Origin: an uncultured delta proteobacterium
GTDB taxonomy: Bacteria; Desulfobacterota; RBG-13-43-22
Assembly (NCBI GenBank): GCA_963843145.1
Contig: CAWJJC010000005.1
Coordinates: 128,001 to 192,000 of the forward strand
Length of the DNA: 64,000 bases
Direction of reading: 5' to 3'
In this document: positions 1 to 64,000 of the stretch, one piece after another
Position numbering within the stretch: the stretch's first letter is position 1
Layout of the letters: each line of letters opens with the position of its first letter
Position numbers and translations under genes: made by a program
Notes under the pieces: model-generated
Database searches by the model: none
Seen by the model: only the letters and a program-made list of their open reading frames with translations
Told to the model about the DNA's origin: nothing

Positions 1-628
1 AGGGGCTATAGACGACCTGGTTGAAAATGGCGTATTTATCATTTTGTGAGGGGAAAAAGCCATCCGCGTCATTGCCCCAGCGCTTGAGCTTGGTCAGGTC
101 CACCGCGTATCTCATGGAAAGGTTCGTCCGGGCACCTTTATGCCTCGATGCACCGTAATGGTAGTTCATGAGAGAACTTGCCCTGCCGTTGCCGCCTTCA
201 AAGACCGCGTATACTCCATTCTTAAAGGGGAACGCCAGATTGACGGGTGCCTCGTCATAGAAATAAGCCCGAATCGCACCCACAGACAAATAGATCAACC
301 CGACCGAGATGATCACCCCCGCTCCGTATCCGACCCAGCCAAGGATAGGGGGAGTGACGAAGAAGGGCAGATTTCTCAGGTGCAGAAGAACCCGTATGGC
401 TGCCGCAATGGTGAGGACGAGGACCGCATAGCGTACATAGAAGCTGGCAAAGACCCATGCCCCCAGCAAAAAGATAAATGTGGTGTAAGAAATGAGGACC
501 AGCAACTGAATACCCAAGGCCGTGATACTGGTGTAACTTCTGGCCCAGGTCCACAAGATCAAGGTGAACGGGATTACGAAATGAAGTGCACCGATTAAGG
601 TCAGCATAGTGAAATAGCCGAAGCGCAT
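1..628 (-). CDS. Membrane-anchored M23-family metallopeptidase (3' end outside window)
   Basis: Not in ORF track. ATG at 628 with RBS CAGGAG, open to the window edge. Reads MRFGYFTMLTLIG..., several hydrophobic helices, then NLAFPFKNGVYAVFEGGNG...NYH...RYAVDLTK...YAIFNQVVYSP, typical of the start of an M23 domain. Confidence 0.7.
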   Translation of the reverse strand, partial: MRFGYFTMLTLIGALHFVIPFTLILWTWARSYTSITALGIQLLVLISYTTFIFLLGAWVFASFYVRYAVLVLTIAAAIRVLLHLRNLPFFVTPPILGWVGYGAGVIISVGLIYLSVGAIRAYFYDEAPVNLAFPFKNGVYAVFEGGNGRASSLMNYHYGASRHKGARTNLSMRYAVDLTKLKRWGNDADGFFPSQNDKYAIFNQVVYSP

Positions 629-665
629 GTATTTCTCCTGCCTGGAAGTTTCAAATAAGGAATAA

Positions 666-1874
666 TCAAATCACAGAGAATAATTCGTCGGCGGTGGTCA
701 GCTTTTCCGCACCGGCCGGGGTGACCACTACGGTATTCTCCAACCCCACGGCACCCTCTTTCAGGACGATCTTCAATTCCAGGGCCGCGGTCATGCCCTC
801 CTCCAGCGGGTAGCGATGGCCGGAGGCCAGGAAGGGGAATTCATCGATTTCCAAGCCGACTCCATGCCCGACATAACTGACCTGCTGGCCGGCAGGTCCC
901 AGGAAACTGTCCTGGTAACCTAACCGCTCGGCCTGCCGGCAAGCGAGTTGATACAGGTCTTCCGCGGCGACGCCCGGACGAATGGCCTTCAAAAGAATGG
1001 CTTCAATCTCCCGCAAGACATCATAGGCCCTCAATACCTCCGGGTCCGGCCTCCCTAGAGAAAACATACGGGTCTGGTCCGCCTGGTAGCCGTTCCAGCA
1101 GGTCCCGAAATCGACCAGGACCGATTCCCCCGGTTCAATGGTCTTTAGGCTGGCCCCGATCGGAAAGGCCGGCCCCAGGCCCAGCCCGGCAAAAGGGGCG
1201 TCATTCCCGCTGAGATAGGCCCCGTTGGAACCGCTGATCAGGTGCCAGTTAAAAGCGGTGTTGTTAAATCCCCGGGCTCGCAGGAGGTTCAGGTTTCCCA
1301 GGGCCAGGGCGCATTCGTTCAACTTCCCGGCCAGGGCAATTTCACTGATACCGGGTTTTAATAATTCCGGTATCTTTTGATAGACCCGCCGGCCGATATC
1401 TCCCGCCTTTTTCATCAGCGCCCGTTCAAAATCCGATTTCACCGCCCGCAGCCGCCGCACAGCCGGACCGATATCGATGGCCTCTTTCCAGCCCAAGAGA
1501 TTTTCAAGAAACCGGAATGTGGCCACCGGCAGGACATCCAGTTCCAATCCCAACCGCTCCGGAGATCGAAAACCATAATCCCGCAGGGCTTCGGCCAGGC
1601 GGCCCGTTGAAGCCAGGGGTTCAATCCGCGTCAGGGGGGATTCCGCCCGGGCCCGAGGAAGATATTTCTTGACCAGGAAGAGCGGCTCCCCCAGGGCGGG
1701 AATAAACAGAAATCCATTGGACATGGTCCCGCTGAAATAATAAAGATCCACCTGCTGGTAAATCAAGGCCCCTTCAAGGTTCAGTTCCCCTAATTTTTCT
1801 TGAAACGCGGAGATCCGCCGGGCAATTTCGGTCCGAGGAGTTAACAGGGATTGATAGAAATCCGGAAAATTCAT
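666..1874 (-). CDS. Xaa-Pro aminopeptidase (M24 family)
   Basis: Creatinase-N domain plus metal ligands VDFG..YQADQTR, GHGVGLEIDE, LELK, GLENT. ATG at 1874 after GAGGA. Confidence 0.9.
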   Translation of the reverse strand: MNFPDFYQSLLTPRTEIARRISAFQEKLGELNLEGALIYQQVDLYYFSGTMSNGFLFIPALGEPLFLVKKYLPRARAESPLTRIEPLASTGRLAEALRDYGFRSPERLGLELDVLPVATFRFLENLLGWKEAIDIGPAVRRLRAVKSDFERALMKKAGDIGRRVYQKIPELLKPGISEIALAGKLNECALALGNLNLLRARGFNNTAFNWHLISGSNGAYLSGNDAPFAGLGLGPAFPIGASLKTIEPGESVLVDFGTCWNGYQADQTRMFSLGRPDPEVLRAYDVLREIEAILLKAIRPGVAAEDLYQLACRQAERLGYQDSFLGPAGQQVSYVGHGVGLEIDEFPFLASGHRYPLEEGMTAALELKIVLKEGAVGLENTVVVTPAGAEKLTTADELFSVI

Positions 1875-1981
1875 AGATCGTTCCTCTTTCAATAGGCCAT
1901 CAAATTTATTTTCTTGACATCATGATATCTGAAATATTATTGATTGTAAATCATGGAATATCAAATAGATATATATTTTGG

Positions 1982-2157
1982 CCCCCCATACCCGGGGTGG
2001 GCACCCCGAAGCATGTAAATATCTGGTATACCGGTCATTGCGAGGAGCGAAGAGACAAAGCAATCCCCCAGTTGGCTTACAACGTTCCCCAAGTTCAATC
2101 GGGGATTGCTTCGCTTCGCTCGCAATGACCGGGGATGCGGGGTCATTTTCGTACTAA
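1982..2157 (+). mobile_element. Shell repeat copy A with GTCATTGCGAG...CTCGCAATGAC palindromic cargo
   Basis: Left end CCCCCATACCCGGGGTGGGCACCCCGAAGCATGTAAAT, right end ATTTTCGTACTAA; same ends recur more than 10 times in the window. Confidence 0.75.
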
Positions 2158-2184
2158 ACGGCCATAACCTGATTGGAGAAAGAA

Positions 2185-2631
2185 ATGAAAATCAACAAGA
2201 TGGATCATATCTGCGTCGCCGTCAAAGACCTGAACGCGGCCAAGAAGGACTGGGAACTCCTTTTGGGGAAATCCGGCCCGGACGACGCCTATGTGGATGA
2301 ACGGGAAAAGATCCGGGTGGCCCGTTACTGGGTCGGAGAGATCGGCTTTGAACTCATGGAATCCACCACCCCCGACGGCGAGGTGGCCAAGTTCATCGAA
2401 AAACGGGGCGAAGGGGTCATGCTCATCAGCTTCAACGTGAACAATACCCGCCAGGCGGTAGAAGACCTCAAAGGAAAAGGCTTCCCTTTTATCCCGGATT
2501 CCAGAGGAGAAATCGCCCGTCCCTTTCGGGACTGCGAGTTCGCCTTTATCCAGCCCAAGAAACTCAACGGGGTGCTGACCGAGATCATCGACTACAGGCG
2601 GGACGAACTAGAACCAAAAGATAAGCCTTAA
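2185..2631 (+). CDS. VOC-family protein, methylmalonyl-CoA epimerase-like
   Basis: DHICVAVKDL, FELMEST..GEVAKFIEKRGEG, AFIQPKKLNGVLTE. RBS GGAG. Confidence 0.8.
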   Translation: MKINKMDHICVAVKDLNAAKKDWELLLGKSGPDDAYVDEREKIRVARYWVGEIGFELMESTTPDGEVAKFIEKRGEGVMLISFNVNNTRQAVEDLKGKGFPFIPDSRGEIARPFRDCEFAFIQPKKLNGVLTEIIDYRRDELEPKDKP

Positions 2632-2784
2632 AATTTATAACTGAAATAATTCTTGGCAAGGTTGGCCTGGCCTGATAAGTACCATAATTCACAGATACCC
2701 TGAACTTGTAGTTTTTTATTGACTTTTTACATTTTTTTTAATATACAACTTTAACTTTATCAAAAAAACAATTTTGGAGGCCCA

Positions 2785-3408
2785 ATGACCAAGAAAATCC
2801 TAAGCCTGCTATTACTTCCCCTGTTGCTCCTCATGTTACCGGCGACCGGTTGCCAATATTGGGACAATTGGACTAACTCCGGCGGAAGCTCCAGTTCCAA
2901 TTCCGGGACCAGTTCCACGAGCCAGGCGGAACAACCGCACGGGCAGGATACGGTAAATTTAATGGAAAGAACGCCCTTCAATGGCAAGGATCTCGATCCC
3001 GCCTTCTGGAGTAAAATGGAGGCCTACTGCAAGGCCGGGCCGACCAAACTGATCCTGGCCGACCTGAATGCAGTCCCGAATCAAATGACCCGGGCCGGAT
3101 TTCCCGGATTCTGGAAGGCGCAACTCTATGCCCTGGCCACCACCTACGCGGGCATGAACTGGTCCCCTTCTGTCATTGATCTCCGGGATTTGTATCAACA
3201 GCGTGGTGATATAAACGCCTGGTGGTCCCGGTATATGGGCGCCGTCTTGCAACTTATGCAGAAGGCCCCGCAGACCACGGCGCTCATCATTGTCAACGAC
3301 GGCCCGGACCGGGTGGGCTTCCGTCTCGGCCCCGCCATGCAGAGGCAAATGGGATCCGTTGCCGGCCGCGTTCAGCTCGGGTCCACCGTCCCCGAGTCTC
3401 AGTATTAA
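2785..3408 (+). CDS. Hypothetical lipoprotein
   Basis: RBS GGAGG, signal peptide with lipobox-like ATGC, Ser/Gly-rich linker. Stop codon coincides with the left end of shell repeat B. Confidence 0.65.
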   Translation: MTKKILSLLLLPLLLLMLPATGCQYWDNWTNSGGSSSSNSGTSSTSQAEQPHGQDTVNLMERTPFNGKDLDPAFWSKMEAYCKAGPTKLILADLNAVPNQMTRAGFPGFWKAQLYALATTYAGMNWSPSVIDLRDLYQQRGDINAWWSRYMGAVLQLMQKAPQTTALIIVNDGPDRVGFRLGPAMQRQMGSVAGRVQLGSTVPESQY

Positions 3409-3573
3409 ACCCTCATACCCGGGGTGGGCATCCCGAAGCATGAAAATAATAGGGCCGATACAACTAATTAACCCCTTGATATTAATAAATCAATAATCAA
3501 TTGATTCAATTAATCAATTATGATTATTGATTATTGGCCCTTTTGCAGGTCATGGAGTCTATTTTCGTATTAA
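3406..3573 (+). mobile_element. Shell repeat copy B with AT-rich AATCAAT/ATTGATT heptamer cargo
   Basis: Same left and right ends as copy A. Cargo is homologous to the reverse copy at 37067-37223. Confidence 0.75.
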
Positions 3574-3658
3574 CGCAACAACCTCCCCCCAACCCAAATC
3601 GTCTCCGTATCCTATAATCGCCCGGCGCTGAGCGCTTCGCACCGGGCGCCCGGCGCCT

Positions 3659-4528
3659 TCAAAGCGCCCGCATCCATTCCGGCCGTAATCCCACCTCCCC
3701 CTTGACGGCTTTGGCGATCAACCTTAAGGCCGGTTCTTTGCCTTCAGGATAACGGACTTTTATGGGCAGGTAATTGGAGGCGTGGTTGGAATAAAACAGC
3801 CCCCTAGAAAGCTGGGTGGCCGAAACCATCTCTCCCAGCTCCAGCAGGAATTCCTGCACCTCTAAAGGCTGAAATCCGCCTTCCGCGTATTCCCGACCCA
3901 GTTCGGTATTCGGTAAAACCATGACTGTCAGGGCGCCCACAAAGTCGGGGTCCATTTCGGTCAGCAACCGGCCCGTTTCCCGGGCATGTTCCCGGGACAA
4001 GGCCTTTCCGCCGATGCCCAGCAGCACCGTGACCGAGAGCCGGATCCCGGCCGCCTTGATCCTTTTCCCCTGTTGGATCAGGTTTTCAGCCGAAGTCCCT
4101 TTGCAGATCTTTTTCAACAGTTCCGGATGTCCGGTCTCCACCCCCAGATAAACTATCCCCAACCCCAGTTCCTTCAGTTGCCGCAACTCCTCGTCCGTCT
4201 TCATTTTGATGCTCTTGGCATTGGCATAAAGGCCAATCCGCCGAACCCAGGGGAGGTGCTCCCGGATCTGTTCCAGGATCCAAACCAATCGCTTCTGGGG
4301 GATGATCAGGGCGTCCCCGTCCATCAGAAAAACCCGGTCCTGCCGCCGGCAATACCGGGAGGCGAAGAGGATATCCTTCAGGATCCGTTCATCCTTTTTG
4401 ATCCGGAACCGCTTATCCTTGTAAGTCCCGCAAAAGGAACATTTATTATGCGAACAGCCGACCGTCACCTGCAACAGGATGCTGTCGGCTTCGCTGGGGG
4501 GACGAATCACCATCCCCTCGTATTCCAT
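3659..4528 (-). CDS. Radical SAM protein
   Basis: MEYEGMVIRPPSEA...GCSHNKCSFC (CX3CX2C), YLGVETG, SNHASNYLP. Start chosen at the ATG after GGAAG. Confidence 0.88.
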   Translation of the reverse strand: MEYEGMVIRPPSEADSILLQVTVGCSHNKCSFCGTYKDKRFRIKKDERILKDILFASRYCRRQDRVFLMDGDALIIPQKRLVWILEQIREHLPWVRRIGLYANAKSIKMKTDEELRQLKELGLGIVYLGVETGHPELLKKICKGTSAENLIQQGKRIKAAGIRLSVTVLLGIGGKALSREHARETGRLLTEMDPDFVGALTVMVLPNTELGREYAEGGFQPLEVQEFLLELGEMVSATQLSRGLFYSNHASNYLPIKVRYPEGKEPALRLIAKAVKGEVGLRPEWMRAL

Positions 4529-4828
4529 CTCGTCTTCCTCGATCGAATCGTTCATGACGGTACTCCTAACCGCGTACGATATATCCGCTGATTCATAATT
4601 TACTATGATTCTGATAAAAGGTAAACCCTTAACAATTTTTGTCAAAACTTGACATTTATTGGCAAAGATTTTCCAGCAGTAGTCCTCGAAATCCCGACTG
4701 GCGTTTTAATCTATCGTTTTAATTATGTTTATTATTTATAAGCTTTGGCCTTCATTTTGCTTCTCATTAAGTCGATACATATAATTAAACTATACAGGAT
4801 CAGAAACCAATTGACGAAAATACTGAAA

Positions 4829-5311
4829 ATGAGAACACCTTGCATCAGACCGCCCAGAACCCTAATCCTTCGAAGAAGGAAGGCCTTTACCCTGATCGAA
4901 ACGTTAATAGTGGTGGCCATCATCGGCATAGTAAGCGCTATCGCCATCCCCCAAATGGGAATACTCATGAATAGGTATCGTCTGGATGGGGCTACCCGAT
5001 TGATCTGGGCCGATCTACAAAATGCCAGAATGACGGCCATTAAAGAAAACAGATCCATAAGGGCCCAATTTGACTTTCTGGCCCACACCTATAGTGTTAC
5101 CCGGGTAGATACAGGGGAAACTATCCTGACCAGAAATCTTAACGGAGAGTACCCTGCTGTTTCGGCCCAAGAAACCAATGGGGGGACCATTACCTTTACC
5201 TCCACAGGGGTGACTTTGAACAATCTCAATACCTCGGTCATCACCACTGGACCATCGGGAACTAAAACCATTGACATAAAAGAGACAGGAAGGATTTCGA
5301 TCATTTCATGA
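4829..5311 (+). CDS. GspH/FimT-family minor pilin
   Basis: Class III signal AFTLIETLIVVAIIGI, LQNARMTAIKENR, C-terminal TGRI. Confidence 0.85.
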   Translation: MRTPCIRPPRTLILRRRKAFTLIETLIVVAIIGIVSAIAIPQMGILMNRYRLDGATRLIWADLQNARMTAIKENRSIRAQFDFLAHTYSVTRVDTGETILTRNLNGEYPAVSAQETNGGTITFTSTGVTLNNLNTSVITTGPSGTKTIDIKETGRISIIS

Positions 5312-5757
5312 TGGATCAATCTAAAAACCCCAAAGGATTTACACTGATAGAGTTCATGGTGGCCCTGCTTATCCTGGTAGTCGGGGTCCTTAGTTTGGGA
5401 GGCCTGCAAGTTACGGCTATAAAAGGAAACCTGGCCTCAAAAAACTTAACCACGGCGAATATCCTGGCCGAGAGAAAAGTGGAAGAGTTTAAGACCACCG
5501 CTACCTCTCACGACGGTTTTGTCAAGCCCGTCCTGGCCCTGATGAACAACCATGCGGATCCCAATAATCCCTTAAACTCAGACGGACTGGGGGGGAATGG
5601 GAATACCGGGAGGATCTTCAACCGCGCCTGGACCATAGAAACCTATGCCGGATCTGCAAATATGAAAAGAATAATCGTAACCGTTACCTGGCCGGAAGGG
5701 GGACGAACACGTTCCACCTCTATGGACACGGTAATTGCCGACCCGAACCCGGTATAA
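5308..5757 (+). CDS. pilV: PilV-like minor pilin
   Basis: GFTLIEFMVALLILVVGVLSLGGLQ, FNRAWTI, KRIIVTVTW. Confidence 0.82.
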   Translation: MMDQSKNPKGFTLIEFMVALLILVVGVLSLGGLQVTAIKGNLASKNLTTANILAERKVEEFKTTATSHDGFVKPVLALMNNHADPNNPLNSDGLGGNGNTGRIFNRAWTIETYAGSANMKRIIVTVTWPEGGRTRSTSMDTVIADPNPV

Positions 5758-5767
5758 TGGCCACGCC

Positions 5768-6322
5768 ATGAAAACGTCCAGAGGATTTACAATAACTGAA
5801 CTGCTGCTCACCCTGGGACTTACCGTTTTGTTCCTGGCCACGGTCGGCGGCGTCTTCATCAACTCCAATAAGAGCCGAGCCTCCCAAAACTTATCCATAG
5901 ATATGCAGCAAAATGCCAGATCCGTGGTTGAACTTGCCCTGCGGGAGATCAGAAGTCTGAAAACCATTTCCTGTATGGAGAATACCAGCAATCCCTGTTC
6001 CGGAAGCGATAAAATCTCTTTTACCTCGGTCACAGACACGGACACGCGTATATTCTCCTGGACTTCAGACCCCAATAGTCCAAATTCCCTTGTCTTACAA
6101 TTCAGCAAGGCCGTGGCGGGAACCCCTGCCAGGCAGGAATTGGCCAAAAACATTAGCCTTTTTTCACTCACACCTTTCGATGGGAATAACAACCCCACGA
6201 GCAATCTCGCCTCAATCAAAAGGATAGATGTAAAAATCACGGCCCGATCGGCCACTGTGGATCCCATGAGTCAGGTCTATAAATACTACCCCACCACCGA
6301 AACAGTAAGCATTAGGAATTAA
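5768..6322 (+). CDS. pilW: PilW-like minor pilin
   Basis: GFTITELLL...MQQNARSVVELALREIR; C-terminal V.IRN. Confidence 0.8.
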   Translation: MKTSRGFTITELLLTLGLTVLFLATVGGVFINSNKSRASQNLSIDMQQNARSVVELALREIRSLKTISCMENTSNPCSGSDKISFTSVTDTDTRIFSWTSDPNSPNSLVLQFSKAVAGTPARQELAKNISLFSLTPFDGNNNPTSNLASIKRIDVKITARSATVDPMSQVYKYYPTTETVSIRN

Positions 6323-6334
6323 AGGAGGTTCCAG

Positions 6335-7522
6335 ATGAACACGCCCATGAATAACCAAAAGGGAATAGCCCTCATCACTGCACTCCTCATATTATTATCC
6401 CTTACCGTTATTGGGATTGTAGCGGTTAATTCTTCTAATATTGAAACGCTGATCACCACCAATACCAAGGTTTCGAAGCAGGCCTTTTTTCTGGCTGAAG
6501 CCGGGGTCCAGGAAGGCAAAGAAACGTTAAGAAAACGAATTCTGGATGATCACAGTACTCTGGACGCTCAAATCAATCTGGTCAAGGGCCCGGACGGCAT
6601 TCTGGAAACGGCCGATGATCTCCCTTTTCTCAGTAAGACTCTCGGGGTCGGGAGTTATATTGTCAAATTAACGGAACGCAGCGGAAAGAATATAACCCTT
6701 ACTTCCACAGGTTCCGGTCCCCTCAATTCCAGGGCCGTTGTCAAACTGACGGTTAATGTGGACATCACTCCCGGCACACAGGATCAAACCACCACCACCA
6801 CCGTAATCCATCCCGCTTTTGGGGTAGGGATCCTTACCAATGGGGACCTGAGGGTCAATGGGTCTTCCAATATCAACGGGGGCACCCATACCAACGGTGA
6901 TACCCGGTTTAACGGCAGCGGCACGGTTACCGGTACCGTCAGCGCCCATGGCTACGATCACCACCAACGGCACCTGGAATACCGGAGCGAAGACCCCTAA
7001 TGGCGCTACGGTCGATGTCCCCTCGGTTACGGATACCTGGTTGGCCAATTAAAGACTGCTGCCCAGACCGCGGGTACTTACCACAGCGGCAATTTCAATT
7101 TCAACGGCTCCGGCGACCTGGGGGGTCAGATCATTTTTGCGGAGGGGAATTTGACCCTTAACGGTTCCGTCATCAACGGGACTATCGTGGCCACCGGTAA
7201 CGTGACCATTAACGGCTCCTCCCAGATCAACGGCAACGGGGTCATCGGCACGGCCATTGTGGCCCAGGGAAACATCACCATGAATGGCTCCAGCGACAGC
7301 TATGGGGCCTTCTGGAGCAACGGCAGCTTTGTCCAAAATGGGTCCAGCCGGGTCGTCGGCTCCATTGTCAGCATAGGAGATATTACTCGAAACGGCAGTT
7401 TTAATTTCACCGCCAACAACAACATCCAAAACGACAACCTGCCGACGGTCACCACCACAGTCACGATCCCCGGCAACCCCGGCAGCAACACGTTTGCAGT
7501 CGTGGGCTGGAAGCAGGGATAA
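6335..7522 (+). CDS. pilX: PilX-like minor pilin with Asn/Gly-rich beta-solenoid insert (two compensating frameshifts)
   Basis: GIALITALLILLSLTVIG, AFFLAEAG. A +1 indel near 6953 and a -1 indel near 7050 restore the frame into 7151-7522, which ends VVGWKQG. Confidence 0.75.
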
Positions 7523-7647
7523 ATTCAATCAGGACCCATTCGCCTGAACTCGAGGGACTCCCGGAGTTTTATTGTTCCGGGAAAAGGAAAAACCCCCGCC
7601 ACTTATTTCATATTTAATTCCCCGGATTGTTTTGCCGATAACTTAAT

Positions 7648-7852
7648 TAAGCCCCCATGCCCGGGGCGGGCATTTGCGAAGCATGAAAATAGACTTTAAA
7701 CGAGTCGAGTCATCTCGTCATTCCGGACAAGCGAAGCGCGATCCGGAATCCAGGCCGCGGCTAAGCTTCATAGGATCTGGATGCCGGATCGAGTCCGGCA
7801 TGACGGCAAAAACAAATGCCCAAGGTGACGCCTGACTTTATTTTCATACTAA
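7648..7852 (+). mobile_element. Shell repeat copy C with GTCATTCCGG...CCGGCATGAC cargo
   Basis: CCCCCATGCCCGGGGCGGGCA..GAAGCATGAAAATA ... TATTTTCATACTAA. Confidence 0.75.
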
Positions 7853-7871
7853 GTACCTATAGAGGGGACCT

Positions 7872-9759
7872 ATGAAACCAGCATCAAGAATAATTCTATC
7901 GGCTCTTCTGATTCTTATTGGCACCTATCCCCTGGGGGCTCGCAGTTCCTGGGCCTTCAATTTTCAAGTAGATAGCTTTGAAGATGCGGTGGAGGCCAAT
8001 CCCGGCGATACCTTCTGCCAAGCCCAGAACGGCAAATGCACTTTACGGGCTGCCATCCAGGAAGCCAATTCCTTCCCCATTCAACATAATATCGCCCTGC
8101 CCGCCGGAACCTACATCCTGTCCTTGGGAGAACTCCTGGTTAAAGAGAATATCACGATCAACGGTACGATAAACGAATCAGGGCAGGCCATCACCATAAT
8201 TGACGGAAACAATGCCTCCCGGATCTTCAAAGTCGCCGAGGGGACACCCTTGACCCTCAACAGCCTGAAGCTTCAAAACGGAGCCCATACCGCCGATGGG
8301 CCCAAATCCGGAGGTAGTGCGATCTTTAACCTAGGAACGGTGATGGCGCTTAATGTGACCCTGACGGCTAACCAGGGGAATAGACGCCGGTGGGAATGTA
8401 AGCTATGGCGGTGGAATTTTTAATGGCGGGTCTTTGACGTTAAATTATTGCACCTTGATTGGCAACCAGGCCGGTAATGGGGGCGGCCTTTATAATAACG
8501 GCACGGCAACGATTAAAAATCTAACTTTTAAAGATAATATTGCCGGTTCCGGATCCGGAATTGGAGGTGGCATCTATAATAGCGGCACCTTAACCCTTGA
8601 AAAATCTACCATCAATGGGTCCGCGGCCGGCACCGGTGGAGGACTTTATAATGACGGTATCATGGACCTGACCAATGATACTCTCAACGGAAACAGCGCA
8701 ACCGGTTCCGGAGGCGGCATCTATAATGGTTCGATAACAGCCGCAGGCGTTGTAGCGCAAGCCACTTTGACCAATGTGACCCTCAGTAATAATTCGGCCG
8801 CTAATGGGGGCGGGGGGGGCATCTTTAATAAGACCGACAATACCATTTATATCAAGAACACCATCATTGCTAACAGCACCGGAGGAAATTGTGCCGTGAG
8901 CCAAGCCTTAAACTCCTTTGGCTTTAATCTCGACGACGAATTGTATAGTGCCTGTGGGCTCCCACAAGCGAACGATCTATACCCTCACAACCCGGACCTG
9001 GGAGCATTACAGGACAATGGGGGACCAACCTTTACTCGGGAACTGGGCTACATCCTTGCGAAAAATGTCGGGACTGGCTGTCCGGCCACCGACCAGAGAG
9101 GGTACCCTCGCCTTCCGGCCGCCTGCGACATCGGCGCCTTTGAGGATACCACCGACAATCCCGTTCCGGCCATTACTACCCTGTTCCCCAATACGAAACC
9201 GGAAGGTGATCCGGATTTTACCCTGACGGTGAACGGCTATACTTATACTCCTTTCTTGAAAGGATTATCGACAGTCCTTTGGAATGGGAGCCCCAGAACA
9301 ACAACCTTTCAGCGCGCCTCCCAGCTTACAGCCGCCATAACCGCAGCCGACCTGCTCGTGGCCGGACCCGTCAAGGTCACGGTTGAAAATCCGGGGTCGG
9401 GAGGGGGGATATCGAACGAGGTGATCTTTACCGTTACCCGCACCAATCCCTTTCCGACGATTACCACCCTCAGCCCCGCTACGCGCCCGGCCGGCGGACC
9501 CGACTTCACCCTGATGGTGGACGGCAGTAATTTTGTGGATCAATCATCGGTGGTCCGCTGGAATGGGATCGCCAGGCCGACGACTTTCTTAAGCGACTCC
9601 CAGCTTACGGCCGACATCCCGGCGGCCGACCTGGCCGCAATGGGCACGGCCTCGGTCACGGTCTCCAATTCGCCTCCGGGCGGGGGGATCTCGGATCCGC
9701 CGGCCACCTTCACCATCGGCCCTCCCATTCTATACCTGCCCATAATAATGAGAAATTAG
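7872..9759 (+). CDS. Secreted CSLREA / polymorphic-repeat / choice-of-anchor Q protein with two IPT-TIG domains (one +1 frameshift near 8378)
   Basis: Signal peptide, CTLRAAIQEAN, GGG(I/L)YN repeats, LGALQDNGGPT..CPATDQRG..CDIGAFE, two P.ITTL.P...FTL.V.G..F Ig-like repeats. An extra G in a GGGG run joins the two ORFs. Confidence 0.8.
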
Positions 9760-9848
9760 GGCTGGCGAAATCTGTGGGTTCGTTTGGGATTTTGTGCGGC
9801 CCAATGGGGACGTTTTGATGGGAGTATTTGGCGGAAATTGATTGAGAT

Positions 9849-10028
9849 GCAGGGTAGATTTGCGTGTACGAGTACGTGTACGAGTAAGGAACCCCATAAT
9901 GATCAAACGGTTTGATCATGAGCGTCTAAGCGGATGCTGTTGCCGGACAGCGAAGCCTAATAGAAGAATAGTGGAGCAGGAGTGGTGACACCCTGCTCGT
10001 ACACTCACTCGTACACGCCTATCTCTCT
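9849..10028. repeat. GTGTACGAGT hexamer-based inverted repeat element
   Basis: GCGTGTACGAGTACGTGTACGAGT ... CTCGTACACTCACTCGTACACGC. An inverted homologue lies at 27042-27179. Confidence 0.65.
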
Positions 10029-10268
10029 TGGGGGTTTGGCAAAGGTCTCTGGCCTGCAGCGATTCAGCATCCACAAATTCTGCTGTCCTTAATCTCCCCC
10101 TCGGCTCCCCTTTCCATTGACCCCTCCCCCTAATTCCACTATAATCCCCCAATTGAAGTGCGCTCCGGCCTAAGCCTCTTTGACGGAATCGCCGACGATA
10201 GCGCATTTCGTCATTCGAAATTCAGTGTTCGATATTCGTTTTTGTTTTCATCCATAGGAAACCCCATT

Positions 10269-12890
10269 ATGACCACCCAGAGCCCATCCGACCCGCCCGT
10301 CCGCCACCCCGAGCAGAGCCCCAACTCGGACGCCCTGATCCAGGCACTTCAAGAAGGCTCCCGGCAAATTATGGCCCACGGCGATTTTAAGGAGACGGCC
10401 CAGGCCATTTATTCCATTCTGAAAAAATATTTGGGGTCCGTGGCTGGTTATGTGGCCCTTGTGTCTATGGATGAAAAAACCAACGAACTGCTATTTTTGG
10501 ATGCGGGAGGCTTACCCTGCCGGGTGGACCCAAATCTGCCTATGCCGGTACGGGGAATGCGCGCCGAGGCTTACCGCAGCGGTAAGGTCATTTACGACAA
10601 TAATTTTCCCGAGAGCCCCTGGGCCGACTTCCTGCCGAAGGATCATGCCCGGCTGGAGAGTGTTCTCTTCGCCCCCCTTAAAATCCAGGCAAAGGTGGTG
10701 GGGGTGATCGGCCTGGCCAATAAACCCGGCGGGTTCACCGATCAGGACGCCCAGGCCGCGGGTATTTTTGGAGAACTGGCCGCTATCGCCTTTGATAAGC
10801 TGCAAACCGCCGAGCGGCTCAAAATCAGCGAAGAGCACTTTCGGGCCGTGGTCCAGACGGCCACGGACGCGATCATTTCAAGCAACCCGGAAGGACGGAT
10901 CAGCTTCTGGAACAGTAAGGCTGAAGCGCTTTTCGGTTATTCCGCAGCGGAGATCCTGGGAAAACCGTCCGCCATCCTCATCCCCGAAAGCCACCGGGAA
11001 AGACATGAATCGGCTCTGGAGCGGGTTCGGAGCGACGGGATCTTGCGCCTGGCCGGAAAAACCATGGAGGTCATCGGGAAGCACCGCGACGGCCAGGAAT
11101 TCCCTATTGAAATCTCCCTTTCCTCCTGGCGGTCGAACGGGCAGGTCCATTTTACCGCCATCATTCGGGATATCAGCGAACGCCAGAAAGCGGAAACCGT
11201 GCGCCGGCGGATCGAGGAGGCTCAACAGTTTTTGCTGCAATGCGGATATCTGCATCCGGGCGAGAATTTTTTCGAATCATTGGCCCGCTACCTCGCGCAG
11301 AGCCTGGAAACGGATTATGTCCGCATCGATCGACTGGAGGGGGATGGACTGACCGCCCGGACGGTGGCCATCTACTTTGATGGAAAATTTGAGGAGAACA
11401 TCGAATACGCACTTAAGGATACCCCCTGCGGCGAGTCACTAGGGAAGACGATTTGTTGTTTTCCCAAGGAGGTCCGCTATTTGTTTCCAGGGGATGCGCT
11501 GCTTCAGGAGATGCGGGCCGAGAGTTATGTGGGAGCCACCCTCTGGAATTTCGAGGGGAAGCCGATCGGTCTGATCGCGATCATCGGGCGCAGCCCCCTG
11601 GTGAACCCCCCTCTGGCGGAATCCATACTGAAACTGGTGGCTATGCGCGCGGCCGGCGAGCTGGAACGCAAGGAGGCGGAAGAAGCCCTAAATCAGGCCC
11701 ATATCCGTCTGGAGGATAAAATCCTGAAGCGCACCGCCGCATTGACCCGGGCCAACGAACAGCTTAAGAATGAAATCAAGACCCGCGTTCAGATGCAAAA
11801 TGCCTTAGCGGAAAGCGAACAGAAGTTCCGGGCCATTTTCAACCAGACCTTTCAGGTCATCGCACTGCTCAAGCCGGATGGGACCGTCCTGGAAATCAAC
11901 CAGACGGCCCTGGACTACTTCCAAATCAATTATCAGGACTCCCTGGGGAAAGCCTTATGGGATCTCCGCGGGAACGATACCCCTGAAGCCAAACGGACAA
12001 TGGTCAAAGAAGCCATCACGCAAGCGGCCGGCGGGCAACTGGTGCGATTCGAGATCCAGATCCCTTTTGTCCGGGGAATTACCCGAACAATGGATTTTTC
12101 AATCAAGCCGGTTTTCAACCCGGGAGAACGAGCCCCCATATTGATCATTGAGGGCCGGGATTTAACCGAACGGAAAAAGACCGAAATGGCACTGGAAAAA
12201 TCGGAGAAGCAACAGCGTCTGCTTTCTTCCCAGATATTGCAGACCCAGGAAAACGAACGGAAAAGGATTGCCCATGAACTGCACGACGGAATAGGGCAAT
12301 TTTTAAGCGCCATCAAGTACCGGATCGAGCATCTGATCCTGACTCATTCGGTTGAAGAAAGAGTCCCACCCGACGAAACCTCCTCTCTGAAGAATATCAT
12401 CCCGATCATTCAGGGGGCCATCGAAGAAATACGCCGGATTTGTATGGACTTGCGGCCCAGCACCCTGGACGACCTCGGGATTCTGGCCACTATTTCCTGG
12501 TTCTGCCGGGAATTCCAGAACACTTACCCTAACATTATGATAAAACAACAAATTCAGGTGGAAGAAGGGCAAATCCCCCTCCTCTTGAAAACCGTAATCT
12601 TTCGCATCATTCAGGAGTCTTTGAACAACATCGCCAAACACAGTCAAGCCGGTAAAATCAACCTGAATTTAGCCCAGAAAGGCCATCATCTCCATTTGAA
12701 TATTCGAGATAACGGTTTGGGATTTACCCTAAAAAATGCTTTTCCTTTGGATGGCTCCACTCGGGGTATGGGTCTGACCAGCATGAAAGAGCGGGCTAAG
12801 TTCTCAGGGGGGGCGCTGACGATCCACTCCCAACCGGGAAAAGGCACCCGGATTCAGGCCTCCTGGCCGTTAGGGGAGGAAAGCGTTTAG
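10269..12890 (+). CDS. GAF-PAS-GAF-PAS sensor histidine kinase (HisKA_3/NarX-type)
   Basis: ERKRIAHELHDGIGQ H-box, ESLNNIAKHS, DNGLGF, GMGLTSMKERA; PAS and GAF segments upstream. Confidence 0.9.
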   Translation: MTTQSPSDPPVRHPEQSPNSDALIQALQEGSRQIMAHGDFKETAQAIYSILKKYLGSVAGYVALVSMDEKTNELLFLDAGGLPCRVDPNLPMPVRGMRAEAYRSGKVIYDNNFPESPWADFLPKDHARLESVLFAPLKIQAKVVGVIGLANKPGGFTDQDAQAAGIFGELAAIAFDKLQTAERLKISEEHFRAVVQTATDAIISSNPEGRISFWNSKAEALFGYSAAEILGKPSAILIPESHRERHESALERVRSDGILRLAGKTMEVIGKHRDGQEFPIEISLSSWRSNGQVHFTAIIRDISERQKAETVRRRIEEAQQFLLQCGYLHPGENFFESLARYLAQSLETDYVRIDRLEGDGLTARTVAIYFDGKFEENIEYALKDTPCGESLGKTICCFPKEVRYLFPGDALLQEMRAESYVGATLWNFEGKPIGLIAIIGRSPLVNPPLAESILKLVAMRAAGELERKEAEEALNQAHIRLEDKILKRTAALTRANEQLKNEIKTRVQMQNALAESEQKFRAIFNQTFQVIALLKPDGTVLEINQTALDYFQINYQDSLGKALWDLRGNDTPEAKRTMVKEAITQAAGGQLVRFEIQIPFVRGITRTMDFSIKPVFNPGERAPILIIEGRDLTERKKTEMALEKSEKQQRLLSSQILQTQENERKRIAHELHDGIGQFLSAIKYRIEHLILTHSVEERVPPDETSSLKNIIPIIQGAIEEIRRICMDLRPSTLDDLGILATISWFCREFQNTYPNIMIKQQIQVEEGQIPLLLKTVIFRIIQESLNNIAKHSQAGKINLNLAQKGHHLHLNIRDNGLGFTLKNAFPLDGSTRGMGLTSMKERAKFSGGALTIHSQPGKGTRIQASWPLGEESV

Positions 12891-12931
12891 CGTTCAGATC
12901 TCCGTCTTTAATCCGGCATCAGGCATGGCCC

Positions 12932-13585
12932 TTACTTAACCACCAACCCCTTTTCTAAGGCGTAAGCGGTCACCTCCGAGACATTGTGGAAATTCAACTT
13001 TACCATTAGATTGGCCCGGTGTTTCTCAACGGTCTTGGGACTGATCACCAGCAGTTCGGCAATTTCCTTATTTCGAGCTCCCTCCGCTATGAGCTTCAAT
13101 ACTTCCCGTTCCCTTGAGGTCAGGTTATCCCAAATACCCGGGATCTTTTCCGTCTTTTTCCCCTCCAGATACCCTTCGATGACACTTCCCGAAATGCCCG
13201 GGCTCAAATACCGTTTCCCGCCCAAGACGATTTTCACCGCGGCCATCATCTCCTGCGCATTGGCATCTTTGAGGAGATACCCGTCGGCTCCGGCCCTCAA
13301 GGTGGTCAGGATATACTCTTCGGTTTTATGGACCGTCAGAGACATAACCTTCGTCTCAGGCCAGCGCCGCTTGATTTCCCGAATGGCCTCCATGCCGTCC
13401 ATACGCGGCATGGAAAGATCCATTATTACCAGGTCCGGGGCTAATTTTTCCACCTGGTTAATGGCTTCCCGGCCATCCCCGGCCTCCCCGGCAATTTCGA
13501 GTTCCGGATCGGTGGTCAGGAGGGCCTTCAACCCCTCGCGGAGGATGGTGTGGTCCTCGACAATGAGTATTCTCTTTATTTCCAT
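12932..13585 (-). CDS. NarL/LuxR-family response regulator
   Basis: REC domain (EDH, MDLSMP, GYLLK) plus LTSREREVLKLIAEG..NKEIA..TVEKHR helix-turn-helix. Confidence 0.93.
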   Translation of the reverse strand: MEIKRILIVEDHTILREGLKALLTTDPELEIAGEAGDGREAINQVEKLAPDLVIMDLSMPRMDGMEAIREIKRRWPETKVMSLTVHKTEEYILTTLRAGADGYLLKDANAQEMMAAVKIVLGGKRYLSPGISGSVIEGYLEGKKTEKIPGIWDNLTSREREVLKLIAEGARNKEIAELLVISPKTVEKHRANLMVKLNFHNVSEVTAYALEKGLVVK

Positions 13586-13824
13586 GAAAAATACACCGTT
13601 CTCCAGAAAAATATACTAGGTTTACCCTATTTATCATATCCACCATCCCCTGTAAAGTGGATATAACTTAAGGTTTTCGAGGGCCAAGTCCTTTATCGTG
13701 GCGGGGACTCGCGATGTCTGACAATAAAAAGCCTAACTTGTTGACATTAATAGTTAATAATTAACAATCTATTTTTCATTATCAACTATTAATAAAGGCT
13801 TTGTGGTGACAAGTTCTATTTTCA

Positions 13825-14054
13825 CCCCCATGCCAGGGGCGGGCACCCCGAAGCATGAAAATTTATGTTTATTCAACTTATTAGATCGTCATTCCGGCGA
13901 ACGCCCTTCGGCTAGCTCAGGGCCATGAGCATTGTCGAATGGCCGGAATCCAGGGCAGTGAAGGTCCTGGGTCACCTGGATCCCGGATCGAGTCCGGGAT
14001 GACGGCAAAAACAAAACGCCTAAAAAATGGTGATCGATTCTATTTTCGTACTAA
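13825..14054 (+). mobile_element. Shell repeat copy D
   Basis: Canonical ends; cargo almost identical to copy E. Confidence 0.8.
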
Positions 14055-14090
14055 GATTTAGGGCCGCCCACCCGGCCCTGAGGTATATTT

Positions 14091-14465
14091 ATGGTCACAG
14101 CCCTGCTGGTTGAAGATAACGAATTCTTTCGCAAATCCTTCAAAAAAATACTGAACGACCGGTTTCCCCTTTTAATAGTTATCGAGGCCGGCACCTGCCG
14201 GGAAGGCCTTCAAATGTGCCGAGAAAGCTTCCCGGAACTGATCTTCGCCGATATCAATCTTCCGGACGGCAACGGTTTGGAATTATCCCGAACCCTACGG
14301 TTACAATACCCCCAAACCACTATTTTGATTTTGACCAGCTACGACCTGCCGGAATACCGTCAAGCCGCCGTGGCCAACGGGGCCAATTATTTTTTCCCTA
14401 AGGATTCCAATCACGAAGTGATCCTTTCCATGGTGGAATCAGAAATTTGTAGAAATATAAATTAA
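14091..14465 (+). CDS. Single-domain response regulator
   Basis: LLVEDN, DINLPDGNG, ILTSYD, GANYFFPK. RBS GAGG. Confidence 0.88.
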   Translation: MVTALLVEDNEFFRKSFKKILNDRFPLLIVIEAGTCREGLQMCRESFPELIFADINLPDGNGLELSRTLRLQYPQTTILILTSYDLPEYRQAAVANGANYFFPKDSNHEVILSMVESEICRNIN

Positions 14466-14597
14466 TTATAATATGCCTCCATTTGAGAGGCAAAAAATAC
14501 TAAGAGTCCCTATATAAAATACTAGATTTACCCCATTTTATAATTTGGTAATAACTATTATTAATGATGTTGAATTATTAACGATAAAAACCCGTAC

Positions 14598-14831
14598 TAA
14601 ACCCCATTGGCCAAGGCGGAAACCCCGGGGCATGAAAATTTATGTTTATTCAATTTGTTAGGTCGTCATTCCGGCGAACGCCCTTCGGCTAGCTCAGGGC
14701 CATGAGCATTGTCGAATGGCCGGAATCCAGGGCAGTGAAGGTCCTGGGTCACCTGGATCCCGGATCGAGTCCGGGATGACGGCAAAAACAAAACGCCTAA
14801 AAAGCGGTAATCAATTCTATTTTCGTATTAA
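14598..14831 (+). mobile_element. Shell repeat copy E
   Basis: About 200-bp near-identical direct repeat of copy D. Confidence 0.8.
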
Positions 14832-14850
14832 CGAATAAGGAAAGCTGTTG

Positions 14851-15541
14851 ATGCTGAAGGCAACGCTCAAATGGATAGTGTTCCTGGCCGTTGGACTTGT
14901 GGCTACTCTGGCGAGCGCTGACCAGGACCCGGTTCTCAAGACTCAGAAGGACTGGCAAAGCTACGCCATGGGGGTGGAGGCGGGGACAAACCTCAAACGC
15001 CTGGGCATCGATTTCGATTTAGACATCGTTATCAGGGGCATGAAGGATGCGTATACGGGCAATAAGCTCCTGTTGTCTGAAAAGAACATCAAAACATCCT
15101 TGCACCTCATTGCCTCCGAACTAATGCGAAAAAAAGACGCCGCCCGAATAGAGGCGGGACTGGATAACAAGAAAAAGGGGGAAGCATTTCTGGCCGAGAA
15201 TAAAGCCCAGGCCGACGTGGTGACGCTTCCCAGCGGCTTGCAGTACAAGATCCTCAAAGCCGGGGACGGCAAGAAGCCGACCGAGGCGGACACCGTTGAG
15301 TGCCGCTATCGAGGGACCCACATCGACGGGACCGTGTTTGAAACCTCCGGGGAGAAGCCAGGCTACCTTCACGGTCGCAAAAGTCATTCCCGGATGGAGG
15401 GAGGCCCTCAAACTCATGTCCGTGGGCGCCAAGTGGCGGCTCTTCATTCCCTCCCAGCTCGCCTACGGACAGCAGGGATCGGGCCGGATCGGCCCCTACG
15501 AGACGATCATCTTTGAAATTGAGCTGGTCGATATCAAATGA
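14851..15541 (+). CDS. FKBP-type (Mip/FkpA-like) peptidyl-prolyl isomerase (+1 frameshift near 15361)
   Basis: Signal peptide, SYAMG, GEAFLAENK, LPSGLQYKILKAGDG, then VIPGWREALKLM..IPSQLAYG..IFEIEL in the +1 frame. Confidence 0.85.
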
Positions 15542-15695
15542 TCATAGGCGGAGCTCGCCGCTTCCGGGCCATTGGCCATTGCCAGCAAAGGGGGTGATGA
15601 GACACAGAGAGGCTGAAGCCCGGTCGAAGAGTGCCTTCAACGAAGGCACTGAGCACCGGAAAATGTTTCACAAAAATAGTGGTAATTATCACAAA

Positions 15696-15780
15696 TCGTC
15701 AATCCCGCAGGGCTTTTGAGCGGGAATCCAGGCTCTTCTCAGTTATAACTGGATCCCCGACAAAAACATTCGGGGATGAC
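15696..15780 (+). repeat. REP-like palindrome GTCA(A)TCCCGC...GGAATCCAG...CTGGATCCCCG...CGGGGATGAC
   Basis: Homologous copies at 51376-51458 and, reversed, at 28140-28222. Confidence 0.7.
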
Positions 15781-15861
15781 GAAAAGTTACCAGTAAAACG
15801 ATCAATAAAGATAAGAGCCCGCGAATATTGTCCCACCCAACTGAAACAAAAGGAGAGAGAG

Positions 15862-18800
15862 ATGAGTAGAGGCAAATTTCTAATTTTCGTGGTTTTAATA
15901 GTGGCGCTGCTTGGCCTTTCCTGGGGAATTGACCCGGCCGGCGCCCAAACGGTAGTCCCAACGGGTGCAGCCGGATTCAACCCGTATGTGAATTACCAGG
16001 TGCCCAATTTCGCCTACAGCCCGAACATCAGGAAGTTCGTGGATGCGCTGCCCGGTCTGGGGGCTTCGGGATGCACCCGAAGTACCCCATTCGGCACAGG
16101 GACGTGTAATGAAAACGATCTCGGCCAGTACATCCCCGTCGCCGTACCGGGCACCACCACCTTCCGGTGAGGATTATTACGAAATCACCGCGGGAGAATA
16201 CAATATGAAAATGCACTCGGACCTGCCGATAACCCACAAGCTGAGGGGCTACGCGCAGACCAATGCCGGCGGCTCCCGCCAGTGTGCAAAACGTCAACCA
16301 GTACCTGGGGCCGGCGATCATCGCCAGGACCTTCAACCCGGCCCTCCCGAAAAATGACACTGCGACACGGAAACGGCAGGCCGGTGCGCGTCTTGTTTAA
16401 GAACAATTTACCGATTAACAGTACACTGACGGATACCGCCGGCAACCTCGCGCTGCCGGTGGACCTCACCCAGATGGGCGCTGGAAAAGGACCCGACGGG
16501 GTTCATAACTTCACTCAAAACCGGGTCACCATTCCCCACCTCCACGGCGGCGCTACCCCCTGGATCAGCGACGGGACGCCCCAACAGTGGCTCACCCCCG
16601 CGGGGGACCCCGCCGCTCTCGCCCTCGGTGCTGCCTACCAGAAAGGCGCGAGTTTTGCGCATGTGCCTGATATGGTCCTCAACACCGCGGCGGCTTATCC
16701 TCCTTACGCTGCCGGCCACGGCGCATCAGTTCCGGGAACCTGCACTGTCGGACCCTGCATCACTCCCACCCTGGGAGACGGAATTGGGACCCTCTACTGG
16801 TCAAACGAGCAGAGCTCCCGGCTCATGTTTTACCACGATCACGCCTGGGGCATTACCCGCCTCAACGTTTATGCGGGCATGGCCGCGCCTTTTATCCTGG
16901 TCGATCAGGCCGAGGATGACATGATCGACGGTACCAACAATCCGGCGCCTTTACGAATCCCAAGCCGGTCCTTCCCAATCTGGGAGGGATCTACAAATAT
17001 GGCATTCCGCTGGTCATCCAGGACAAGACGTTCGTCAACGATTCCACCACCCCCCCGGGTGCGGGATTTACCGGGACGCCAACCTTTCCTACCTTGGCCG
17101 TTGATCCTCTCTGGTATGATTCGGTCCATACTTGGCAAGGGGCTGCTCCTCCGGTGGGTGGCGACCTCTGGTGGCCCCACGAGTATATACCGAACGAGAA
17201 TATCTATGATCCCTCCGGGGCCAACCCCCTGGGCCGGTCGGACTATGGCCCCTGGTTGAACCCGGCGGTCATACCGTTAAATCCGACGCTGCCCAGCCCC
17301 TCCGTCGTCCCTGAGGAATGGGGGGATACGATGGTCGTCAACGGCACCGCCTTCCCGTACCTTAATGTGCCTGCCGGCGCTGTTCGCTTCCGGATCCTGA
17401 ATGCCGCCGACGATCGCAGCCTCAACCTGTCCTGGTTTGTGGCCGACCCGGCCCTCCCCACAGAGGTCAAGATGGTCCCGGCCAACCCGAACCCGGCCTT
17501 CCCGACCTGGCCGGCGGACGGCCGCAACGGCGGGGTGCCGGACCCGACGACCCAGGGTCCGTCCTGGTATCAGATCGGGAACGAAGGCGGCATTATGCCG
17601 CAGGTCGCGGTGCTTCCGCCGCAGCCCGTCAATATCGAGTACAGTCGCCTCGTCCCGACCCTTTTAAACGTTACCAACCAGTCTCTTTTACTCATGGGGG
17701 CCATGCGGGCCGACGTGGTCGTCGACTTCTCCCCCTTCGCCGGCAAGACCCTCATTCTTTACAACGACGCGCCGGCGCCCATGCCGCTGTTCGACGAGCG
17801 CAACGACCAATATACGAACGATCCGGATTTCACCTCTACCGGCGGCGCACCCACGACCGTGGCCGGCTTCGGGCCCAACACCCGGACGGTCATGCAGGTT
17901 CGGGTAGCCGCTTCCCCGGTAACGCCTTTCAACCTGGCGGCGTTGCAAGCGGCCCTGCCGCAGGCCTACGCCAAAACGCAGGCCCCGCCCATCATCCCCC
18001 AAAGCGCCTATAACGCGGCCTTTAACCCGGACCCGCTGACCCAGGCACAATACCCCGACACCTATGTCAACAACACCGATGAGAGCGTAAACCTCACCGG
18101 GTTCGGCCAGGGGGTTGAATCGCTCGTCACCATGATCGGGGGCTCCGGTTACACCTCGGCCCCGACCATCACCTTTGTCAACGCCAGCCCCGGCGGCTCG
18201 GGCGCAGCGGGCACGGCCTACCTGAATGGCGTTACCGCCATCACGGTGACCACCGACGGCATCGGGTATAACAACATTCCCACGGTTACAATAGACCCGC
18301 CTACCGGCACACAAGCCACGGCAACGGCAACAGTTGTCGGCGGGGGGCTGTTACCGCCATCACTGTGATCAACGGTAGGCTTTGGGTATATCGCGGGAAG
18401 TCCTGCCGTAACGATTACCGCACCGGTGGGCACCGGTGCAACAGCCACGGCAACAGCTCTTGCTGAACGGGCGTTGTAACCGGTTTCACGGTGACTAACT
18501 GGAGGCAGCGGTTATACAATAGCGCCCTCCACGATCGGTTACGATAGGCCCTCCGACCCCTGCAATCGCCACAGCCGTGGCCACCGTAACCGGCGGAGGC
18601 GTTCCGGCCATAACGGTTGTAGACCCAGGCTTCGGCTACACGGTAAATCCTAATGTAACCATCACTCCCACCGGTGGTGACACCACTGCTACGACCGCCG
18701 CAGCCATCCTCGGGAATCACCCTCGGCGCCGTTGCTCACCTACAACTAACGAATCCAGGATCGGGCTACACCAAGGCTCCCTATGTCTACTTCTCTGGAG

Positions 18801-20688
18801 GCGGCGGCACAGGGGCCGTGGGCGATTCCATTCTGACCGGGGGTTTACCGATCGGCATGAAGAACATCACCGAGGGATTCGACCCCTATTACGGCCGGAT
18901 TAACGTCCTGCTCGGCACCACCCCCGTCCCGCTCGACCCGTTGGCACCCGCCCCACAGGTGCCCGGCATCGCCACCTACATCGACCCGCCCTCCGATTTC
19001 TGGAACGACGGCCAGACCTATGTCTTCCGGTTATCGCACATCGGCGTGGACAGCCATGCGATGCACTTCCACCTGGTAAACCTCCAGGTGGTCAACCGGG
19101 TGGACTATACCAACACCATGCTGCCCCCCGACCCCAGCGAGCTGGGCTGGAGGGAAACCATCCGGACCAATCCGTTCACGGACGTCATCCTGGCGGTGAC
19201 CCCGAAAAGGATGGTGCTTCCCTTCGCGCTCTACCCGAGCATTCGGCTCCTGGACCCTTCGACAACGGTGGGGTCCACGGCGAATTATATCCAGCCGGCC
19301 CCGGTCCCCGGGACACCCACTCCGGCCGGTATCTCCAACGTGTTGACCAACTTCGGAGGGGAGTACGTCTGGCATTGCCACCTCTTGAGCCATGAAGAGA
19401 ACGACATGATGCGGACGATTGTCTTCAAAGTGCCGTTGGCCTCACCGGCTGCGCCTACGCTCCTTACCGCCACCCAAACCGCGGCAGGGGCCGTCAAACT
19501 CAATTGGCAATATAATTCAGGGAATGAGAGCGGTTTCGAGGTATATAGGTGCGATAGTACTTGCACCCCTTATACTGGACTGGGACGCCCATCGCCACAG
19601 GCAATACAAACCAGCCCACGTTTACCGATACTACGGTTGTTCCGGGCGCGCAACCTACTCCTATCAGGTCGTCGCCCTGAACTCGTTCGCGACTGTCACT
19701 AAAAATCCGTCAAATACACTCACAATAACCACCGGTACCGTGACCGCACCGGCAAGCCCGTCACTTTTGACCGCCACGCCGTCGGCCTTGGGCCCGAATC
19801 CTCCTACAGTGGCGCTCGTCTGGACGGACAACTCCACCAACGAGTTGGGCTTCATTGTCCAGAGGGCCACGAATGCCGGCTTCACGGCCGGACTGACCAC
19901 CTTCCCGATGATTGCCGCGAACCATACGGCATTATACCGACACGACGGTGGTCGCGATGACGCAGTACTGGTACCGGGTGCGCGCCCATAATTTGGGCGG
20001 CGATTCGGGCAATGCAACTGCCGGACCGACCACCACAACGGGCCAGATTCCGGCGGACCCGGCCAATCTGGTGGCCTCACCCTTCACCGTCACCACGACT
20101 CCACCGGCGGTGTCCGTGAAATTGACCTGGACTGACAACTCCACTAATGAAACCAACTTCAGGATCCAGAGGGCTACGGATGCCTCCTTCACCGCGGGAC
20201 TGACCAACTACACGGTCGGTGCCAACGTGACGACCTACAACGATACGGCGGTTTCACCCAATATCCATTACTACTATCGGGTTATCGCCTTGAACGCGGA
20301 CGGTCCTTCGGGGTACTCCAATACCGCCGAGGTCACGCCGATGAACCTGTCGCTTACGTCGCCGACCAGTCTGGTGGCCACGGCGTCTCCCGCCGGCAAG
20401 GCCTCTGCGGTGAGTTTGACCTGGACCGACACCGACACCAACGCGACCACCTTCATCATCGAGCGGGCGTTGGATGCCGGGTTCACCACCGGGGTGACCA
20501 CCTTCTCGATCGGCAGGCTCGGAGACGTTACGAGCTATACCGACAGGACGGTCATGCCGCTGACGACCTACTTTTATCAGGTCGTTGCTTTCAACGTTCT
20601 TGGGAGTTCGCTGCCGTCGAACACGGCAACCGTAACCACGAATTCGGGAGCCAGTTTCATCTATTTACCTTTAATTCTTAAACATTAA
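15862..20688 (+). CDS. Giant secreted multicopper oxidase (MofA/OmpB-like) with Gly/Thr repeats and FN3 domains; at least 8 apparent frameshifts
   Basis: Signal peptide, IRKFVDALPG, HLHGG, FYHDHAWG, HAMHFHL, YVWHCHLLSHEENDMM, repeated G.GY...P.VT, four FN3 units (L.W.DNS.NE..F.I.RA). The pieces lie in different frames. Confidence 0.8.
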
Positions 20689-20701
20689 CCAATAACCGGT
20701 G

Positions 20702-20740
20702 GGGGGGCAGGGTCGATTAACCCTGCCCCCCTTCTTTTTT
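20702..20740 (+). terminator. Rho-independent terminator
   Basis: GGGGGGCAGGGT-loop-ACCCTGCCCCCC followed by TTCTTTTTTT, just after the oxidase stop. Confidence 0.85.
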
Positions 20741-20868
20741 TAACCCACCCCATCCAATTAGATAGTCGAAAAAAAACACTACCGGTAATCCAAACCTTCC
20801 CCCGACCAGCGCCCCGCCCTCTCCCCCCAAACCGGCTTCGGCCTTAAATACTCGGGCCATCATGCGGT

Positions 20869-21190
20869 TTTAGTATGTAAATAACCACCGCATGTTATGC
20901 GACCACTTTCGCTCCTTCTATGGCATGTATCCAATATCTTTATGCCGTCGGATTCCGGCCTCGAGTACCGGGGGTTCAATGCGAAAATAAATTGAGTGAA
21001 CAAGTGATCATTCTTAGGGGCGTCGCCCTGGCCATTCCGGTCTGTATTTGACACCATGCCTTATGCCCTTGATTGCAATGAAGTGAATCCCGTTCAGCCG
21101 GAAGTGGGCGACCGGACCCAAACTGAATAAGCATAAATTTTGACATCCTTCGGCAGGTGCTTGACCCTGGACATATGTATGGGAATTTAA
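20869..21190 (-). mobile_element. Two tandem degenerate shell repeats
   Basis: Reversed right ends TTAGTATGTAAATAA and ATGCGAAAATAA; reversed left-end-like CATATGTCCAGGGTCAAGCACCTGCCGAAGGATGTCAAAATTTATGCTTATTC. Confidence 0.5.
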
Positions 21191-21201
21191 GGAGTAAGAA
21201 A

Positions 21202-21569
21202 ATGGAAGCATCAAAACTTACTTTTAAAGGACAGGTAACCATCCCCAAGAAAGTACGGACCGCATTGGGATTCAGGCGGGTGATTTGGTTATCTTTTCTG
21301 TGGAGGGGGAAAAGGCCGTTCTAGAACCCTTTATAAAAAAGTCGTTGCTCGATTTCTATGGGACTCTGCCGGTTAAACGAAAATACCCCGGTTTTGAGGC
21401 CACGCGCCGGGAAGTACATCAGAAAATTTCCAATCAGGAATCGCCGGTCCAGACCCCATTTCAAAAAGTCCGTCACCTGCTGGGAGTGGCGGAAAGCGGC
21501 GTGAAGGATCTGGGGGAAAACCACCGGGCCTATCTAATGAAAAAAATAAGAAAATCCGCCTGGATATAG
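21202..21569 (+). pseudogene. AbrB/MazE-family antitoxin (frameshift near 21270) fused to a second antitoxin remnant
   Basis: MEASKLTFKGQVTIPKKVRTALG / IQAGDLVIFSVEG; tail LLGVAESGVKDLGENHRAYL. Confidence 0.65.
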
Positions 21570-21640
21570 TAACCTTCGATAAACGGGATTTTAACACTTA
21601 CCGCCTGCCTTCCGGAAGCCCTTTTCACCTCCTGCCTTAA
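21563..21640 (+). pseudogene. PIN/VapC toxin C-terminal remnant
   Basis: DIVTFDKRDFNTYRLPSGSPFHLLP*, with no start codon. Confidence 0.5.
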
Positions 21641-21683
21641 AATTATTCTTTGCAAAAGATCAATAATGATCTAATATTGAATC

Positions 21684-22001
21684 ATGAGGGCTAACTTCAA
21701 GCGTCCGTTTGGCCAGTACGTGAAGAAGGCACACAAGCCTTTGCAACTTGCCATCGAGGACGTAGTAGAGGAGATTTGCGGCGATCCCAAGATGGGGGAA
21801 GCGAAGGGCGGCGACCTTGCCGGAATACGGGTGTACAAATTCCGGTTTAATCGGCAAGAGTACTTGGTAGCTTACCGACCGCCAATCCAGGCACTACGCG
21901 ATCAGGCGGATCAGGTCGAGTTTCCGGTCATCGACTTTTACTTGGTGGGACCCCATGAAAATTTTTACGACACCCTCAAACGTTTTTTGCGAGAGGAATA
22001 A
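21684..22001 (+). CDS. RelE/ParE-like toxin
   Basis: GEAKGGDLAGIRVYKF...YLVAY...VGPHENFYDTLKR. Confidence 0.82.
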   Translation: MRANFKRPFGQYVKKAHKPLQLAIEDVVEEICGDPKMGEAKGGDLAGIRVYKFRFNRQEYLVAYRPPIQALRDQADQVEFPVIDFYLVGPHENFYDTLKRFLREE

Positions 22002-22005
22002 TGCC

Positions 22006-22329
22006 ATGAGCCATAGCTTAACAGCAGAGGACCTTCTTTCCGAAATGAAAGCGATGCCTTCGGCCGAGCGGGGCCGGTTCTTTGTCCTCTTAGGCATGAA
22101 GATCTTTCAAGACGACAACCTGACCCACGAGCAGGTTTTCGGGCATTTGGCGAACGTTGAGTTCACGGCCCAAGAGGCAGCGGAATATCTAGAGGTTGCG
22201 ATAGCCACCTTTCGGCGTTATGTACAACGCGGAAAGGTCAAACCTTCCCGTGTCGTGGGCCGCAGCCAGATGTTTTCGACCCATGATCTTAAAGCGTTCA
22301 AGCGATCTCTGGGGGACGTAAAGGGTTGA
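22006..22329 (+). CDS. Helix-turn-helix (excisionase-like) protein, probable antitoxin
   Basis: FTAQEAAEYLEVAIATFRRYVQRGKV; lies directly after the toxin. Confidence 0.78.
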   Translation: MSHSLTAEDLLSEMKAMPSAERGRFFVLLGMKIFQDDNLTHEQVFGHLANVEFTAQEAAEYLEVAIATFRRYVQRGKVKPSRVVGRSQMFSTHDLKAFKRSLGDVKG

Positions 22330-22390
22330 CATCCGGCGGGCGCGTAGGTGAAGGGCTTGTTGATGGGTCGGAGTCCAAAGGAGTAAGAAA

Positions 22391-22636
22391 ATGGAAAAAG
22401 AAAAAATTACTGTTGAGGGGGAAAAGGCCGGCTTAAAACCCTTTATAAGAAAGTCGCTGCTCGATTTTTATGGAACTATGCCGGTTAAACGAAAATACCC
22501 CGGTCTTGAGGCCATTCGCCGGGAATTGCATCAGAAAATTTCAAAAACCATTTTTCCCTTTGATCGCCACTTTGATCGAGTGGCAGGTATCGAACGACTG
22601 GAACCCCTAAGTAAAGCTCACAGTGTCAGGTCTTGA
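22391..22636 (+). pseudogene. Internally deleted duplicate of the AbrB antitoxin plus PIN remnant
   Basis: Near-identical to 21189-21207 and 21298-21430; tail FPFDRHFDRVAGIERLEP. Confidence 0.6.
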
Positions 22637-22722
22637 AAGATGTCGGAAATACACACCATTCTTGACAAAAGAGATATTTCTCGGTATTCTTGAAATATAA
22701 TAAAAAGGTTTAAGGTGCAAAA

Positions 22723-23052
22723 ATGAACACCGTGCAGGAAGCTGAAAAACTCTTAGCTGCGATGACGAGGGCCGAAAAAGCCCAATTCCTTCAATGGATC
22801 GTACGAGATTTGGGCGACGCCTTTCCGGGTATTGACAGCCAACCGGATATTTGCGGGGGAGAACCGCGAATTGTTCGCACACGTATTCCGGTCTGGGTTT
22901 TAGTTCAGGCTAGACGTTTAGGCTTGAGTGAATCTGAACTCCTGCGAGGTTACCCCACGCTGCGGGCGGAAGACCTAGCCAATGCCTGGGCCTATGATCG
23001 AGTTCATCGTGAAGAAATCGAACGGCAAATAAAAGAAAATGAGGCGGCCTAG
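22723..23052 (+). CDS. DUF433-family antitoxin
   Basis: PDICGGEPRIVRTRIPVWVL...YPTLRAEDL. Confidence 0.88.
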   Translation: MNTVQEAEKLLAAMTRAEKAQFLQWIVRDLGDAFPGIDSQPDICGGEPRIVRTRIPVWVLVQARRLGLSESELLRGYPTLRAEDLANAWAYDRVHREEIERQIKENEAA

Positions 23053-23394
23053 TTGGCGAGATTGTATTCCAACGAAAACTTTCCCCTTCCCGTTGTTAAT
23101 GAACTCCGACGGCTGGGACACGACGTTTTGACCATTCAAGAAACCGGTCAAGGAAACCAATGCCTATCTGACGAAGCCGTATTAATTTTTGCCCTGGCAG
23201 AAAAACGAATGGTATTAACTCTAAACCGCAAGCACTTTATTCGGCTACACCATGAGGGTAAGGACCACTGCGGAATTGTTGTTTGCACGCTGGACATAGA
23301 TTTTGTTGGTCTGGCCCAGCGCATTCATGAGGAAATTAATGCCAATTCAGAAAACCTCCGCCCTTTGATTCGCGTAAACCGGCCTTCTCGGTAA
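23053..23394 (+). CDS. DUF5615 PIN-like toxin
   Basis: LYSNENFP, GHDVLT, SDEAVL, LTLNRKHF, HCGIVV. Confidence 0.85.
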   Translation: MARLYSNENFPLPVVNELRRLGHDVLTIQETGQGNQCLSDEAVLIFALAEKRMVLTLNRKHFIRLHHEGKDHCGIVVCTLDIDFVGLAQRIHEEINANSENLRPLIRVNRPSR

Positions 23395-23649
23395 GGCGCG
23401 GCCTTTCCCACAGGAAATTTCCAAAACAATCAGAAAAACAACCTGAATTTGGCCGATGCCTTAATGGCCTCTACCGCGCTGCGAAAGGGGCCCCTTTCCA
23501 TTTTTTCCTTTGATCTCCACGCAGAGGTTATTCTTTTCCGCGAAGCGGCAGACTGTTTTTTCATTGCCGCCCCGCCGGCGGCGGGGACACCGGCAATGAA
23601 AAATAAGACCTTTGCGCCCTTTGCGGCTTTGCGGTGAGATCGCCCTTCT

Positions 23650-24645
23650 TCACTCCAAAACCAGGTGGGAAAGGAGAATCTCAACGGTAACTATGGCGGT
23701 AAAGATCAAAAAGCAGAGGATCGAGGCCAGGGCTAGTTTCTTCTGAATCCCGGGCAGTGCTTCGGAGAGACTCTTTATTTTTCTAAACGGCATCAGCACC
23801 CCGGTTCCGATCCCGGTAATGGCCCCTCCCAAAAGGGTAAGGTACAGCGGATACCCGACAAAATAATATTCCTTTTGAAGCAGGCAGAAGGGACAGGCGT
23901 GGGTCGGGAGCTCATAAATATAGAGGGAGATGAACGAAAAAATGGAGCCGATGGATACGACTAAGGCCAAGGCGCTCAAACCCGAGAACAGGAGGCCTCC
24001 CCGGCCTTTCCAAAAGAAATAAAATCCCGAGCCGATGGTCAGAGGCAGGATGATATAAAAGGCCGCCATGGCCTGAACCTTGGGGAAAAGAAATATCCCC
24101 GAAGGAAGAACGCTGCTCCCGGTACTAAAAAGAGTCCCGCAACAAGAGGTAATAATATCCGGTTTAAGACGAAGGAAGTAGTTGGCCTGCAGTACCATCT
24201 CTAAAAGTATCAGAGGAACCAGCAATAGGAAAAAAAAGTACTTTTTTTTGATCAGCGGGTAATCCTCGCCCTGGTGGTCCACATAATTCACAATCAGCCA
24301 GATTCCGGCGAGAAGAAAATTGATCAGTTTGACGATGAGTGTCGGATAGCCGTAGGGATTGACGTAGAGGGATCCCGCGGCGCACATGGCGCCCACAAAA
24401 AGCGGGTGGAGTTGTTCCGCCGTAAAAATATACAGAAAAAAGGACAGGAGTTCAAAGCCGAAGGCATAGGCCAGGAGGGTTGAGATCAGGTACGTTTTTC
24501 TCTCGATCGCTAATTGCAGCTCGCTGCCGCTTTTCAGGTCCCAGCGCCACAAAATCTGCAGAGCCTGCGGCGCCGCGTAGAGGATCATGAAAGTCACCAA
24601 CAGGGAACCCACGTAAAGAGCCAGGATAGTGGGATGAAAAAGCAT
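23650..24645 (-). CDS. Cys-motif integral membrane protein
   Basis: Multiple TM helices; GAMCAAG, TSCCG and HACPFC motifs. Confidence 0.75.
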   Translation of the reverse strand: MLFHPTILALYVGSLLVTFMILYAAPQALQILWRWDLKSGSELQLAIERKTYLISTLLAYAFGFELLSFFLYIFTAEQLHPLFVGAMCAAGSLYVNPYGYPTLIVKLINFLLAGIWLIVNYVDHQGEDYPLIKKKYFFFLLLVPLILLEMVLQANYFLRLKPDIITSCCGTLFSTGSSVLPSGIFLFPKVQAMAAFYIILPLTIGSGFYFFWKGRGGLLFSGLSALALVVSIGSIFSFISLYIYELPTHACPFCLLQKEYYFVGYPLYLTLLGGAITGIGTGVLMPFRKIKSLSEALPGIQKKLALASILCFLIFTAIVTVEILLSHLVLE

Positions 24646-24711
24646 GAATAACCCTCACAATAACCTAACAAATCGTAGAATCTGTTTCTAGCGTTTGAAC
24701 AGCCGTGATCT

Positions 24712-24938
24712 TTAAATCCGAAATTCGAAGCACGAAATCCGAAACAAGCACGAAGGTCCGAAATCCAAATGATCAAAACAAGAGCGTTTGATGCTTTTGG
24801 TAGAATCCTTGAAGCCTTCACGATGGGGGCTTAGGGAATGATGCCATCCTTCTTCTAGAGCAAAATATTCCCGTTTGGAATTTTGAATTTTGGTCATTTG
24901 AGTTTGTTTCGTGCTTCGAATTTCGAGTTTCGAATTTC
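24712..24938. repeat. Heptamer (AAATCCG/TTCGAAT) inverted-repeat element
   Basis: Near-identical copy at 25673-25811 and a degenerate copy at 39023-39111. Confidence 0.75.
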
Positions 24939-24952
24939 CAACCAAAAATTTA

Positions 24953-25633
24953 TCAATTTTTGGTTGGCTCTATTCTCCCATCCCGCACATTGACCACCCG
25001 GTCCACCACCGGGGATTCGTACACCAGAGGATCGTGGCTCGACAGGAGCAAGGTTTTTCCCTCGGCTTTCAGTTCCTGAAGGATTTCCATCAAGGCCTGG
25101 GAATTCGCGGTATCCAAATGGGCGGTGGGTTCATCGGCAATGATGATCGAGGGATTGTTGATCAAAGCCCGGGCAATAGTCACGCGCTGGGCCTCCCCTC
25201 CGGAGAGCCATTGGACCTTGGAATTAGCCTTAGAGGCGACATGTAAAAGGTCTAAAAGGCGCATCCCCCTTTTCTTCAAGGCAGCATGGGCCTCTCCCAG
25301 GGGATAGGCGGGCAACAAAGCATTTTCCAGGGCGGTGATGCCCTGGATAAGATTGGGCTGCTGGAAGATAAAGCCAAAGGTTTTTCTGCGGATCTCCGTG
25401 AGGAAGCGCTCCGGAAGGCTGGTAATCTCGCGGTCCTGAAGCCAGATCCGTCCCTGCGTCGGCCGAGTCATGCAGCCGATCAGGCTCAACAGCGTCGTCT
25501 TGCCCGACCCGCTGGGACCTTTCAAGACGGTGGCCTGCTGATCTTCCAGGGACAAGCTGACCCCTCGAATCGCGGCGAACTCGTTGGGCTTACCGGCATT
25601 AAAAACTTTTTTGATTTCAACCAGTCTGATCAT
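24953..25633 (-). CDS. ABC transporter ATP-binding protein (LolD/MacB-like)
   Basis: GPSGSGKTT, LSGGEAQR, IIADEPTAHLD, SSHD. Confidence 0.92.
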   Translation of the reverse strand: MIRLVEIKKVFNAGKPNEFAAIRGVSLSLEDQQATVLKGPSGSGKTTLLSLIGCMTRPTQGRIWLQDREITSLPERFLTEIRRKTFGFIFQQPNLIQGITALENALLPAYPLGEAHAALKKRGMRLLDLLHVASKANSKVQWLSGGEAQRVTIARALINNPSIIIADEPTAHLDTANSQALMEILQELKAEGKTLLLSSHDPLVYESPVVDRVVNVRDGRIEPTKN

Positions 25634-25672
25634 AATCGTTACTCGTTTCTAACACCTTAACAGTTGAGATCC

Positions 25673-25811
25673 TTAAATCCGAAATTCGAAGCACGAAATC
25701 CGAAACAAGCACGAAGGTCCAAAATCCGAATGACCAAAACAAAAACGTTTCGAATTTTGAAATTTGGTCATTTGAATTTGTTTCGGATTTCGATATTCGG
25801 ATTTCGAATTT
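25673..25811. repeat. Heptamer inverted-repeat element, second copy
   Basis: AAATCCGAAATTCGAAGCACGAAATCCGAAACAAGCACGAAGGTCC is shared with 24714. Confidence 0.75.
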
Positions 25812-25868
25812 GAACTAAAAATTCAAATATTTTTTGGTTAGCTTTATCTAACCCTGATACCCGGAAGA

Positions 25869-27002
25869 TCACCGCATCACCGAATCCGGATCCACGATAG
25901 CCGCCCTCCAGGAGGGGATAATCGTCGCCACCGTGTAGGGAACCACGATCAGAAAAAACAACGCCGCCACCTGCGCCCCATCGATATAGGGAGTAATCGT
26001 AAAGCGGGGATAGAGGACGGACCATCCTTTCAGCACCGGCTCAAAAAGGATGGCGGAGGCCAGGAAGACATGGGCGTAGGCCAGCAGGACCCCCGGGAGG
26101 AAGGCAGAGAGGGAAATTGCCATCCCTTCCCAGAATTTCATCAGGAGCACGTCCGAGGTCTCCCAGCCGATCGCTTTGAGAATCCCGATCTCCCGCCGTT
26201 CCTCCATACTCGGGCCCGAAGCTTTATCCCAGGCAAAAATGATAAAAGCCAGCACGCTTCCGAAAAGGATAGTGATCAGAAGGCCCCCGCGCCAACTGAA
26301 AACGGCGTCGTAGGTCCTCAGGATATCCCCACGCAGGATCTGCCGGGTATCGGGAAAGGCCTCCGCCACTTTTAAGGCAATGGTCGAAAGCTCCCTGGGG
26401 TTTTTGACCCGGACCGCCAGATCGGTCACGTAATCCCCGGTGAGCCCGAAAAGCCCCCGGAAGTCCTCCTCGGTGATCAGGACCAGGTCGGAAGAAACCA
26501 GCCCTACCTCGGACGGAAAAATCTTGCTTATTTTCAACTCCCGGATGACCCCGGCGGATGTCCTGAATTCGAGTTCATCGCCTATCGAGGCCAGTCTCAG
26601 CCTGGCGACGCCTTCGCCGACGGCGATGCTTCCGGGAACCACCTCCGGGTCCTCCGAAACCAGGAGGGTGTAATTGGCGCCTACGATCGGATCGTAATAG
26701 TATCCCCACAATCGCCCCCGGGCCGATTGGACCCCCCGGATTTTTCTGATTTTTTCCAGGTAGCTCAAGGGGATCAATTCGTGGCGGCCCGCGACCAACC
26801 GCTGGACGATCATTTCCGGCGCTTCCGCGAGCAGGGTCGAAGCCTCTTTCTGGATAGAGCGCGTAAAAAACACCACCGAGGAGAGCAGAAAAACGATCAG
26901 CGTGTAGACCAGGACCAGGGCCGCGTTCTTCCTTTTTCTTCGAAGCAGCGCCGCCAGTGAAAAGTCGAGGATATTTTTTTGGCGTTCAATCCAGGCACGC
27001 AT
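25869..27002 (-). CDS. FtsX-like ABC permease
   Basis: N-terminal TM, periplasmic domain, ERREIGILKAIGW, IPSWRAA.VDP. Confidence 0.88.
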   Translation of the reverse strand: MRAWIERQKNILDFSLAALLRRKRKNAALVLVYTLIVFLLSSVVFFTRSIQKEASTLLAEAPEMIVQRLVAGRHELIPLSYLEKIRKIRGVQSARGRLWGYYYDPIVGANYTLLVSEDPEVVPGSIAVGEGVARLRLASIGDELEFRTSAGVIRELKISKIFPSEVGLVSSDLVLITEEDFRGLFGLTGDYVTDLAVRVKNPRELSTIALKVAEAFPDTRQILRGDILRTYDAVFSWRGGLLITILFGSVLAFIIFAWDKASGPSMEERREIGILKAIGWETSDVLLMKFWEGMAISLSAFLPGVLLAYAHVFLASAILFEPVLKGWSVLYPRFTITPYIDGAQVAALFFLIVVPYTVATIIPSWRAAIVDPDSVMR

Positions 27003-27041
27003 CTAACTAAAATTTTCCCTCCTGAGATCCATAAGTACTTA

Positions 27042-27179
27042 CAGAGATAAGCGTGTACGAGTATGTGTAAGAGTACGGCGTCGCCATTACTGGGCTCCTG
27101 GTAACCTCGATCAATCGGCTTCCTCACCCCAAGCTCCCGTACTCATACACGTACTCGTACACGCCTATCTACCCTGCTC
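27042..27179. repeat. GTGTACGAGT element, inverted copy
   Basis: Ends are reverse complements of those at 9849-10028. Confidence 0.65.
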
Positions 27180-27195
27180 GTTAATCCATTTCCGC

Positions 27196-27510
27196 CTATT
27201 TCCTACTCCCCACCTTATAAGGCGGGACCATCAGCGATCCCGACGGAAAATGTTCCAACGACAGGGGGGAATCCTGGAAGGGGGCATGAAAATCCGCCTG
27301 GCTGGGGTTGCGGGTGTAGCGAGCCTCGGTGAAGAGGCAGAGGTCGGTCAGGCCATGCTGCCGGACCAGGTTCAACTTTTCCTGAAGGAGTTCGACGTCC
27401 CCCCTTTTTTCAAAGGCGGAGTAGATAAACACCAGTCCCAAGAGACTGAGTTGGATAAGGATAACCAAAATGAAAAGGCTCGATTTTCGCATAGAGATCT
27501 TTGTTTTCAA
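27196..27510 (-). CDS. Small membrane-anchored hypothetical protein of the ABC cluster
   Basis: TM helix, then TDLCLFTEARYTRNPSQAD..PFQD..EHFPSGS. Confidence 0.65.
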   Translation of the reverse strand: MKTKISMRKSSLFILVILIQLSLLGLVFIYSAFEKRGDVELLQEKLNLVRQHGLTDLCLFTEARYTRNPSQADFHAPFQDSPLSLEHFPSGSLMVPPYKVGSRK

Positions 27511-27584
27511 TTCTAATGATCATAAAGGCGGGTTTTGAACCCGCCCCTACTTGATATTCCCGAAAAAAAACTTATTGTAATTCG

Positions 27585-27974
27585 ATGAGGATTCGATTCC
27601 TTCTCCCCCTCCTGATCCTTTTCTCCGTGACCGCTCTTCCGGCCCAGGCCTTAGAGGCTCGGAAAGCCATGGGCGACTATGATGTTGGAATAACCATTAA
27701 CCGGAATCCGCCCAGTGTGGGGGAGAACCCTATCGAAATCGAAATCAAAGGCCCCGGGGGCCGCCGGATAACGGAGGCCCAGGTGCTGGTGAATTATTAT
27801 ATGCCTCCCATGCCCCGCATGGCCCCCATGAACTACCTCACCCCGGCCGACCTGAAGGGAGACCGCTACCGGGCCGTCATGCACCTGATTATGGACGGGC
27901 CCTGGATTATCGCCCTGAAAATTACCCTGGGCGGGAAGAGGTCCACCGTCAAGTTCCACATCAATGCCCGGTGA
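27585..27974 (+). CDS. FixH/YtkA-like periplasmic protein
   Basis: Signal peptide, PPSVGEN, YYMPPMPRMAPM, MDGPW. Confidence 0.78.
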   Translation: MRIRFLLPLLILFSVTALPAQALEARKAMGDYDVGITINRNPPSVGENPIEIEIKGPGGRRITEAQVLVNYYMPPMPRMAPMNYLTPADLKGDRYRAVMHLIMDGPWIIALKITLGGKRSTVKFHINAR

Positions 27975-28100
27975 TGAAGGCCGATGCTAACGTCATTCAG
28001 GACCCGAAGCCGATTGTCGCCCTGAGCCCTTCGCCGGCTTATCACCCCGTCCATTCCCCACTATCACCCTGAGTGAAACGTAGGGGCTTGCGTTTCAACA

Positions 28101-28270
28101 TATTAAGGGTCTCATAATTGTCTCTACATAACACCGACCGTCATCCCCGAGTGCCTTTGTCGGGGATCCAGAATCGTACCAGTCCGGGGCTGGATTCCCG
28201 CCTAGAAGCGCTGCGGGAATGAGGATAAGAGAACCTCGAGATAGTCGGTTCTATTATGAGACCGTTAATA
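28101..28270. mobile_element. MITE with 18-bp terminal inverted repeats carrying a REP-like palindrome
   Basis: TATTAAGGGTCTCATAAT ... ATTATGAGACCGTTAATA (1 mismatch). Confidence 0.65.
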
Positions 28271-28355
28271 ATAAGGATAACGGCCTTAAAAATCCCGATC
28301 AGCATGCAGGCTGAGGATGCTCGCTCAGCATGATAACTAAAAACGATCTTCTTAT

Positions 28356-28745
28356 TTATTTGGGGGCCCCTTGCTCAACCGGATAAGGTGTCCCTCTCCT
28401 GGCCAGGTAAGGCCTCCCATCGATTTCACCAATAAACAGATGATTCGCCCCCATAGTCAGATAGCCTTCAATCAATACGGTTTTGCCCGTTTTCTTCAGC
28501 TCCTCCAATAAACTCGGGTTAGGATTCACGATAATAAATTTTCCCGAGGGATCCTCGCTACTTATAAAATAACCTCCCAACCCCTTCTGGTAATTGACTT
28601 TGCCCTTGATAATGATTTTTTTATTTGCCTTTATTTCGCCCCCCGAACCTCCGACCGGGTAAGGCTCCCGTGCGGCGCCGCTGTCTGCTAAAACCAAAAG
28701 AAACATTAGAGACAAGAAAAAACTCATCATCTTTTTGCTTTGCAT
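28356..28745 (-). CDS. Secreted hypothetical protein
   Basis: RBS GGAGG directly after cusA; signal peptide. Confidence 0.65.
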   Translation of the reverse strand: MQSKKMMSFFLSLMFLLVLADSGAAREPYPVGGSGGEIKANKKIIIKGKVNYQKGLGGYFISSEDPSGKFIIVNPNPSLLEELKKTGKTVLIEGYLTMGANHLFIGEIDGRPYLARRGTPYPVEQGAPK

Positions 28746-28754
28746 TTTTTCCTC

Positions 28755-31700
28755 CTAAGATTCGGGCCCGGACAGGACCTGCTTTTTTAACTCAAAATTC
28801 CACTTCCAGATCTGGTAAATGGCCGGATAGACCAGCAGCTCCAGCAAGAATGAAGTTAAAATCCCCCCCACCATAGGGGCGGCGATCCGCTTCATCACGT
28901 CGGCCCCGGTTCCGACGGACCACATGATCGGTATCAGGCCGAAAAACATGGTGGCCGTGGTCATGAACTTGGGACGCAGCCGTTTCACCGCCCCATAGCG
29001 GATGGCCTTCTGCAGGTCGGCCAGGCTCCGCAAACGCCCCTCCTTTTTCGCTTCTTCGTAGGCCAGGTCGAGATAGAGCAGCATGAAGACGCCGGTTTCG
29101 GCATCTACACCCAGCAGGGCGATCAACCCCACCCAGACGCCGATACTCAGATTATAGCCGAGCAGGTAAAGGAACCAGAAGGCCCCGATGGCCGAAAACG
29201 GCACGGCCAGCATGATAATCAGGGTCTTGGTCAGGGACCGGGTGTTGAGATAGAGTAGAAACAAAATCAAAATCAAGGTCAAGGGCACGACCCAGATCAG
29301 TTTCTCCTTGACCCGCTGCATCGACTCGTACTGGCCGCTCCAGGAGATGTCGTAGCCCGGGGGCAGCCTCACTTTTTCTCTAAGCAGCCGTCCGGCCTCG
29401 GTGATGTAACTATCCTGGTCCCGGCCGGCGATATCCAGATAGACATAACCAGCCAGCAGGCCGTCTTCGTCGCGGATCATGGAAGGCCCTTCGGTTATGC
29501 CGATGCGGGCTAACTGGGATACCGGGATCTGCTTCTGCCCCCCGGCCACCGGGACCAGCACCCTTCCTAACGCCCCCAGATCGCTTCGAAAATCACGCTG
29601 ATAGCGGACGTTGACGGTATACCGTTCCCGGCCTTCCACCGTGGTGGTCACGTTTTCCCCGCCAATGGCCCGCTGAACCACACCCTGCGCCTCTTCTACG
29701 CTTAAGTTGTAGCGGGACAGGGCCTCCCGGTCCCATTCGAAATCCAGAAAGTAGCCGCTGCCGGTGCGCTCGGCAAAGACGCTGCGGGTCCCCTTGACCG
29801 GAGTCAGGACCGACTCGACCCGGGCCCCGATCTCTTCGATGGTATCCAGGTCCGAACCGGAGATCTTGAGCCCCAAGGGGGTTTTCAAGCCCGTACTCAG
29901 CATCTCGATCCGGCCTTTGATCGGCATGGTCCAGGAATTGGCCAGGCCGGAAATCTTCAGGGCGTCGTTCATCTGGTCAATCAGGTCGTCCTGGGAAATA
30001 TGGTCCGGGGTCAGGCGCCGGAGCACGGCTTTGGCCCAATCGGGGGCCCAGCCGGAATACCAGGTATCCTTTTTCCGCCACTGCGCCTTGGGTTTGAGGG
30101 TGATCACCGTCTCCAGCATAGAGAGCGGCGCCGGGTCCGTGGAGGTCTCGGCCCGACCAGCCTTCCCCAGAACGCGGTCCACCTCCGGAAAACGGCGGAT
30201 GATCCGGTCCGTGACCTGGAGCAGCTTCTGGGCCTCGGTGATGGAGATCCCCGGCATGGTGGTGGGCATATAGAGGATGGAGCCCTCTTCCAGGGGCGGC
30301 ATGAACTCCGAGCCCAGTTTAAGATAGACGGGTACTGTCGCCAGAACCAGAACCAGGGCGGCGGCGATCACCCACCACTTCCGCCGCAATGTCCAGACGG
30401 CCACCGGCTCATAGACCCGGATCAGGGCCCGGCTGATGGGGTGCCGCTCCTCGGAGTGGATGGAGCCCACGCAGACGCTATTGACCAGCTTGCATAAAGC
30501 GAGGGGCCGGAAGTTGAAATCCTTCAGCCGGATGAAGAACAACCGCAGGGCCGGATCCAGGGTGATGGCCAGGATCGCGGCGATGATCATGGCCAAGGTC
30601 TTGGTATAGGCCAGAGGCTTGAACAGCCGTCCTTCCTGGGCCTCCAGGGTCAACACCGGCAGGAAGGAAACGGCGATCACCAACAAAGCAAAAAAACTGG
30701 GGCCGGCCACTTGTTTGACCGCCTGGATGATAATCTCCCGGTAATCTCCCTGCCGGCCGCCCCGGTCCCATTGCTCCAGTCTTTTGTGCGTCTGTTCGAC
30801 TACCACAATGGCCGCGTCCACCAGAGCGCCGATGGCAATGGCGATCCCTCCCAGGGACATAATATTGGCGCTGATCCCCAGGAGACGAAAGGGGATGAAA
30901 GACAAGAGAATGGCCACGGGAATCGTGATCAGGGGAATCAGGGCGCTGGGGATATGCCAGAGAAAGAGCAGGATCACCAGGGACACGGTGACCATCACCT
31001 CGATCAGGGTGGACTTCAGGTTGTCTATGGCCCGGAGGATCAGGTCGGAACGGTCATAGACCGGGACGATCTTTACTCCGGCAGGCAGACCGGGCTCGAT
31101 CTCCTTGATTTTGGCCTTCACCCGCTTGATGACGTCCAGGGCGTTCTGCCCCTGGCGCATGACCACGATCCCGGAGACCACCTCCCCTTCCCCGTCCAGG
31201 TCGGCGATCCCCCGTCGGATATCCGGGCCCAGGGACACCTTCCCGATGTCCTTGATCCGGATCGGGGTGCCGTTTTCACTGGCGGACAGTACGATCTCTT
31301 CGAAATCCTTCAGGGACTTGGCATAGCCCCGGCCGCGGATGGTGTACTCCGTCCCGCCGAACTCGATCAGCCTCCCCCCCACCTCCACGTTCCCCTGGCG
31401 GACCGCTTCCACCACCCGGTTGATGGAGATCCCGTAGGCCTGGAGCCGGTTGGGGTCCACGTTCACCTGGTACTGCTTTTGGAACCCGCCCACCGGGGCC
31501 ACCTCGGCCACGCCCGGCACCGACTTCAGATAGTAGCGTAAATACCAGTCCTGAAAGGATCGAAGGTCGGCCAGACTCCGCCGGCCGGACTTATCCACCA
31601 GGACATACTGGTAGATCCAGCCCAGACCGGTGGCGTCCGGGCCCAATTCGGTCTTGACCCCTGAGGGAAGGTTGGAGAGGACGCCCGAAAGGTATTCCAG

Positions 31701-32027
31701 GGTCCTGGACCTTGCCCAGTAGATGTCCGTTCCGTCTTCGAAGATCACGTACACATAGGAGTAGCCGAAGTCGGAAAAACCGCGAACCGCCTTGACCTTC
31801 GGGGCGCCCAGCATGGCCGTAACAATAGGATAGGTCACCTGGTCTTCCATGATGTCCGGACTGCGATCCCAGCGGGAGAAGATGATGACCTGGGTGTCGC
31901 TCAAATCCGGAATGGCGTCCAGGGCCATGTGCTTCATGGACCACCAGCCGGCCAGGCAGGCGGCCGCCACCAAGATAAAGACAATGAACTTATTGTTTAC
32001 GGAAAAATCGATGATGCGGTTGATCAT
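28755..32027 (-). CDS. cusA: CusA/CzcA-family heavy-metal RND permease
   Basis: DAIPDLSDTQVI, LGPDATGLGW, Met triad contexts EFMPP, PLSMLET and RIEMLSTG, RLRPKFMT. Confidence 0.93.
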   Translation of the reverse strand: MINRIIDFSVNNKFIVFILVAAACLAGWWSMKHMALDAIPDLSDTQVIIFSRWDRSPDIMEDQVTYPIVTAMLGAPKVKAVRGFSDFGYSYVYVIFEDGTDIYWARSRTLEYLSGVLSNLPSGVKTELGPDATGLGWIYQYVLVDKSGRRSLADLRSFQDWYLRYYLKSVPGVAEVAPVGGFQKQYQVNVDPNRLQAYGISINRVVEAVRQGNVEVGGRLIEFGGTEYTIRGRGYAKSLKDFEEIVLSASENGTPIRIKDIGKVSLGPDIRRGIADLDGEGEVVSGIVVMRQGQNALDVIKRVKAKIKEIEPGLPAGVKIVPVYDRSDLILRAIDNLKSTLIEVMVTVSLVILLFLWHIPSALIPLITIPVAILLSFIPFRLLGISANIMSLGGIAIAIGALVDAAIVVVEQTHKRLEQWDRGGRQGDYREIIIQAVKQVAGPSFFALLVIAVSFLPVLTLEAQEGRLFKPLAYTKTLAMIIAAILAITLDPALRLFFIRLKDFNFRPLALCKLVNSVCVGSIHSEERHPISRALIRVYEPVAVWTLRRKWWVIAAALVLVLATVPVYLKLGSEFMPPLEEGSILYMPTTMPGISITEAQKLLQVTDRIIRRFPEVDRVLGKAGRAETSTDPAPLSMLETVITLKPKAQWRKKDTWYSGWAPDWAKAVLRRLTPDHISQDDLIDQMNDALKISGLANSWTMPIKGRIEMLSTGLKTPLGLKISGSDLDTIEEIGARVESVLTPVKGTRSVFAERTGSGYFLDFEWDREALSRYNLSVEEAQGVVQRAIGGENVTTTVEGRERYTVNVRYQRDFRSDLGALGRVLVPVAGGQKQIPVSQLARIGITEGPSMIRDEDGLLAGYVYLDIAGRDQDSYITEAGRLLREKVRLPPGYDISWSGQYESMQRVKEKLIWVVPLTLILILFLLYLNTRSLTKTLIIMLAVPFSAIGAFWFLYLLGYNLSIGVWVGLIALLGVDAETGVFMLLYLDLAYEEAKKEGRLRSLADLQKAIRYGAVKRLRPKFMTTATMFFGLIPIMWSVGTGADVMKRIAAPMVGGILTSFLLELLVYPAIYQIWKWNFELKKQVLSGPES

Positions 32028-32275
32028 GAGGCTGGGATTAACTTTCAGTATGTAAATTCAAAATGCAAAATTTAGTACGAAAAGAAGATCGAATACCCCT
32101 TTCGGGTTTTTGTTTTCGTAGTCATCCCGGACTCGATCCGGGATCCAGGAAGCTCGAAAAATCCCGGATTCCGTCTCTCTCCTGATTATGCCAAAAATAA
32201 GCCCAAATTGCTACCGATCAACTTATTCCTGGGGGCAGATGTCGGTCCTCCCGATTAGTCCTGTTCACCGAAGCC

Positions 32276-32719
32276 CTATTTTACTATCTTTTCCTCTGAC
32301 CCTTTCCTCGCCGCCTCAATGGCGTCCCGGCACGGCAGGGATAGCTCGCTCGCATGTTCCTGGAGGCACTTTGCGGTCCCGCCTTCCCTTGACTTGATGT
32401 CGTTGCAGAACTTGACGATGTCGCCTCTACAGGCCTGCCGGACCTTCATCTGCTGCATCACTACCTCTTTCCACTCTACTCTGGATCCTTCCAACTTCGC
32501 CTCATAATCCTTACAGGCGTCGGAAAGTTGACTTTCATGTCGTTCGAGGCAATCCCTGATGGCTGCCTGACCGGGTCCGACGTCCTTGCAAAATTTACCG
32601 ATATCCTGAGAACACGGGTTCTGATCGGCGGCGGATGCGGCGGCGGCGAACATCACGCCTAAAATCAATAGTGCCCCTACAAGAGTTGCAAAAAAAAGCC
32701 TGCTTTTTATTTTCATCAT
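32276..32719 (-). CDS. Secreted cysteine-rich repeat protein (GLG1-like repeats)
   Basis: Two C..DI.KFC.D.....G....CL..H...LS..C repeats; signal peptide. Confidence 0.75.
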   Translation of the reverse strand: MMKIKSRLFFATLVGALLILGVMFAAAASAADQNPCSQDIGKFCKDVGPGQAAIRDCLERHESQLSDACKDYEAKLEGSRVEWKEVVMQQMKVRQACRGDIVKFCNDIKSREGGTAKCLQEHASELSLPCRDAIEAARKGSEEKIVK

Positions 32720-32764
32720 TTCTCCTTTTTTCTCCCTACTAATGATTCTGCCCGGTGAAAGGGA

Positions 32765-34270
32765 CTAGGGGGAGAGTTTTTCGGCATACCGACCCGGATC
32801 TTTCTCGAAACGGGCCCGGTTCTCGGCGGAAGCGAAATAATAAACTTTTTGATTGTAGGTACTTTTAAGCCCCGCCTTCTCCGCCTTTCGTATGGACACC
32901 TCCACACCGGATACCGGGTCGTTCTTCAGCGAACCGCTCATCCCGGCAGCGGCCAGGTCCATCCGGCTTTCGGAGTCGAGGAGAAAGGTACCGGAGGCGG
33001 CGATCCGTTCCCCGGCGGACAACCCTTGAACAATTTCAACCCGGTCACCGAAACGCCGGCCGATCTTAACTTCCCGGGGCTCGAAAAACCCTTGGCCCTG
33101 AGCCATAAAGACCGTTTTTTTAAGACCGGTATCGAGGACCGCATCCACCGGTACGATAATCGCCGGAGGGCCGCTGATAGGAATCTCAACATTGACAAAC
33201 ATATCAGGGCGCAGGATAAAACCGGGGTTGTCTGCCTCCAATCTCAATTTCAAGGTCCTGGTCGTCGGGTCGAACTCGGGCAGGACCTTGCTTATTCGGC
33301 CAACAAAGGTTTTATGGAGATAGGGAAGCTCCATCGTTACCCGTCTCCCGGGTTGGTATAAAGAGGTCTCGTTTTCAAAGATATCGGCCACGATCCAAAC
33401 CTTGGACAGATCCGCAATGCGGAAAAACTCCAACCCTCGGTCGAAACGCAGTCCCGGAGAAACATTTCGCGAGAGAATGAATCCGTTGATCGGAGAGCGG
33501 ATTTCAATGTCATCGGCGACCATTCCGCCCTTTTCCATTTCGTCAATCTGATGTTCGGATATCCCAAAGTTGAGCAGTGACTTTTTGTAATAATACTTTT
33601 GCGAGGCATCACTGGTAAAGTTGAGGTCCCGCGTGACATCCCTCAAAACATCCCTCATGGGTTTAAATTGACTCGGGCTCAGCCGGAGGTCCTTTTCTTC
33701 TCCTTTGGTTTCGGGGACCCCGGGTTTCTTGGTGCCCGGGGACACCGATCTAGTGGTTCCTGCGGGCGCAAGCCTACTGGTTCCTGGAGGCGCAAGCCTG
33801 GTGGCTCCTGGAGGCGCAGGCCTATTGGTTTCTACGGCTGCAGGATTGGTGGATCGGATTAAGTTTAGATAGACTTGAACCGTGGTCCGATAATCCACGG
33901 AGTAAAAGGTGGCCAAGAGCTCATTTTTCTTAACTAAGCTTCCGGTAGTGACCGGCTGAACATCCTCAATCCAACCGTTAAGGGCGGCGTTGATTCGGAA
34001 GACCCGGTTTTCATCCGGCGTTACCCTGCCCAGCACCCGCATGGTATAGCTCCAGGGAGCCTTTTCCACCGTGACTACTTTAACGCCGATCATCTGCTGT
34101 TTTTCCGGGCTCACTTTCACGGCCCCCGGCGGCAGGTCCTCTTCATCGCCGCCGGATACTATCCGGGCAGGGCTGCTCTTGGGAGCCGCCTGCCGGTTAT
34201 GCCTGGAAATCGCTACATAGGATCCGACCGCCACCAAAATCAGTATAATAAGATAAATGACTTTTTTCAC
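32765..34270 (-). CDS. cusB: CusB-like RND periplasmic adaptor with C-terminal YHS-like domain
   Basis: IADLSKVWIVADIFE, TRTLKLR, LRPDMFV, FLLDSES, DPVSG..YYF.S..RFEKDP. Confidence 0.88.
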   Translation of the reverse strand: MKKVIYLIILILVAVGSYVAISRHNRQAAPKSSPARIVSGGDEEDLPPGAVKVSPEKQQMIGVKVVTVEKAPWSYTMRVLGRVTPDENRVFRINAALNGWIEDVQPVTTGSLVKKNELLATFYSVDYRTTVQVYLNLIRSTNPAAVETNRPAPPGATRLAPPGTSRLAPAGTTRSVSPGTKKPGVPETKGEEKDLRLSPSQFKPMRDVLRDVTRDLNFTSDASQKYYYKKSLLNFGISEHQIDEMEKGGMVADDIEIRSPINGFILSRNVSPGLRFDRGLEFFRIADLSKVWIVADIFENETSLYQPGRRVTMELPYLHKTFVGRISKVLPEFDPTTRTLKLRLEADNPGFILRPDMFVNVEIPISGPPAIIVPVDAVLDTGLKKTVFMAQGQGFFEPREVKIGRRFGDRVEIVQGLSAGERIAASGTFLLDSESRMDLAAAGMSGSLKNDPVSGVEVSIRKAEKAGLKSTYNQKVYYFASAENRARFEKDPGRYAEKLSP

Positions 34271-34312
34271 TTAAATCTCCTGCCTGCAACAGCCACAAGG
34301 CTGACTTCTTTT

Positions 34313-34590
34313 TAACCCTCAGGCCCCCGAAGGACACCCCGAAACAGGTAAACGCCTTTGGCCAAGGGCCGGTCGCCCTAGGCCTTCGGTCAGGCTGTCA
34401 TTCTGAGCTCTTCACCAGCTTGTCAGCCTGAGTGAAACGAAGGATCTCGGTTCCCAGCTCAGCTTAAACTCCGCAAAGGATCAGCTCACGGGCTGCCTGA
34501 GGGATCCTTCAGTCGTTTCGCTCCTTCAGGAGGTCTATTTTCGTATTAGCCCCCCATGCTTGGGGCTGGGCACTCATGCCGCATGAAGAT
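34313..34590 (+). mobile_element. Shell repeat copy H followed by a further left end (tandem junction)
   Basis: ...TATTTTCGTATTAG|CCCCCCATGCTTGGGGCTGGGCAC..GCATGAAGAT. Confidence 0.65.
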
Positions 34591-34621
34591 CCCGCGTCCC
34601 CTCACCCATACTTGACATAAT

Positions 34622-34650
34622 AATATACGTTTAAAGCGATTTCCTGTCAA
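34622..34650 (-). promoter_or_regulatory. Sigma70-type promoter for the cusB operon
   Basis: TTGACA-17 nt-TATATT on the minus strand. Confidence 0.55.
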
Positions 34651-34729
34651 CCCTTTGAAGAAAACTCATCCCTCAGCCGGCTCCATTTCTTGGTCGCCCG
34701 GTCAGCCATCATCGGAGGGAAAAGGTCGA

Positions 34730-35689
34730 TTAGGAATTCAGGGAGGCCCCCAGAATCTTAATCTTTTTTGGTAATATTTCAAACCGCACCGACAGACGGC
34801 CCACCAGTTCCCCGTCCATATCGATAAACACCTCTTCCTCCGATTCCAGGCTGATGGTTTGGGCCTGAAAGGTTTGGACTTTGGGATGGCCGGATAAAGT
34901 GCCTCGGTAGAGGCGGCGGGTATTGGTTAACACTTCCATCCGGGAAACGTCGCCGACCACCACTACCTCCAAAAACCCGTCATCCATCCGGGCCGGTGGG
35001 GCCACCCACATGCCGCCCCCGAAATACTGCCCATTGGCAATAACGATGGAACTGGCCTTGACCTCGAAAGGCGGGCGGTCGTCCAGACCGATCCGAATGC
35101 GCTTATTCCGATATTGGAGAAGGGTAACTAAAAGTCCGCGGAAGAAACTGAGTTTACCTCCCCAGCGCTTGCTGTGACTGTTCACATAGCGGACCAGGTC
35201 CCCCCCAAAGCCGACATCGGTAACATTTAAAAAATGCCTCCGGCAAGGATTGCCGTTCAGATCAAGAAAGCGGGCCACCCCCACATCGATCTTCCGAAAA
35301 ACATTTCCGCCAGCCTGTTGAGCGGCCACGGTTAAAGAATGAGAGATGCCCAGCGTCCGGACCAGGTCGGCCCCGGTGCCGCAGGGCAGGATGGCCAGGT
35401 CCGTATCCTCAAACCTCGGATGGGCCAATAATCCGTTGAGCACCTCATTGACTGTGCCGTCGCCCCCGTGCACCACCACCGTGGGGTACCCCTGTTCAAC
35501 CGCCTGGTAGGCCAGGTCCGTGGCTTGATGGGGGGCGTCCGTGGTCCAGGCCGTAAAGGGAGGAAGGAGGCTTCGAAGAAGCGGCTCATTCTTCGACCAA
35601 TCACGTCCGGTCCGGCCGTCGGCGCTCACCGGATTGACGATTACGACCCAGGAGGGTCGGTCCTTGGGGTCTTGTGCGGATTTGGTCAT
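34730..35689 (-). CDS. Diacylglycerol kinase family (YegS-like) lipid kinase
   Basis: IVNPVS, HGGDGTVNEV, LPCGTG, ANGQYFGGG, DGE. Confidence 0.9.
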   Translation of the reverse strand: MTKSAQDPKDRPSWVVIVNPVSADGRTGRDWSKNEPLLRSLLPPFTAWTTDAPHQATDLAYQAVEQGYPTVVVHGGDGTVNEVLNGLLAHPRFEDTDLAILPCGTGADLVRTLGISHSLTVAAQQAGGNVFRKIDVGVARFLDLNGNPCRRHFLNVTDVGFGGDLVRYVNSHSKRWGGKLSFFRGLLVTLLQYRNKRIRIGLDDRPPFEVKASSIVIANGQYFGGGMWVAPPARMDDGFLEVVVVGDVSRMEVLTNTRRLYRGTLSGHPKVQTFQAQTISLESEEEVFIDMDGELVGRLSVRFEILPKKIKILGASLNS

Positions 35690-35747
35690 AGGCGACTAAA
35701 TAAACATCGAACTTCGAACATCGAACGCCCAACCTTGAATGAAAATA

Positions 35748-35898
35748 TGACGCTTCGCCCTTTTGGGTGGGTATCCCCAGATCTGGTATGGCCGTCTGGT
35801 CTCGGCAAAAGGGTTTCCCACCTTGCTTTACAGGTTCGGAACCCGGCCCAAATGTTTCTAAATCTTCACGGAGGCAGGGCCAGCCCGAGGAAGCGTCA
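35748..35898 (-). ncRNA. Candidate structured RNA motif, copy 1 (unidentified)
   Basis: Closed by TGACGCTTC/GAAGCGTCA; several stems; homologous to 35901-36068. Confidence 0.35.
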
Positions 35899-35900
35899 AA

Positions 35901-36068
35901 AGCCTCTGAGTTTGGGCCTGCTGCAAATAAAATTACTAATTTCGGCCCGGGGTCGAACTCCGGGGACCCTTTGGAAAACCCTTTCGCCGAGATCAGACGG
36001 CCACGAAGGCCTGAATATTCAGTCTAATGCTAACAGATATCGTGGCCCCCCACCCAGAAATGGCGAAA
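35901..36068 (+). ncRNA. Candidate structured RNA motif, copy 2 (unidentified)
   Basis: Shares AAACCCTTTYGCCGAGAYCAGACGGCCA and CCCACCCA..GGCGAA with copy 1. Confidence 0.35.
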
Positions 36069-36167
36069 ATCGAAAATATCACCAATAAGCCCACGATTGT
36101 CAACACAAAAAGCGTTGCTTTGGCCGGTTGATCTGTTGTAAACTTAATCCAATTGAAAGGGGAAAGA

Positions 36168-36620
36168 ATGATGATGAAAAAATGGTTGAGGGCCCTTCCT
36201 TTTTTCTGTCTTCTGGCCTTTTTGGTTCTTCCAGGAAACCTTCTGGGCGCTGACTGGAAGCTATGCTCGGAAAATGAATTCTTAACCCTATACTTTGATG
36301 TAAACAGTTTGAACCGAAGGGATGCGGACCGGATTAAGGTCTGGACTAAATACGTTCCCAAGGGGAAAAAAGGGAAGGATTTTTGGGCTCATATCCGCAC
36401 CTTCGACAAGATACCGATCAAGCAATTCCAGCACTATGCCTATAGCGTAGTCCTCTATGAATTCAGTTGCCCGGGAAAGACTTACCAGCTAATATCCGGG
36501 CTCGACTTTGACCAGGAAAAAAAGATGCTCAGCGAATTGCAGCCCTCCAAATCCAAACCTATCTTCCCGGAGTCCCTCCCCGAAACCCTTTATCAGATAG
36601 TTTGCCCCGGGGAAAGATGA
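36168..36620 (+). CDS. Surface-adhesin E-like secreted protein
   Basis: Signal peptide, ADW..., YFDVNSL, KVWTK, YEFSC, P.S..ETLYQIVC. Confidence 0.7.
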   Translation: MMMKKWLRALPFFCLLAFLVLPGNLLGADWKLCSENEFLTLYFDVNSLNRRDADRIKVWTKYVPKGKKGKDFWAHIRTFDKIPIKQFQHYAYSVVLYEFSCPGKTYQLISGLDFDQEKKMLSELQPSKSKPIFPESLPETLYQIVCPGER

Positions 36621-36745
36621 GGGGTAGGGTCTAGGGTGTAGGGGGAAAACCAAAGCGTTCTATATCGTATCTTCTTTTTCTTCCCTCTTCCCTCTTCCCT
36701 CTTCCATCTCTCTCACCCTGCCCCCAATACCCTCACCCCTAAACC

Positions 36746-36967
36746 CTATATCTTCTCGACTAAAACGACCTTATCCCGGCTTTTCTCGCCCCGGATGATG
36801 CGGATTTCGCTTTTGCGAACGTTCAGGTATTCGGCCAGAATCTTGATCAAGGCTTCGTTGGCCCGGCCCTCAATCGCCGGGGCGGTAAGATAAACCTTGA
36901 GTCGGTCTTTCTCGACAACCACCTTGTTTTGTTTGGCTTTGGGTATTACCCGGATGGAATGGCGCAT
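36746..36967 (-). CDS. DUF167 (YggU-like) protein
   Basis: RVIPKAK, LTAPAIEGRANEALI, GEKSRDK. Confidence 0.88.
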   Translation of the reverse strand: MRHSIRVIPKAKQNKVVVEKDRLKVYLTAPAIEGRANEALIKILAEYLNVRKSEIRIIRGEKSRDKVVLVEKI

Positions 36968-36970
36968 AGG

Positions 36971-37223
36971 TAATACGAAAATAGGGCACAGGGTATAAGG
37001 TTCAAGGTATAAGGTTTGGAGAATACCATTTTAATGCTTCGTGGGTGCCCCGCGGGGCATGTGGGTTTAGTATGTAAATAAGCCTCTATGACCTGCAATA
37101 AGGCCAATAATCAATTGTCAATGATCAATTGATTATTGATTATTGATATCCTGCGGTTAAACAGTTGTCTCGCCCCTTTTATTTTTATGCTACGAGGGTA
37201 CCCACCAGGGGCCTAGTGTTTAA
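36971..37223 (-). mobile_element. Two tandem reversed shell repeats (36971-37069 and 37067-37223)
   Basis: Both ends present twice. The second cargo matches copy B; the first is a TATAAGG-type heptamer cargo. Confidence 0.72.
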
Positions 37224-37250
37224 CTCGGGGCTAAAATACCATTTTTCCCC

Positions 37251-37278
37251 TTGACATTCCACCAGGATCATTTAAATT
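37251..37278 (+). promoter_or_regulatory. Putative sigma70 promoter of the peptide gene
   Basis: TTGACA-16 nt-TAAATT. Confidence 0.4.
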
Positions 37279-37320
37279 TTAATATAACAAACATCGCACG
37301 AAGCGAGAAAGGGGCCGGTC

Positions 37321-37383
37321 ATGAAGATCCGCAAAGTGGTTAAGGTATCCAAAGGTCTTTGCAAGTGTAAAAAGACCTGCTAA
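37321..37383 (+). CDS. 20-aa Cys/Lys-rich peptide MKIRKVVKVSKGLCKCKKTC, candidate RiPP precursor
   Basis: Below the ORF-track cutoff. RBS GAAAGGGG upstream, terminator downstream, adjacent to an RRE-rSAM-SPASM gene. Confidence 0.72.
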   Translation: MKIRKVVKVSKGLCKCKKTC

Positions 37384-37400
37384 AAGAAATTTACTATTTC

Positions 37401-37435
37401 AAAAAAGGCCGATAGTTGATCTGTCGGCCTTTTTT
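37401..37435 (+). terminator. Intrinsic terminator after the peptide gene
   Basis: AAAAAAGGCCGATAG-TTGAT-CTGTCGGCCTTTTTT. Confidence 0.8.
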
Positions 37436-37465
37436 ATTCCAAAACCTAAATGAGATGGTTTTGCA

Positions 37466-37825
37466 ATGCCCAAAACCGATTTCCAAGATTATATCTGCCG
37501 GCCCTTCTGCGATTTTTTTAAGCCGAGGGTCAAAGAAGAGCTGACCTGCCGGGGGGCGCTGCTGGTGGAACACCTGGTCCGGCGCCGGCGTCTCATCCCC
37601 GGAGACTTCCAGAGCCTGGAAAAAAGCGAATCGTTATTCCCGGGCCAAGAGGCCGATTTGGAAGCCGCTGTTTGCCGGGGCTGTCCTTTCCAAGCCGAAG
37701 ATTGTGATTTTATGTCCGCCAATCCGCCATCCGACTGTCGGCCCTGCGGCGGATTGGTTCTCCTGCGGCAGCTCACGAAAAAAGGGTTGATCACCATCCC
37801 GGACCTATTCCATGACGACAACTGA
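37466..37825 (+). CDS. Cys-rich hypothetical protein (8 Cys, internally duplicated motif)
   Basis: CRPFCDFF..TCRGALL and CRGCPF..CDF..CRPCGGLVLL; overlaps the rSAM start. Confidence 0.75.
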   Translation: MPKTDFQDYICRPFCDFFKPRVKEELTCRGALLVEHLVRRRRLIPGDFQSLEKSESLFPGQEADLEAAVCRGCPFQAEDCDFMSANPPSDCRPCGGLVLLRQLTKKGLITIPDLFHDDN

Positions 37826-38990
37826 TTGGCAGGAATCCTTCCTCTCCTTGCATCCCCGGGTTTTCCTCAAACGCCTGGAACAGCCCTATCTTTATCACCT
37901 GGACCGGGATGAATTGTACGAAATCGACGAACAGGCCCTTCTTTTCTTAAGCCTTTGTGATGGAACCACCCAAGGAAAATCCCTGACCGGCGATGCGGAA
38001 TTCGTTTCTTTTTGTCTGGAGGAAGGGCTCTTGGAAACCAACAGCCAACCGATCCTCAAGAACGTCTCCATCGGAGAAGCCCCCGTTCCTTCTCTGCGTT
38101 ACCTGGAGCTGCAACTGCTCCACCAATGCAATCTGCGCTGTCGACATTGCTATCTGGGTCCACCCCGCCCCGGGCGGTTGTCCTTGGAAGAGGCCGTCAC
38201 CATCACCCGGGAATTTGCCGCCCGGGGCGGCTTGCGGCTTTTGATTTCCGGGGGCGAACCCCTGCTTTATCCCGAACTCCCCTCCTTCCTGGCGCAGACC
38301 CAGGGCCTGGGCATCCGTCGTATTCTCTTAACCAATGGGACCCTGCTCACTACGGAAAGCCTCCTCCAACTTCAGGTGGAAGAGATTCAGGTCAGCCTGG
38401 ACGGCTGGCGCACGGGTCACGAAGCTATCCGGGGTGTAGGGACCTTCGATCAAACCCTTAAGGGTCTCCTGGCCGCCCGGGAAGCCGGACTGCCCATTGC
38501 CATCGCCACCATGGTTCATCGGAAGAACCTGGTTGAATTCGATCAACTGGCCCGTCTGGTAAAAGAGATCGGGGCTGTTGAATGGGGAGTGGATGTGCCC
38601 TGCCTGGCAGGTTCTATGAAAGAACATTCCGATCTACTGGTCCCTTACGAAGAGGCCGTCCCCTTTCTAAATTTTTCCTTTGGGGGGGGCTATCACGGCT
38701 CCGCGGAGGGATATGCCTGTGGACGCCATTTGCTGACGGTGTTACCCGGCGGGCAGGCGGTAAAGTGCGGCTTCTATGAAGAGCAGATCCTGGGAGATGC
38801 TCGCCGGGGCCTGATCGAATGTTGGCTAAAGCTTCAACATATCCCGCTGGAAAAACTGGAATGCCGGGGGTGTCCGGCACTCGAGGAGTGCGCCGGGGGA
38901 TGCCGTTACCGGGCCGATCATCCTTTCGGTCGGGACCCGCTGATGTGCGCCCTGTATGAAGTGGCGGGGGATAGACCTTTAACACATTAG
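37812..38990 (+). CDS. Radical SAM/SPASM protein with N-terminal PqqD-like RRE
   Basis: YLYHLDRDELYEIDEQALLFLSLCDG (RRE-like), CNLRCRHC, SGGEPL, TNG, SLDG, SPASM C..C..CX2CX5CX3C..DPLMC. Confidence 0.88.
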   Translation: MTTTDWQESFLSLHPRVFLKRLEQPYLYHLDRDELYEIDEQALLFLSLCDGTTQGKSLTGDAEFVSFCLEEGLLETNSQPILKNVSIGEAPVPSLRYLELQLLHQCNLRCRHCYLGPPRPGRLSLEEAVTITREFAARGGLRLLISGGEPLLYPELPSFLAQTQGLGIRRILLTNGTLLTTESLLQLQVEEIQVSLDGWRTGHEAIRGVGTFDQTLKGLLAAREAGLPIAIATMVHRKNLVEFDQLARLVKEIGAVEWGVDVPCLAGSMKEHSDLLVPYEEAVPFLNFSFGGGYHGSAEGYACGRHLLTVLPGGQAVKCGFYEEQILGDARRGLIECWLKLQHIPLEKLECRGCPALEECAGGCRYRADHPFGRDPLMCALYEVAGDRPLTH

Positions 38991-39158
38991 GTGCTTACAT
39001 CTATTAAATTGACAGAGGACCTATAAATCCGAATCCGAAGAGAAGCACAAAGGTCCAAAATCCAAATCATCAAAAAAAATCGTTTCGAATTTTGAAATTC
39101 GGTTCGGATTTGGCCCAAAAAGTCAAATTGTAGGTAGCTATTTAAGGAGGTCTAACAA

Positions 39159-40025
39159 GTGGGTAAAATATTAGTCACCGGCGCCACCGGCACCATCGGC
39201 AGTCAGTTGGTGCGGCGGCTCAAAGAAAAGAACCTGGAGGTCATTGCCGGGGTCAGCAGCCTTTCCAAAGCCGGACGCTTCTCCAAACAGGGCATCGATA
39301 CGACCATCCTCAACTTTGCCCAACCCGATTCTCTGGAACCGGCCTTCGAGGGGGTCGATCGTCTATTTCTTTTGCTGCCCCTGGCGGAACCCATGGAGGA
39401 TTGGGGCTTGCGGGCCATAGCCGGCGCTCAGAAAGCCGGGGTCCAATTCATCCTTCGCTCATCGTGCTTGGGGGCCGATTCGCCAGCCGAATTTGAACTG
39501 GGTCAGGTGCATGGCCGAATCGATCAGGCGCTGATCGATAGCGGCCTGGCCTACACGATCGTTCGCCCCAATTCGTTCATGCAGAACTACCTAAATTTTT
39601 TCGGAGGGATGATCAAGGACCAACAGTCCATCTTCCTGCCCCAGGGCCAGGGCCGGATCAGCCTGATCGACGTCCGAGACATCGCCGCCGTGGATACTGA
39701 AATCCTGACCGCTCCCGAAAACCATAGGCAGAAGGCCTATGACCTGACCGGTCCGGAGGCGTTAACCAACGAGGAAATCGCCCGGATCCTCGCCCGGGTC
39801 CTGGGGAAACCAATCACCTCTGTGGATATCGACGAATTAACCGCCCGCCAGGCCATGGCCCGGAGGGGGATGCCGGAATGGAATATTCGCCTGTTGGAAA
39901 GCCTGAACCGTCGTATCAAGCTGGGGATGACGGCCGAAGTCACTAACTGGGTCCGGATGATTGCCGGGAGACAGCCGACAACCTTTGAGCAATTTGCCTG
40001 GGACCATGCGGATGCCTGGAAGTAA
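39159..40025 (+). CDS. NmrA-like NAD(P)-binding oxidoreductase
   Basis: ILVTGATGTIG, RPNSFMQN, IDVRDIA, YDLTGPEAL. RBS AAGGAG. Confidence 0.9.
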   Translation: MGKILVTGATGTIGSQLVRRLKEKNLEVIAGVSSLSKAGRFSKQGIDTTILNFAQPDSLEPAFEGVDRLFLLLPLAEPMEDWGLRAIAGAQKAGVQFILRSSCLGADSPAEFELGQVHGRIDQALIDSGLAYTIVRPNSFMQNYLNFFGGMIKDQQSIFLPQGQGRISLIDVRDIAAVDTEILTAPENHRQKAYDLTGPEALTNEEIARILARVLGKPITSVDIDELTARQAMARRGMPEWNIRLLESLNRRIKLGMTAEVTNWVRMIAGRQPTTFEQFAWDHADAWK

Positions 40026-40141
40026 CGGTGAACGTCCAACATCGAATGTCAAATGGAGGTTTGTTTTTCATTCGAAGTTGGGCGTTCGATGTTCAATGTT
40101 CGTCTAGCATTTCGAATTTTATATTTACCCATTAAGGATCT

Positions 40142-41806
40142 ATGATCTCTAGCCGACATCTTCGCCTATTGTCTTTTGTCCTGCTGTTCTATTGTCTAAT
40201 CCCTCAAATCTCCTGGGGTTCTACTCCCGACACCTCTTTTTGTACCGATCCGGAAAACCTATTAGTCCTTCGGCTTTATTATCAATCGCCGAAGAATCTC
40301 AAAGCCGTCGCCGCCCAATATGATATCTGGGAGGCCCATCCCGAAGAGGGTTTTGTGGTCATCGGCACCCGCTGTGGGGAATTGGAAAAAATCAGCGGTC
40401 AGGGCTGGACGGTGAAAATCGACCCCACCTTGACTCGGGAGACCAGGGCCAGTCTGCTCGGAATTCCCAAATTCCCCTGTTATCGGAGCGTGGAAGAGAC
40501 CTTGGCGGTCCTTAAAAACCTGGCCGCCGACTATCCGGCCTTAACCGACCTCATCACTATCGGCCAGAGTTGGGATAAAAGCACCTCCGAAGGACCTGCA
40601 GGATTCGATTTACAGGCCCTCCGGATAACCAATAAGCAGATACCAGGACCCAAACCGGTTTTTTTCCTGATGGCCGCCATCCATGGCCGTGAATTAACCA
40701 CCTCGGAAACCGCTCTCCGTTTAGCCGAAACCCTGTTGCAACAGTATGGGGTCAACCCTGAGATCACCCTGCTCCTGGATTACCAGGAAATTCAGGTGGT
40801 CCCCCTGATGAACCCCGACGGCCGAAAGTGGGCCGAACAAGGTTATCTTTGGAGGAAAAATACCGATTCCCTCTGGGGGTGTACCTTTCCAAACTTTGGG
40901 GTCGATCTGAATCGCAACCATTCCTTCCACTGGGGAGGCGCCGGCGACGCTCCCTGCGATGAAATCTATCAAGGACCCGCGGCGGCTTCGGAACCGGAGA
41001 CCCAGGCCCTGCAAAATTATGTTCGCCTCCTTTTTCCGGATCAGCGCGGTCCTTTGGATACAGATCCCGCCCCGGTAGACACTGCCGGCATCTTTGTCAC
41101 CCTCCATTCCTACGGCAGATTGGTTCTCTGGCCCTGGGGCTGGACCGATCAATTCCCGGCTCCCAACGACGCTCAACTCCAGGCGATCGGCGTTAAACTG
41201 GCCTCCTTTAATCACTATACCCCCAAGCAATCAAGCCTTCTGTATCCCGCTACCGGGACTTCCGATGACTGGGCTTATGGTGAGATGGGGATAGCCTCTT
41301 TTACCTTTGAAATGGGAACACAATTTTTCCAGGATTGTTCGAGTTTTGAAGCCACTATCTGGCCGGACAACTTGAAAGCCCTGCTTTATGCTTTCAAAAT
41401 CGCCTCCGCACCCTACCGCCTGGCCTACGGCCCGGATGCCTTGTCCCCCCTGGTCAATCCCCCTTGGGGCAAACAGGGGGAACCTCTTGAACTGACCGCC
41501 CTGATCTCCGACCAGCAGATTGGAGGGCTTTCCCTCCAGCAGGCGGAATATTTCATTCTCTCCGAACATCAGGCAAATCCCCCCGGCACTCCCGGGACCG
41601 GACTACCCCTGACGCCAACCGACGGTCAATGGGATAGCCCGATTGAAACGGTCAGGGCCGTCATTGATACCGCCCATCTGGTCCCCGGGAATTACTTGAT
41701 CGCCCTGCGGGGCCAGGATGTGGATGGAAACTGGGGCCCTCTCACCGCGACTTCTTTGCGGATTCGCTATGACTACCAGTTATTTTTCCCCATCTTCTTG
41801 AATTAG
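40142..41806 (+). CDS. Secreted M14 zinc carboxypeptidase (carboxypeptidase T-like) with C-terminal Ig-like domain
   Basis: IHGRE, NPDG, WRKN, GVDLNRN, SEPET, LHSYG, FTFE. Confidence 0.9.
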   Translation: MISSRHLRLLSFVLLFYCLIPQISWGSTPDTSFCTDPENLLVLRLYYQSPKNLKAVAAQYDIWEAHPEEGFVVIGTRCGELEKISGQGWTVKIDPTLTRETRASLLGIPKFPCYRSVEETLAVLKNLAADYPALTDLITIGQSWDKSTSEGPAGFDLQALRITNKQIPGPKPVFFLMAAIHGRELTTSETALRLAETLLQQYGVNPEITLLLDYQEIQVVPLMNPDGRKWAEQGYLWRKNTDSLWGCTFPNFGVDLNRNHSFHWGGAGDAPCDEIYQGPAAASEPETQALQNYVRLLFPDQRGPLDTDPAPVDTAGIFVTLHSYGRLVLWPWGWTDQFPAPNDAQLQAIGVKLASFNHYTPKQSSLLYPATGTSDDWAYGEMGIASFTFEMGTQFFQDCSSFEATIWPDNLKALLYAFKIASAPYRLAYGPDALSPLVNPPWGKQGEPLELTALISDQQIGGLSLQQAEYFILSEHQANPPGTPGTGLPLTPTDGQWDSPIETVRAVIDTAHLVPGNYLIALRGQDVDGNWGPLTATSLRIRYDYQLFFPIFLN

Positions 41807-41931
41807 TCCTCCCCTTGACAGATTCTTTTTGGTGCTTAATTTAAAGATCAGTTAATTGAACCCGCCCAAAACAGGGGGCAACGAGCCGGGTTACTTTTAG
41901 GGTAAACCCGGCTTTTTATTTGGGGATAACC

Positions 41932-43011
41932 ATGATAGCAACGAAAACCTCGACTTTGAAACACGGTTCGGCCCTGGAGAGCCTTATCTCTGAGGATGCT
42001 TTTTCGCGATCGGACGAAACCGATGATCGGGAATTTTACTCCCGGGACCGCTTCGTCTCCCACCTGGATTCCTTAGCCCTGGCCACCGTTGAGAAAATCA
42101 TTGGGGACCTGGTGGTGGAAAAGCAGCCGATCATTTTAGACCTCATGTCCGGTTGGGATTCCCATCTCCCGGAAGGGTTCCAGCCTGCCCGTCTGGTCGG
42201 TCTGGGCTTAAATGAAAATGAACTTCAAATGAACAAAGCCCTGACGGAATACCGCCTTCATGACCTGAACCGGGACCCGATTCTCCCTTTTCCGGATCAG
42301 ACCTTTGATGTGGTGCTCAATACCTTGTCGGTTGATTATTTGACCAACCCACTGCGGATCTTTGAAGAGGTGAACCGGGTGCTGAAACCCGGGGGATTAT
42401 TTCTGGTTATTTTTTCCAATCGGATGTTCCCCGAGAAGGCGGTCAGGATCTGGCGGGAGGCCAACGAAGAAGAGCGAGTTTTTCTGATCCAGGATTTTTT
42501 TAAGGAAGCTTCACATTTTGAAAAACCGGGGCTTTTTGTTTCTAAAGGAAAACCCCGGCCCCAAGACGACAAATACGCTCACTTGGGCATCGCCAGCGAT
42601 CCCATTTACGCAGTCTTCGCCGACAAGGTCGGCGGGGATTCAAATCGAAAAAAAAGGAGAATCACCATGTCGACCGTCAACCGTAAGCTCAGTCCGGAAG
42701 AGTTAAGAGAAATAGAAAAGGAAGTTAAAAATACCCTTTGCTGCCCTTACTGCGGGGAAAAAATGAAAAAATGGGCCGTTCCCGACAATCCCTTTTCTCA
42801 GACCTGGGACAATGATTTTATGTACATCTGCTTCAACGACGCCTGCCCCTATTATGTCCGGGGCTGGGATCACATGGCCCGAGAAGTGCAAAGAAGTGTT
42901 TCCTATCGACTCATGTACAACCCCGAGCGGGATTATTGCCTGCCCATTCCCGTTCCGACGCCCTTTGCCTTAAAGGAGGGAATTGTCGAGCAGGACGAAT
43001 GCGGCAAATAA
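41932..43011 (+). CDS. Class I SAM methyltransferase fused to a C-terminal Cys-rich (zinc-ribbon-like) domain
   Basis: DETDDREFY..RFVSHLD, LDLMSGWDSHLP, SVDYL, FSNRMFP; tail CCPYCG..YICFNDACPYY. Confidence 0.82.
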   Translation: MIATKTSTLKHGSALESLISEDAFSRSDETDDREFYSRDRFVSHLDSLALATVEKIIGDLVVEKQPIILDLMSGWDSHLPEGFQPARLVGLGLNENELQMNKALTEYRLHDLNRDPILPFPDQTFDVVLNTLSVDYLTNPLRIFEEVNRVLKPGGLFLVIFSNRMFPEKAVRIWREANEEERVFLIQDFFKEASHFEKPGLFVSKGKPRPQDDKYAHLGIASDPIYAVFADKVGGDSNRKKRRITMSTVNRKLSPEELREIEKEVKNTLCCPYCGEKMKKWAVPDNPFSQTWDNDFMYICFNDACPYYVRGWDHMAREVQRSVSYRLMYNPERDYCLPIPVPTPFALKEGIVEQDECGK

Positions 43012-43143
43012 TTCTTCCGCTGGATGGAGAGTGTGAGGGTCGCTGATAGGTTGAACGTCGAACATCGAACGTCCAACATCGAATGTTGAATGGCGGTTAA
43101 TATTTCATTCGAGGTTGGGCGTTCGATGTTTAATGTTCGATGT

Positions 43144-44166
43144 TCATTTTTCTTTCAAGCTCGGGTCCAGGATTTCTATCTTGGCCTTCTGGCGCAGATT
43201 GTGGACATATTCATTAACGGTCTTTTGAAATTTCTCATTTTTCACCTGGGCCTCGACCTGTCGGCGAACCTCCTCCAGGGGAGTCACCCCCGCGGGCTTT
43301 TTCCCGTAAACCTGGATTAGATGAAAACCGAACTGGGTTTCCACTACGGGACTGATCTCCCCTTCCTTTAAGGCTAAGGCCGCCTTTTCAAAAGCCGGGA
43401 CCATCCGTCCCTTTTCAAAGTACCCTAAATCTCCGCCCCGGGCCTTACTCGGGTCCTCGGAATACGTCTTGGCTAATTCGGAGAAATCCTTGCCGGCCTG
43501 GGCCTCCTTAAGCACGGATTCTATTTTTTCCTTGGCCAGCTTCTTTTGTTCCTCGGTGGCCTCCTTGGGCACGCGAATCAATATGTGACGCGCCCCAATA
43601 AGTTCTCCATGGCGATACCGCTCCGGATTGGCCTGGTAAGCCGCTTCCAATTCCGCGTCGGAGACTTTCACCAGCGGCTGGATTTTCTGGTTGATGACGG
43701 CCCGGACATAAATGTTCTTTTTGATATTGTCCCTGGCCTGGTCCTTCGTCAGCCCCTCTTTGGCTAATTGCTCCTCGAATTTCTCTTTGGAACCGGCCTG
43801 TTTTTCAGCCGCAGCCCACATGGCCTCCACTTGCGAGTTCACTTCGGGAAGGTTCAGGGCTTTCCCTTCCTGGTAAAGTAACTCCACGGCTACGAATTGA
43901 TCCAAGGCCTTGCGGCGAAGCGTTTCCGGCCCCTCTTTATCCGCTTCTTTATCTCCAAACTGGCGGCGCATCTCCCGGATGGTCATCTGCAGGTCCCGGT
44001 CATAGATTTTCGTGCCCTCAACCACTGCCACCGGTGCATCGGCTTTGGCCGCTACCACTTTTTCCTTGGTGGCGGAAGGGGGCTCCTGCGCCCAAACCGT
44101 AAAAGCGATCAAGATGCTTAGAATCCAGGATGCAACCCAAACCAGGCCTTGTTCTTTTCTTGGCAT
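43144..44166 (-). CDS. PpiC/PrsA-type peptidyl-prolyl isomerase
   Basis: ARHILI, FSELAKTYSED, GGDLG, MVPAFE, TQFGFHLI. Confidence 0.9.
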   Translation of the reverse strand: MPRKEQGLVWVASWILSILIAFTVWAQEPPSATKEKVVAAKADAPVAVVEGTKIYDRDLQMTIREMRRQFGDKEADKEGPETLRRKALDQFVAVELLYQEGKALNLPEVNSQVEAMWAAAEKQAGSKEKFEEQLAKEGLTKDQARDNIKKNIYVRAVINQKIQPLVKVSDAELEAAYQANPERYRHGELIGARHILIRVPKEATEEQKKLAKEKIESVLKEAQAGKDFSELAKTYSEDPSKARGGDLGYFEKGRMVPAFEKAALALKEGEISPVVETQFGFHLIQVYGKKPAGVTPLEEVRRQVEAQVKNEKFQKTVNEYVHNLRQKAKIEILDPSLKEK

Positions 44167-44338
44167 AACCGATCTCCATTCCACGATTTCTTTGCCGGGC
44201 TGTAATTCACCCGAATGGTTATTATAGCCCAATCCGGCGGCAAAAAAAACCTTATTTACAAAACAGATTCAATTGTGTTATTAGGATCAACAACTACTAA
44301 TTGATTGACTGTCGACCCCAATCAAACGGTCACCCAAA

Positions 44339-44534
44339 TTAGTATGCAAATAAGAATCCACCACCACTTTTTAGACCTTTTCCCTGAGTAGTCATACCGG
44401 ACTTGATCCGGTATCCAGGCCCTCCGGAGCTTATCCGAGGCTGGATTCCGGATCACGCTTCGCTTGTCCGGAGCGACGAATTTTGGTCAAGCCTAATTTC
44501 CATGCACCGGGATGCCCGCCCCAGGCATGGGGGT
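44339..44534 (-). mobile_element. Shell repeat copy J (reversed)
   Basis: Reverse left end CCCCCATGCCTGGGGCGGGCATCCCGGTGCATGGAAAT; cargo related to copy C. Confidence 0.72.
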
Positions 44535-45013
44535 ATAATTCGAAAATAAAGCGAAAACTTGGCATATTTTCAGCCGAGTGTTTAAGATTCCCGAGATCAA
44601 ATTCGAAGATCAGCGCTCTGGTCCTTTGATGAACTCAAGACTTTCCGGAATTTAATCATTCAAAGAACAGGCCGACTAACGACTCCCCAAGGAAAATTGA
44701 CGCTGGCCATGAGTGCCAATAAGGCCGTCCAAAAGGATTTCCTTGGCTGGAGAGGTGTTTCCTGAAAATGGGCTTTCTGGTCAATTACAGGAGGAACTGG
44801 TCTTCTTCGGTCAGCCCAAAGAGAATCCCAAATAACTTTAAAGTTTTTCTTTGTGAGATCAGATGTTCCCTTCGCTTTTGATAAGTATATTTTCTTGTTT
44901 CCCATTTTATCGCTGGATTACGGTGTAAACAAAAGTTCCGCAGAGCAGTTTACTTGAACAGGGTGTATAGTCTGTTCCCGATACATGCATAGGTCTCAGG
45001 GCAGGAGAACAGC

Positions 45014-47269
45014 ATGACCGCCATCCGAACTTTTTTCCGCGATTTGCCCATTAGTTCAAAGCTGTTAGGTGCTTACGCCTCAGTTTTCATCATCACCCTG
45101 CTCATAGGCAGCGTTTTCCTCTATTCCCTGGTACGCCATACTATTGAGAGAAATATTGAAAGCGAGCTGAACAATACCACCACCATCATCCTGAGCATGG
45201 TTCGCACAGCGGCCAAAACATCCATCAAAAACCACTTACGGGCGGCTGCCGCCCAGAATCACAAAATCGTTTCCTGGATTCATAAAAAACAGCTCGACGG
45301 GGATTTAACCGAAGCCGAAGCCAAATTCCAGGCGCGTGAGTTGTTACTGAGTCAGACCGTTGGCAAAACCGGCTACATCTATGTCATCAACAGCAACGGA
45401 CTGGCCGAAATACACCCCAACGCTGGGGTTGAAGGAAAAAATTTCCGTCATGTTTCCTTTGTCCGGGAACAGATCGACCGTAAGGAAGGCTATCTGGAGT
45501 ACGAATGGCAGAATCCGGGGGAAGACTCTCCAAAACCCAAATCTCTCTATATGATTTACTTTGCGCCCTGGGACTGGATTATCTCGGTCACATCCTACCG
45601 AGAGGAGTTTGCGGAATTGATTGCGGTGGATGATTTTCGAGATAGTATTCTGGCCCTGCGCTTCGGTAAAACCGGGTACTCCTTTGTATTGGACAGCAAA
45701 GGCAATTTGATTCTTCACCCCGTGTTGAAGGGCAATGCTTACAACTTTATCGATGCAGAAGGTAACCGGTTTGTCCGTACGATCTGCACCCAAAAGAAAG
45801 GCAAACTGATCTACTCATGGAAAAATCCGGAGGAAACGGAATTCAGGGATAAACTGGTGATTTTCAATTATATCCCGGAATATGACTGGATCGTGGCCTC
45901 TTCCTGCTATCTGGAAGAATCCTATGCCGCGCTTCGTGACGTCCGTACCGTGGTATTGGCTACCATAGCGGCGACGTTTTTATTGGCCCTGCCCATCACC
46001 TGGCTCATGAGCGTCTATATTGTAAGACCATTGAAACGGTTGATGGTTTGCTTCAGAAAAGCCGGCACCGGAAACCTGAACGTGCGCATGGAAGACACCG
46101 CCCGGGATGAAGTCGGTGAACTGACAGGATATTTTAACACCTTCATGGAAGAACTTCAAAAGTCAAACGAAAAGCTGGTCGCCGAGGTGAGGGAACGCAA
46201 ACAGGCCGAGGACCAGTTGCGGGTCAGCGAGAAAAAGTATCGGACTATTCTTGAGCGAATGGAAGAGGGCTATTTCGAGGTGGATAAAGAAGGAAATTTT
46301 ACCTTTTTCAATGATGCTTTTTTGGCCATTCTTTGCTACTCTGAAAAGGAACTTATCCATTTGAGCATGAGGGAAATCGCGGAAGCCAAATCGGCTGCTC
46401 GACTCACCCAAACCCTAAAAGAAATAAGGGTTACGGGGAATCCCATCAAAACCGTCGACTGTAAGCTGATTAAAGGAGATGGTTCCTTCTGCGACATTGA
46501 GACATCCATTTCTCTAATAGAAGACTCCCAGTGCGCTGAAGTTGGATTTCGGGGGGTTTTGAAAGATGTAACGGAGAAGAAAAGAGCGGAGAAAGCCTCC
46601 CGACGTCTGGAGAGGGAAATTCTGGACATCAGCGAAAGAGAACATCAGAAAATCGGTCGAAATCTCCATGATGACCTTTGCCCGCATCTGTTGGGTATCG
46701 AGGTGCTGACTGCGGTTCTCAAACAAAAACTCGAAGAGAAATCGATACCTGAGGCCCAAAACGCGAAAAAGATTCAAACACTGATACAGGATTCCATCAG
46801 AAAGTTGAAACGTCTGTCAAAGGGATTATATCCGGTGGATCTGCCGGATCACGGCTTTGATTCCGCTCTGGCGGACTTAGCGTTTCTTACCCAGGATATC
46901 TTCGGAGTGGCATGCCGTTTTAGCTGTGAAATACCGGTCAGTATCGCTGACAACACCGTAGCCATGCATGCTTACTACATCGTCCATGAAGGCATTCACA
47001 ATGCGATCAAGCACGCCAAGGCGGAGAATATCTTTGTCTCTTTAAGCGCGCAACATGGCAAAGTCAAATTGGAAATAAAAGATGACGGTTTGGGAATCGA
47101 AAAGGAGGACAACAACCGGGGCATGGGGTTGCGGATCATGAACTACCGGGCAAGGCGAATCGGCGCCGATCTCAACATAATGAAGGACGTGAATGGCGGT
47201 ACGGTATTGACCCTGGTATTGGCTGCGGACAGTTTAGGGAATAAGAAACAAGGCCTGGGTAATGGCTGA
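45014..47269 (+). CDS. Cache-HAMP-PAS sensor histidine kinase (HisKA_3)
   Basis: Two TM segments around a double Cache region (GKTGY..., YEWQNP/YSWKNP), HAMP, IGRNLHDDL, HNAIKH, DDGLG. Confidence 0.9.
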   Translation: MTAIRTFFRDLPISSKLLGAYASVFIITLLIGSVFLYSLVRHTIERNIESELNNTTTIILSMVRTAAKTSIKNHLRAAAAQNHKIVSWIHKKQLDGDLTEAEAKFQARELLLSQTVGKTGYIYVINSNGLAEIHPNAGVEGKNFRHVSFVREQIDRKEGYLEYEWQNPGEDSPKPKSLYMIYFAPWDWIISVTSYREEFAELIAVDDFRDSILALRFGKTGYSFVLDSKGNLILHPVLKGNAYNFIDAEGNRFVRTICTQKKGKLIYSWKNPEETEFRDKLVIFNYIPEYDWIVASSCYLEESYAALRDVRTVVLATIAATFLLALPITWLMSVYIVRPLKRLMVCFRKAGTGNLNVRMEDTARDEVGELTGYFNTFMEELQKSNEKLVAEVRERKQAEDQLRVSEKKYRTILERMEEGYFEVDKEGNFTFFNDAFLAILCYSEKELIHLSMREIAEAKSAARLTQTLKEIRVTGNPIKTVDCKLIKGDGSFCDIETSISLIEDSQCAEVGFRGVLKDVTEKKRAEKASRRLEREILDISEREHQKIGRNLHDDLCPHLLGIEVLTAVLKQKLEEKSIPEAQNAKKIQTLIQDSIRKLKRLSKGLYPVDLPDHGFDSALADLAFLTQDIFGVACRFSCEIPVSIADNTVAMHAYYIVHEGIHNAIKHAKAENIFVSLSAQHGKVKLEIKDDGLGIEKEDNNRGMGLRIMNYRARRIGADLNIMKDVNGGTVLTLVLAADSLGNKKQGLGNG

Positions 47270-47927
47270 AGAAAAAATACGCGTTTTGATTGTTGAAGAT
47301 CATCCCATTTTCCGAATGGGACTTAAAGAATTGATTAACGCACAAAAAGATATGGAAGTGTGTGGCGAAGCCGATGATGTGAATGTGGCAAGGCGGGCCG
47401 TTGGGGAGCATCCGCCTGATATGATTATTTTGGATTTGGCCCTGAAAAGCAGCAGCGGGATAGAACTGATAAAAGAACTCGGTGCTCGAAAACAAGACAT
47501 TCCGGTATTGGTTCTGTCCATGCATGACGAATCGGTTCATGCCGAGCGTTGCATTTCAGCCGGCGCCAAGGGTTATATCATGAAACAGGAAGCCACGGTA
47601 TCCGTGGTAAAGGCGATTCGTCACATTTTAAACGGCAATTGTTATGTCAGCGAACAAATCATGACCCGGTTGCTAAATAGAATGCGTCGCCCGGACGAAC
47701 CTTTGCTCAGATCCCCTATCGGCAATCTGACGGATCGCGAGATAGAGATATTTCAATTAATCGGTAAAGGACATTCCCCAAGCAAAATTGCACAACAGTT
47801 GCATTTGAGTGTGAAGACCGTAGGCACCCATAAGGAACGGATCAAGGAAAAACTGAACATCACAGACGGCGGCGAATTGGTCAGATTTGCCGTTTTGTCG
47901 AATGAAAACGAGAACGAGGATAGGTAA
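47262..47927 (+). CDS. NarL/LuxR-family response regulator
   Basis: VEDHPIFR, LSMHDE, LTDREIEIFQLIGKG, SVKTV. Confidence 0.92.
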   Translation: MAEEKIRVLIVEDHPIFRMGLKELINAQKDMEVCGEADDVNVARRAVGEHPPDMIILDLALKSSSGIELIKELGARKQDIPVLVLSMHDESVHAERCISAGAKGYIMKQEATVSVVKAIRHILNGNCYVSEQIMTRLLNRMRRPDEPLLRSPIGNLTDREIEIFQLIGKGHSPSKIAQQLHLSVKTVGTHKERIKEKLNITDGGELVRFAVLSNENENEDR

Positions 47928-47939
47928 CTTACCTATCCT
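47917..47939. promoter_or_regulatory. Perfect dyad, candidate operator
   Basis: AGGATAGGTAA-C-TTACCTATCCT; related ATAGG-N6-CCTAT at 48009-48024. Confidence 0.45.
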
Positions 47940-48472
47940 AATTTGAATAAATTGCCTATCGCAAATTCATTAATTTCCCTATATACTTTCCCGGCGTTTT
48001 TGATGATGATAGGTCATCTCCTATGGAAGAGGATCTTGTTAATCGGGCTGACGGCTTAGTTGTCGGGTGGCAAACGGACTTTTTCAATTAACAAGACCTA
48101 AAATCGGCTTGCCGCATCTATCGTCACTCCTGGCTAAAGCCGGAGTCCAGAAAAACTCTGGGTTCCGGATCAAGCCCGTCATGACATCGCAGGGAGGCCA
48201 TTGATATCCATCGGCTTCTGGCCGGATAGCTGATTAAACATTGTGAATTTATAAATATTTTTCCTGAGTTGTCAGGCTATTATGTTCTCTATTGCTGATT
48301 TTCTCTACAGATCGGATATAGGGAAACAAGCGGAGATTTAAGTGAAAGACTGCTCGTAAAGGCCTGAATAAAAGATCAACTCCGGTAACAAATTTAAATT
48401 AATTCACAATTATCTCGGAGTTATGCTATAGAACACCTGTTTAGGTTAAGGTTTTTTAATGTGGTTTGAAAG

Positions 48473-49780
48473 TTGAAAAGATTGACCAAAGAGGCCGTTT
48501 TGAAAGATCGAATCTCCGGATATTTCGACCCTCAGTGGGAAACCCGACCTATTGAGGGAAAACGACCCGTAATAGAAAAACGCCTTCGTCAGACCCTTCT
48601 ATCTGCTTATGCCCAGGCCCCGGCCATAAAACATAAGTTCGATCTGGTGGGATTGCGTCCTGAAGAGATCCGGACGGAAAAAGATCTGGAACGGATCCCT
48701 ATTACTAAAAAAGTCGAACTGGTTGGCATCCAGAAAGCAAACCCTCCATTCGGCGGCTTGTTGACCCTTGCTCCCAACCAACTGAAACGAATTTTTGTTT
48801 CCCCCGGACCAATCTTTGATCCCATGAAAACAGGAGCGGCCGATTCCCGTTGCTGCAAGTGTCTCTTTGCCGCCGGGATCCGGCCGGGCGATCTGGTCCA
48901 GAATACTTTCCTTTATCATTTCACTCCCTTTGGATTATATTTTGATGATGCCCTGGTGGAGATGGGCTGCACCGTGATCCCGGCCGGGGTGGGCAACACC
49001 GAACTTCAGGCTCAGGTCATGCAGGCCCTGAAGGTGAACGGCTATATCGGGACCCCCAGTTTCCTGAAAGCCGTCCTGGACAAAGTCGAGGAATTGGGAT
49101 TTGATCCCCGGGAGGATCTGGATTTAAAGGTGGCGGTGGTGGGGGCCGAAATGCTGGCTGAATCCCTCCGGTCCGAGATTGAATCCCGGATCGACCTGAA
49201 AGTCCGCCAAGCCTACGGCACGGCCGACGTGGGCCTGATCGGCCATGAATGCCCGGAGAAGAATGGGTATCACCTTTTCGATATGGAAATGTTCTTTGAG
49301 GTGGTGGACCCCTCCACCGGACGACAAACCCCGCCCGGGGAAATCGGAGAGCTGGTGGTCACCAGCTTTAACCCGGTCTATCCCCTGATCCGCTTCGGTA
49401 CCGGAGATTTGACCGCCAGCGATGATTCCCGCTGCCCCTGCGGCAGGACAGCCCCCCGCCTGAAAGGGCTTTATGGCCGGGTGGATCAAGTCACCAAAGT
49501 CCGGGCCATGTTCATCCATCCCAGCCAGGTGGATCAGGTCATTGGTCGGAATCCTGAAGTATCCCGGGGCCGAATAATCGTGACCCAGCAAAACCATCAG
49601 GATGAAATGAACTTCCAGATTGAACTGAAGGACGATTTGATAGAAGCGGAGCCGCTGCTTAAAAAAATGCGGGAAGATATCCGGGAAATCATGCGGCTCC
49701 GGGGGGAAGTAATGATTGTCCCTCGAGGAGCCATCCCGGCCGACGCCAAAAAGATAGAAGACCGGCGAAACTGGGATTGA
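48473..49780 (+). CDS. Phenylacetate-CoA ligase-like (PaaK family) protein
   Basis: PITKK, SPGPIFDP, IGTPSFL, QAYGTADVG, RFGTGDL, GRVD. Confidence 0.82.
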   Translation: MKRLTKEAVLKDRISGYFDPQWETRPIEGKRPVIEKRLRQTLLSAYAQAPAIKHKFDLVGLRPEEIRTEKDLERIPITKKVELVGIQKANPPFGGLLTLAPNQLKRIFVSPGPIFDPMKTGAADSRCCKCLFAAGIRPGDLVQNTFLYHFTPFGLYFDDALVEMGCTVIPAGVGNTELQAQVMQALKVNGYIGTPSFLKAVLDKVEELGFDPREDLDLKVAVVGAEMLAESLRSEIESRIDLKVRQAYGTADVGLIGHECPEKNGYHLFDMEMFFEVVDPSTGRQTPPGEIGELVVTSFNPVYPLIRFGTGDLTASDDSRCPCGRTAPRLKGLYGRVDQVTKVRAMFIHPSQVDQVIGRNPEVSRGRIIVTQQNHQDEMNFQIELKDDLIEAEPLLKKMREDIREIMRLRGEVMIVPRGAIPADAKKIEDRRNWD

Positions 49781-49783
49781 GGG

Positions 49784-50114
49784 TTAATATAAAAAAAAGG
49801 CGTTGCGGGTTGCAGGTTCAAAAAAACCGATACTGGATACTGGATACTGGATAAAAGATGGTCATTCCTTTACTTCCCCTCCCCCACGTGGGAGGGGACT
49901 GAGGGGTGGGGAGACTTGGAATTTTCAAGTAGGGGCGGCGACCCCGCCGCCCAACCCGGGGCCGGATTTAGCCACCGTCGCCGTAAGCTTACCTTGGACG
50001 TGCAGGGAACTTTATCCCTCACCAAGCCCGCCGGCGGGGTCGCCGGCCCTACGATAAACGAAAACTTGGGATAATTTCATGATTCGCGGGTGCTCGCCCC
50101 GGGCATAGGGGTTT
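49784..50114 (-). mobile_element. Shell repeat copy K (reversed) with GTAG-type REP pair cargo
   Basis: Reverse left end CCCCTATGCCCGGGGCGAGCACCCGCGAATCATGAAAT; GTAGGGGCGGCGACCCCGCCGCCC...GCCGGCGGGGTCGCCGGCCCTAC. Confidence 0.7.
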
Positions 50115-50145
50115 ATTATCCAAATCAAGGGAAGGAGATAAAGTC

Positions 50146-51303
50146 ATGCAATATAGTCTGACCGAAGAACAGCTCATGCTGAAGGATATGATCGGCCGAC
50201 TGGCCAAGGAAAAGATCGCCCCCGGAGCGGCGGAACGGGACGAAAAAGGAGAATTCGCCGCGGACATGGTGGAACTGCTTCGGGAAAACGGCCTTTTCGC
50301 CGCCGATTTTCCCAAGGAGTACGGCGGGGAGGAAATGGGACTCCTCTCCCTGTGCCTGATTATCGAGGAAGTAGCCAAGGCCTGCGCCTCCACCTCGCTC
50401 ATCCTGGCCGTCCATGAACTGGGCACCATGCCCATCTTTTTGGCCGGGAACAAGGAACAGAAGGATAAATACTTCCCCAAATTGGCGACGGGTGAATACC
50501 TGGCGGCCTTTGGTCTGACCGAACCGAATGCCGGCTCCGATGTGTCCGGCCTGACCACCAAGGCCGTGCGGGACGGAAATTATTATGTCCTCGACGGGAG
50601 AAAAATTTTTATTTCCCACGGGGACGTGGCTCAGGTGGTTTGTATAGCCGCCAAGACCAATCTGGAAGTTCCCGGCCACAAGGGAATCAGCATGTTTATC
50701 GTGGAAAAAGGTACCCCGGGCTTTACCATCGGCAAGCATGAGAATAAAATGGGGATCCGGGGCTCCTCCACGGTGGAGCTCATCCTGGAGGAGGTGCGGG
50801 TGCCCAAGGAAAACCTGCTCGGACAGGAAGGAATGGGCTTTAACATCCTGATGAAAACCCTGGATTTCACCCGCATCCCGGTAGCCGCCCAGGCCCTGGG
50901 CATCGCTCAAGGGGCCTTGGACTACGCGATCAACTACACCAAGGAACGCGTCCAGTTTGGGAAACCTGTTTTTGCCAATCAGGGCATTCAATGGATGATC
51001 GCCGAAATGGCCGCCAAGCTGGAGGCGGCCCGCCAACTCACCTACAAGACCGCCGCGCTCTACCAGACCTTTCCCAAAAACTTAGACCGGATGACGGCCG
51101 AAGCCGTTCGCTATTCGGCCATGTGCAAGATGTTGGCCGCCGATACGGCCATGAGTGTGACCACCGATTGCGTCCAGTTGTTGGGCGGCTACGGCTTTAT
51201 CAAGGAATATCCGGTGGAACGGATGATGCGGGACGCCAAGATCACCCAAATCTACGAAGGCACCTCGCAGGTGCAAAAGATGGTGATCGCCTCCACCCTC
51301 TAA
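50146..51303 (+). CDS. Acyl-CoA dehydrogenase
   Basis: FGLTEPNAGSD, KMGIRGS, RVQFGK, LGGYG, QIYEGT. Confidence 0.94.
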   Translation: MQYSLTEEQLMLKDMIGRLAKEKIAPGAAERDEKGEFAADMVELLRENGLFAADFPKEYGGEEMGLLSLCLIIEEVAKACASTSLILAVHELGTMPIFLAGNKEQKDKYFPKLATGEYLAAFGLTEPNAGSDVSGLTTKAVRDGNYYVLDGRKIFISHGDVAQVVCIAAKTNLEVPGHKGISMFIVEKGTPGFTIGKHENKMGIRGSSTVELILEEVRVPKENLLGQEGMGFNILMKTLDFTRIPVAAQALGIAQGALDYAINYTKERVQFGKPVFANQGIQWMIAEMAAKLEAARQLTYKTAALYQTFPKNLDRMTAEAVRYSAMCKMLAADTAMSVTTDCVQLLGGYGFIKEYPVERMMRDAKITQIYEGTSQVQKMVIASTL

Positions 51304-51578
51304 GCGCAAAGCGCGGAGCGTAGGGCGCGGAGCGTTTTTTAAAATGGGCTCAAAATAGAAACAACGCCCTGAAGCGTCATTCCCGCGACGCTTCTGAGCG
51401 GGAATCCAGGATTTTCTTAAGGAACATTGGATCCCCGACAAAGACATTCGGGGATGACGAGAATTTACTTTTTTATGAATTCTTGCTTATCATTCCGGCT
51501 TTGTTTTTTGCACTCTGCGCCTCGCGCCCTGCACTCCGAGCTCCGCGCCTTGCGCCTTCCGCCTCACAGATTTTAGAT

Positions 51579-52463
51579 ATGGAAATGATCCTGCAAATCA
51601 TTGTCAGCGGGCTGGCCACGGGCGGCGTTTACGGATTGATCGGCCTGGGCTTTGTGCTGATCTACAAGGCCACCAGTGTTTTGAACCTGGCCATGGGCGA
51701 TTTTATGACCCTGGGGGCCTTTATCTGCCTGACCGTGCTGGAAAAATTTCAGGCCCCCTTTTATGTGGCCTTTTTGGTTACCCTGCTGTGCGCCTTTATC
51801 ATTGGGATAACCGTGGAACGACTTATTCTCCGACCGCTGATCGGGGAACCGGTCATTTCCGTTATCATGGTCACCATCGGTTTGGGGGTGTTTTTGCGGG
51901 GGATCATGTACATGGTCTGGACCCCTGTCTTTCGCAGTTTTCCGGAGATCTTCCCCCCCCAACCACTTAACCTGGGATTTGCCATTGTCCCCTCCGGTCT
52001 GCTCTGGGGGTTTATCTTTGCCGTCATCGGGACCTTTGTCTTTTTGTTCATTTTTAAATTTTCCCGGACCGGGGTGGCCATGCGAGCCACAGCTAATGAC
52101 CAGCAGGCCGCCCAATCCATGGGCATCAGCGTCCGCTGGGTCTTTGCCCTGGCCTGGAGTTTCGGCGCCGTCGCTTCGGTAATCGGCGGAATCGTCGTCG
52201 GGAACCTCTCCGGTATCAGCGTCTACATGGGGGACATCGGGCTCAAGGTGCTGGCCGTCATCATTTTAGGCGGACTGGACAGCATCGGCGGCGCTATCCT
52301 GGGGGGATTTATTATCGGGGTCCTGGAAAACCTGGCCGGGTTCTATATCGATCCCCTGGTCGGCGGCGGCATAAAAAACGTGGCTCCTTTCTTTATCCTG
52401 GTGATCATCCTGATGATCCGCCCTTACGGGCTGTTCGGCAAAAAGCTGATTGAGCGGGTTTAG
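51579..52463 (+). CDS. Branched-chain amino acid-type ABC permease (LivH-like)
   Basis: YGLIGLGFVLIYKAT..NLAMG, GVAMRA, ILGGLDS, RPYGLFG. Confidence 0.9.
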   Translation: MEMILQIIVSGLATGGVYGLIGLGFVLIYKATSVLNLAMGDFMTLGAFICLTVLEKFQAPFYVAFLVTLLCAFIIGITVERLILRPLIGEPVISVIMVTIGLGVFLRGIMYMVWTPVFRSFPEIFPPQPLNLGFAIVPSGLLWGFIFAVIGTFVFLFIFKFSRTGVAMRATANDQQAAQSMGISVRWVFALAWSFGAVASVIGGIVVGNLSGISVYMGDIGLKVLAVIILGGLDSIGGAILGGFIIGVLENLAGFYIDPLVGGGIKNVAPFFILVIILMIRPYGLFGKKLIERV

Positions 52464-52468
52464 AGCTG

Positions 52469-53512
52469 ATGCGCTGCGGTGATTTTAAAGAATCGTATAT
52501 TCAGGACGACGCTATTTTTCAGTCCGGACCCGTCAAGTTTTTTCTGGCCCTTTTTTTCGTTTTCCTCCTGATCTTTCCCTTCGTGGCCAATGCCTATATG
52601 CTTTACCTGGCCAACATGATCGGGTTTGCTGTCATCGGGGCCGTGGGTTTGAACCTGCTCACCGGCTTTACCGGACAAATATCGCTGGGCCACTCGGCCT
52701 TTATCGGAGTAGGGGCCTATACCTCAGCCATCCTGATCACCCGCTTAGGCTTCTCTTTCTGGCTATCGCTGCCCTTCGCCGGCCTGGTCTCAGCCCTGGC
52801 CGGTCTGATTATCGGACTCCCGTCCCTAAGGGTCAAAGGCCTGTATCTGTGCATCGCCACTTTGGCTTCCCAGTTCATTCTGGAATTTATTTTTGTGCAC
52901 TGGGAATCCCTGACCAAGGGGATCGCCGGTATTCACCTCCCGGCGCCTCAGATCGGCGGTTTTGTTTTTTCCACGGAAAGAAAGTTTTATTGGATTACCC
53001 TGTTTTTTGTCATCATCGCCGTGGCCTATGCCCGGAACCTGGTTCGGTCCCGCATGGGCCGGGCCTTTGTGGCCATCCGGGACCGGGACTTATCGGCCGA
53101 AATTATCGGCATCGATCTACTACGTTATAAATTGAGCGCCTTCGCCATCAGTTCCTTCTACGCCGGTGTAGCCGGGGCCCTCTGGGTGAGTTTTCTGAAG
53201 GTGGTCACTCCGGAACATTTTCCCTTTATCCTCAGCATCCAGTTCCTGGCCATGGTCATCATTGGTGGTTTGGGCAGCATCCTGGGCTCGATCTTCGGCG
53301 CCGTATTCATGACCATTGTCCCCGAATTTTTGGGTTATATGGCCTCGGTGGTGAAAACGCTGGCTCCCGGGTATGATCAGTTATTCATTCCGATGAAAGA
53401 GGTGATTTTTGGGGGGCTGATCATCGTTTTCCTGATTTTTGAGCCTCATGGCCTGGCGGAAATATGGAACCGCGTTAAGAGCGTCTTCCGCCTTTGGCCG
53501 TTTTCGTATTAG
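52469..53512 (+). CDS. Branched-chain amino acid-type ABC permease (LivM-like)
   Basis: GLNLLTGFTGQISLGH, GRAFVAIRD, MVIIGGLGS. Confidence 0.9.
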   Translation: MRCGDFKESYIQDDAIFQSGPVKFFLALFFVFLLIFPFVANAYMLYLANMIGFAVIGAVGLNLLTGFTGQISLGHSAFIGVGAYTSAILITRLGFSFWLSLPFAGLVSALAGLIIGLPSLRVKGLYLCIATLASQFILEFIFVHWESLTKGIAGIHLPAPQIGGFVFSTERKFYWITLFFVIIAVAYARNLVRSRMGRAFVAIRDRDLSAEIIGIDLLRYKLSAFAISSFYAGVAGALWVSFLKVVTPEHFPFILSIQFLAMVIIGGLGSILGSIFGAVFMTIVPEFLGYMASVVKTLAPGYDQLFIPMKEVIFGGLIIVFLIFEPHGLAEIWNRVKSVFRLWPFSY

Positions 53513-53768
53513 ACCCGCATGCCCAGAGGTGGACACCCCGAATCATGAGAATATTCCAAGGTTTTGTTTTTCGTAGTGCCGGCGACCCCGCCGGCCGGCT
53601 GGGTGAGGGCTAAGGGTCCCTGCTCATCCGAGGTAAGGCCACAGCGAAGGTGGCCAAATCCGGGCACGGTTTGGGCAGGCAGGGATCGCCGCCCCTACGA
53701 AAGACCACTTCGCCATTCGATATTCGGTGTTCGATATTCGTTATTCGTATTCTTTATTTGTGGACTAA
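53510..53768 (+). mobile_element. Shell repeat copy L with GTAG-type REP cargo
   Basis: Starts at the livM stop (TTTTCGTATTAG|ACCCGCATGCCC...GAATCATGAGAAT); cargo homologous to copy K. Confidence 0.7.
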
Positions 53769-53856
53769 GGGTTCTGCGAAAGGGGGGATTATTTTTTAAA
53801 CCATCAGGCCCAACGAGACTTCAAAGCTAACCTTAAACAAGAAGGGGGAAACTTTT

Positions 53857-55026
53857 ATGAAAAAGGCACTTAGGATCGTTATGGTTATGGTGATGGCCCT
53901 GGGCGTCTATCAGGTCAGCCAGGCCCAACAGACTTACACCTTGGGGGCGGTTCATCCTTTTACCGGCCGGTTTGCCTTCGCCGGCATCATGGGGCAAGAC
54001 GGCATGAAAGACGCCGTGGACATGGCCAATGAGGCCGGGGGCATCAACGGGAAAAAACTGCAGTATTTCTGGAAAGACGGCGAATACAAGGATGACGTGG
54101 GGATCGCCGCTTTCAAGAGCCTCTATGCCCAGTACAAGCCCCAGATCATGTGGGGCCAGAGCACGGGTATGACCAAGGCCCTGGGGCCGGAAATCAAGGA
54201 TCGTTATAAGGTGCTCTACTCGGCCTACACCTTTGCCGACGTAGCAGCCAATCCTAAGGAAAACCCCTATCTGTTTATTCCCGGTCCGACCTATGCCGAA
54301 CAATTCGCCGTACTGCTCAATTACATTGCCAAACGAAAACCCGGGGCCAACGTCGCCTTCTTTTACGGCGACTATGAATTCGGCCGGGAGCCCATACCCT
54401 TTGCCCGGGAGTACGCCAAGAAACTGGGTTTGAAGGTTGTGGCCGAAGAAGTGACCAAGGCGGGCGGGGTGGACGTGACCACAAATATCCTGGACATGAA
54501 GCAGAAAAACGTGGAATTCTGCATCTTCCAAGGTTATATCGCCGATCCCATCCAGAACGTCATCAAGCAGTCCAAGGATTACGGGTTAAAATGCCAGTTC
54601 ATGGGCACTTTCTGGTCCACGGAAAAGCAGCTTCTTGACCTGTTGGGTCCCCTGGCCGATGAATACATCGGAGTGACCGCCTATTCCTTTTACTATCAGG
54701 ACCAGTACCCGATGATCAAAAAGATTCGGGAATGGACTCAGAAGCACAATCCCAAACAGGCAGAATACCGCACTCAAGCCTATATGCAGGTTTTCATGGG
54801 CACTACTTTGATGATCGAGGCCCTCAAGCGGGCGGACAAGGCCGGCCCGGTGACCGGGGAAAGTTTGGTCAAGGCCCTTCAGTCCATCAAAAATTTCGAT
54901 GTGGGCGGGTTGATGCCGCCGGTGACCATCAAGGGTAATAGCATCCCCGTAGGGCGGGTCGTGCGCGGGAACTCCAAAACTCACCGCTTTGACCCCATCA
55001 CGGATTGGATCATTCTGGACCTGTAA
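53857..55026 (+). CDS. ABC substrate-binding protein (LivK-like)
   Basis: Signal peptide, TGRFAFAG, NEAGGINGKKL, D.EYK. Confidence 0.88.
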   Translation: MKKALRIVMVMVMALGVYQVSQAQQTYTLGAVHPFTGRFAFAGIMGQDGMKDAVDMANEAGGINGKKLQYFWKDGEYKDDVGIAAFKSLYAQYKPQIMWGQSTGMTKALGPEIKDRYKVLYSAYTFADVAANPKENPYLFIPGPTYAEQFAVLLNYIAKRKPGANVAFFYGDYEFGREPIPFAREYAKKLGLKVVAEEVTKAGGVDVTTNILDMKQKNVEFCIFQGYIADPIQNVIKQSKDYGLKCQFMGTFWSTEKQLLDLLGPLADEYIGVTAYSFYYQDQYPMIKKIREWTQKHNPKQAEYRTQAYMQVFMGTTLMIEALKRADKAGPVTGESLVKALQSIKNFDVGGLMPPVTIKGNSIPVGRVVRGNSKTHRFDPITDWIILDL

Positions 55027-55111
55027 GGGTGTAGGGTACAGGGTTTAGGGTGTAGGGAACACGGAGGGGAATTCCCCTCAACCCTACCCCCTACACCCCA
55101 AACCCTCAATT

Positions 55112-57031
55112 ATGGCGAAAATGACTGAACCCATTAAAACCCTGCCCGGCCTGCTGAAACGGAATGCCCGGGAGTTCGGGCCGGATAAAGTGGCCCTGCG
55201 CGAGAAGGAATTCGGGATTTGGCAGTCCGTTTCCTGGCAGGATTATTTCGACCGGGTACGCTGCCTGGCCCTGGGGCTGGTGGAACTCGGCTACGAGAAA
55301 GGCGATAAACTTTCGGTGATTGGAGACAACCGCCCGGAGTGGCTTTACTCGGAATTGGCCATCCAGGCCTTAGGGGGGGCCGTGGTCGGCATCTACCCTG
55401 ACAGCCACCTCGAGCAGGTCCGCTATATCATCGACCACTCCGATTCGATGTTCATCATGGTGGAGGACCAGGAACAGACCGACAAGATCTTGAACATGAT
55501 CGATGAGCTCCCCAAGGTAAAGAAAGTCATCGTGGATGACCAGAAAGGGATGCGCCGCTACGACCACCCGCTGCTCATTCCTTTCAAACAGGTCCTGGAG
55601 ATGGGCCGGGAGGCCGACCGGACAGATCCCGGCCTTTTTGACCAGTTGCTGTCTCAGGTCAGCGAAGAAGACGTGGCCATGATCCTTTATACCTCGGGGA
55701 CGACGGGCCTGCCCAAAGGGGTGATGCTCACCCACCGCAATATGGTCCGGATGATCGAAAACTTCGATCAGGTGGACCCGGCCTTCCCGACCGACAACCA
55801 CGTTTCTTTCCTGCCCTTGCCCTGGGTGGGCGAACAGGCCACGGCCGTGGCCTGGAACCTGTACAAGGGCGTGACCATTAATTTCCCTGAAAAAGTGGAA
55901 ACCGTTTCCGTGGACATTCGGGACATTGGTCCGAACCTCCTGTTGGCGCCCCCCCGCCACTGGGAAAAGATGTGTTCAGACATCCAGGTCAAGATCCAGG
56001 ACGCGGCCTGGATCAAGCGCATTCTTTACAAAAGCTGCATGCCCGTCGGCTACCGGATGGCAGCCTTACGACTGAAAGGGACCCGACCCGGGATCCTTTA
56101 CACCCTGCTAGATAAAATGTGTTATCTGCTGCTGTTCCGTTCCCTGAAAAATTACCTGGGGCTGACTAATTTACGAAATGTCTACACTGGGGGCGCCCCC
56201 ATCGGGCCGGAGGTTTTTAATTTTTTCATGGCCCTGGGCATCAACATCAAACAGCTTTACGGACAGACCGAAGTCACCGGACTGGCCGTGGGACACCGCA
56301 ATGAAAGCGTAAAATTGAATACCGTCGGCTCCCCCATGCCGGAAGTGGAACTGAAGATATCCGATGTGGGGGAAATCCTGATCAAAGGGCCTATCGTATT
56401 CAAAGGCTACTACAAGAACGAGGAGGCCACCCGCAAAACCCTGGACGCGGAAGGGTGGGTCCATACCGGCGATGAAGGCCTCTTGGATGAAGACGGCCAA
56501 CTCATCATGATCGACCGGCAGAAGGACGTCATGCGCCTGGGCGACGGCAGCAAATTTTCTCCTCAACTTATCGAGAACAAGCTGAAATTCAGCCCCTATA
56601 TCAACGAAGCCATGGTGGTGGGCAAGGACCGCCCTTACATCGCCGCCCTGATCATCATGGATCTGGGCAACATGGGCAAGTGGGCTGAAAACAACAAATT
56701 GACCTTTACCACCTTTACCGACCTTTCCCAGAAGCCGGAGATCTATGACCTGATCGCGGAGGAAATCCGACGAATCGACCAGTCCCTGCCCAAGGTCGCC
56801 CGGGTAAAGCGGTTCGTGATGCTCTATAAGGAATTGGATGCCGACGACGACGAGATGACCCGAACCCGTAAGCTCCGGCGGGGCTTCGTAGCCGAACGCT
56901 ACGCCCATCTGATCGAGGCCCTTTACGAAGACCAGGAGGAACTGGCGGTGGAGGCCGAAATCCGCTATCAGGACGGGACTGGGTTTACTATGAAGACCCG
57001 GGTTAAAATCAAAGAGGTCCAGATCGATTGA
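55112..57031 (+). CDS. Long-chain acyl-CoA synthetase (AMP-binding)
   Basis: YTSGTTGLPKG, YGQTE, WVHTGD, TRTRKLRR. Confidence 0.92.
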   Translation: MAKMTEPIKTLPGLLKRNAREFGPDKVALREKEFGIWQSVSWQDYFDRVRCLALGLVELGYEKGDKLSVIGDNRPEWLYSELAIQALGGAVVGIYPDSHLEQVRYIIDHSDSMFIMVEDQEQTDKILNMIDELPKVKKVIVDDQKGMRRYDHPLLIPFKQVLEMGREADRTDPGLFDQLLSQVSEEDVAMILYTSGTTGLPKGVMLTHRNMVRMIENFDQVDPAFPTDNHVSFLPLPWVGEQATAVAWNLYKGVTINFPEKVETVSVDIRDIGPNLLLAPPRHWEKMCSDIQVKIQDAAWIKRILYKSCMPVGYRMAALRLKGTRPGILYTLLDKMCYLLLFRSLKNYLGLTNLRNVYTGGAPIGPEVFNFFMALGINIKQLYGQTEVTGLAVGHRNESVKLNTVGSPMPEVELKISDVGEILIKGPIVFKGYYKNEEATRKTLDAEGWVHTGDEGLLDEDGQLIMIDRQKDVMRLGDGSKFSPQLIENKLKFSPYINEAMVVGKDRPYIAALIIMDLGNMGKWAENNKLTFTTFTDLSQKPEIYDLIAEEIRRIDQSLPKVARVKRFVMLYKELDADDDEMTRTRKLRRGFVAERYAHLIEALYEDQEELAVEAEIRYQDGTGFTMKTRVKIKEVQID

Positions 57032-57073
57032 CAAACACCATCAGCCGGACTTTTGGCGAAGATACCCAGAATA

Positions 57074-57898
57074 ATGATCCAAACTAAAAACCCTTATTCT
57101 CCCGATGAATACCAGTTGATCCTGGAGGATATTTCCCTGACCTTTGGGGGGATCAACGCCCTTTCCGGGGTCAGCACCGGGGTAAAAAAGGGAGAAATCT
57201 TCGCCATTATCGGACCCAATGGGGCCGGGAAAACCTGTATCCTCAACTGCATCAACCGCTTCTATCATCCGGACCCGGGGCGGATCCTTTTTGAGGGCCG
57301 GGAGATCACCAAGATCAAGGCCCATAAAATCGCTAAACTGGGAATCGCCCGGACCTTCCAGAATGTGGAGCTTTTCGGCCACATGACCGTTATGGACAAT
57401 ATTAAACTCGGACGCCATGTCCATCTGAAGTCCGGTTTTCTCTCCGGTGGGATTTATTACGGCAAAACGCGACGGGAAGAGATGGCGCTGCGGAAAGAGA
57501 TCGAGGAAACCATCATCGATCTGTTGGAAATCGAGGCTATCCGCAAACGGACCGTCCATACCCTGCCTTACGGGCTGCAGAAGCGGGTGGAGCTGGCTCG
57601 GGCCTTGGCCATGAAGCCCAAGCTGCTCCTGCTGGACGAACCGGCCACCGGCATGAACCTGGAGGAAACGGAAGACATGGCCCGCTTCATCCTGGACATC
57701 AACGATGAATGGGGAGTGACCATTATCCTGATCGAACACGACATGGGTATGGTTATGGACATCAGCGACCGGATCTGCGTCCTCGATTTCGGGCGCAAAA
57801 TTGCCGAGGGTCCTCCCCAGGAAATCCGGCACCATCCGCAGGTCATTCAGGCTTATCTGGGCGAAGAAACGCTGGCCTATTCGCGGTTGGGCGCCTGA
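57074..57898 (+). CDS. ABC ATP-binding protein (LivG-like)
   Basis: GPNGAGKT, ARTFQN, LPYGLQKRVELARAL, IEHDM. Confidence 0.92.
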   Translation: MIQTKNPYSPDEYQLILEDISLTFGGINALSGVSTGVKKGEIFAIIGPNGAGKTCILNCINRFYHPDPGRILFEGREITKIKAHKIAKLGIARTFQNVELFGHMTVMDNIKLGRHVHLKSGFLSGGIYYGKTRREEMALRKEIEETIIDLLEIEAIRKRTVHTLPYGLQKRVELARALAMKPKLLLLDEPATGMNLEETEDMARFILDINDEWGVTIILIEHDMGMVMDISDRICVLDFGRKIAEGPPQEIRHHPQVIQAYLGEETLAYSRLGA

Positions 57899-58035
57899 TT
57901 GCAGGCCAAAGGATCGAGGAACAAGGATAAGAGATGACCACACGGGTTTCGCTGATGTTTCGATTCAGAATCGGCTCTTTGCCCTTCCTCCTGACTCCTT
58001 TACCCTTTATCCTCGAACCTTAAACCGGTTTTTTT

Positions 58036-58839
58036 ATGGAACCTTTACTGGTCGTCAACAACATCGAGGTCATCTACCATAACGTCATCCTGGTCTTGAA
58101 AGGGCTTTCCCTGCAGGTCCAGGAAGGTCAGATCGTGACCGTCCTGGGCAGCAACGGGGCCGGGAAGACCACCACCCTCAAAGCCATCTCCGGCTTGCTG
58201 AAGTCCGAAGACGGGGCCGTAACCGACGGGAGCATCACCTTCCTGGGTCAGCGAATCGACCGCCTCTACCCCGAGCAGATCGTCCGGAGAGGCATTTTCC
58301 AGGTCATGGAAGGCCGCCGGGTTTTCGACGAATTGAATATCGAGGAAAACCTGATCGCCGGGGCCCACACCAATAAGAATAAAAAGAAGATGAAAGACGA
58401 CATCGAGGTCGTTTACCACTACTTCCCCCGGTTAAAGCAGCGCCGCACCGTTCAGGCCGGCTATATCAGCGGCGGGGAGCAGCAGATGCTGGTCATCGGC
58501 CGCTGTCTCATGGCCAACCCCAAACTGATGCTGCTGGACGAACCCTCCATGGGCCTGGCCCCCTTGTTGGTGGCCGAGATCTTCGAGATCATCAAGCGGA
58601 TCAACCGGGAGCGGGGGGTGACCATCCTGCTGGTGGAACAGAATGCCCGTCTGGCCCTCTCCATTGCCCACCACGGGTACGTGATGGAAACCGGAAGGAT
58701 CGTCCTCGACGACACGGTGGAGAAACTAAGGGAAAACGCCGACATCAAAGAATTTTATCTCGGTCTGACCGAGGTGGGGAAAACCAAAAGCTACCGGGAC
58801 GTGAAGCATTATAAGCGCCGCAAGCGCTGGCTGGCCTAA
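58036..58839 (+). CDS. ABC ATP-binding protein (LivF-like)
   Basis: GSNGAGKTT, SGGEQQML, DEPSMGLAP, VEQN. Confidence 0.92.
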   Translation: MEPLLVVNNIEVIYHNVILVLKGLSLQVQEGQIVTVLGSNGAGKTTTLKAISGLLKSEDGAVTDGSITFLGQRIDRLYPEQIVRRGIFQVMEGRRVFDELNIEENLIAGAHTNKNKKKMKDDIEVVYHYFPRLKQRRTVQAGYISGGEQQMLVIGRCLMANPKLMLLDEPSMGLAPLLVAEIFEIIKRINRERGVTILLVEQNARLALSIAHHGYVMETGRIVLDDTVEKLRENADIKEFYLGLTEVGKTKSYRDVKHYKRRKRWLA

Positions 58840-58920
58840 AACTGTTGTGATTCGTTTTGATTCCGCCCCCCTCACCAGGGCCATAACCAGCCCAGACCAG
58901 AAAAAAGAGCAACCGGCCAG

Positions 58921-59170
58921 GGTGATCAGGCTGAATCCGGAATAGGTGGTTTACCGAAATTTGACCAGGAAGGAGAGGCGAAGTCGTTGGTCAGGTCGCC
59001 AATTAGATTCGCAAGGGGCTGGCGGCCGTCCCGTTAATCGACATTGCATAGAGGCGAGCGAACGCCCCGGTATACCGTCCGGGCCGACCTGGGATGGCGG
59101 TGATCGTACTTGGCACGGCAATAGGCCAGACGATGATCACAATGACCACATCAGTTCAATCGGAAAACTG
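58921..59170 (-). pseudogene. Degenerate tandem copy of the pilin gene at 59345-59692
   Basis: Shares TTGACCAGGAAGGAGAGGCGAAG, GCCGTCCCGTTAATCGA, ACGGCAATAG and ATCAGTTCAATC, in the same order, with many small deletions. Confidence 0.65.
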
Positions 59171-59344
59171 GGTCAACTTTTCATTCGCCCCATGATGGTA
59201 AAGCAGTCCCTAGAATAAGGGGTATTTTCCACCTGGCGCCAACAGAATGGAAACCAAATGGAAGGCCCGCAGCGAATAAAAGAACAAAAAGAAAAGGGGC
59301 CTCCAGTTGACCCTGAAGGCCCTTCGAAAAGGTGATAAACGGGT

Positions 59345-59692
59345 TTAGTTGGCGGTTATCGTGGCCGGGGTAGTCCAGGTCCAGGTATAGGTGGTTGTAC
59401 CGATCAATTTTGACCAGGAAGGAGAGGCGAAGGTCAGGTTGGTCGTGTCCGCCAATTGAGCATTCGCCAAGGCGGCCGTGGGGGCCGTCCCGTTAATCGA
59501 GCATTGGGCATAAGACAGCGCGGCCGCGGCCCGCAACGCCCCGGTTATCCCGTCCCGGGCCGCCAACTGGGCGCTGTCGCGCAGATCCAGGTACTTGGGG
59601 ACGGCAATAGCCGCCAGGATCCCGATGATGACGATAACGACGATCAGTTCAATCATGGTAAAACCTTGGTTGTTCTTCAATCCCTTTTTCAT
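59345..59692 (-). CDS. Short type IV major pilin (MshA/PilA-like)
   Basis: G/FTMIELIVVIVIIGILAAIAVPKYLDL; strong RBS GGGAGGA. Confidence 0.9.
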   Translation of the reverse strand: MKKGLKNNQGFTMIELIVVIVIIGILAAIAVPKYLDLRDSAQLAARDGITGALRAAAALSYAQCSINGTAPTAALANAQLADTTNLTFASPSWSKLIGTTTYTWTWTTPATITAN

Positions 59693-59742
59693 TTTTTACT
59701 TCCTCCCTTTTTATTTTGTTTTTTTGAATTACAAATTATTGA

Positions 59743-60111
59743 TCAGGATGACGGATCGCTGATCGTGGCCGGAAACGTGTACCCCCAGGTATATACGGTA
59801 CCGTTAATCGTTGCCTGAAAATTGTCCCCGGCCAGCGTTATTCCTCCCGGAACCTCCAAGGCCTGATATACCGAACTCGCGCTCAGCGCCCCGACGGTGT
59901 TATTGACCGCCGCCTGGGCATAAGCCAATGAGGCCGCCGACCGCAGGTTCGAGGTCATCCCGTCCCGAACGGAACGCTGGGCTTGGGCCTGTAAATCCAT
60001 AAACCGGGGTACGGCTATGGCGGCTAAAATCCCGATAATTACGATCACCACGATCAGTTCGATCATGGTGAACCCCTGATCGAAGCAGCCATTTTTCTGT
60101 TTCAAGGCCAT
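59743..60111 (-). CDS. Second type IV pilin (paralogue)
   Basis: G/FTMIELIVVIVIIGILAAIAVPRFMDL. Confidence 0.88.
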   Translation of the reverse strand: MALKQKNGCFDQGFTMIELIVVIVIIGILAAIAVPRFMDLQAQAQRSVRDGMTSNLRSAASLAYAQAAVNNTVGALSASSVYQALEVPGGITLAGDNFQATINGTVYTWGYTFPATISDPSS

Positions 60112-60264
60112 TGTTTTCCATAATGCAAATCAGATACCAAGCCCTTCTTGATCCTTTAGACCACCAGTCCCCTTCCCTATGTCCACTTTATCGACCCTTA
60201 TCCTTACGTTCTTTAGTTTTTTTTTTGATACCTTGGCAAAAAGTCCATCAAAGAGAAATCCTCA

Positions 60265-61500
60265 CTACCTCTTGGCCATTTTGGTCAAATCCCACATGGG
60301 CAAGAATATCCCCAAGGCCAGGAACAGGACCATGGCCCCCATGCCGATAACCAATATGGGTTCGAGCATGGATGTCAAATTTTTGACCCCATAGTCCACT
60401 TCCCGGTCGTAATAGTCCGAGACTTTACCCAGGACCCGATCCAAGGCCCCCGAGGACTCCCCGATGGCAAACATATGGTACACCAGGGGGGGGAAGACCT
60501 GGGAACGCCGCATCCGCTCCCACATATCCCCACCCTCTTTTACCCCTTCCTTGACCTCATTGACCTTCCCGGTCAAATAAGAGTTACCAAAGGTCTTGGC
60601 CGAGATATCCAGGTTCAGGATAACCGGCAGGCCACTGTTATAAAGATTCACGAAGGTCTTGACGAATCGGGACATGTAAATCTTCATGAAAAGCTGGCCG
60701 AAGACCGGGAATTGCAGTTTGATTCGATCCCACCAGAGGAGCCCTTTAGGGGTCCTCAACAAAGCCTTGAATCCGATCCAGACGCCGACCACCAACAAGG
60801 CCACCCAATACCAGTATTCCCGAAAATAGACACTCAGGTTCATTAATATCTTTGTTGGCAGGGGCAGGTCCAGCTTTGAGGACTTGAAGATCCCCATGAA
60901 CTTGGGAACAATAAAGGTAACCGCCAGCACGAAGGCCCCGGCCATGGCGATGACCACAAATTTGGGATAACGGGTAGCCGACTTGATATCGGCCCGGATC
61001 TTAATCTCAAAATCCAATAAATTGGCCAGTCGCTCGAAAACGGATTCCAGGTTTCCCGAAGATTCCCCGGACTCGATCAGGCTGACGTAGAGTTCGTCAA
61101 AAACCCTGGGGAACTTGGCCATGGCCACGGATAAATTCTTGCCCTCCTTGACCTGTTCGACGATCTCCCGGATAATCTGCTGGAAGTAGGGATTGGTGGT
61201 CTGTTCCCCCATAAGGGTGAGGGAATTTTGAATGGGGACCCCGGCCCCGTAGAGGGTCCCTAATTGACGGGAAAAATAGACCAATTCCTTCAAATTGATG
61301 GTATTTTTGTATTGATGTATCTTTCGGGACAACCAGACCATCATCGGGGGGGCTCCCTGCTCGGAGACCGGCTGAATCTGAACCGGTATATACCCCAATT
61401 CCCCTACTTTATTGGCAATGAAGGCCTTGTCACGCCCCTCCAGTTGCCCGGAGATCAGTTTGCCCGAGAGGTCCCGAGCCTTATAGGCAAAAACCGCCAT
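60265..61500 (-). CDS. pilC: PilC/GspF/MshG inner-membrane platform protein
   Basis: FSRQLGTL..AGVPI, GESSGNL, YP, GESSGALD, LEP. Confidence 0.92.
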   Translation of the reverse strand: MAVFAYKARDLSGKLISGQLEGRDKAFIANKVGELGYIPVQIQPVSEQGAPPMMVWLSRKIHQYKNTINLKELVYFSRQLGTLYGAGVPIQNSLTLMGEQTTNPYFQQIIREIVEQVKEGKNLSVAMAKFPRVFDELYVSLIESGESSGNLESVFERLANLLDFEIKIRADIKSATRYPKFVVIAMAGAFVLAVTFIVPKFMGIFKSSKLDLPLPTKILMNLSVYFREYWYWVALLVVGVWIGFKALLRTPKGLLWWDRIKLQFPVFGQLFMKIYMSRFVKTFVNLYNSGLPVILNLDISAKTFGNSYLTGKVNEVKEGVKEGGDMWERMRRSQVFPPLVYHMFAIGESSGALDRVLGKVSDYYDREVDYGVKNLTSMLEPILVIGMGAMVLFLALGIFLPMWDLTKMAKR

Positions 61501-61648
61501 GGTGCCTCCCCTTAACTGCTTAATATTAATAATTAATTATTTATTATTGATTATTGATTATTAAAAGAATGCCTGCTCCTTATCGCGACTATTCTCAAAC
61601 TAACCCACCAAATATTGCGGCCACCCGCCCAACAAGTCGAATAACCTC

Positions 61649-63331
61649 TTACTTCGGCAATTCCCGGAGCGTCACCCGGTTCAGTTCTTCAACCGAAGTG
61701 ATCCCCTTGATAACTTTGGTCACTCCATCCTCCCGCAGCGTCTTCATGCCCTGGGTACGGCGCGCGGTTTCGGCCACCAATGCGGGAGAAGCCTTTTGCA
61801 GCATCAATTCCTTGATTTCCTGATCCGCGATCAATAATTCATAGAGCCCCAGACGACCCCGATAACCGGTATTTTTGCAGAGCCGACAGCCTTTGGGCCG
61901 GTACAGGAGCAATTCCTTATTCGCAGGGAACTTTAAATCCTGTAAATTTTCCGAGGTGGCCTGATAAGGTTCCTTGCAATCCGGACAGAGCTTCCGGATC
62001 AGGCGCTGGGCCAGCACCCCCTCGACGGAGGAGGCGATTAAAAAAGGAGGGATGCCCATCTCCCCTAAACGGATCAACGTGCTGGGAGCATCGTTGGTAT
62101 GGATGGTGCTGAACACCAGATGTCCGGTCAGCGCCGCCTGTACGGCAATATTGGCGGTTTCCGCGTCCCGGATTTCGCCGACCATCACGATATCGGGATC
62201 CTGTCGAAGGATGGACCGCAACCCGCCGGCAAAAGTCAGTCCGGCCTTGGGGTTGACCTGGGCCTGGCGAATACCCTGAAGCCGGTATTCTACCGGGTCC
62301 TCCAGGGTGATCACGTTTTTTTGCGGGTCATTGATGCTGTTCAGTGTTGCGTACAAGGTAGTGGTCTTACCGCTCCCGGTCGGTCCGGTCACCAGCACGA
62401 ACCCGTAAGGGATATGAATCAGATAAAGAAATTTCTTGAAATCTTCCGGAAGGAAGCCCAGGTCCTCCAGGGTTAATAGGATGCTGGACTGGTCCAGGAG
62501 CCGCAAAACCACATTTTCCCCGTGAATAGTCGGAAAACTGGATACCCGAACGTCAATGTTATGACTATTAGAGGAAAAATGGAATCGGCCGTCCTGGGGG
62601 CTCCGCCGTTCGGCAATGTCCATCTTGGACATAATTTTTATTCTGGAAGTCACCGGGTTCGTATACTTGCCCTGCAAGGGCGTGGTTGCCCGGAGCATGC
62701 CGTCCACCCGGTAACGGATACGCAACTGGTTTTCTTCCGGTTCAATATGGATGTCGCTGGCCCGGTCCCGAACCGCCTCGGAAAGGATCAGGTTCACCAG
62801 TTGACTGATCGGGCCCTCTTCTATTTCTTCTTCGACCTTGCCTGAATCTTCTTCCTCGGCGCCGACCGAGTCCACCGAAGATTCATCCCGGGATAATAAC
62901 GACTGCCCATACAATTCCTCAATGGCCCGCAGGATCTCTTCTTCCAGGGCGATCACCGGTATAATAGTCAGTTTGGTTCGAATGGACAACTCGTCGATGG
63001 CCAGGATGTTGAGCGGGTCGGACATGGCTACGGTGAGCGACCGGCCATCTTCCCGGATTGGGACCAGCAGGTAATTTTCGGCCACGGTCTTCGGGACCAG
63101 CAGAATCAGTTTCTTGTCGATGGTCTGGGTGGACAAGTCAATATAAGGAATGCGCAACTGTTGAGAGAGAGTCCGCAGGATATCCTCTTCCGAGACGAAT
63201 CCCTGTCTAATCAACAGTCGGCCCAATCGTTCCCGGGTGACTTTCTGCAAGGCAATAGCCTCTTCCAACTTGCTCTTATCGATCAAGCCTGCTTCCAGCA
63301 AAATGTCGCCCAGGCGCTTCTTAGCAATCAT
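61649..63331 (-). CDS. pilB: PilB/GspE/MshE extension ATPase with MshEN c-di-GMP-binding domain
   Basis: Tandem RLG..L...G motifs, ASDIHIEP, GPTGSGKTT, EDPVE, LRQDPD, CPDC..C..C. Confidence 0.93.
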   Translation of the reverse strand: MIAKKRLGDILLEAGLIDKSKLEEAIALQKVTRERLGRLLIRQGFVSEEDILRTLSQQLRIPYIDLSTQTIDKKLILLVPKTVAENYLLVPIREDGRSLTVAMSDPLNILAIDELSIRTKLTIIPVIALEEEILRAIEELYGQSLLSRDESSVDSVGAEEEDSGKVEEEIEEGPISQLVNLILSEAVRDRASDIHIEPEENQLRIRYRVDGMLRATTPLQGKYTNPVTSRIKIMSKMDIAERRSPQDGRFHFSSNSHNIDVRVSSFPTIHGENVVLRLLDQSSILLTLEDLGFLPEDFKKFLYLIHIPYGFVLVTGPTGSGKTTTLYATLNSINDPQKNVITLEDPVEYRLQGIRQAQVNPKAGLTFAGGLRSILRQDPDIVMVGEIRDAETANIAVQAALTGHLVFSTIHTNDAPSTLIRLGEMGIPPFLIASSVEGVLAQRLIRKLCPDCKEPYQATSENLQDLKFPANKELLLYRPKGCRLCKNTGYRGRLGLYELLIADQEIKELMLQKASPALVAETARRTQGMKTLREDGVTKVIKGITSVEELNRVTLRELPK

Positions 63332-63623
63332 AAACAGACGCTTCCCTATAGCTATAAACGGTACTCAAAAGAGGCCAGGTAGGCTTTCCTACATAGCAAT
63401 CCTTTATGCTCGGACTCCCATTCAGACCCCTACTATGGGGCTTACTTAGCAAAATCCATTCCAAAGATAAGCCTTACCTGGGCCTGGAAATAGATGAATA
63501 TCAATCAACTAATCGGCAGAGAGGTGCCAACCCTTTACCTCCATCGTTAATTATTTGTATGGTATCGGTGAAGTTTCATGTTATAGTCAAAATAAATCAA
63601 TAAGTTCAACGAGGAAGATTCCT

Positions 63624-64000
63624 TTGAGCAGACTGACGCGAAACCCCCATAGACCTTTAAGGGCACTGGGAGTCGATTTAGGCGGAACGCGTATAAAAAT
63701 CGGGGTGGTGGACGAGCGGGGTGGTTTATTTAATATGAAAAAATTCGCAACCCGCGTGGACTTAGGCCGAGAAGCCCTGATCCGACGGATTATCCGGTTG
63801 ATTCACAGGAGCCTCTCTGCTGACCCTGACCTCCAAAACCCCCCAGCAGGCATCGGCCTGGGAGCCGCCGGGATGATCGATGTCCGGAAGGGCGTGGTAC
63901 TCGTCTCCCCCAACTTCCCGGACTGGCATCAAGTCCCCCTGGCCCGATTGATCAGTGAGCAAACCGGGCTTCCCACTTTTTTGGATAACGATGCCAATGC
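63624..64000 (+). CDS. ROK-family sugar kinase (glucokinase-like), 3' end outside window
   Basis: TTG start after GAGGA; LGVDLGGTRIK, GIGLGAAG, SPNFPDW, LDNDANA. Confidence 0.85.
   Translation, partial: MSRLTRNPHRPLRALGVDLGGTRIKIGVVDERGGLFNMKKFATRVDLGREALIRRIIRLIHRSLSADPDLQNPPAGIGLGAAGMIDVRKGVVLVSPNFPDWHQVPLARLISEQTGLPTFLDNDAN

Follow-up and report, generated by a model that had tools for sequence, protein, structure and literature searches.

Shell elements with a fixed left hairpin, a target-like right end and interchangeable palindromic cargo in bacterial intergenic spacers

REP/BIME-like repeats fill bacterial spacers, and the movement of most of them is unexplained. In the 64,000-nucleotide stretch of delta proteobacterial DNA analysed here, which we call the window (genome G000), a first-pass annotation made from the letters alone had described a "shell", a miniature element with fixed asymmetric ends and interchangeable palindromic cargo, and this raises the question of which unit multiplies, where it lands and what moves it. 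The analysis confirmed that the shell element is real, both in the window and in the genome. Tentatively, and at close to an even chance, we regard the shells as a family of gene-less, non-autonomous insertion elements moved by trans-acting site-specific integration through a shared core. The shell has a sharply defined target, and a conserved gene end carries it in some genomes and lacks it in others; this allows tests of which enzyme moves such repeats and of whether an element's own right end sets its target.

Copies in the window and anatomy of the shell

The right-end pattern with at most one mismatch matched the window 8 times against 0.03 expected, and a 16-nt left-end core with at most two mismatches matched it 7 times against 0.08 expected. 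The 38-nt left consensus of the first-pass annotation found only 2 matches with up to 3 mismatches, because the copies vary, but the left ends were recovered by the core and by a profile built from 6 window copies and searched with nhmmer. This profile matched at or near each of the 11 main copies that had been listed (1977, 3403, 7646, 13820, 14595, 34309 and 53507, and 37072, 37212, 44539 and 50116 on the minus strand), so that the claim of at least 11 copies holds; the twelfth match, at 34544, is a copy listed as degenerate at 34550. Nine of the 12 matches had E<0.01, those at 34309, 34544 and 37212 being weak (E 0.08-0.56). The other listed degenerate copies fared less well, the one at 32072 being a lone minus-strand right end and that at 20869-21190 only right-end-like pieces. 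The features are as follows.

1979 to 2157, plus strand: shell copy with a CGTC-tagged REP dimer of the GTCATTGCGAG type as cargo; left flank without TAA
3403 to 3573, plus strand: shell copy with AT-rich heptamer palindrome cargo; the TAA of the TATTAA upstream of it is the end of an open frame seen upstream
7645 to 7852, plus strand: shell copy with a CGTC REP dimer of the GTCATTCCGG type; orthologous copy in G002, and left end with different cargo at this site in G001
13819 to 14054, plus strand: shell copy of a 237-nt subfamily; adjoins the truncated right end of an older heptamer element; absent in G002
14595 to 14831, plus strand: shell copy of the 237-nt subfamily, its left end more diverged than in the 13819 to 14054 copy
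32072 to 32085, minus strand: lone right end, TCTTTTCGTACTAA, without left end
34309 to 34549, plus strand: degenerate shell copy (left end E 0.56) with right end TATTTTCGTATTAG, directly followed by another left end
34544 to 34589, plus strand: lone degenerate left end, head-to-tail with the preceding copy
36970 to 37072, minus strand: short shell copy of 103 nt with heptamer-repeat cargo
37067 to 37226 (approximate), minus strand: degenerate shell copy in tandem with the preceding one; AT-rich heptamer palindrome cargo
44339 to 44540, minus strand: shell copy with a CGTC REP dimer; right-end variant on its own strand, TATTTGCATACTAA
49784 to 50118, minus strand: shell copy with a GTAG REP dimer and other hairpins; degenerate right end; G002 has 66 unrelated nt in place of the shell
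53500 to 53511, plus strand: natural target, formed by the final livM codons with the stop, TTTTCGTATTAG; kept as coding sequence in 11 family genomes
53512 to 53768, plus strand: shell copy directly 3' of the livM stop, with a GTAG REP dimer and heptamers; degenerate right end; a different shell at this point in G002

The left end, of about 45 nt, consists of ACCCCCA, a GC-rich hairpin and then CCC(N)GAAGCATGAAAAT. The hairpin stems vary by compensation (TGCCCG/CGGGCA, TGCCCC/GGGGCA, TGCCGAC/GTCGGCA and TGCCTC/GAGGCA), and the folding energies of left ends were no better than those of shuffles (z -1.95 to +1.08). The right end, (TC)TATTTTCGTAYTAA, is a linear motif of 14-17 nt, and no conserved hairpin was found at this end among the shell copies, the hairpin being confined to the left end. 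The proposed inverted repeat was recovered as GCATGAAAATA and TATTTTCRTAY, with 9-10 of 11 positions complementary; it is internal, the outer termini (ACCCCCATG... and ...CGTAYTAA) not being complementary. A role of the inner repeats as a closing stem was rejected, because only 8 of the 54 elements have them paired in the minimum-energy fold.

The middle of the shell is variable and assembled from independent palindromic repeats. The interiors proved as unrelated as had been described: the cargo comprises CGTC- and GTAG-tagged REP dimers and heptamer palindromes, with at least 6 unrelated families in all. The cargo families are repeats in their own right and also occur outside shells: neither shell end accompanied 51 of the 67 GTCATTGCGAG-type matches, 9 of the 38 GTCATTCCGG-type matches, 9 of the 38 GTAG matches and 60 of the 186 AT-rich matches.

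Shell copies sit in short spacers beside genes, and where the downstream gene is co-oriented the right end mostly lies 1-50 nt before its start. The left-end core was also found in Acidobacteria, in other MAGs and at 121 or more metagenome loci, and it is nearly invariant across phyla, from Desulfobacterota to Acidobacteria; it had no match in the plasmid collection searched. This gene-adjacent setting and the conserved core would suit a functional RNA or regulatory module under selection, for instance a hairpin for mRNA stabilisation or processing in operon spacers, for which mobility would be secondary. We consider such a module very improbable, since Rfam 15 at gathering score gave no match in the window (13700-14900 reaching chance level only), shells point with the downstream gene about as often as against it (36 same, 29 opposite, with rough gene calls), the left ends fold no better than shuffles and shells appear and disappear rapidly between relatives. 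As to the right end as a 5'-UTR signal, a candidate that was set aside, the first test was non-discriminating because random positions scored 37%, and the same near-even orientation applies. Shells supply or abut stop codons, which, together with their position 1-50 nt before many start codons, is a point for annotation.

Multiplication of whole units and the insertion site

Genome-wide, 113 left ends (profile, E<0.01) and 117 right ends (at most one mismatch) were counted. A right end with up to 2 mismatches lay on the same strand within about 335 nt downstream of 67 of the 113 left ends, whereas the controls gave 0/113 on the opposite strand and 4/113 upstream, which indicates that the ends are linked and not independent. 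Four subfamilies, of 4-8 copies each, share a conserved block that runs from the base after TAA through the terminal TAA, with unrelated flanks on either side. The multiplying unit is therefore the whole left-cargo-right block, of 83-304 bp. Right ends standing alone (38 of 117) could be footprints.

The insertions are oriented and lie directly 3' of a pre-existing TTTTCRTAYTAA-like sequence, exactly after TA(A/G), and this target resembles the shell's own right end. At most the TAA is common to both junctions. As the first-pass annotation had noticed, flanks resemble the right end: of the 113 left flanks, 46 match the right-end 14-mer with no more than 3 mismatches, where the random rate is 0.035%, and 75 terminate in TAA. 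The target rule is loose or not universal, since the remaining 67 flanks depart from the 14-mer at four or more positions and the acidobacterial copies have no TAA-ended flank. The units thus land in one orientation directly 3' of a right-end look-alike, and each insertion recreates the target. Because the right end regenerates the target, head-to-tail arrays arise; joining of copies through the TAA-ended site, also described from the window, was observed at 24 of the 117 right ends, which are directly followed by a left end.

The end of livM shows this site in empty and filled form. Its coding end, CCGTTTTCGTATTA(A/G), is kept in 11/11 matched genomes; four of them (G005, G015, G018 and G019) have no left end there, G007 has a doubtful remnant only, and in six (G000, G001, G002, G011, G012 and G013) a shell starts exactly after the stop. 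These six differ in hairpins and cargo, and twice the shells are in tandem; compared with G013, G011 has an extra 98-nt unit between the stop and the older unit. Whole units are also present or absent between G000 and G002. The comparison of relatives that had been proposed thus yielded empty alleles, and it bears out a specific, TAA-ended insertion site used in a single orientation.

A pure whole-unit model is nevertheless insufficient, as cargo differs at three orthologous shells: the copy at window position 7645 (G001 versus G000 and G002), the livM site (G000 versus G002 versus G001) and G011 versus G013. These differences, the occurrence of cargo families without shell ends (for instance 51/67 for the GTCATTGCGAG type) and the palindrome-framed REP dimers reported in two other bacteria (PMC3733652) all speak for a shell that is an immobile landing pad for mobile palindromes (REP dimers, heptamers) and spreads only by duplication or conversion. 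We nonetheless judge this unlikely. Near-identical whole units occur at unrelated loci, and close relatives differ in whether they carry a given unit; shells whose ends are separated by at most 45 nt numbered only 3 across all the sequence searched, and a passive frame leaves the mimicry of the right end by the left flank unexplained. The hotspot that had been offered as an alternative therefore stands in so far as the cargo repeats are independent and differ at orthologous shells, but not against the multiplication of whole units and the rarity of near-empty shells.

Under trans-acting site-specific integration, a recombinase encoded elsewhere would excise the unit as a circle, whose right-left junction would recombine with a genomic right-end look-alike through the shared core in a Campbell-type reaction, and the phylum-spanning left end would serve as a protein-binding arm. 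The cargo may change by nested insertion of REP-type repeats or, alternatively, by conversion between copies that is guided by the homology of their shared ends. Between genomes the target and the right end change in step, from TATTTTCGTAYTAA in G000 to TATTTTCA[AG]A[GT]TAA in G042, without an evident counterpart in the left end, and recombination at a shared core gives such co-variation for free.

Search for the mobilising enzyme

No transposase or recombinase was found beside any copy examined, in agreement with the proposal that the element is non-autonomous. A search for a long copy enclosing its own enzyme had been proposed, with an IS110/IS1111-like element as one candidate. Among the genome's sequences, which include 6 PF01548 matches, only two long copies enclose a DEDD transposase, and both are IS insertions nested in CGTC-REP cargo, at the junction of GTCATTCC and GGACAAGCG; the other IS110 type has ends unrelated to the shell, and IS110 was rejected as the mobiliser. 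Neither a left-right pair of more than 330 nt enclosing its own gene nor an autonomous copy was detected, the latter being sought through inner-repeat pairs 500-4000 nt apart in G000, at 67 left ends in GTDB loci, at 21 left ends in G042 and, by eye only, at about 124 metagenome left ends. Of the 314 neighbouring ORFs collected at 63 GTDB loci, 137 were scanned; 0 of these 137 matched a transposase or integrase family, and all of them are ordinary genes. The integron integrase TIGR02249 did not exceed its cut-off in G000, G042, G041, G002 or G011. A family scan of G042, a MAG that may be incomplete, returned only two Xer-sized tyrosine recombinases, so that a dedicated integrase may not exist there. 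As to mimicry of Xer/dif, a candidate that was set aside, a search with a dif-like pattern yielded a single plausible site (C27:81655), and nothing at the right-left junction corresponds to its far arm. No contig bridging an empty site was found among the 150-380-nt contigs of four shallow public DNA runs, and these short-read contigs break at module borders.

In single-strand "peel and paste", a trans-acting HUH tyrosine enzyme of the IS200/IS605, RAYT or IS91 kind would recognise the left hairpin and make its cuts on the 3' side of both the target and the look-alike right end. This route would explain the asymmetric ends, the subterminal left hairpin with its compensatory stem variants and the insertion, without duplication, on the 3' side of a specific sequence mimicked by the right end; the genome holds 11 Y1_Tnp matches, and the cargo families are REPs, a kind of repeat linked to such enzymes in one study (PMC3733652). 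However, several observations render this route doubtful. No shell ends lie beside the 11 Y1 loci, one of which has a shell pair within 3 kb, about 2 kb away; an IS200-like copy and a 330-aa Y1 insertion sequence were rejected as the source of the shell ends because their ends differ; and Y1_Tnp occurs in 21/21 family genomes with or without shells, so that its presence is uninformative. The right end has no conserved hairpin, and the look-alike target, at 12-14 nt, is longer than the 4-5 nt usual for IS200/IS605-type targets and co-varies with the right end without an evident change in the left end. Finally, 48 of 108 left ends lie on the G-rich strand and the comparison with the gene majority gives 42 of 108; the former test is soft, the GC skew being weak in the draft genome, and the absence of strand bias fits a double-strand reaction. 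GTAG hairpins stand on both sides of the Y1 gene at C11:7318, a REPIN/RAYT feature of some cargo.

To a further reading we assign a rather low probability, namely that the shell provides the cis-acting portion of a phylum-spanning mobilisation system so far unrecognised. A protein encoded elsewhere, perhaps a housekeeping recombinase or nuclease of the host, would bind the near-invariant GGCACCC(N)GAAGCATGAAAAT arm, and the insertion site would be selected through its identity or pairing with the right end of the element itself. The specificity would then be written in the element's DNA and be re-programmable, as the differing target/right-end pairs of G000 and G042 suggest.

Comparison with known systems

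A literature search, with bioRxiv supplements outside its coverage, led from exact end motifs to one unrelated paper and from keywords to papers on REPs, REPINs and MITEs, none of which describes the element. Like non-autonomous derivatives of IS200/IS605 and REPIN/RAYT, shells are gene-less, rely on a hairpin and produce no target duplication, and they insert on the 3' side of a specific short motif that resembles the far (right) end. They differ from IS200/IS605 derivatives in that no similar subterminal hairpin stands at both ends, the right end having none, and in that the orientation shows no bias with replication (48/108 by the same soft test), and from REPIN/RAYT in that no partner gene carries shell ends and a unit of two inverted REPs is found in some cargo only. 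Asymmetric ends, a precise target and the absence of duplication recall IS110/IS1111, but no full-length copy surrounds a DEDD transposase with the same ends, and the IS110 ends are unrelated. One IS110 type in the genome sits inside CGTC REP dimers.

Integrase-less, cis-mobilisable elements accrete in tandem at att sites, with the enzyme supplied in trans. Shells resemble them in the core direct repeats that flank the units and in the stacking of new units at the regenerated site, but those elements measure kilobases and occupy one chromosomal site, whereas shells measure 83-304 bp and occupy about a hundred dispersed sites.

Di Nocera et al. 2013 (PMC3733652) described longer palindromes that frame REP dimers; according to that paper, no empty frames were detected in two of its three species, CGTC-tagged REPs had no known transposase, and the frame-REP association had not been studied in detail. 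Shells likewise hold GTAG- or CGTC-tagged REP dimers within a conserved flanking frame, and the printed Halothiobacillus frame arm, GGGaaGCTT-GAAAaACC, bears an apparent resemblance to the inner left arm of the shell, CCCGAAGCATGAAAAT (PMC3733652). Unlike those frames (PMC3733652), the shell is an asymmetric frame whose extra hairpin stands on a single side; it hosts at least 6 unrelated cargo families, has a target that mimics one end, forms head-to-tail arrays and spans phyla.

Shells also depart from classical MITEs, having neither terminal inverted repeats nor a fixed-length target duplication, and from integron attC sites, with no integron integrase over the cut-off and inner repeats that pair in 8/54 folds only. 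E. coli BIMEs and the dRS3-bounded elements of Neisseria are intergenic mosaics of REP-type palindromes and short conserved motifs, modular and interchangeable, and are restricted to a species or genus; to our knowledge, an insertion target that mimics an end has not been described for either. Shells share with BIMEs the combination of REP-type palindromes and other conserved short motifs in spacers, and we class the shell family with REP/BIME/MITE-like mosaics.

Paired ends and the unit of multiplication

To place the shell element, a gene-less unit made of a fixed left end that forms a hairpin, a variable palindromic cargo and a fixed short right end, a left-end profile was built from six copies of the window and used at a cut-off of E<0.01. 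The first-pass annotation had listed eleven main copies plus degenerate ones. All eleven had a profile match at their listed position or close to it, and the degenerate copy at 34544 had one too; nine of these twelve matches had E<0.01, and those at window 34309, 34544 and 37212 were weak (E 0.08-0.56). The right-end pattern matched the window 8 times at up to 1 mismatch (0.03 expected) and the 16-nt left-end core 7 times at up to 2 mismatches (0.08 expected). The full 38-nt left consensus proposed earlier retrieved only 2 window copies at up to 3 mismatches, because the hairpin varies between copies.

The 5.35-Mb source genome (G000, assembly GCA_963843145.1) contained 113 left ends by the profile search and 117 right ends at up to 1 mismatch. 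The two ends are tied together, and their linkage, so far seen in the window, extended to the whole genome: a right end followed on the same strand within about 335 nt downstream for 67 of the 113 left ends, compared with 0/113 on the opposite strand and 4/113 upstream. Complete units measured 83-304 bp (65 units listed). Head-to-tail joining of copies was likewise borne out, a new left end standing immediately after 24 of the 117 right ends.

The consensus, including the left flank, reads tATTTTCGTAYTAA, then ACCCCCA-TGCCCG-GGG-CGGGCA-CCCCGAAGCATGAAAAT, cargo and (TC)TATTTTCGTAYTAA. The stem of the left-end hairpin showed compensatory variation (TGCCCC/GGGGCA, TGCCGAC/GTCGGCA, TGCCTC/GAGGCA and TGCGCC/GGCGCA), and the best stem averaged 5.3 bp versus 4.0 in shuffles (133 anchorable of 151 distinct left ends). 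Between the right end and GCATGAAAATA, the inner portion of the left end, 9-10 of 11 positions are complementary, yet minimum-energy folding paired the two in only 8 of 54 elements.

When four subfamilies of 4-8 copies each were aligned together with their flanks, the conserved block in all four ran from the base after TAA through the terminal TAA, and the flanks were unrelated. Therefore, the whole left-cargo-right unit multiplies.

Insertion target, gain and loss

The left flank, which is the sequence directly upstream of the left end, had been noted to resemble the right end in some copies, and this was borne out across the genome: 46 of 113 left flanks were within 3 mismatches of the right-end 14-mer, versus a random rate of 0.035%, 75 of 113 ended in TAA, and conservation increased towards the junction. 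The end of livM, the insertion site of one window shell, allowed empty and filled sites to be compared in relatives, as had been proposed. The gene end was found in 11 genomes of the family, and in each of these the last codons and stop of livM read CCGTTTTCGTATTA(A/G) or a close variant of it. No left end followed the stop in four of them (G005, G015, G018 and G019), and G007 had a doubtful remnant; in six (G000, G001, G002, G011, G012 and G013) a shell started exactly after the stop, with hairpins and cargo unlike one another. Tandem pairs of units were present in G001 and G011, and the G011 site differs from that of G013 only in a further 98-nt unit, which separates the stop from the older one. 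These empty and filled alleles indicate that the sequence resembling the right end upstream of each shell is the target and lies outside the element. Units go in at a precise point and in one orientation, and every insertion recreates the target.

G000 and its closest relative, G002, whose flanking genes are about 90-96% identical, also each carry whole units that the other lacks.

Shells present in only one of the two genomes
Window 13819-14054: shell in G000, missing in G002
Window 49784-50118: shell in G000, missing in G002
C39:3490-3728: shell in G002, missing in G000
C39:26113-26352: shell in G002, missing in G000

Near-empty shells were rare: across all sequence examined, 3 had at most 45 nt separating their ends. 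Cargo differed at orthologous shells in three places, namely window 7645 (compared with G001), livM (G000, G002 and G001) and G011 versus G013, and therefore some exchange occurs in place, by re-insertion or conversion.

Other differences between G000 and G002 were observed. At window 35746-36072, G000 has a 327-nt GC-rich, hairpin-rich spacer segment, with no match in Rfam, where G002 has a complete REP-cargo shell; the right boundary ...ATGCTAACAGA is common to both. Coding-like stretches of 184 nt (window 39395-39578) and 514 nt (window 41924-42437) are missing at clean joints in G002, which could reflect gene decay or assembly differences.

Shell orientation was unbiased with respect to GC skew (48/108) and to the local gene majority (42/108). 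Moreover, target and right end co-vary, being TATTTTCGTAYTAA in G000 versus TATTTTCA[AG]A[GT]TAA in G042, an unclassified Black Sea MAG, with the left-end core unchanged. We therefore ranked trans-acting site-specific integration first, a reading with somewhat less than an even chance of being correct: in its putative enzymatic steps, a circular right-left junction would recombine with a genomic right-end look-alike through the shared core. HUH-type single-strand transposition, ranked second, is unlikely, since cutting of one strand directed by the hairpin end fits both the unbiased orientation and the co-varying target and right end less well than does site-specific integration. A passive landing pad, ranked third, is equally unlikely, and an RNA module, ranked last, is very improbable.

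Cargo families

Three cargo types start with CGTCAT and are hairpin dimers, and one starts with CGTAGGG; these classes agree with the CGTC- and GTAG-tagged REP super-families described by Di Nocera et al. (PMC3733652). The remaining types are palindromes built from 7-nt units. The AT-rich units are those flanking a 23S-rRNA-IVS-protein family gene at C6:118947. All 17 matches to this gene family (12 over the cut-off) had heptamer inverted repeats; none of the 17 adjoined a shell end, and one left end lay 1165 nt from one gene. Every cargo family was also found in G000 without either shell end.

Cargo matches without either shell end in G000
GTCATTGCGAG type: 51 of 67 matches
GTCATTCCGG type: 9 of 38 matches
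GTAG type: 9 of 38 matches
AT-rich type: 60 of 186 matches

The cargo thus consists of independent repeats.

Three side observations concern repeats. Several of the 51 shell-less copies of the GTCATTGCGAG REP dimer have a second, different frame, CGCAAAAAGTCC...GGACTTTTTGCG.

Locations of the second frame (examples; it occurs genome-wide)
G000 C10:157010
G000 C27:446368
G002, insertion opposite window 4570
G002, insertion opposite window 42990

A 233-nt heptamer palindrome at window 25634-25866, absent in G002, is preceded by GATCAT and followed by GATCAC, where G002 has a single GATCAT, which suggests a 6-bp target duplication for this cargo-type element. At G042 loci L098-L115, runs of 7-nt units (AACCCTA / GACCCTA) directly precede the right end in many copies, and the initial bases of the right end resemble the last unit.

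Candidate mobilisers, spread and known systems

A link to IS110/IS1111 elements, suggested in the first-pass annotation, did not hold up. Two IS110-family genes are enclosed by a left and a right shell end as nested guests: both interrupt the CGTC hairpin of the cargo between GTCATTCC and GGACAAGCG. A second IS110 type has ends unrelated to the shell. No shell end stood beside any of the 11 Y1_Tnp loci, one of which had a pair about 2 kb away, and all 21 family genomes contained Y1_Tnp, irrespective of whether shells were present. No integron integrase (TIGR02249) exceeded the cut-off in G000, G042, G041, G002 or G011. No left-right pair longer than 330 nt with a gene of its own was found in G000, at 67 GTDB-locus left ends or at 21 G042 left ends, and none of 137 ORFs scanned (314 collected) lying no more than 900 nt from GTDB-locus left ends belonged to a transposase or recombinase family.

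Two mobile elements were observed in their own right. The IS110-family insertion sequence inside CGTC-tagged REP dimers, which occupies the same hairpin point in both copies, looks like a REP-targeting IS. The other is a multi-copy element encoding a 336-aa Y1-domain protein, with short terminal inverted repeats (...ACGTTGGTT / AACCAACGT...); one of its copies is flanked on both sides by IS110 copies.

Copies of the two elements in G000
C20:4100-5700: IS110 in REP dimer, outside the window
C6:86880-88000: IS110 in REP dimer, truncated, outside the window
C12:95484: 336-aa Y1-domain element
C15:55410: 336-aa Y1-domain element
C15:62242: 336-aa Y1-domain element

The 30-nt left-end core was found at up to 3 mismatches in 8 of 41 genomes sampled (3/3 in the genus, 4/17 in other genera of the family and 0/20 in other families of the phylum), and its reversed control gave 0 matches. 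Shell carriers include G000-G003, G011-G013, G041 and G042, and the relatives G006, G008, G010, G014 and G020 are free of shells. The GTDB species set contained an exact 21-22-nt core at 63 loci, including MAGs titled Acidobacteria or Terriglobia, one Thioalkalivibrio and the Black Sea MAG, and at least 121 metagenome loci carried the left end. Exact 16-mers numbered 52 in G042 (2.7 Mb), 5 in G041, 3 in G044, 1 in G043 and 0 in G045. G042 has the full shell anatomy with its own target/right-end pair; acidobacterial copies lack a TAA-ended flank and are located inside a larger repeat. Such a scattered distribution across phyla points to the element, and presumably its mover, having been transferred horizontally.

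BIMEs and Neisseria mosaics have a modular logic in common with shell elements. Literature searches with the end motifs as strings gave no relevant match, and the nearest printed description found, in PMC3733652, was a short passage on REP dimers in palindromic frames in Anabaena and Halothiobacillus. New in the shell are its asymmetric hairpin arm, a target that mimics the element end and occurs naturally in both empty and filled form, the stacking of units into arrays, a cargo drawn from at least six families and conservation across phyla.

Follow-up and report, generated by a model that had tools for sequence, protein, structure and literature searches.

The locus analysed here raises the question of whether a 20-codon open reading frame missing from the gene track, lying ahead of a radical SAM (rSAM) gene in a 64,000-nucleotide stretch of DNA (the whole stretch that was analysed, called the window below), encodes the substrate of that enzyme. 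An earlier note on this DNA had proposed a candidate new RiPP system, and our analysis supports this reading by the co-occurrence of peptide and enzyme and by the absence of a matching curated family. We give a probability of about 0.7 to the view that the locus forms a peptide-maturation cassette, belonging to a family for which we found no description and composed of the 20-mer, the rSAM/SPASM enzyme and a seven-Cys subunit, and acting on the CKCxxSC end of the peptide. The features of the locus are collected in Table 1.

Table 1. Features of the peptide/rSAM locus, with positions in the window
Feature	Position	Strand	Description
Sigma-70-like promoter candidate	37251..37278	+	TTGACA + 16 nt + TAAATT, 10/12 positions; consensus match only
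Shine-Dalgarno-like AAAGGGG	37308..37314	+	Purine-rich, 6 nt upstream of the peptide-gene ATG
Putative precursor peptide gene, 20 aa	37321..37383	+	ATG start, 20 codons, MKIRKVVKVSKGLCKCKKTC; basic N-terminal half (MKIxKVxK)
Intrinsic-terminator-like hairpin	37401..37435	+	A6-GGCCGAUAG / loop / CUGUCGGCC-U6; 9-bp GC-rich stem core; between peptide and enzyme genes
Cys-rich accessory protein, 119 aa, 8 Cys	37466..37825	+	ORF; 14-nt overlap with rSAM start (37812)
Radical SAM/SPASM enzyme, 392 aa	37812..38990	+	N-terminal ~95 aa possibly PqqD-like; CX3CX2C at residues 106-113 (38127-38150); SPASM 38718-38948

The small ORF proves to be a genuine gene and a conserved one. It had been described as having its own ribosome-binding site, a TTGACA element and a hairpin, and all of these are present where they were reported. 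The promoter candidate is weak by itself, because the region holds four such sites compared with 1.8 +/- 1.4 in shuffled sequences. As judged by eye, a GGAG/GGAGG-like purine run lies within 20 nt 5' of the start in nearly all of 73 peptide genes. The gene is single-copy in the window's own genome (G000). The peptides follow the consensus MKI[KR]KVxKxxxGLCKC[KG]xSC, with an invariant C-terminus, C14-K15-C16-x-x-S/T19-C20, for which the counts of C14, C16 and C20 are partly imposed by the search pattern. Codon-position entropies are 0.62, 0.60 and 1.34 for positions 1, 2 and 3 (62 distinct sequences), the third position being twice as variable as the first two. The peptide is identical at 20/20 positions in three relatives whose rSAM enzymes are 95, 84 and 71% identical to that of the window, and 13-15/20 positions are still identical when rSAM identity falls to 46-48%. 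Five Desulfuromonadales-type peptides carry an extra residue after Cys20, an observation that argues against a chemistry needing the C-terminal Cys carboxylate and that indicates no particular cross-link.

The peptide gene accompanies the enzyme gene across phyla. In species-representative genomes, a search with two family-specific motif patterns, followed by tblastn at E <= 1e-3, confirmed 558 relatives, of which some may be paralogues; the records concerned include Desulfonema limicola, Desulfuromonas, Trichloromonas and Geobacteraceae MAGs. The peptide gene was found in 69 of 80 named-genome rSAM loci (68 complete copies and one cut by a contig end), in Desulfobacterota, Spirochaetota, Nitrospirota, Nitrospinota, Chloroflexota and one Nannocystaceae MAG; it is absent from three loci with full flanks (L016, L037 and L090). 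Reading TGA as selenocysteine yielded no peptide in the peptide-less loci, and the three 'U' matches obtained were ordinary TGA stops. In a phylum sample of 401 genomes, 44 were positive for an rSAM orthologue (E <= 1e-70), and a strict DNA pattern, GLCKCxxxC-stop, matched 30 genomes, against one for the reversed-pattern control. All but one of these 30 (29/30) were also rSAM-positive, with both genes on one contig. The remaining 15 rSAM-positive genomes comprise 11 with a variant peptide (TCKCKASC or MCKC) at the fetched locus and three more with a peptide nearby or on another contig, so that the peptide is present in 43 of the 44 rSAM-positive genomes; the pattern also matched one of the 357 rSAM-negative genomes, which looks like chance. 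A conserved small ORF beside homologous rSAM genes, one of the points on which the earlier note had beforehand set its reading to be tested, is thus what these loci and genomes contain, and with it the arrangement by which RiPPs are recognized, an encoded precursor co-located and co-occurring with the modifying enzyme.

The hairpin that follows the peptide gene allows another role for the ORF, that of an attenuator leader peptide: ribosomes pausing at Cys or Lys codons would govern whether transcription passes the hairpin into the enzyme genes, the peptide itself being functionless. The ORF is short and abounds in codons for Lys (7) and Cys (3), and at 37262-37437 the Rfam Thr_leader model matches below its threshold (25.3 bits versus a gathering score of 55, E 0.08); nothing reached the gathering score in the Rfam scan of 36500-39500. 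This reading is rejected mainly because the peptide gene is downstream of the rSAM gene, or unlinked to it, in many genomes: it is downstream in Chloroflexota, Nitrospirota and other loci, it lies on a different contig in G072 and G172, and in G224 a second copy lies away from the rSAM gene, on another contig, beside a methyltransferase and a cupin gene. In addition, the amino acids are conserved through synonymous changes, including residues other than Lys and Cys (I3, V6, G12, L13 and S19), and the fold of 37285-37440 contains the terminator alone, with no rival anti-terminator pairing. We consider an attenuator to be extremely improbable.

The 82-nt spacer that carries the hairpin folds at -30.7 kcal/mol (z = -7.2), and none of 200 shuffled sequences folds as well; the hairpin escaped a consensus terminator scan, since its U-run belongs to the stem. 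Hairpins of -13 kcal/mol or stronger occur within 80 nt in 61 of 72 distinct downstream flanks of peptide genes, a count made without shuffle control. Fur or Zur control was suspected from an AT-rich palindrome at 37105-37138 and was rejected, as the match to the 19-mer Fur consensus is only 9-13/19 and no site is conserved in 70 upstream regions. A search of sequencing runs returned 15 runs, each with at most 0.20 of the sampled words, one of which is RNA (X7). This run provided one 151-nt contig that is 100% identical over 37224-37374 and a second contig covering 38889-38956 and then diverging. These contigs are no more than a hint of expression, since an RNA library may hold DNA and the first contig starts upstream of the promoter candidate; the stretches that they leave uncovered carry no information either way.

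The enzyme belongs to the radical SAM superfamily, as PF04055 matches it at 76.5 bits (gathering score 29.5) and the three Cys of the CX3CX2C motif (C106, C110 and C113) are invariant in 17 orthologues. The full SPASM Cys set that had been attributed to it is borne out: the seven Cys of the motif CX9-15GX4C ... CX2CX5CX3C ... C (C303, C319, C351, C354, C360, C364 and C379) are invariant in the same number of orthologues, and the SPASM model TIGR04085 matches at 38718-38921 with 32.2 bits, above its cut-off of 27; the Pfam SPASM model PF13186 gave no match to the C-terminal domain at E <= 0.1. Among proteins of solved structure, those closest to the enzyme in sequence are four peptide maturases, SkfB, PqqE, CteB and SuiB, as well as BlsE and MoaA. 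On the PqqD-like nature of the N-terminal segment, the methods used gave different answers. The Pfam PqqD model PF05402 does not match the isolated residues 1-95 at E <= 10, and in the genome search for PqqD two other places in G000 were matched and not the rSAM gene. Profile-profile comparison (hhalign) of 23 sequences of this domain with 16 PqqD domains gave a score of 28.5 and a probability of 71%, compared with 8.8 and 9.1 for reversed alignments, 12.8 for an unrelated alignment (A4) and 15.5 for the best of 30 column shuffles. The match is short, 32-34 columns, and places residues 27-58 on PqqD positions 4-35. This comparison alone, of moderate strength, is suggestive of a PqqD-like domain.

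The Cys-rich ORF overlapping the rSAM gene is present as the earlier note had it, with its eight Cys, and our results refine its accessory status. Seven of the Cys are conserved or invariant (C11, C15, C28, C70, C73, C80 and C94), with the spacings CxxxC...C and CxxC-x6-C-x13-CGG. Of 81 loci, 70 encode a homologue, and 13 of the 81 have it joined in frame to the N-terminus of the rSAM enzyme in a single ORF of 500-546 aa; L066 and L092 provide examples of such natural fusions, and L127 has one as well. In the unfused form the accessory stop and rSAM start codons overlap. The family comprises 259 representative clusters, nearly all of about 110-130 aa, and neither a Pfam scan of 22 members nor a PDB profile search revealed a relative, all matches being at chance level. 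In one database protein, P0285, the Cys-rich domain is naturally fused to a His-tailed cupin; P0221 (response regulator-PAS-HisKA_3 plus Cys-rich domain) and P0246 were set aside as apparent mergers of separate gene calls. Given its fusion to the enzyme in 13 of 81 loci, and once to a cupin, the protein is best read as an enzyme subunit and not as a substrate, and it is probably a metal- or Fe-S-binding subunit of the maturase.

It could nevertheless be the 119-aa protein that is the true substrate, with thioethers installed at the protein level and some other role for the 20-mer. A precedent exists in Methanococcus voltae, where, according to PMC13692751, the SPASM rSAM enzyme CrpC, for which an RRE is predicted, installs ranthionine links in the Cys-rich protein CrpA, the product of a neighbouring gene. 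As there, the rSAM gene of the window adjoins the gene of a Cys-rich protein, which moreover is of no known family and always lies beside the enzyme. CrpC belongs to TIGR04463 and acts on a large protein made of repeats, whose leader has 47 residues, whereas here the Cys lie in fixed CxxxC and CxxC-type spacings and not in repeats. TIGR04463 is not among the best 25 of the 68 NCBIfam matches of our enzyme, all of which are at 88 bits or less. Fusions to the enzyme N-terminus, found in many genomes, and to a cupin are typical of a subunit or domain, the separate 20-aa peptide being the conserved partner. Finally, Chloroflexota-type loci keep the 20-mer, but only a 65-86 aa remnant of the accessory protein with four Cys. 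Modification of the Cys-rich protein itself thus appears quite improbable.

If the 20-mer is the substrate, the genes around the cassette bear on the fate of the product. In many genomes further pathway enzymes belong to the system: a cupin, a SAM methyltransferase, a second rSAM enzyme, an ATP-grasp enzyme, an FAD oxidoreductase or a CysRS-like ligase. The cupin, a small protein that ends in a His-rich tail (GGHSxxGHHH), is encoded downstream in 37 of 81 loci, and the cupin homologue of G000 is unlinked (C25:6269-6598), so the cupin link is not universal. Genes of the DUF364/DUF4213 'putative heavy-metal chelation' type lie upstream in eight loci, a protein with a CysRS catalytic domain is encoded in six, and an ATP-grasp enzyme is found in the loci where the peptide gene is downstream. 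The earlier claim that no protease is adjacent was loose for the window, where a secreted M14 carboxypeptidase is encoded two genes downstream, but this gene is absent from the more distant loci examined, and in the loci compared neither an exporter nor a leader protease is a conserved neighbour.

A second way of reading the peptide is as a precursor, from which a cofactor or metallophore would be derived, or as a reusable scaffold whose Cys end is processed, cut off and rebuilt, and not as a cross-linked end product. The entire peptide, and not a core alone, is conserved across at least five phyla; end-to-end conservation of a precursor is the pattern of PqqA (PQQ) and MftA (mycofactocin), not of antibiotics. 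The His-tailed cupin and the DUF364/DUF4213 genes are metal-flavoured partners, the lack of a conserved exporter fits a product of this kind, and the CysRS-domain and ATP-grasp proteins could rebuild a C-terminus. On the other hand, a small product would have to be released and no protease is conserved; the ligase-type genes are found in minorities of loci and are absent from the window; and the extra C-terminal residue of five peptides fits a strict C-terminal-Cys scaffold poorly. We hold such a precursor or scaffold to be unlikely, and it overlaps with the maturation reading, as the rSAM enzyme acts on the peptide in both. A bolder form of the idea, to which we give a small chance, slightly better than that, would have the 20-mer give rise to a new peptide-derived molecule based on Cys and Lys, either a cofactor or a prosthetic molecule that binds metal, which in anaerobes would correspond to PQQ or mycofactocin. 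The seven-Cys domain of the rSAM enzyme would then be a new auxiliary cluster module, the cupin and lineage-specific ligases would metallate or trim the product, and sulfate reducers, syntrophs, Nitrospirota and Dehalococcoidia would widely carry the system, which annotation would have missed because the gene is never called.

For the peptide-maturation cassette, which we prefer, we infer that the peptide is the substrate of the rSAM enzyme, and likewise what the RRE does, which chemistry takes place, that the accessory protein binds metal and what the system does for the cell. In the mechanism that we propose, the separately terminated small gene would provide a strongly basic peptide of 20 residues, and the two translationally coupled genes beyond the hairpin would provide the rSAM/SPASM enzyme and the seven-Cys accessory protein working as part of it, the hairpin letting the peptide transcript outnumber that of the enzyme. 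The putative PqqD-like N-terminal domain would hold the conserved half MKIxKVxK of the peptide, while the radical SAM core, with two auxiliary SPASM clusters, would abstract a hydrogen atom in C-K-C-x-x-S/T-C. The most likely outcome would be at least one Cys-derived thioether cross-link, to Lys15 and/or Ser/Thr19. The size of the peptide counts against maturation, since 20 residues give very little space for a leader plus a core. The conservation of the whole peptide across phyla, together with the lack of an exporter and of a leader protease, makes a cell-internal metal-binding or cofactor-like product more likely than an antibiotic.

If this reading holds, hundreds of anaerobic species of environmental importance carry a peptide-modification system that has gone unnoticed. 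It was likely overlooked because a precursor of 20 codons escapes gene calling; a collection of 15 billion proteins contains not one of 10 peptide variants. The precursor would be among the shortest known, and its end-to-end conservation across phyla suggests that it serves housekeeping or acts like a cofactor, and not that it is a weapon of chemical warfare. The orphan seven-Cys domain, repeatedly fused to the enzyme, and the His-tailed cupin would be new parts for radical SAM peptide chemistry.

Comparison with known families agrees with the earlier note in that no match to an already described one was found. A search of the literature, including a term search of PMC4289311 and with the rSAM-RiPP atlases of subscription journals and their supplements outside its scope, found no description of the peptide/rSAM system, and for CxCxxxC-type motifs it returned metallothioneins and CopY only. 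Among NCBIfam models, the best 25 of 68 families score 50-88 bits against cut-offs of 180-850 and all fail, the top match being AhbD (88 bits versus 500); the families below cut-off also include AhbC, NirJ, StsB, ScmE/F, PqqE, MftC, GeoRSP, ACGX, AlbA, WgkB, SbtM and BlsE.

Besides CrpA/CrpC, four groups of known systems come closest. The sactipeptide maturases SkfB, AlbA and StsB form Cys-to-carbon thioethers on a short peptide, and SkfB is the best solved-structure match (78.5 bits, core only); StsB and AlbA are among the NCBIfam matches, but far below their cut-offs (71 bits versus 625 and 54 versus 850), and the system described here has no immunity or export gene and a precursor that is conserved across phyla instead of variable. 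The geopeptide system shares a very short peptide (a 22-position model) beside an rSAM maturase in Geobacter-type bacteria, but both of its models fail here, the maturase model TIGR04280 reaching 37 bits for a cut-off of 400 and TIGR04229 finding nothing at the peptide gene at E <= 10. Mycofactocin (MftA/MftB/MftC) and PQQ (PqqA/PqqD/PqqE) have in common with the present system a short, fully conserved precursor, an RRE/PqqD element, which is putative here, an rSAM/SPASM enzyme and a product used inside the cell, as the product probably is here. PqqE is also among the best solved-structure matches, and MftC and PqqE are among the NCBIfam matches, both far under their cut-offs (60 bits versus 265 and 61 versus 381). 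The motifs targeted in these two pathways are Glu/Tyr or Val-Tyr, whereas the motif here is made of Cys, Lys and Ser, and other Pqq or Mft genes are not nearby.

The SCIFF/ranthipeptide system (CteA/CteB) likewise combines a short Cys peptide, conserved in a large clade of anaerobes, with one RRE-rSAM-SPASM enzyme (the RRE being putative in the present system), has no dedicated exporter or protease adjoining, and contributes CteB to the nearest solved relatives. Its maturase model TIGR03974 does not match the rSAM gene (C5:165812-166987) at E <= 0.01, nor does its peptide model TIGR03973 match the peptide gene at E <= 10. The SCIFF peptide has about 45 aa and six Cys, compared with 20 aa and three Cys here, where a seven-Cys accessory protein or domain and often a cupin are added. 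SCIFF is found in Clostridia, while the hosts of the present system are Desulfobacterota, Nitrospirota, Chloroflexota and Spirochaetota.

The 20-codon ORF that precedes the Cys-rich and radical SAM (rSAM)/SPASM genes is a real, conserved gene. Every element that the earlier note had described here, from the small ORF with its ribosome-binding site, TTGACA element and hairpin to the Cys-rich ORF and the overlapping rSAM gene, is present in the window. The 82-nt spacer that holds the hairpin folds at -30.7 kcal/mol (z = -7.2), a value equalled by none of 200 shuffles.

Features of the peptide and rSAM locus (window positions)
Feature	Position	Strand	Description
Promoter-like site	from 37251		TTGACA-16 nt-TAAATT; 10/12 positions match
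Shine-Dalgarno-like AAAGGGG	6 nt 5' of peptide ATG		purine-rich
Peptide ORF, MKIRKVVKVSKGLCKCKKTC	37321-37383	+	20 codons, ATG start
Hairpin	37401-37435		A-tract, GC-rich stem, U-tract; starts 18 nt past peptide stop
Cys-rich ORF	37466-37825		119 aa, 8 Cys
rSAM ORF	37812-38990		392 aa; 14-nt overlap with Cys-rich ORF

An AT-rich, near-perfect 34-nt palindrome (37105-37138, 13 pairs) lies about 115 nt 5' of the peptide promoter, between a divergent DUF167 gene and the peptide gene. Its reading as a Fur box was rejected, as none of 70 homologous upstream regions scored above chance level. Two related stretches of about 43 nt on either side of it (37030-37072 and 37181-37223; TTTTAATGCTTCGTGGGTGCC..., TTTTATGCTACGAGGGTACCC...) were seen by eye and are absent from the repeat-finder output. 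A palindromic repeat element with arms of the GAACGTCSAACATCGAA ... TTCGATGTT type occupies three intergenic spacers (35698-35745, 40030-40102, 43053-43149) in copies 85-89% alike, and resembles a REP or MITE-type element.

Five of 40 relatives of the source genome have an rSAM orthologue (95, 84, 71, 48 and 46% identical), and all five carry a 20-codon ORF about 0.45 kb 5' of it, encoding a peptide identical to MKIRKVVKVSKGLCKCKKTC in the three closest and MKIRKVEKSSRGLCKCRSSC and MKIKKIERTQRGLCKCKSSC in the two distant ones (48 and 46%). The earlier note had predicted a conserved small ORF beside homologous rSAM genes, and this is what a scan of species-representative genomes revealed: the peptide gene is complete in 68 of the best 80 loci of 558 confirmed rSAM relatives, and one further copy is cut by a contig end (L053). 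By record titles, these 80 loci come from Desulfobacterota (many orders), Spirochaetota, Nitrospirota, Nitrospinota, Chloroflexota and a Nannocystaceae MAG. The peptide gene was not seen in five loci where the rSAM gene has under 600 nt of sequence before it (L049, L050, L052, L057, L065), nor in three of the downstream-peptide type whose downstream flank is under 130 nt long (L074, L075, L077). It is absent despite adequate flanks from L016, L037 and L090; L037 has an insertion of unrelated genes and a truncated Cys-rich gene.

The peptide consensus is M-K-I-[KR]-K-V-x-K-x-x-x-G-L-C-K-C-[KGS]-x-[ST]-C, with one extra residue (Q or L) in five Desulfuromonadales-type copies. A second type, M-[TR]-I-K-K-V-x-K-[KR]-x-[SA]-[TA]-[TM]-C-K-C-K-A-S-C, is encoded 3' of the rSAM gene (Chloroflexota, Nitrospirota and some Desulfobacterota-labelled genomes). 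The invariance of Cys14, Cys16 and Cys20 is partly by construction, since the search pattern itself required Cys there; earlier, looser patterns required only C-x-C-x3-C at the ORF end. In 62 distinct 20-codon sequences the columns have a mean entropy of 0.62, 0.60 and 1.34 bits at codon positions 1, 2 and 3, and invariant residues are specified by several codons (ATC, ATT and ATA for Ile3, all four GTN for Val6). A GGAG-like run was recognized by eye within the printed 20 nt upstream of nearly all of 73 peptide copies, and 61 of 72 distinct flanks have a hairpin with a raw folding energy of -13 kcal/mol or below within 80 nt past the stop. This pairing of short ORF and hairpin is also what a rival explanation would build on, in which the small ORF is a leader-peptide attenuator; that reading is unlikely in view of the codon pattern and of the peptide genes found 3' of, or unlinked to, the rSAM gene. 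None of ten peptide variants occurs in a collection of 15 billion proteins, which indicates that gene callers do not call the peptide gene.

Peptide and rSAM genes also co-occur. In 401 genomes evenly drawn from the phylum, a strict DNA pattern (G-L-C-K-C-x3-C-stop) was found in 30, the reversed control pattern giving one match in all, and an rSAM orthologue (E <= 1e-70) in 44. Twenty-nine of the 30 are rSAM-positive, with both genes on one contig about 0.4-1.7 kb apart; the thirtieth, G278, has no rSAM orthologue, and its match, GFCKCFWRC, looks fortuitous. Of the other 15 rSAM-positive genomes, which have no strict match, 11 encode a variant peptide at the rSAM locus, and a looser genome-wide pattern added three: G179, where the gene is just 3' of the rSAM gene, and G072 and G172, where it is on a different contig. 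The sole rSAM-positive genome without a peptide gene, G237, is 86% complete, and its rSAM gene begins at contig base 3. In sum, the peptide gene is found in 43 of 44 rSAM-positive genomes; the 357 rSAM-negative ones hold a single match, the chance-like one in G278.

The source genome has one peptide gene and G235 two in tandem. In G224 contig C1 holds the first copy along with the Cys-rich and rSAM genes, and a second, VKIKKVKRAVRGLCKCKKSC, lies away from the rSAM gene on contig C4 (L128:2940-3002, +), followed by a SAM methyltransferase and a His-tailed cupin (ORFs 3153-3881 and 3878-4201). In G072 and G172, which belong to one genus, the unlinked gene (contig C66, L131:1501-1563, and contig C11, L132:1501-1563, both on the - strand) sits between a UPF0261 gene and a deoxyhypusine-synthase-family gene; this family modifies lysine, which is curious beside the invariant lysines of the peptide.

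That the 392-aa protein is an rSAM enzyme with a full SPASM Cys set, as first read from its sequence, is borne out by matches to PF04055 (76.5 bits) and to the SPASM model TIGR04085 (32.2 bits, cut-off 27); it has CX3CX2C (residues 106-113) together with all seven Cys of the SPASM pattern, every one of these Cys being invariant in a 17-orthologue alignment. The PqqD-like N-terminal segment claimed with it stands in part. The PqqD model PF05402 misses this domain, and a profile of 23 N-terminal domains matched no solved structure, whereas profile-profile comparison with 16 PqqD domains from relatives places residues 27-58 (YLYHLDRDELYEIDEQALLFLSLCDG...) on PqqD positions 4-35 (score 28.5, probability 71%), compared with 8.8 and 9.1 for reversed profiles, 12.8 for the unrelated Cys-rich alignment and 15.5 for the best of 30 column shuffles. 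The aligned residues are the strand-turn-helix part, where PqqD-type domains have their most conserved motif. The domain is maybe RRE/PqqD-like.

A homologue of the 119-aa Cys-rich protein is encoded directly 5' of the rSAM gene in 70 of 81 loci (L001 and the best 80, L013-L092), and in 13 of those 70 (L064, L066-L069, L071, L072, L076, L078, L080, L082, L084, L092) it is fused in frame to the rSAM N-terminus in a single ORF of 500-546 aa; L127 holds a further fusion. A rival explanation makes this protein the substrate of the neighbouring enzyme, as in the CrpA/CrpC system discussed below; the repeated fusion and the translational coupling argue instead that it is, as judged from sequence, a subunit or domain of the rSAM enzyme. 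Seven Cys are conserved (C11-x3-C15-x12-C28 and C70-x2-C73-x6-C80-x13-C94-G-G), and their fixed spacing suggests a putative metal or Fe-S site; Chloroflexota-type loci have a 65-86 aa remnant that keeps the C-x2-C-D-F ... C-G part. An HMM search of 1.84 billion representative proteins found just 259 clusters, almost all of 90-150 aa and a few of them fused to rSAM domains. The members, 'hypothetical protein' in their sources, have no Pfam match beyond chance and no solved structure related by sequence. In one database protein (P0285, 233 aa) the Cys-rich domain (residues 10-112) is naturally fused to the cupin of the system (157-221).

This cupin (about 110 aa, conserved HAC(Y), GHEE and a GGHSxxGHHH tail, weak Cupin_2 match) is encoded 3' of the rSAM gene in 37 of 81 loci; the source genome has an unlinked, 54% identical homologue beside gltX (C25:6269-6598). 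Subsets of loci add one or more of a second rSAM/SPASM gene, a methyltransferase, an amine-oxidase-type flavoprotein, an ATP-grasp enzyme, a CysRS catalytic-domain protein or a DUF364/DUF4213 'putative heavy-metal chelation' protein. The CysRS-domain protein (417-424 aa, 3' of the cupin at L036:5454-6728 and in five more loci of that cluster) has the class-I CysRS catalytic domain as its sole match (PF01406, 241.7 bits), with no anticodon-domain match, and could act as a Cys ligase instead of a tRNA synthetase. The earlier note saw no protease or exporter adjacent; no exporter or endopeptidase recurs among the neighbours in the loci compared, but in the window a secreted M14 zinc carboxypeptidase (554 aa, signal-peptide-like start; 40142-41806, +) lies two genes 3' of the rSAM gene. 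A CusB/HlyD-type membrane-fusion protein with a C-terminal YHS domain is encoded at 32765-34270 (-). Neither gene accompanies the system in the distant loci examined. Outside the window, which spans 128001-192000 of contig C5, a PqqD-family gene adjoins two rSAM/SPASM genes in a second peptide-maturase-like locus at 88000-90500 of that contig.

We propose that the PqqD-like domain would bind the basic, beta-prone N-terminal half of the peptide and that the rSAM enzyme would act on the invariant C-K-C-x-x-S/T-C end, the hairpin setting a high peptide:enzyme ratio. Judging by known SPASM-enzyme reactions on Cys-bearing peptides, a thioether (sactionine or ranthionine type) to Lys15 or Ser/Thr19 would be the most economical guess, with roughly one chance in three; the extra C-terminal residue of five peptides argues against chemistry needing a free Cys20 carboxylate. 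We consider an antibiotic less likely than an internal product that binds metal or resembles a cofactor, because the entire peptide is conserved across phyla, because export and leader-protease genes are lacking and because the partners are metal-flavoured. A less likely rival explanation, which draws on the same observations, makes the peptide a cofactor precursor or scaffold.

The interpretation as a peptide-maturation system is supported computationally, and the system is probably a new family within RRE-rSAM-SPASM peptide maturation. Comparison with geopeptide, SCIFF and NCBIfam rSAM-SPASM models matched no described family: the 25 listed NCBIfam families all give 50-88 bits with the rSAM protein against cut-offs of 180-850, the best being AhbD (88 against 500); with a cut-off of 400, the geopeptide maturase model gives 37 bits, and the 20-aa peptide has no match to the geopeptide model; the SCIFF maturase and peptide models match neither gene. 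The nearest solved proteins, for the rSAM core only, are SkfB, BlsE, PqqE, CteB, MoaA and SuiB. No description of the system was found in the literature searched, main texts largely from outside the subscription journals. The closest printed precedent found is CrpA/CrpC, where a SPASM rSAM enzyme cross-links a neighbouring Cys-rich protein (PMC13692751); that system is of a different family. The present system has an exceptionally short, conserved precursor and an orphan Cys-rich module.
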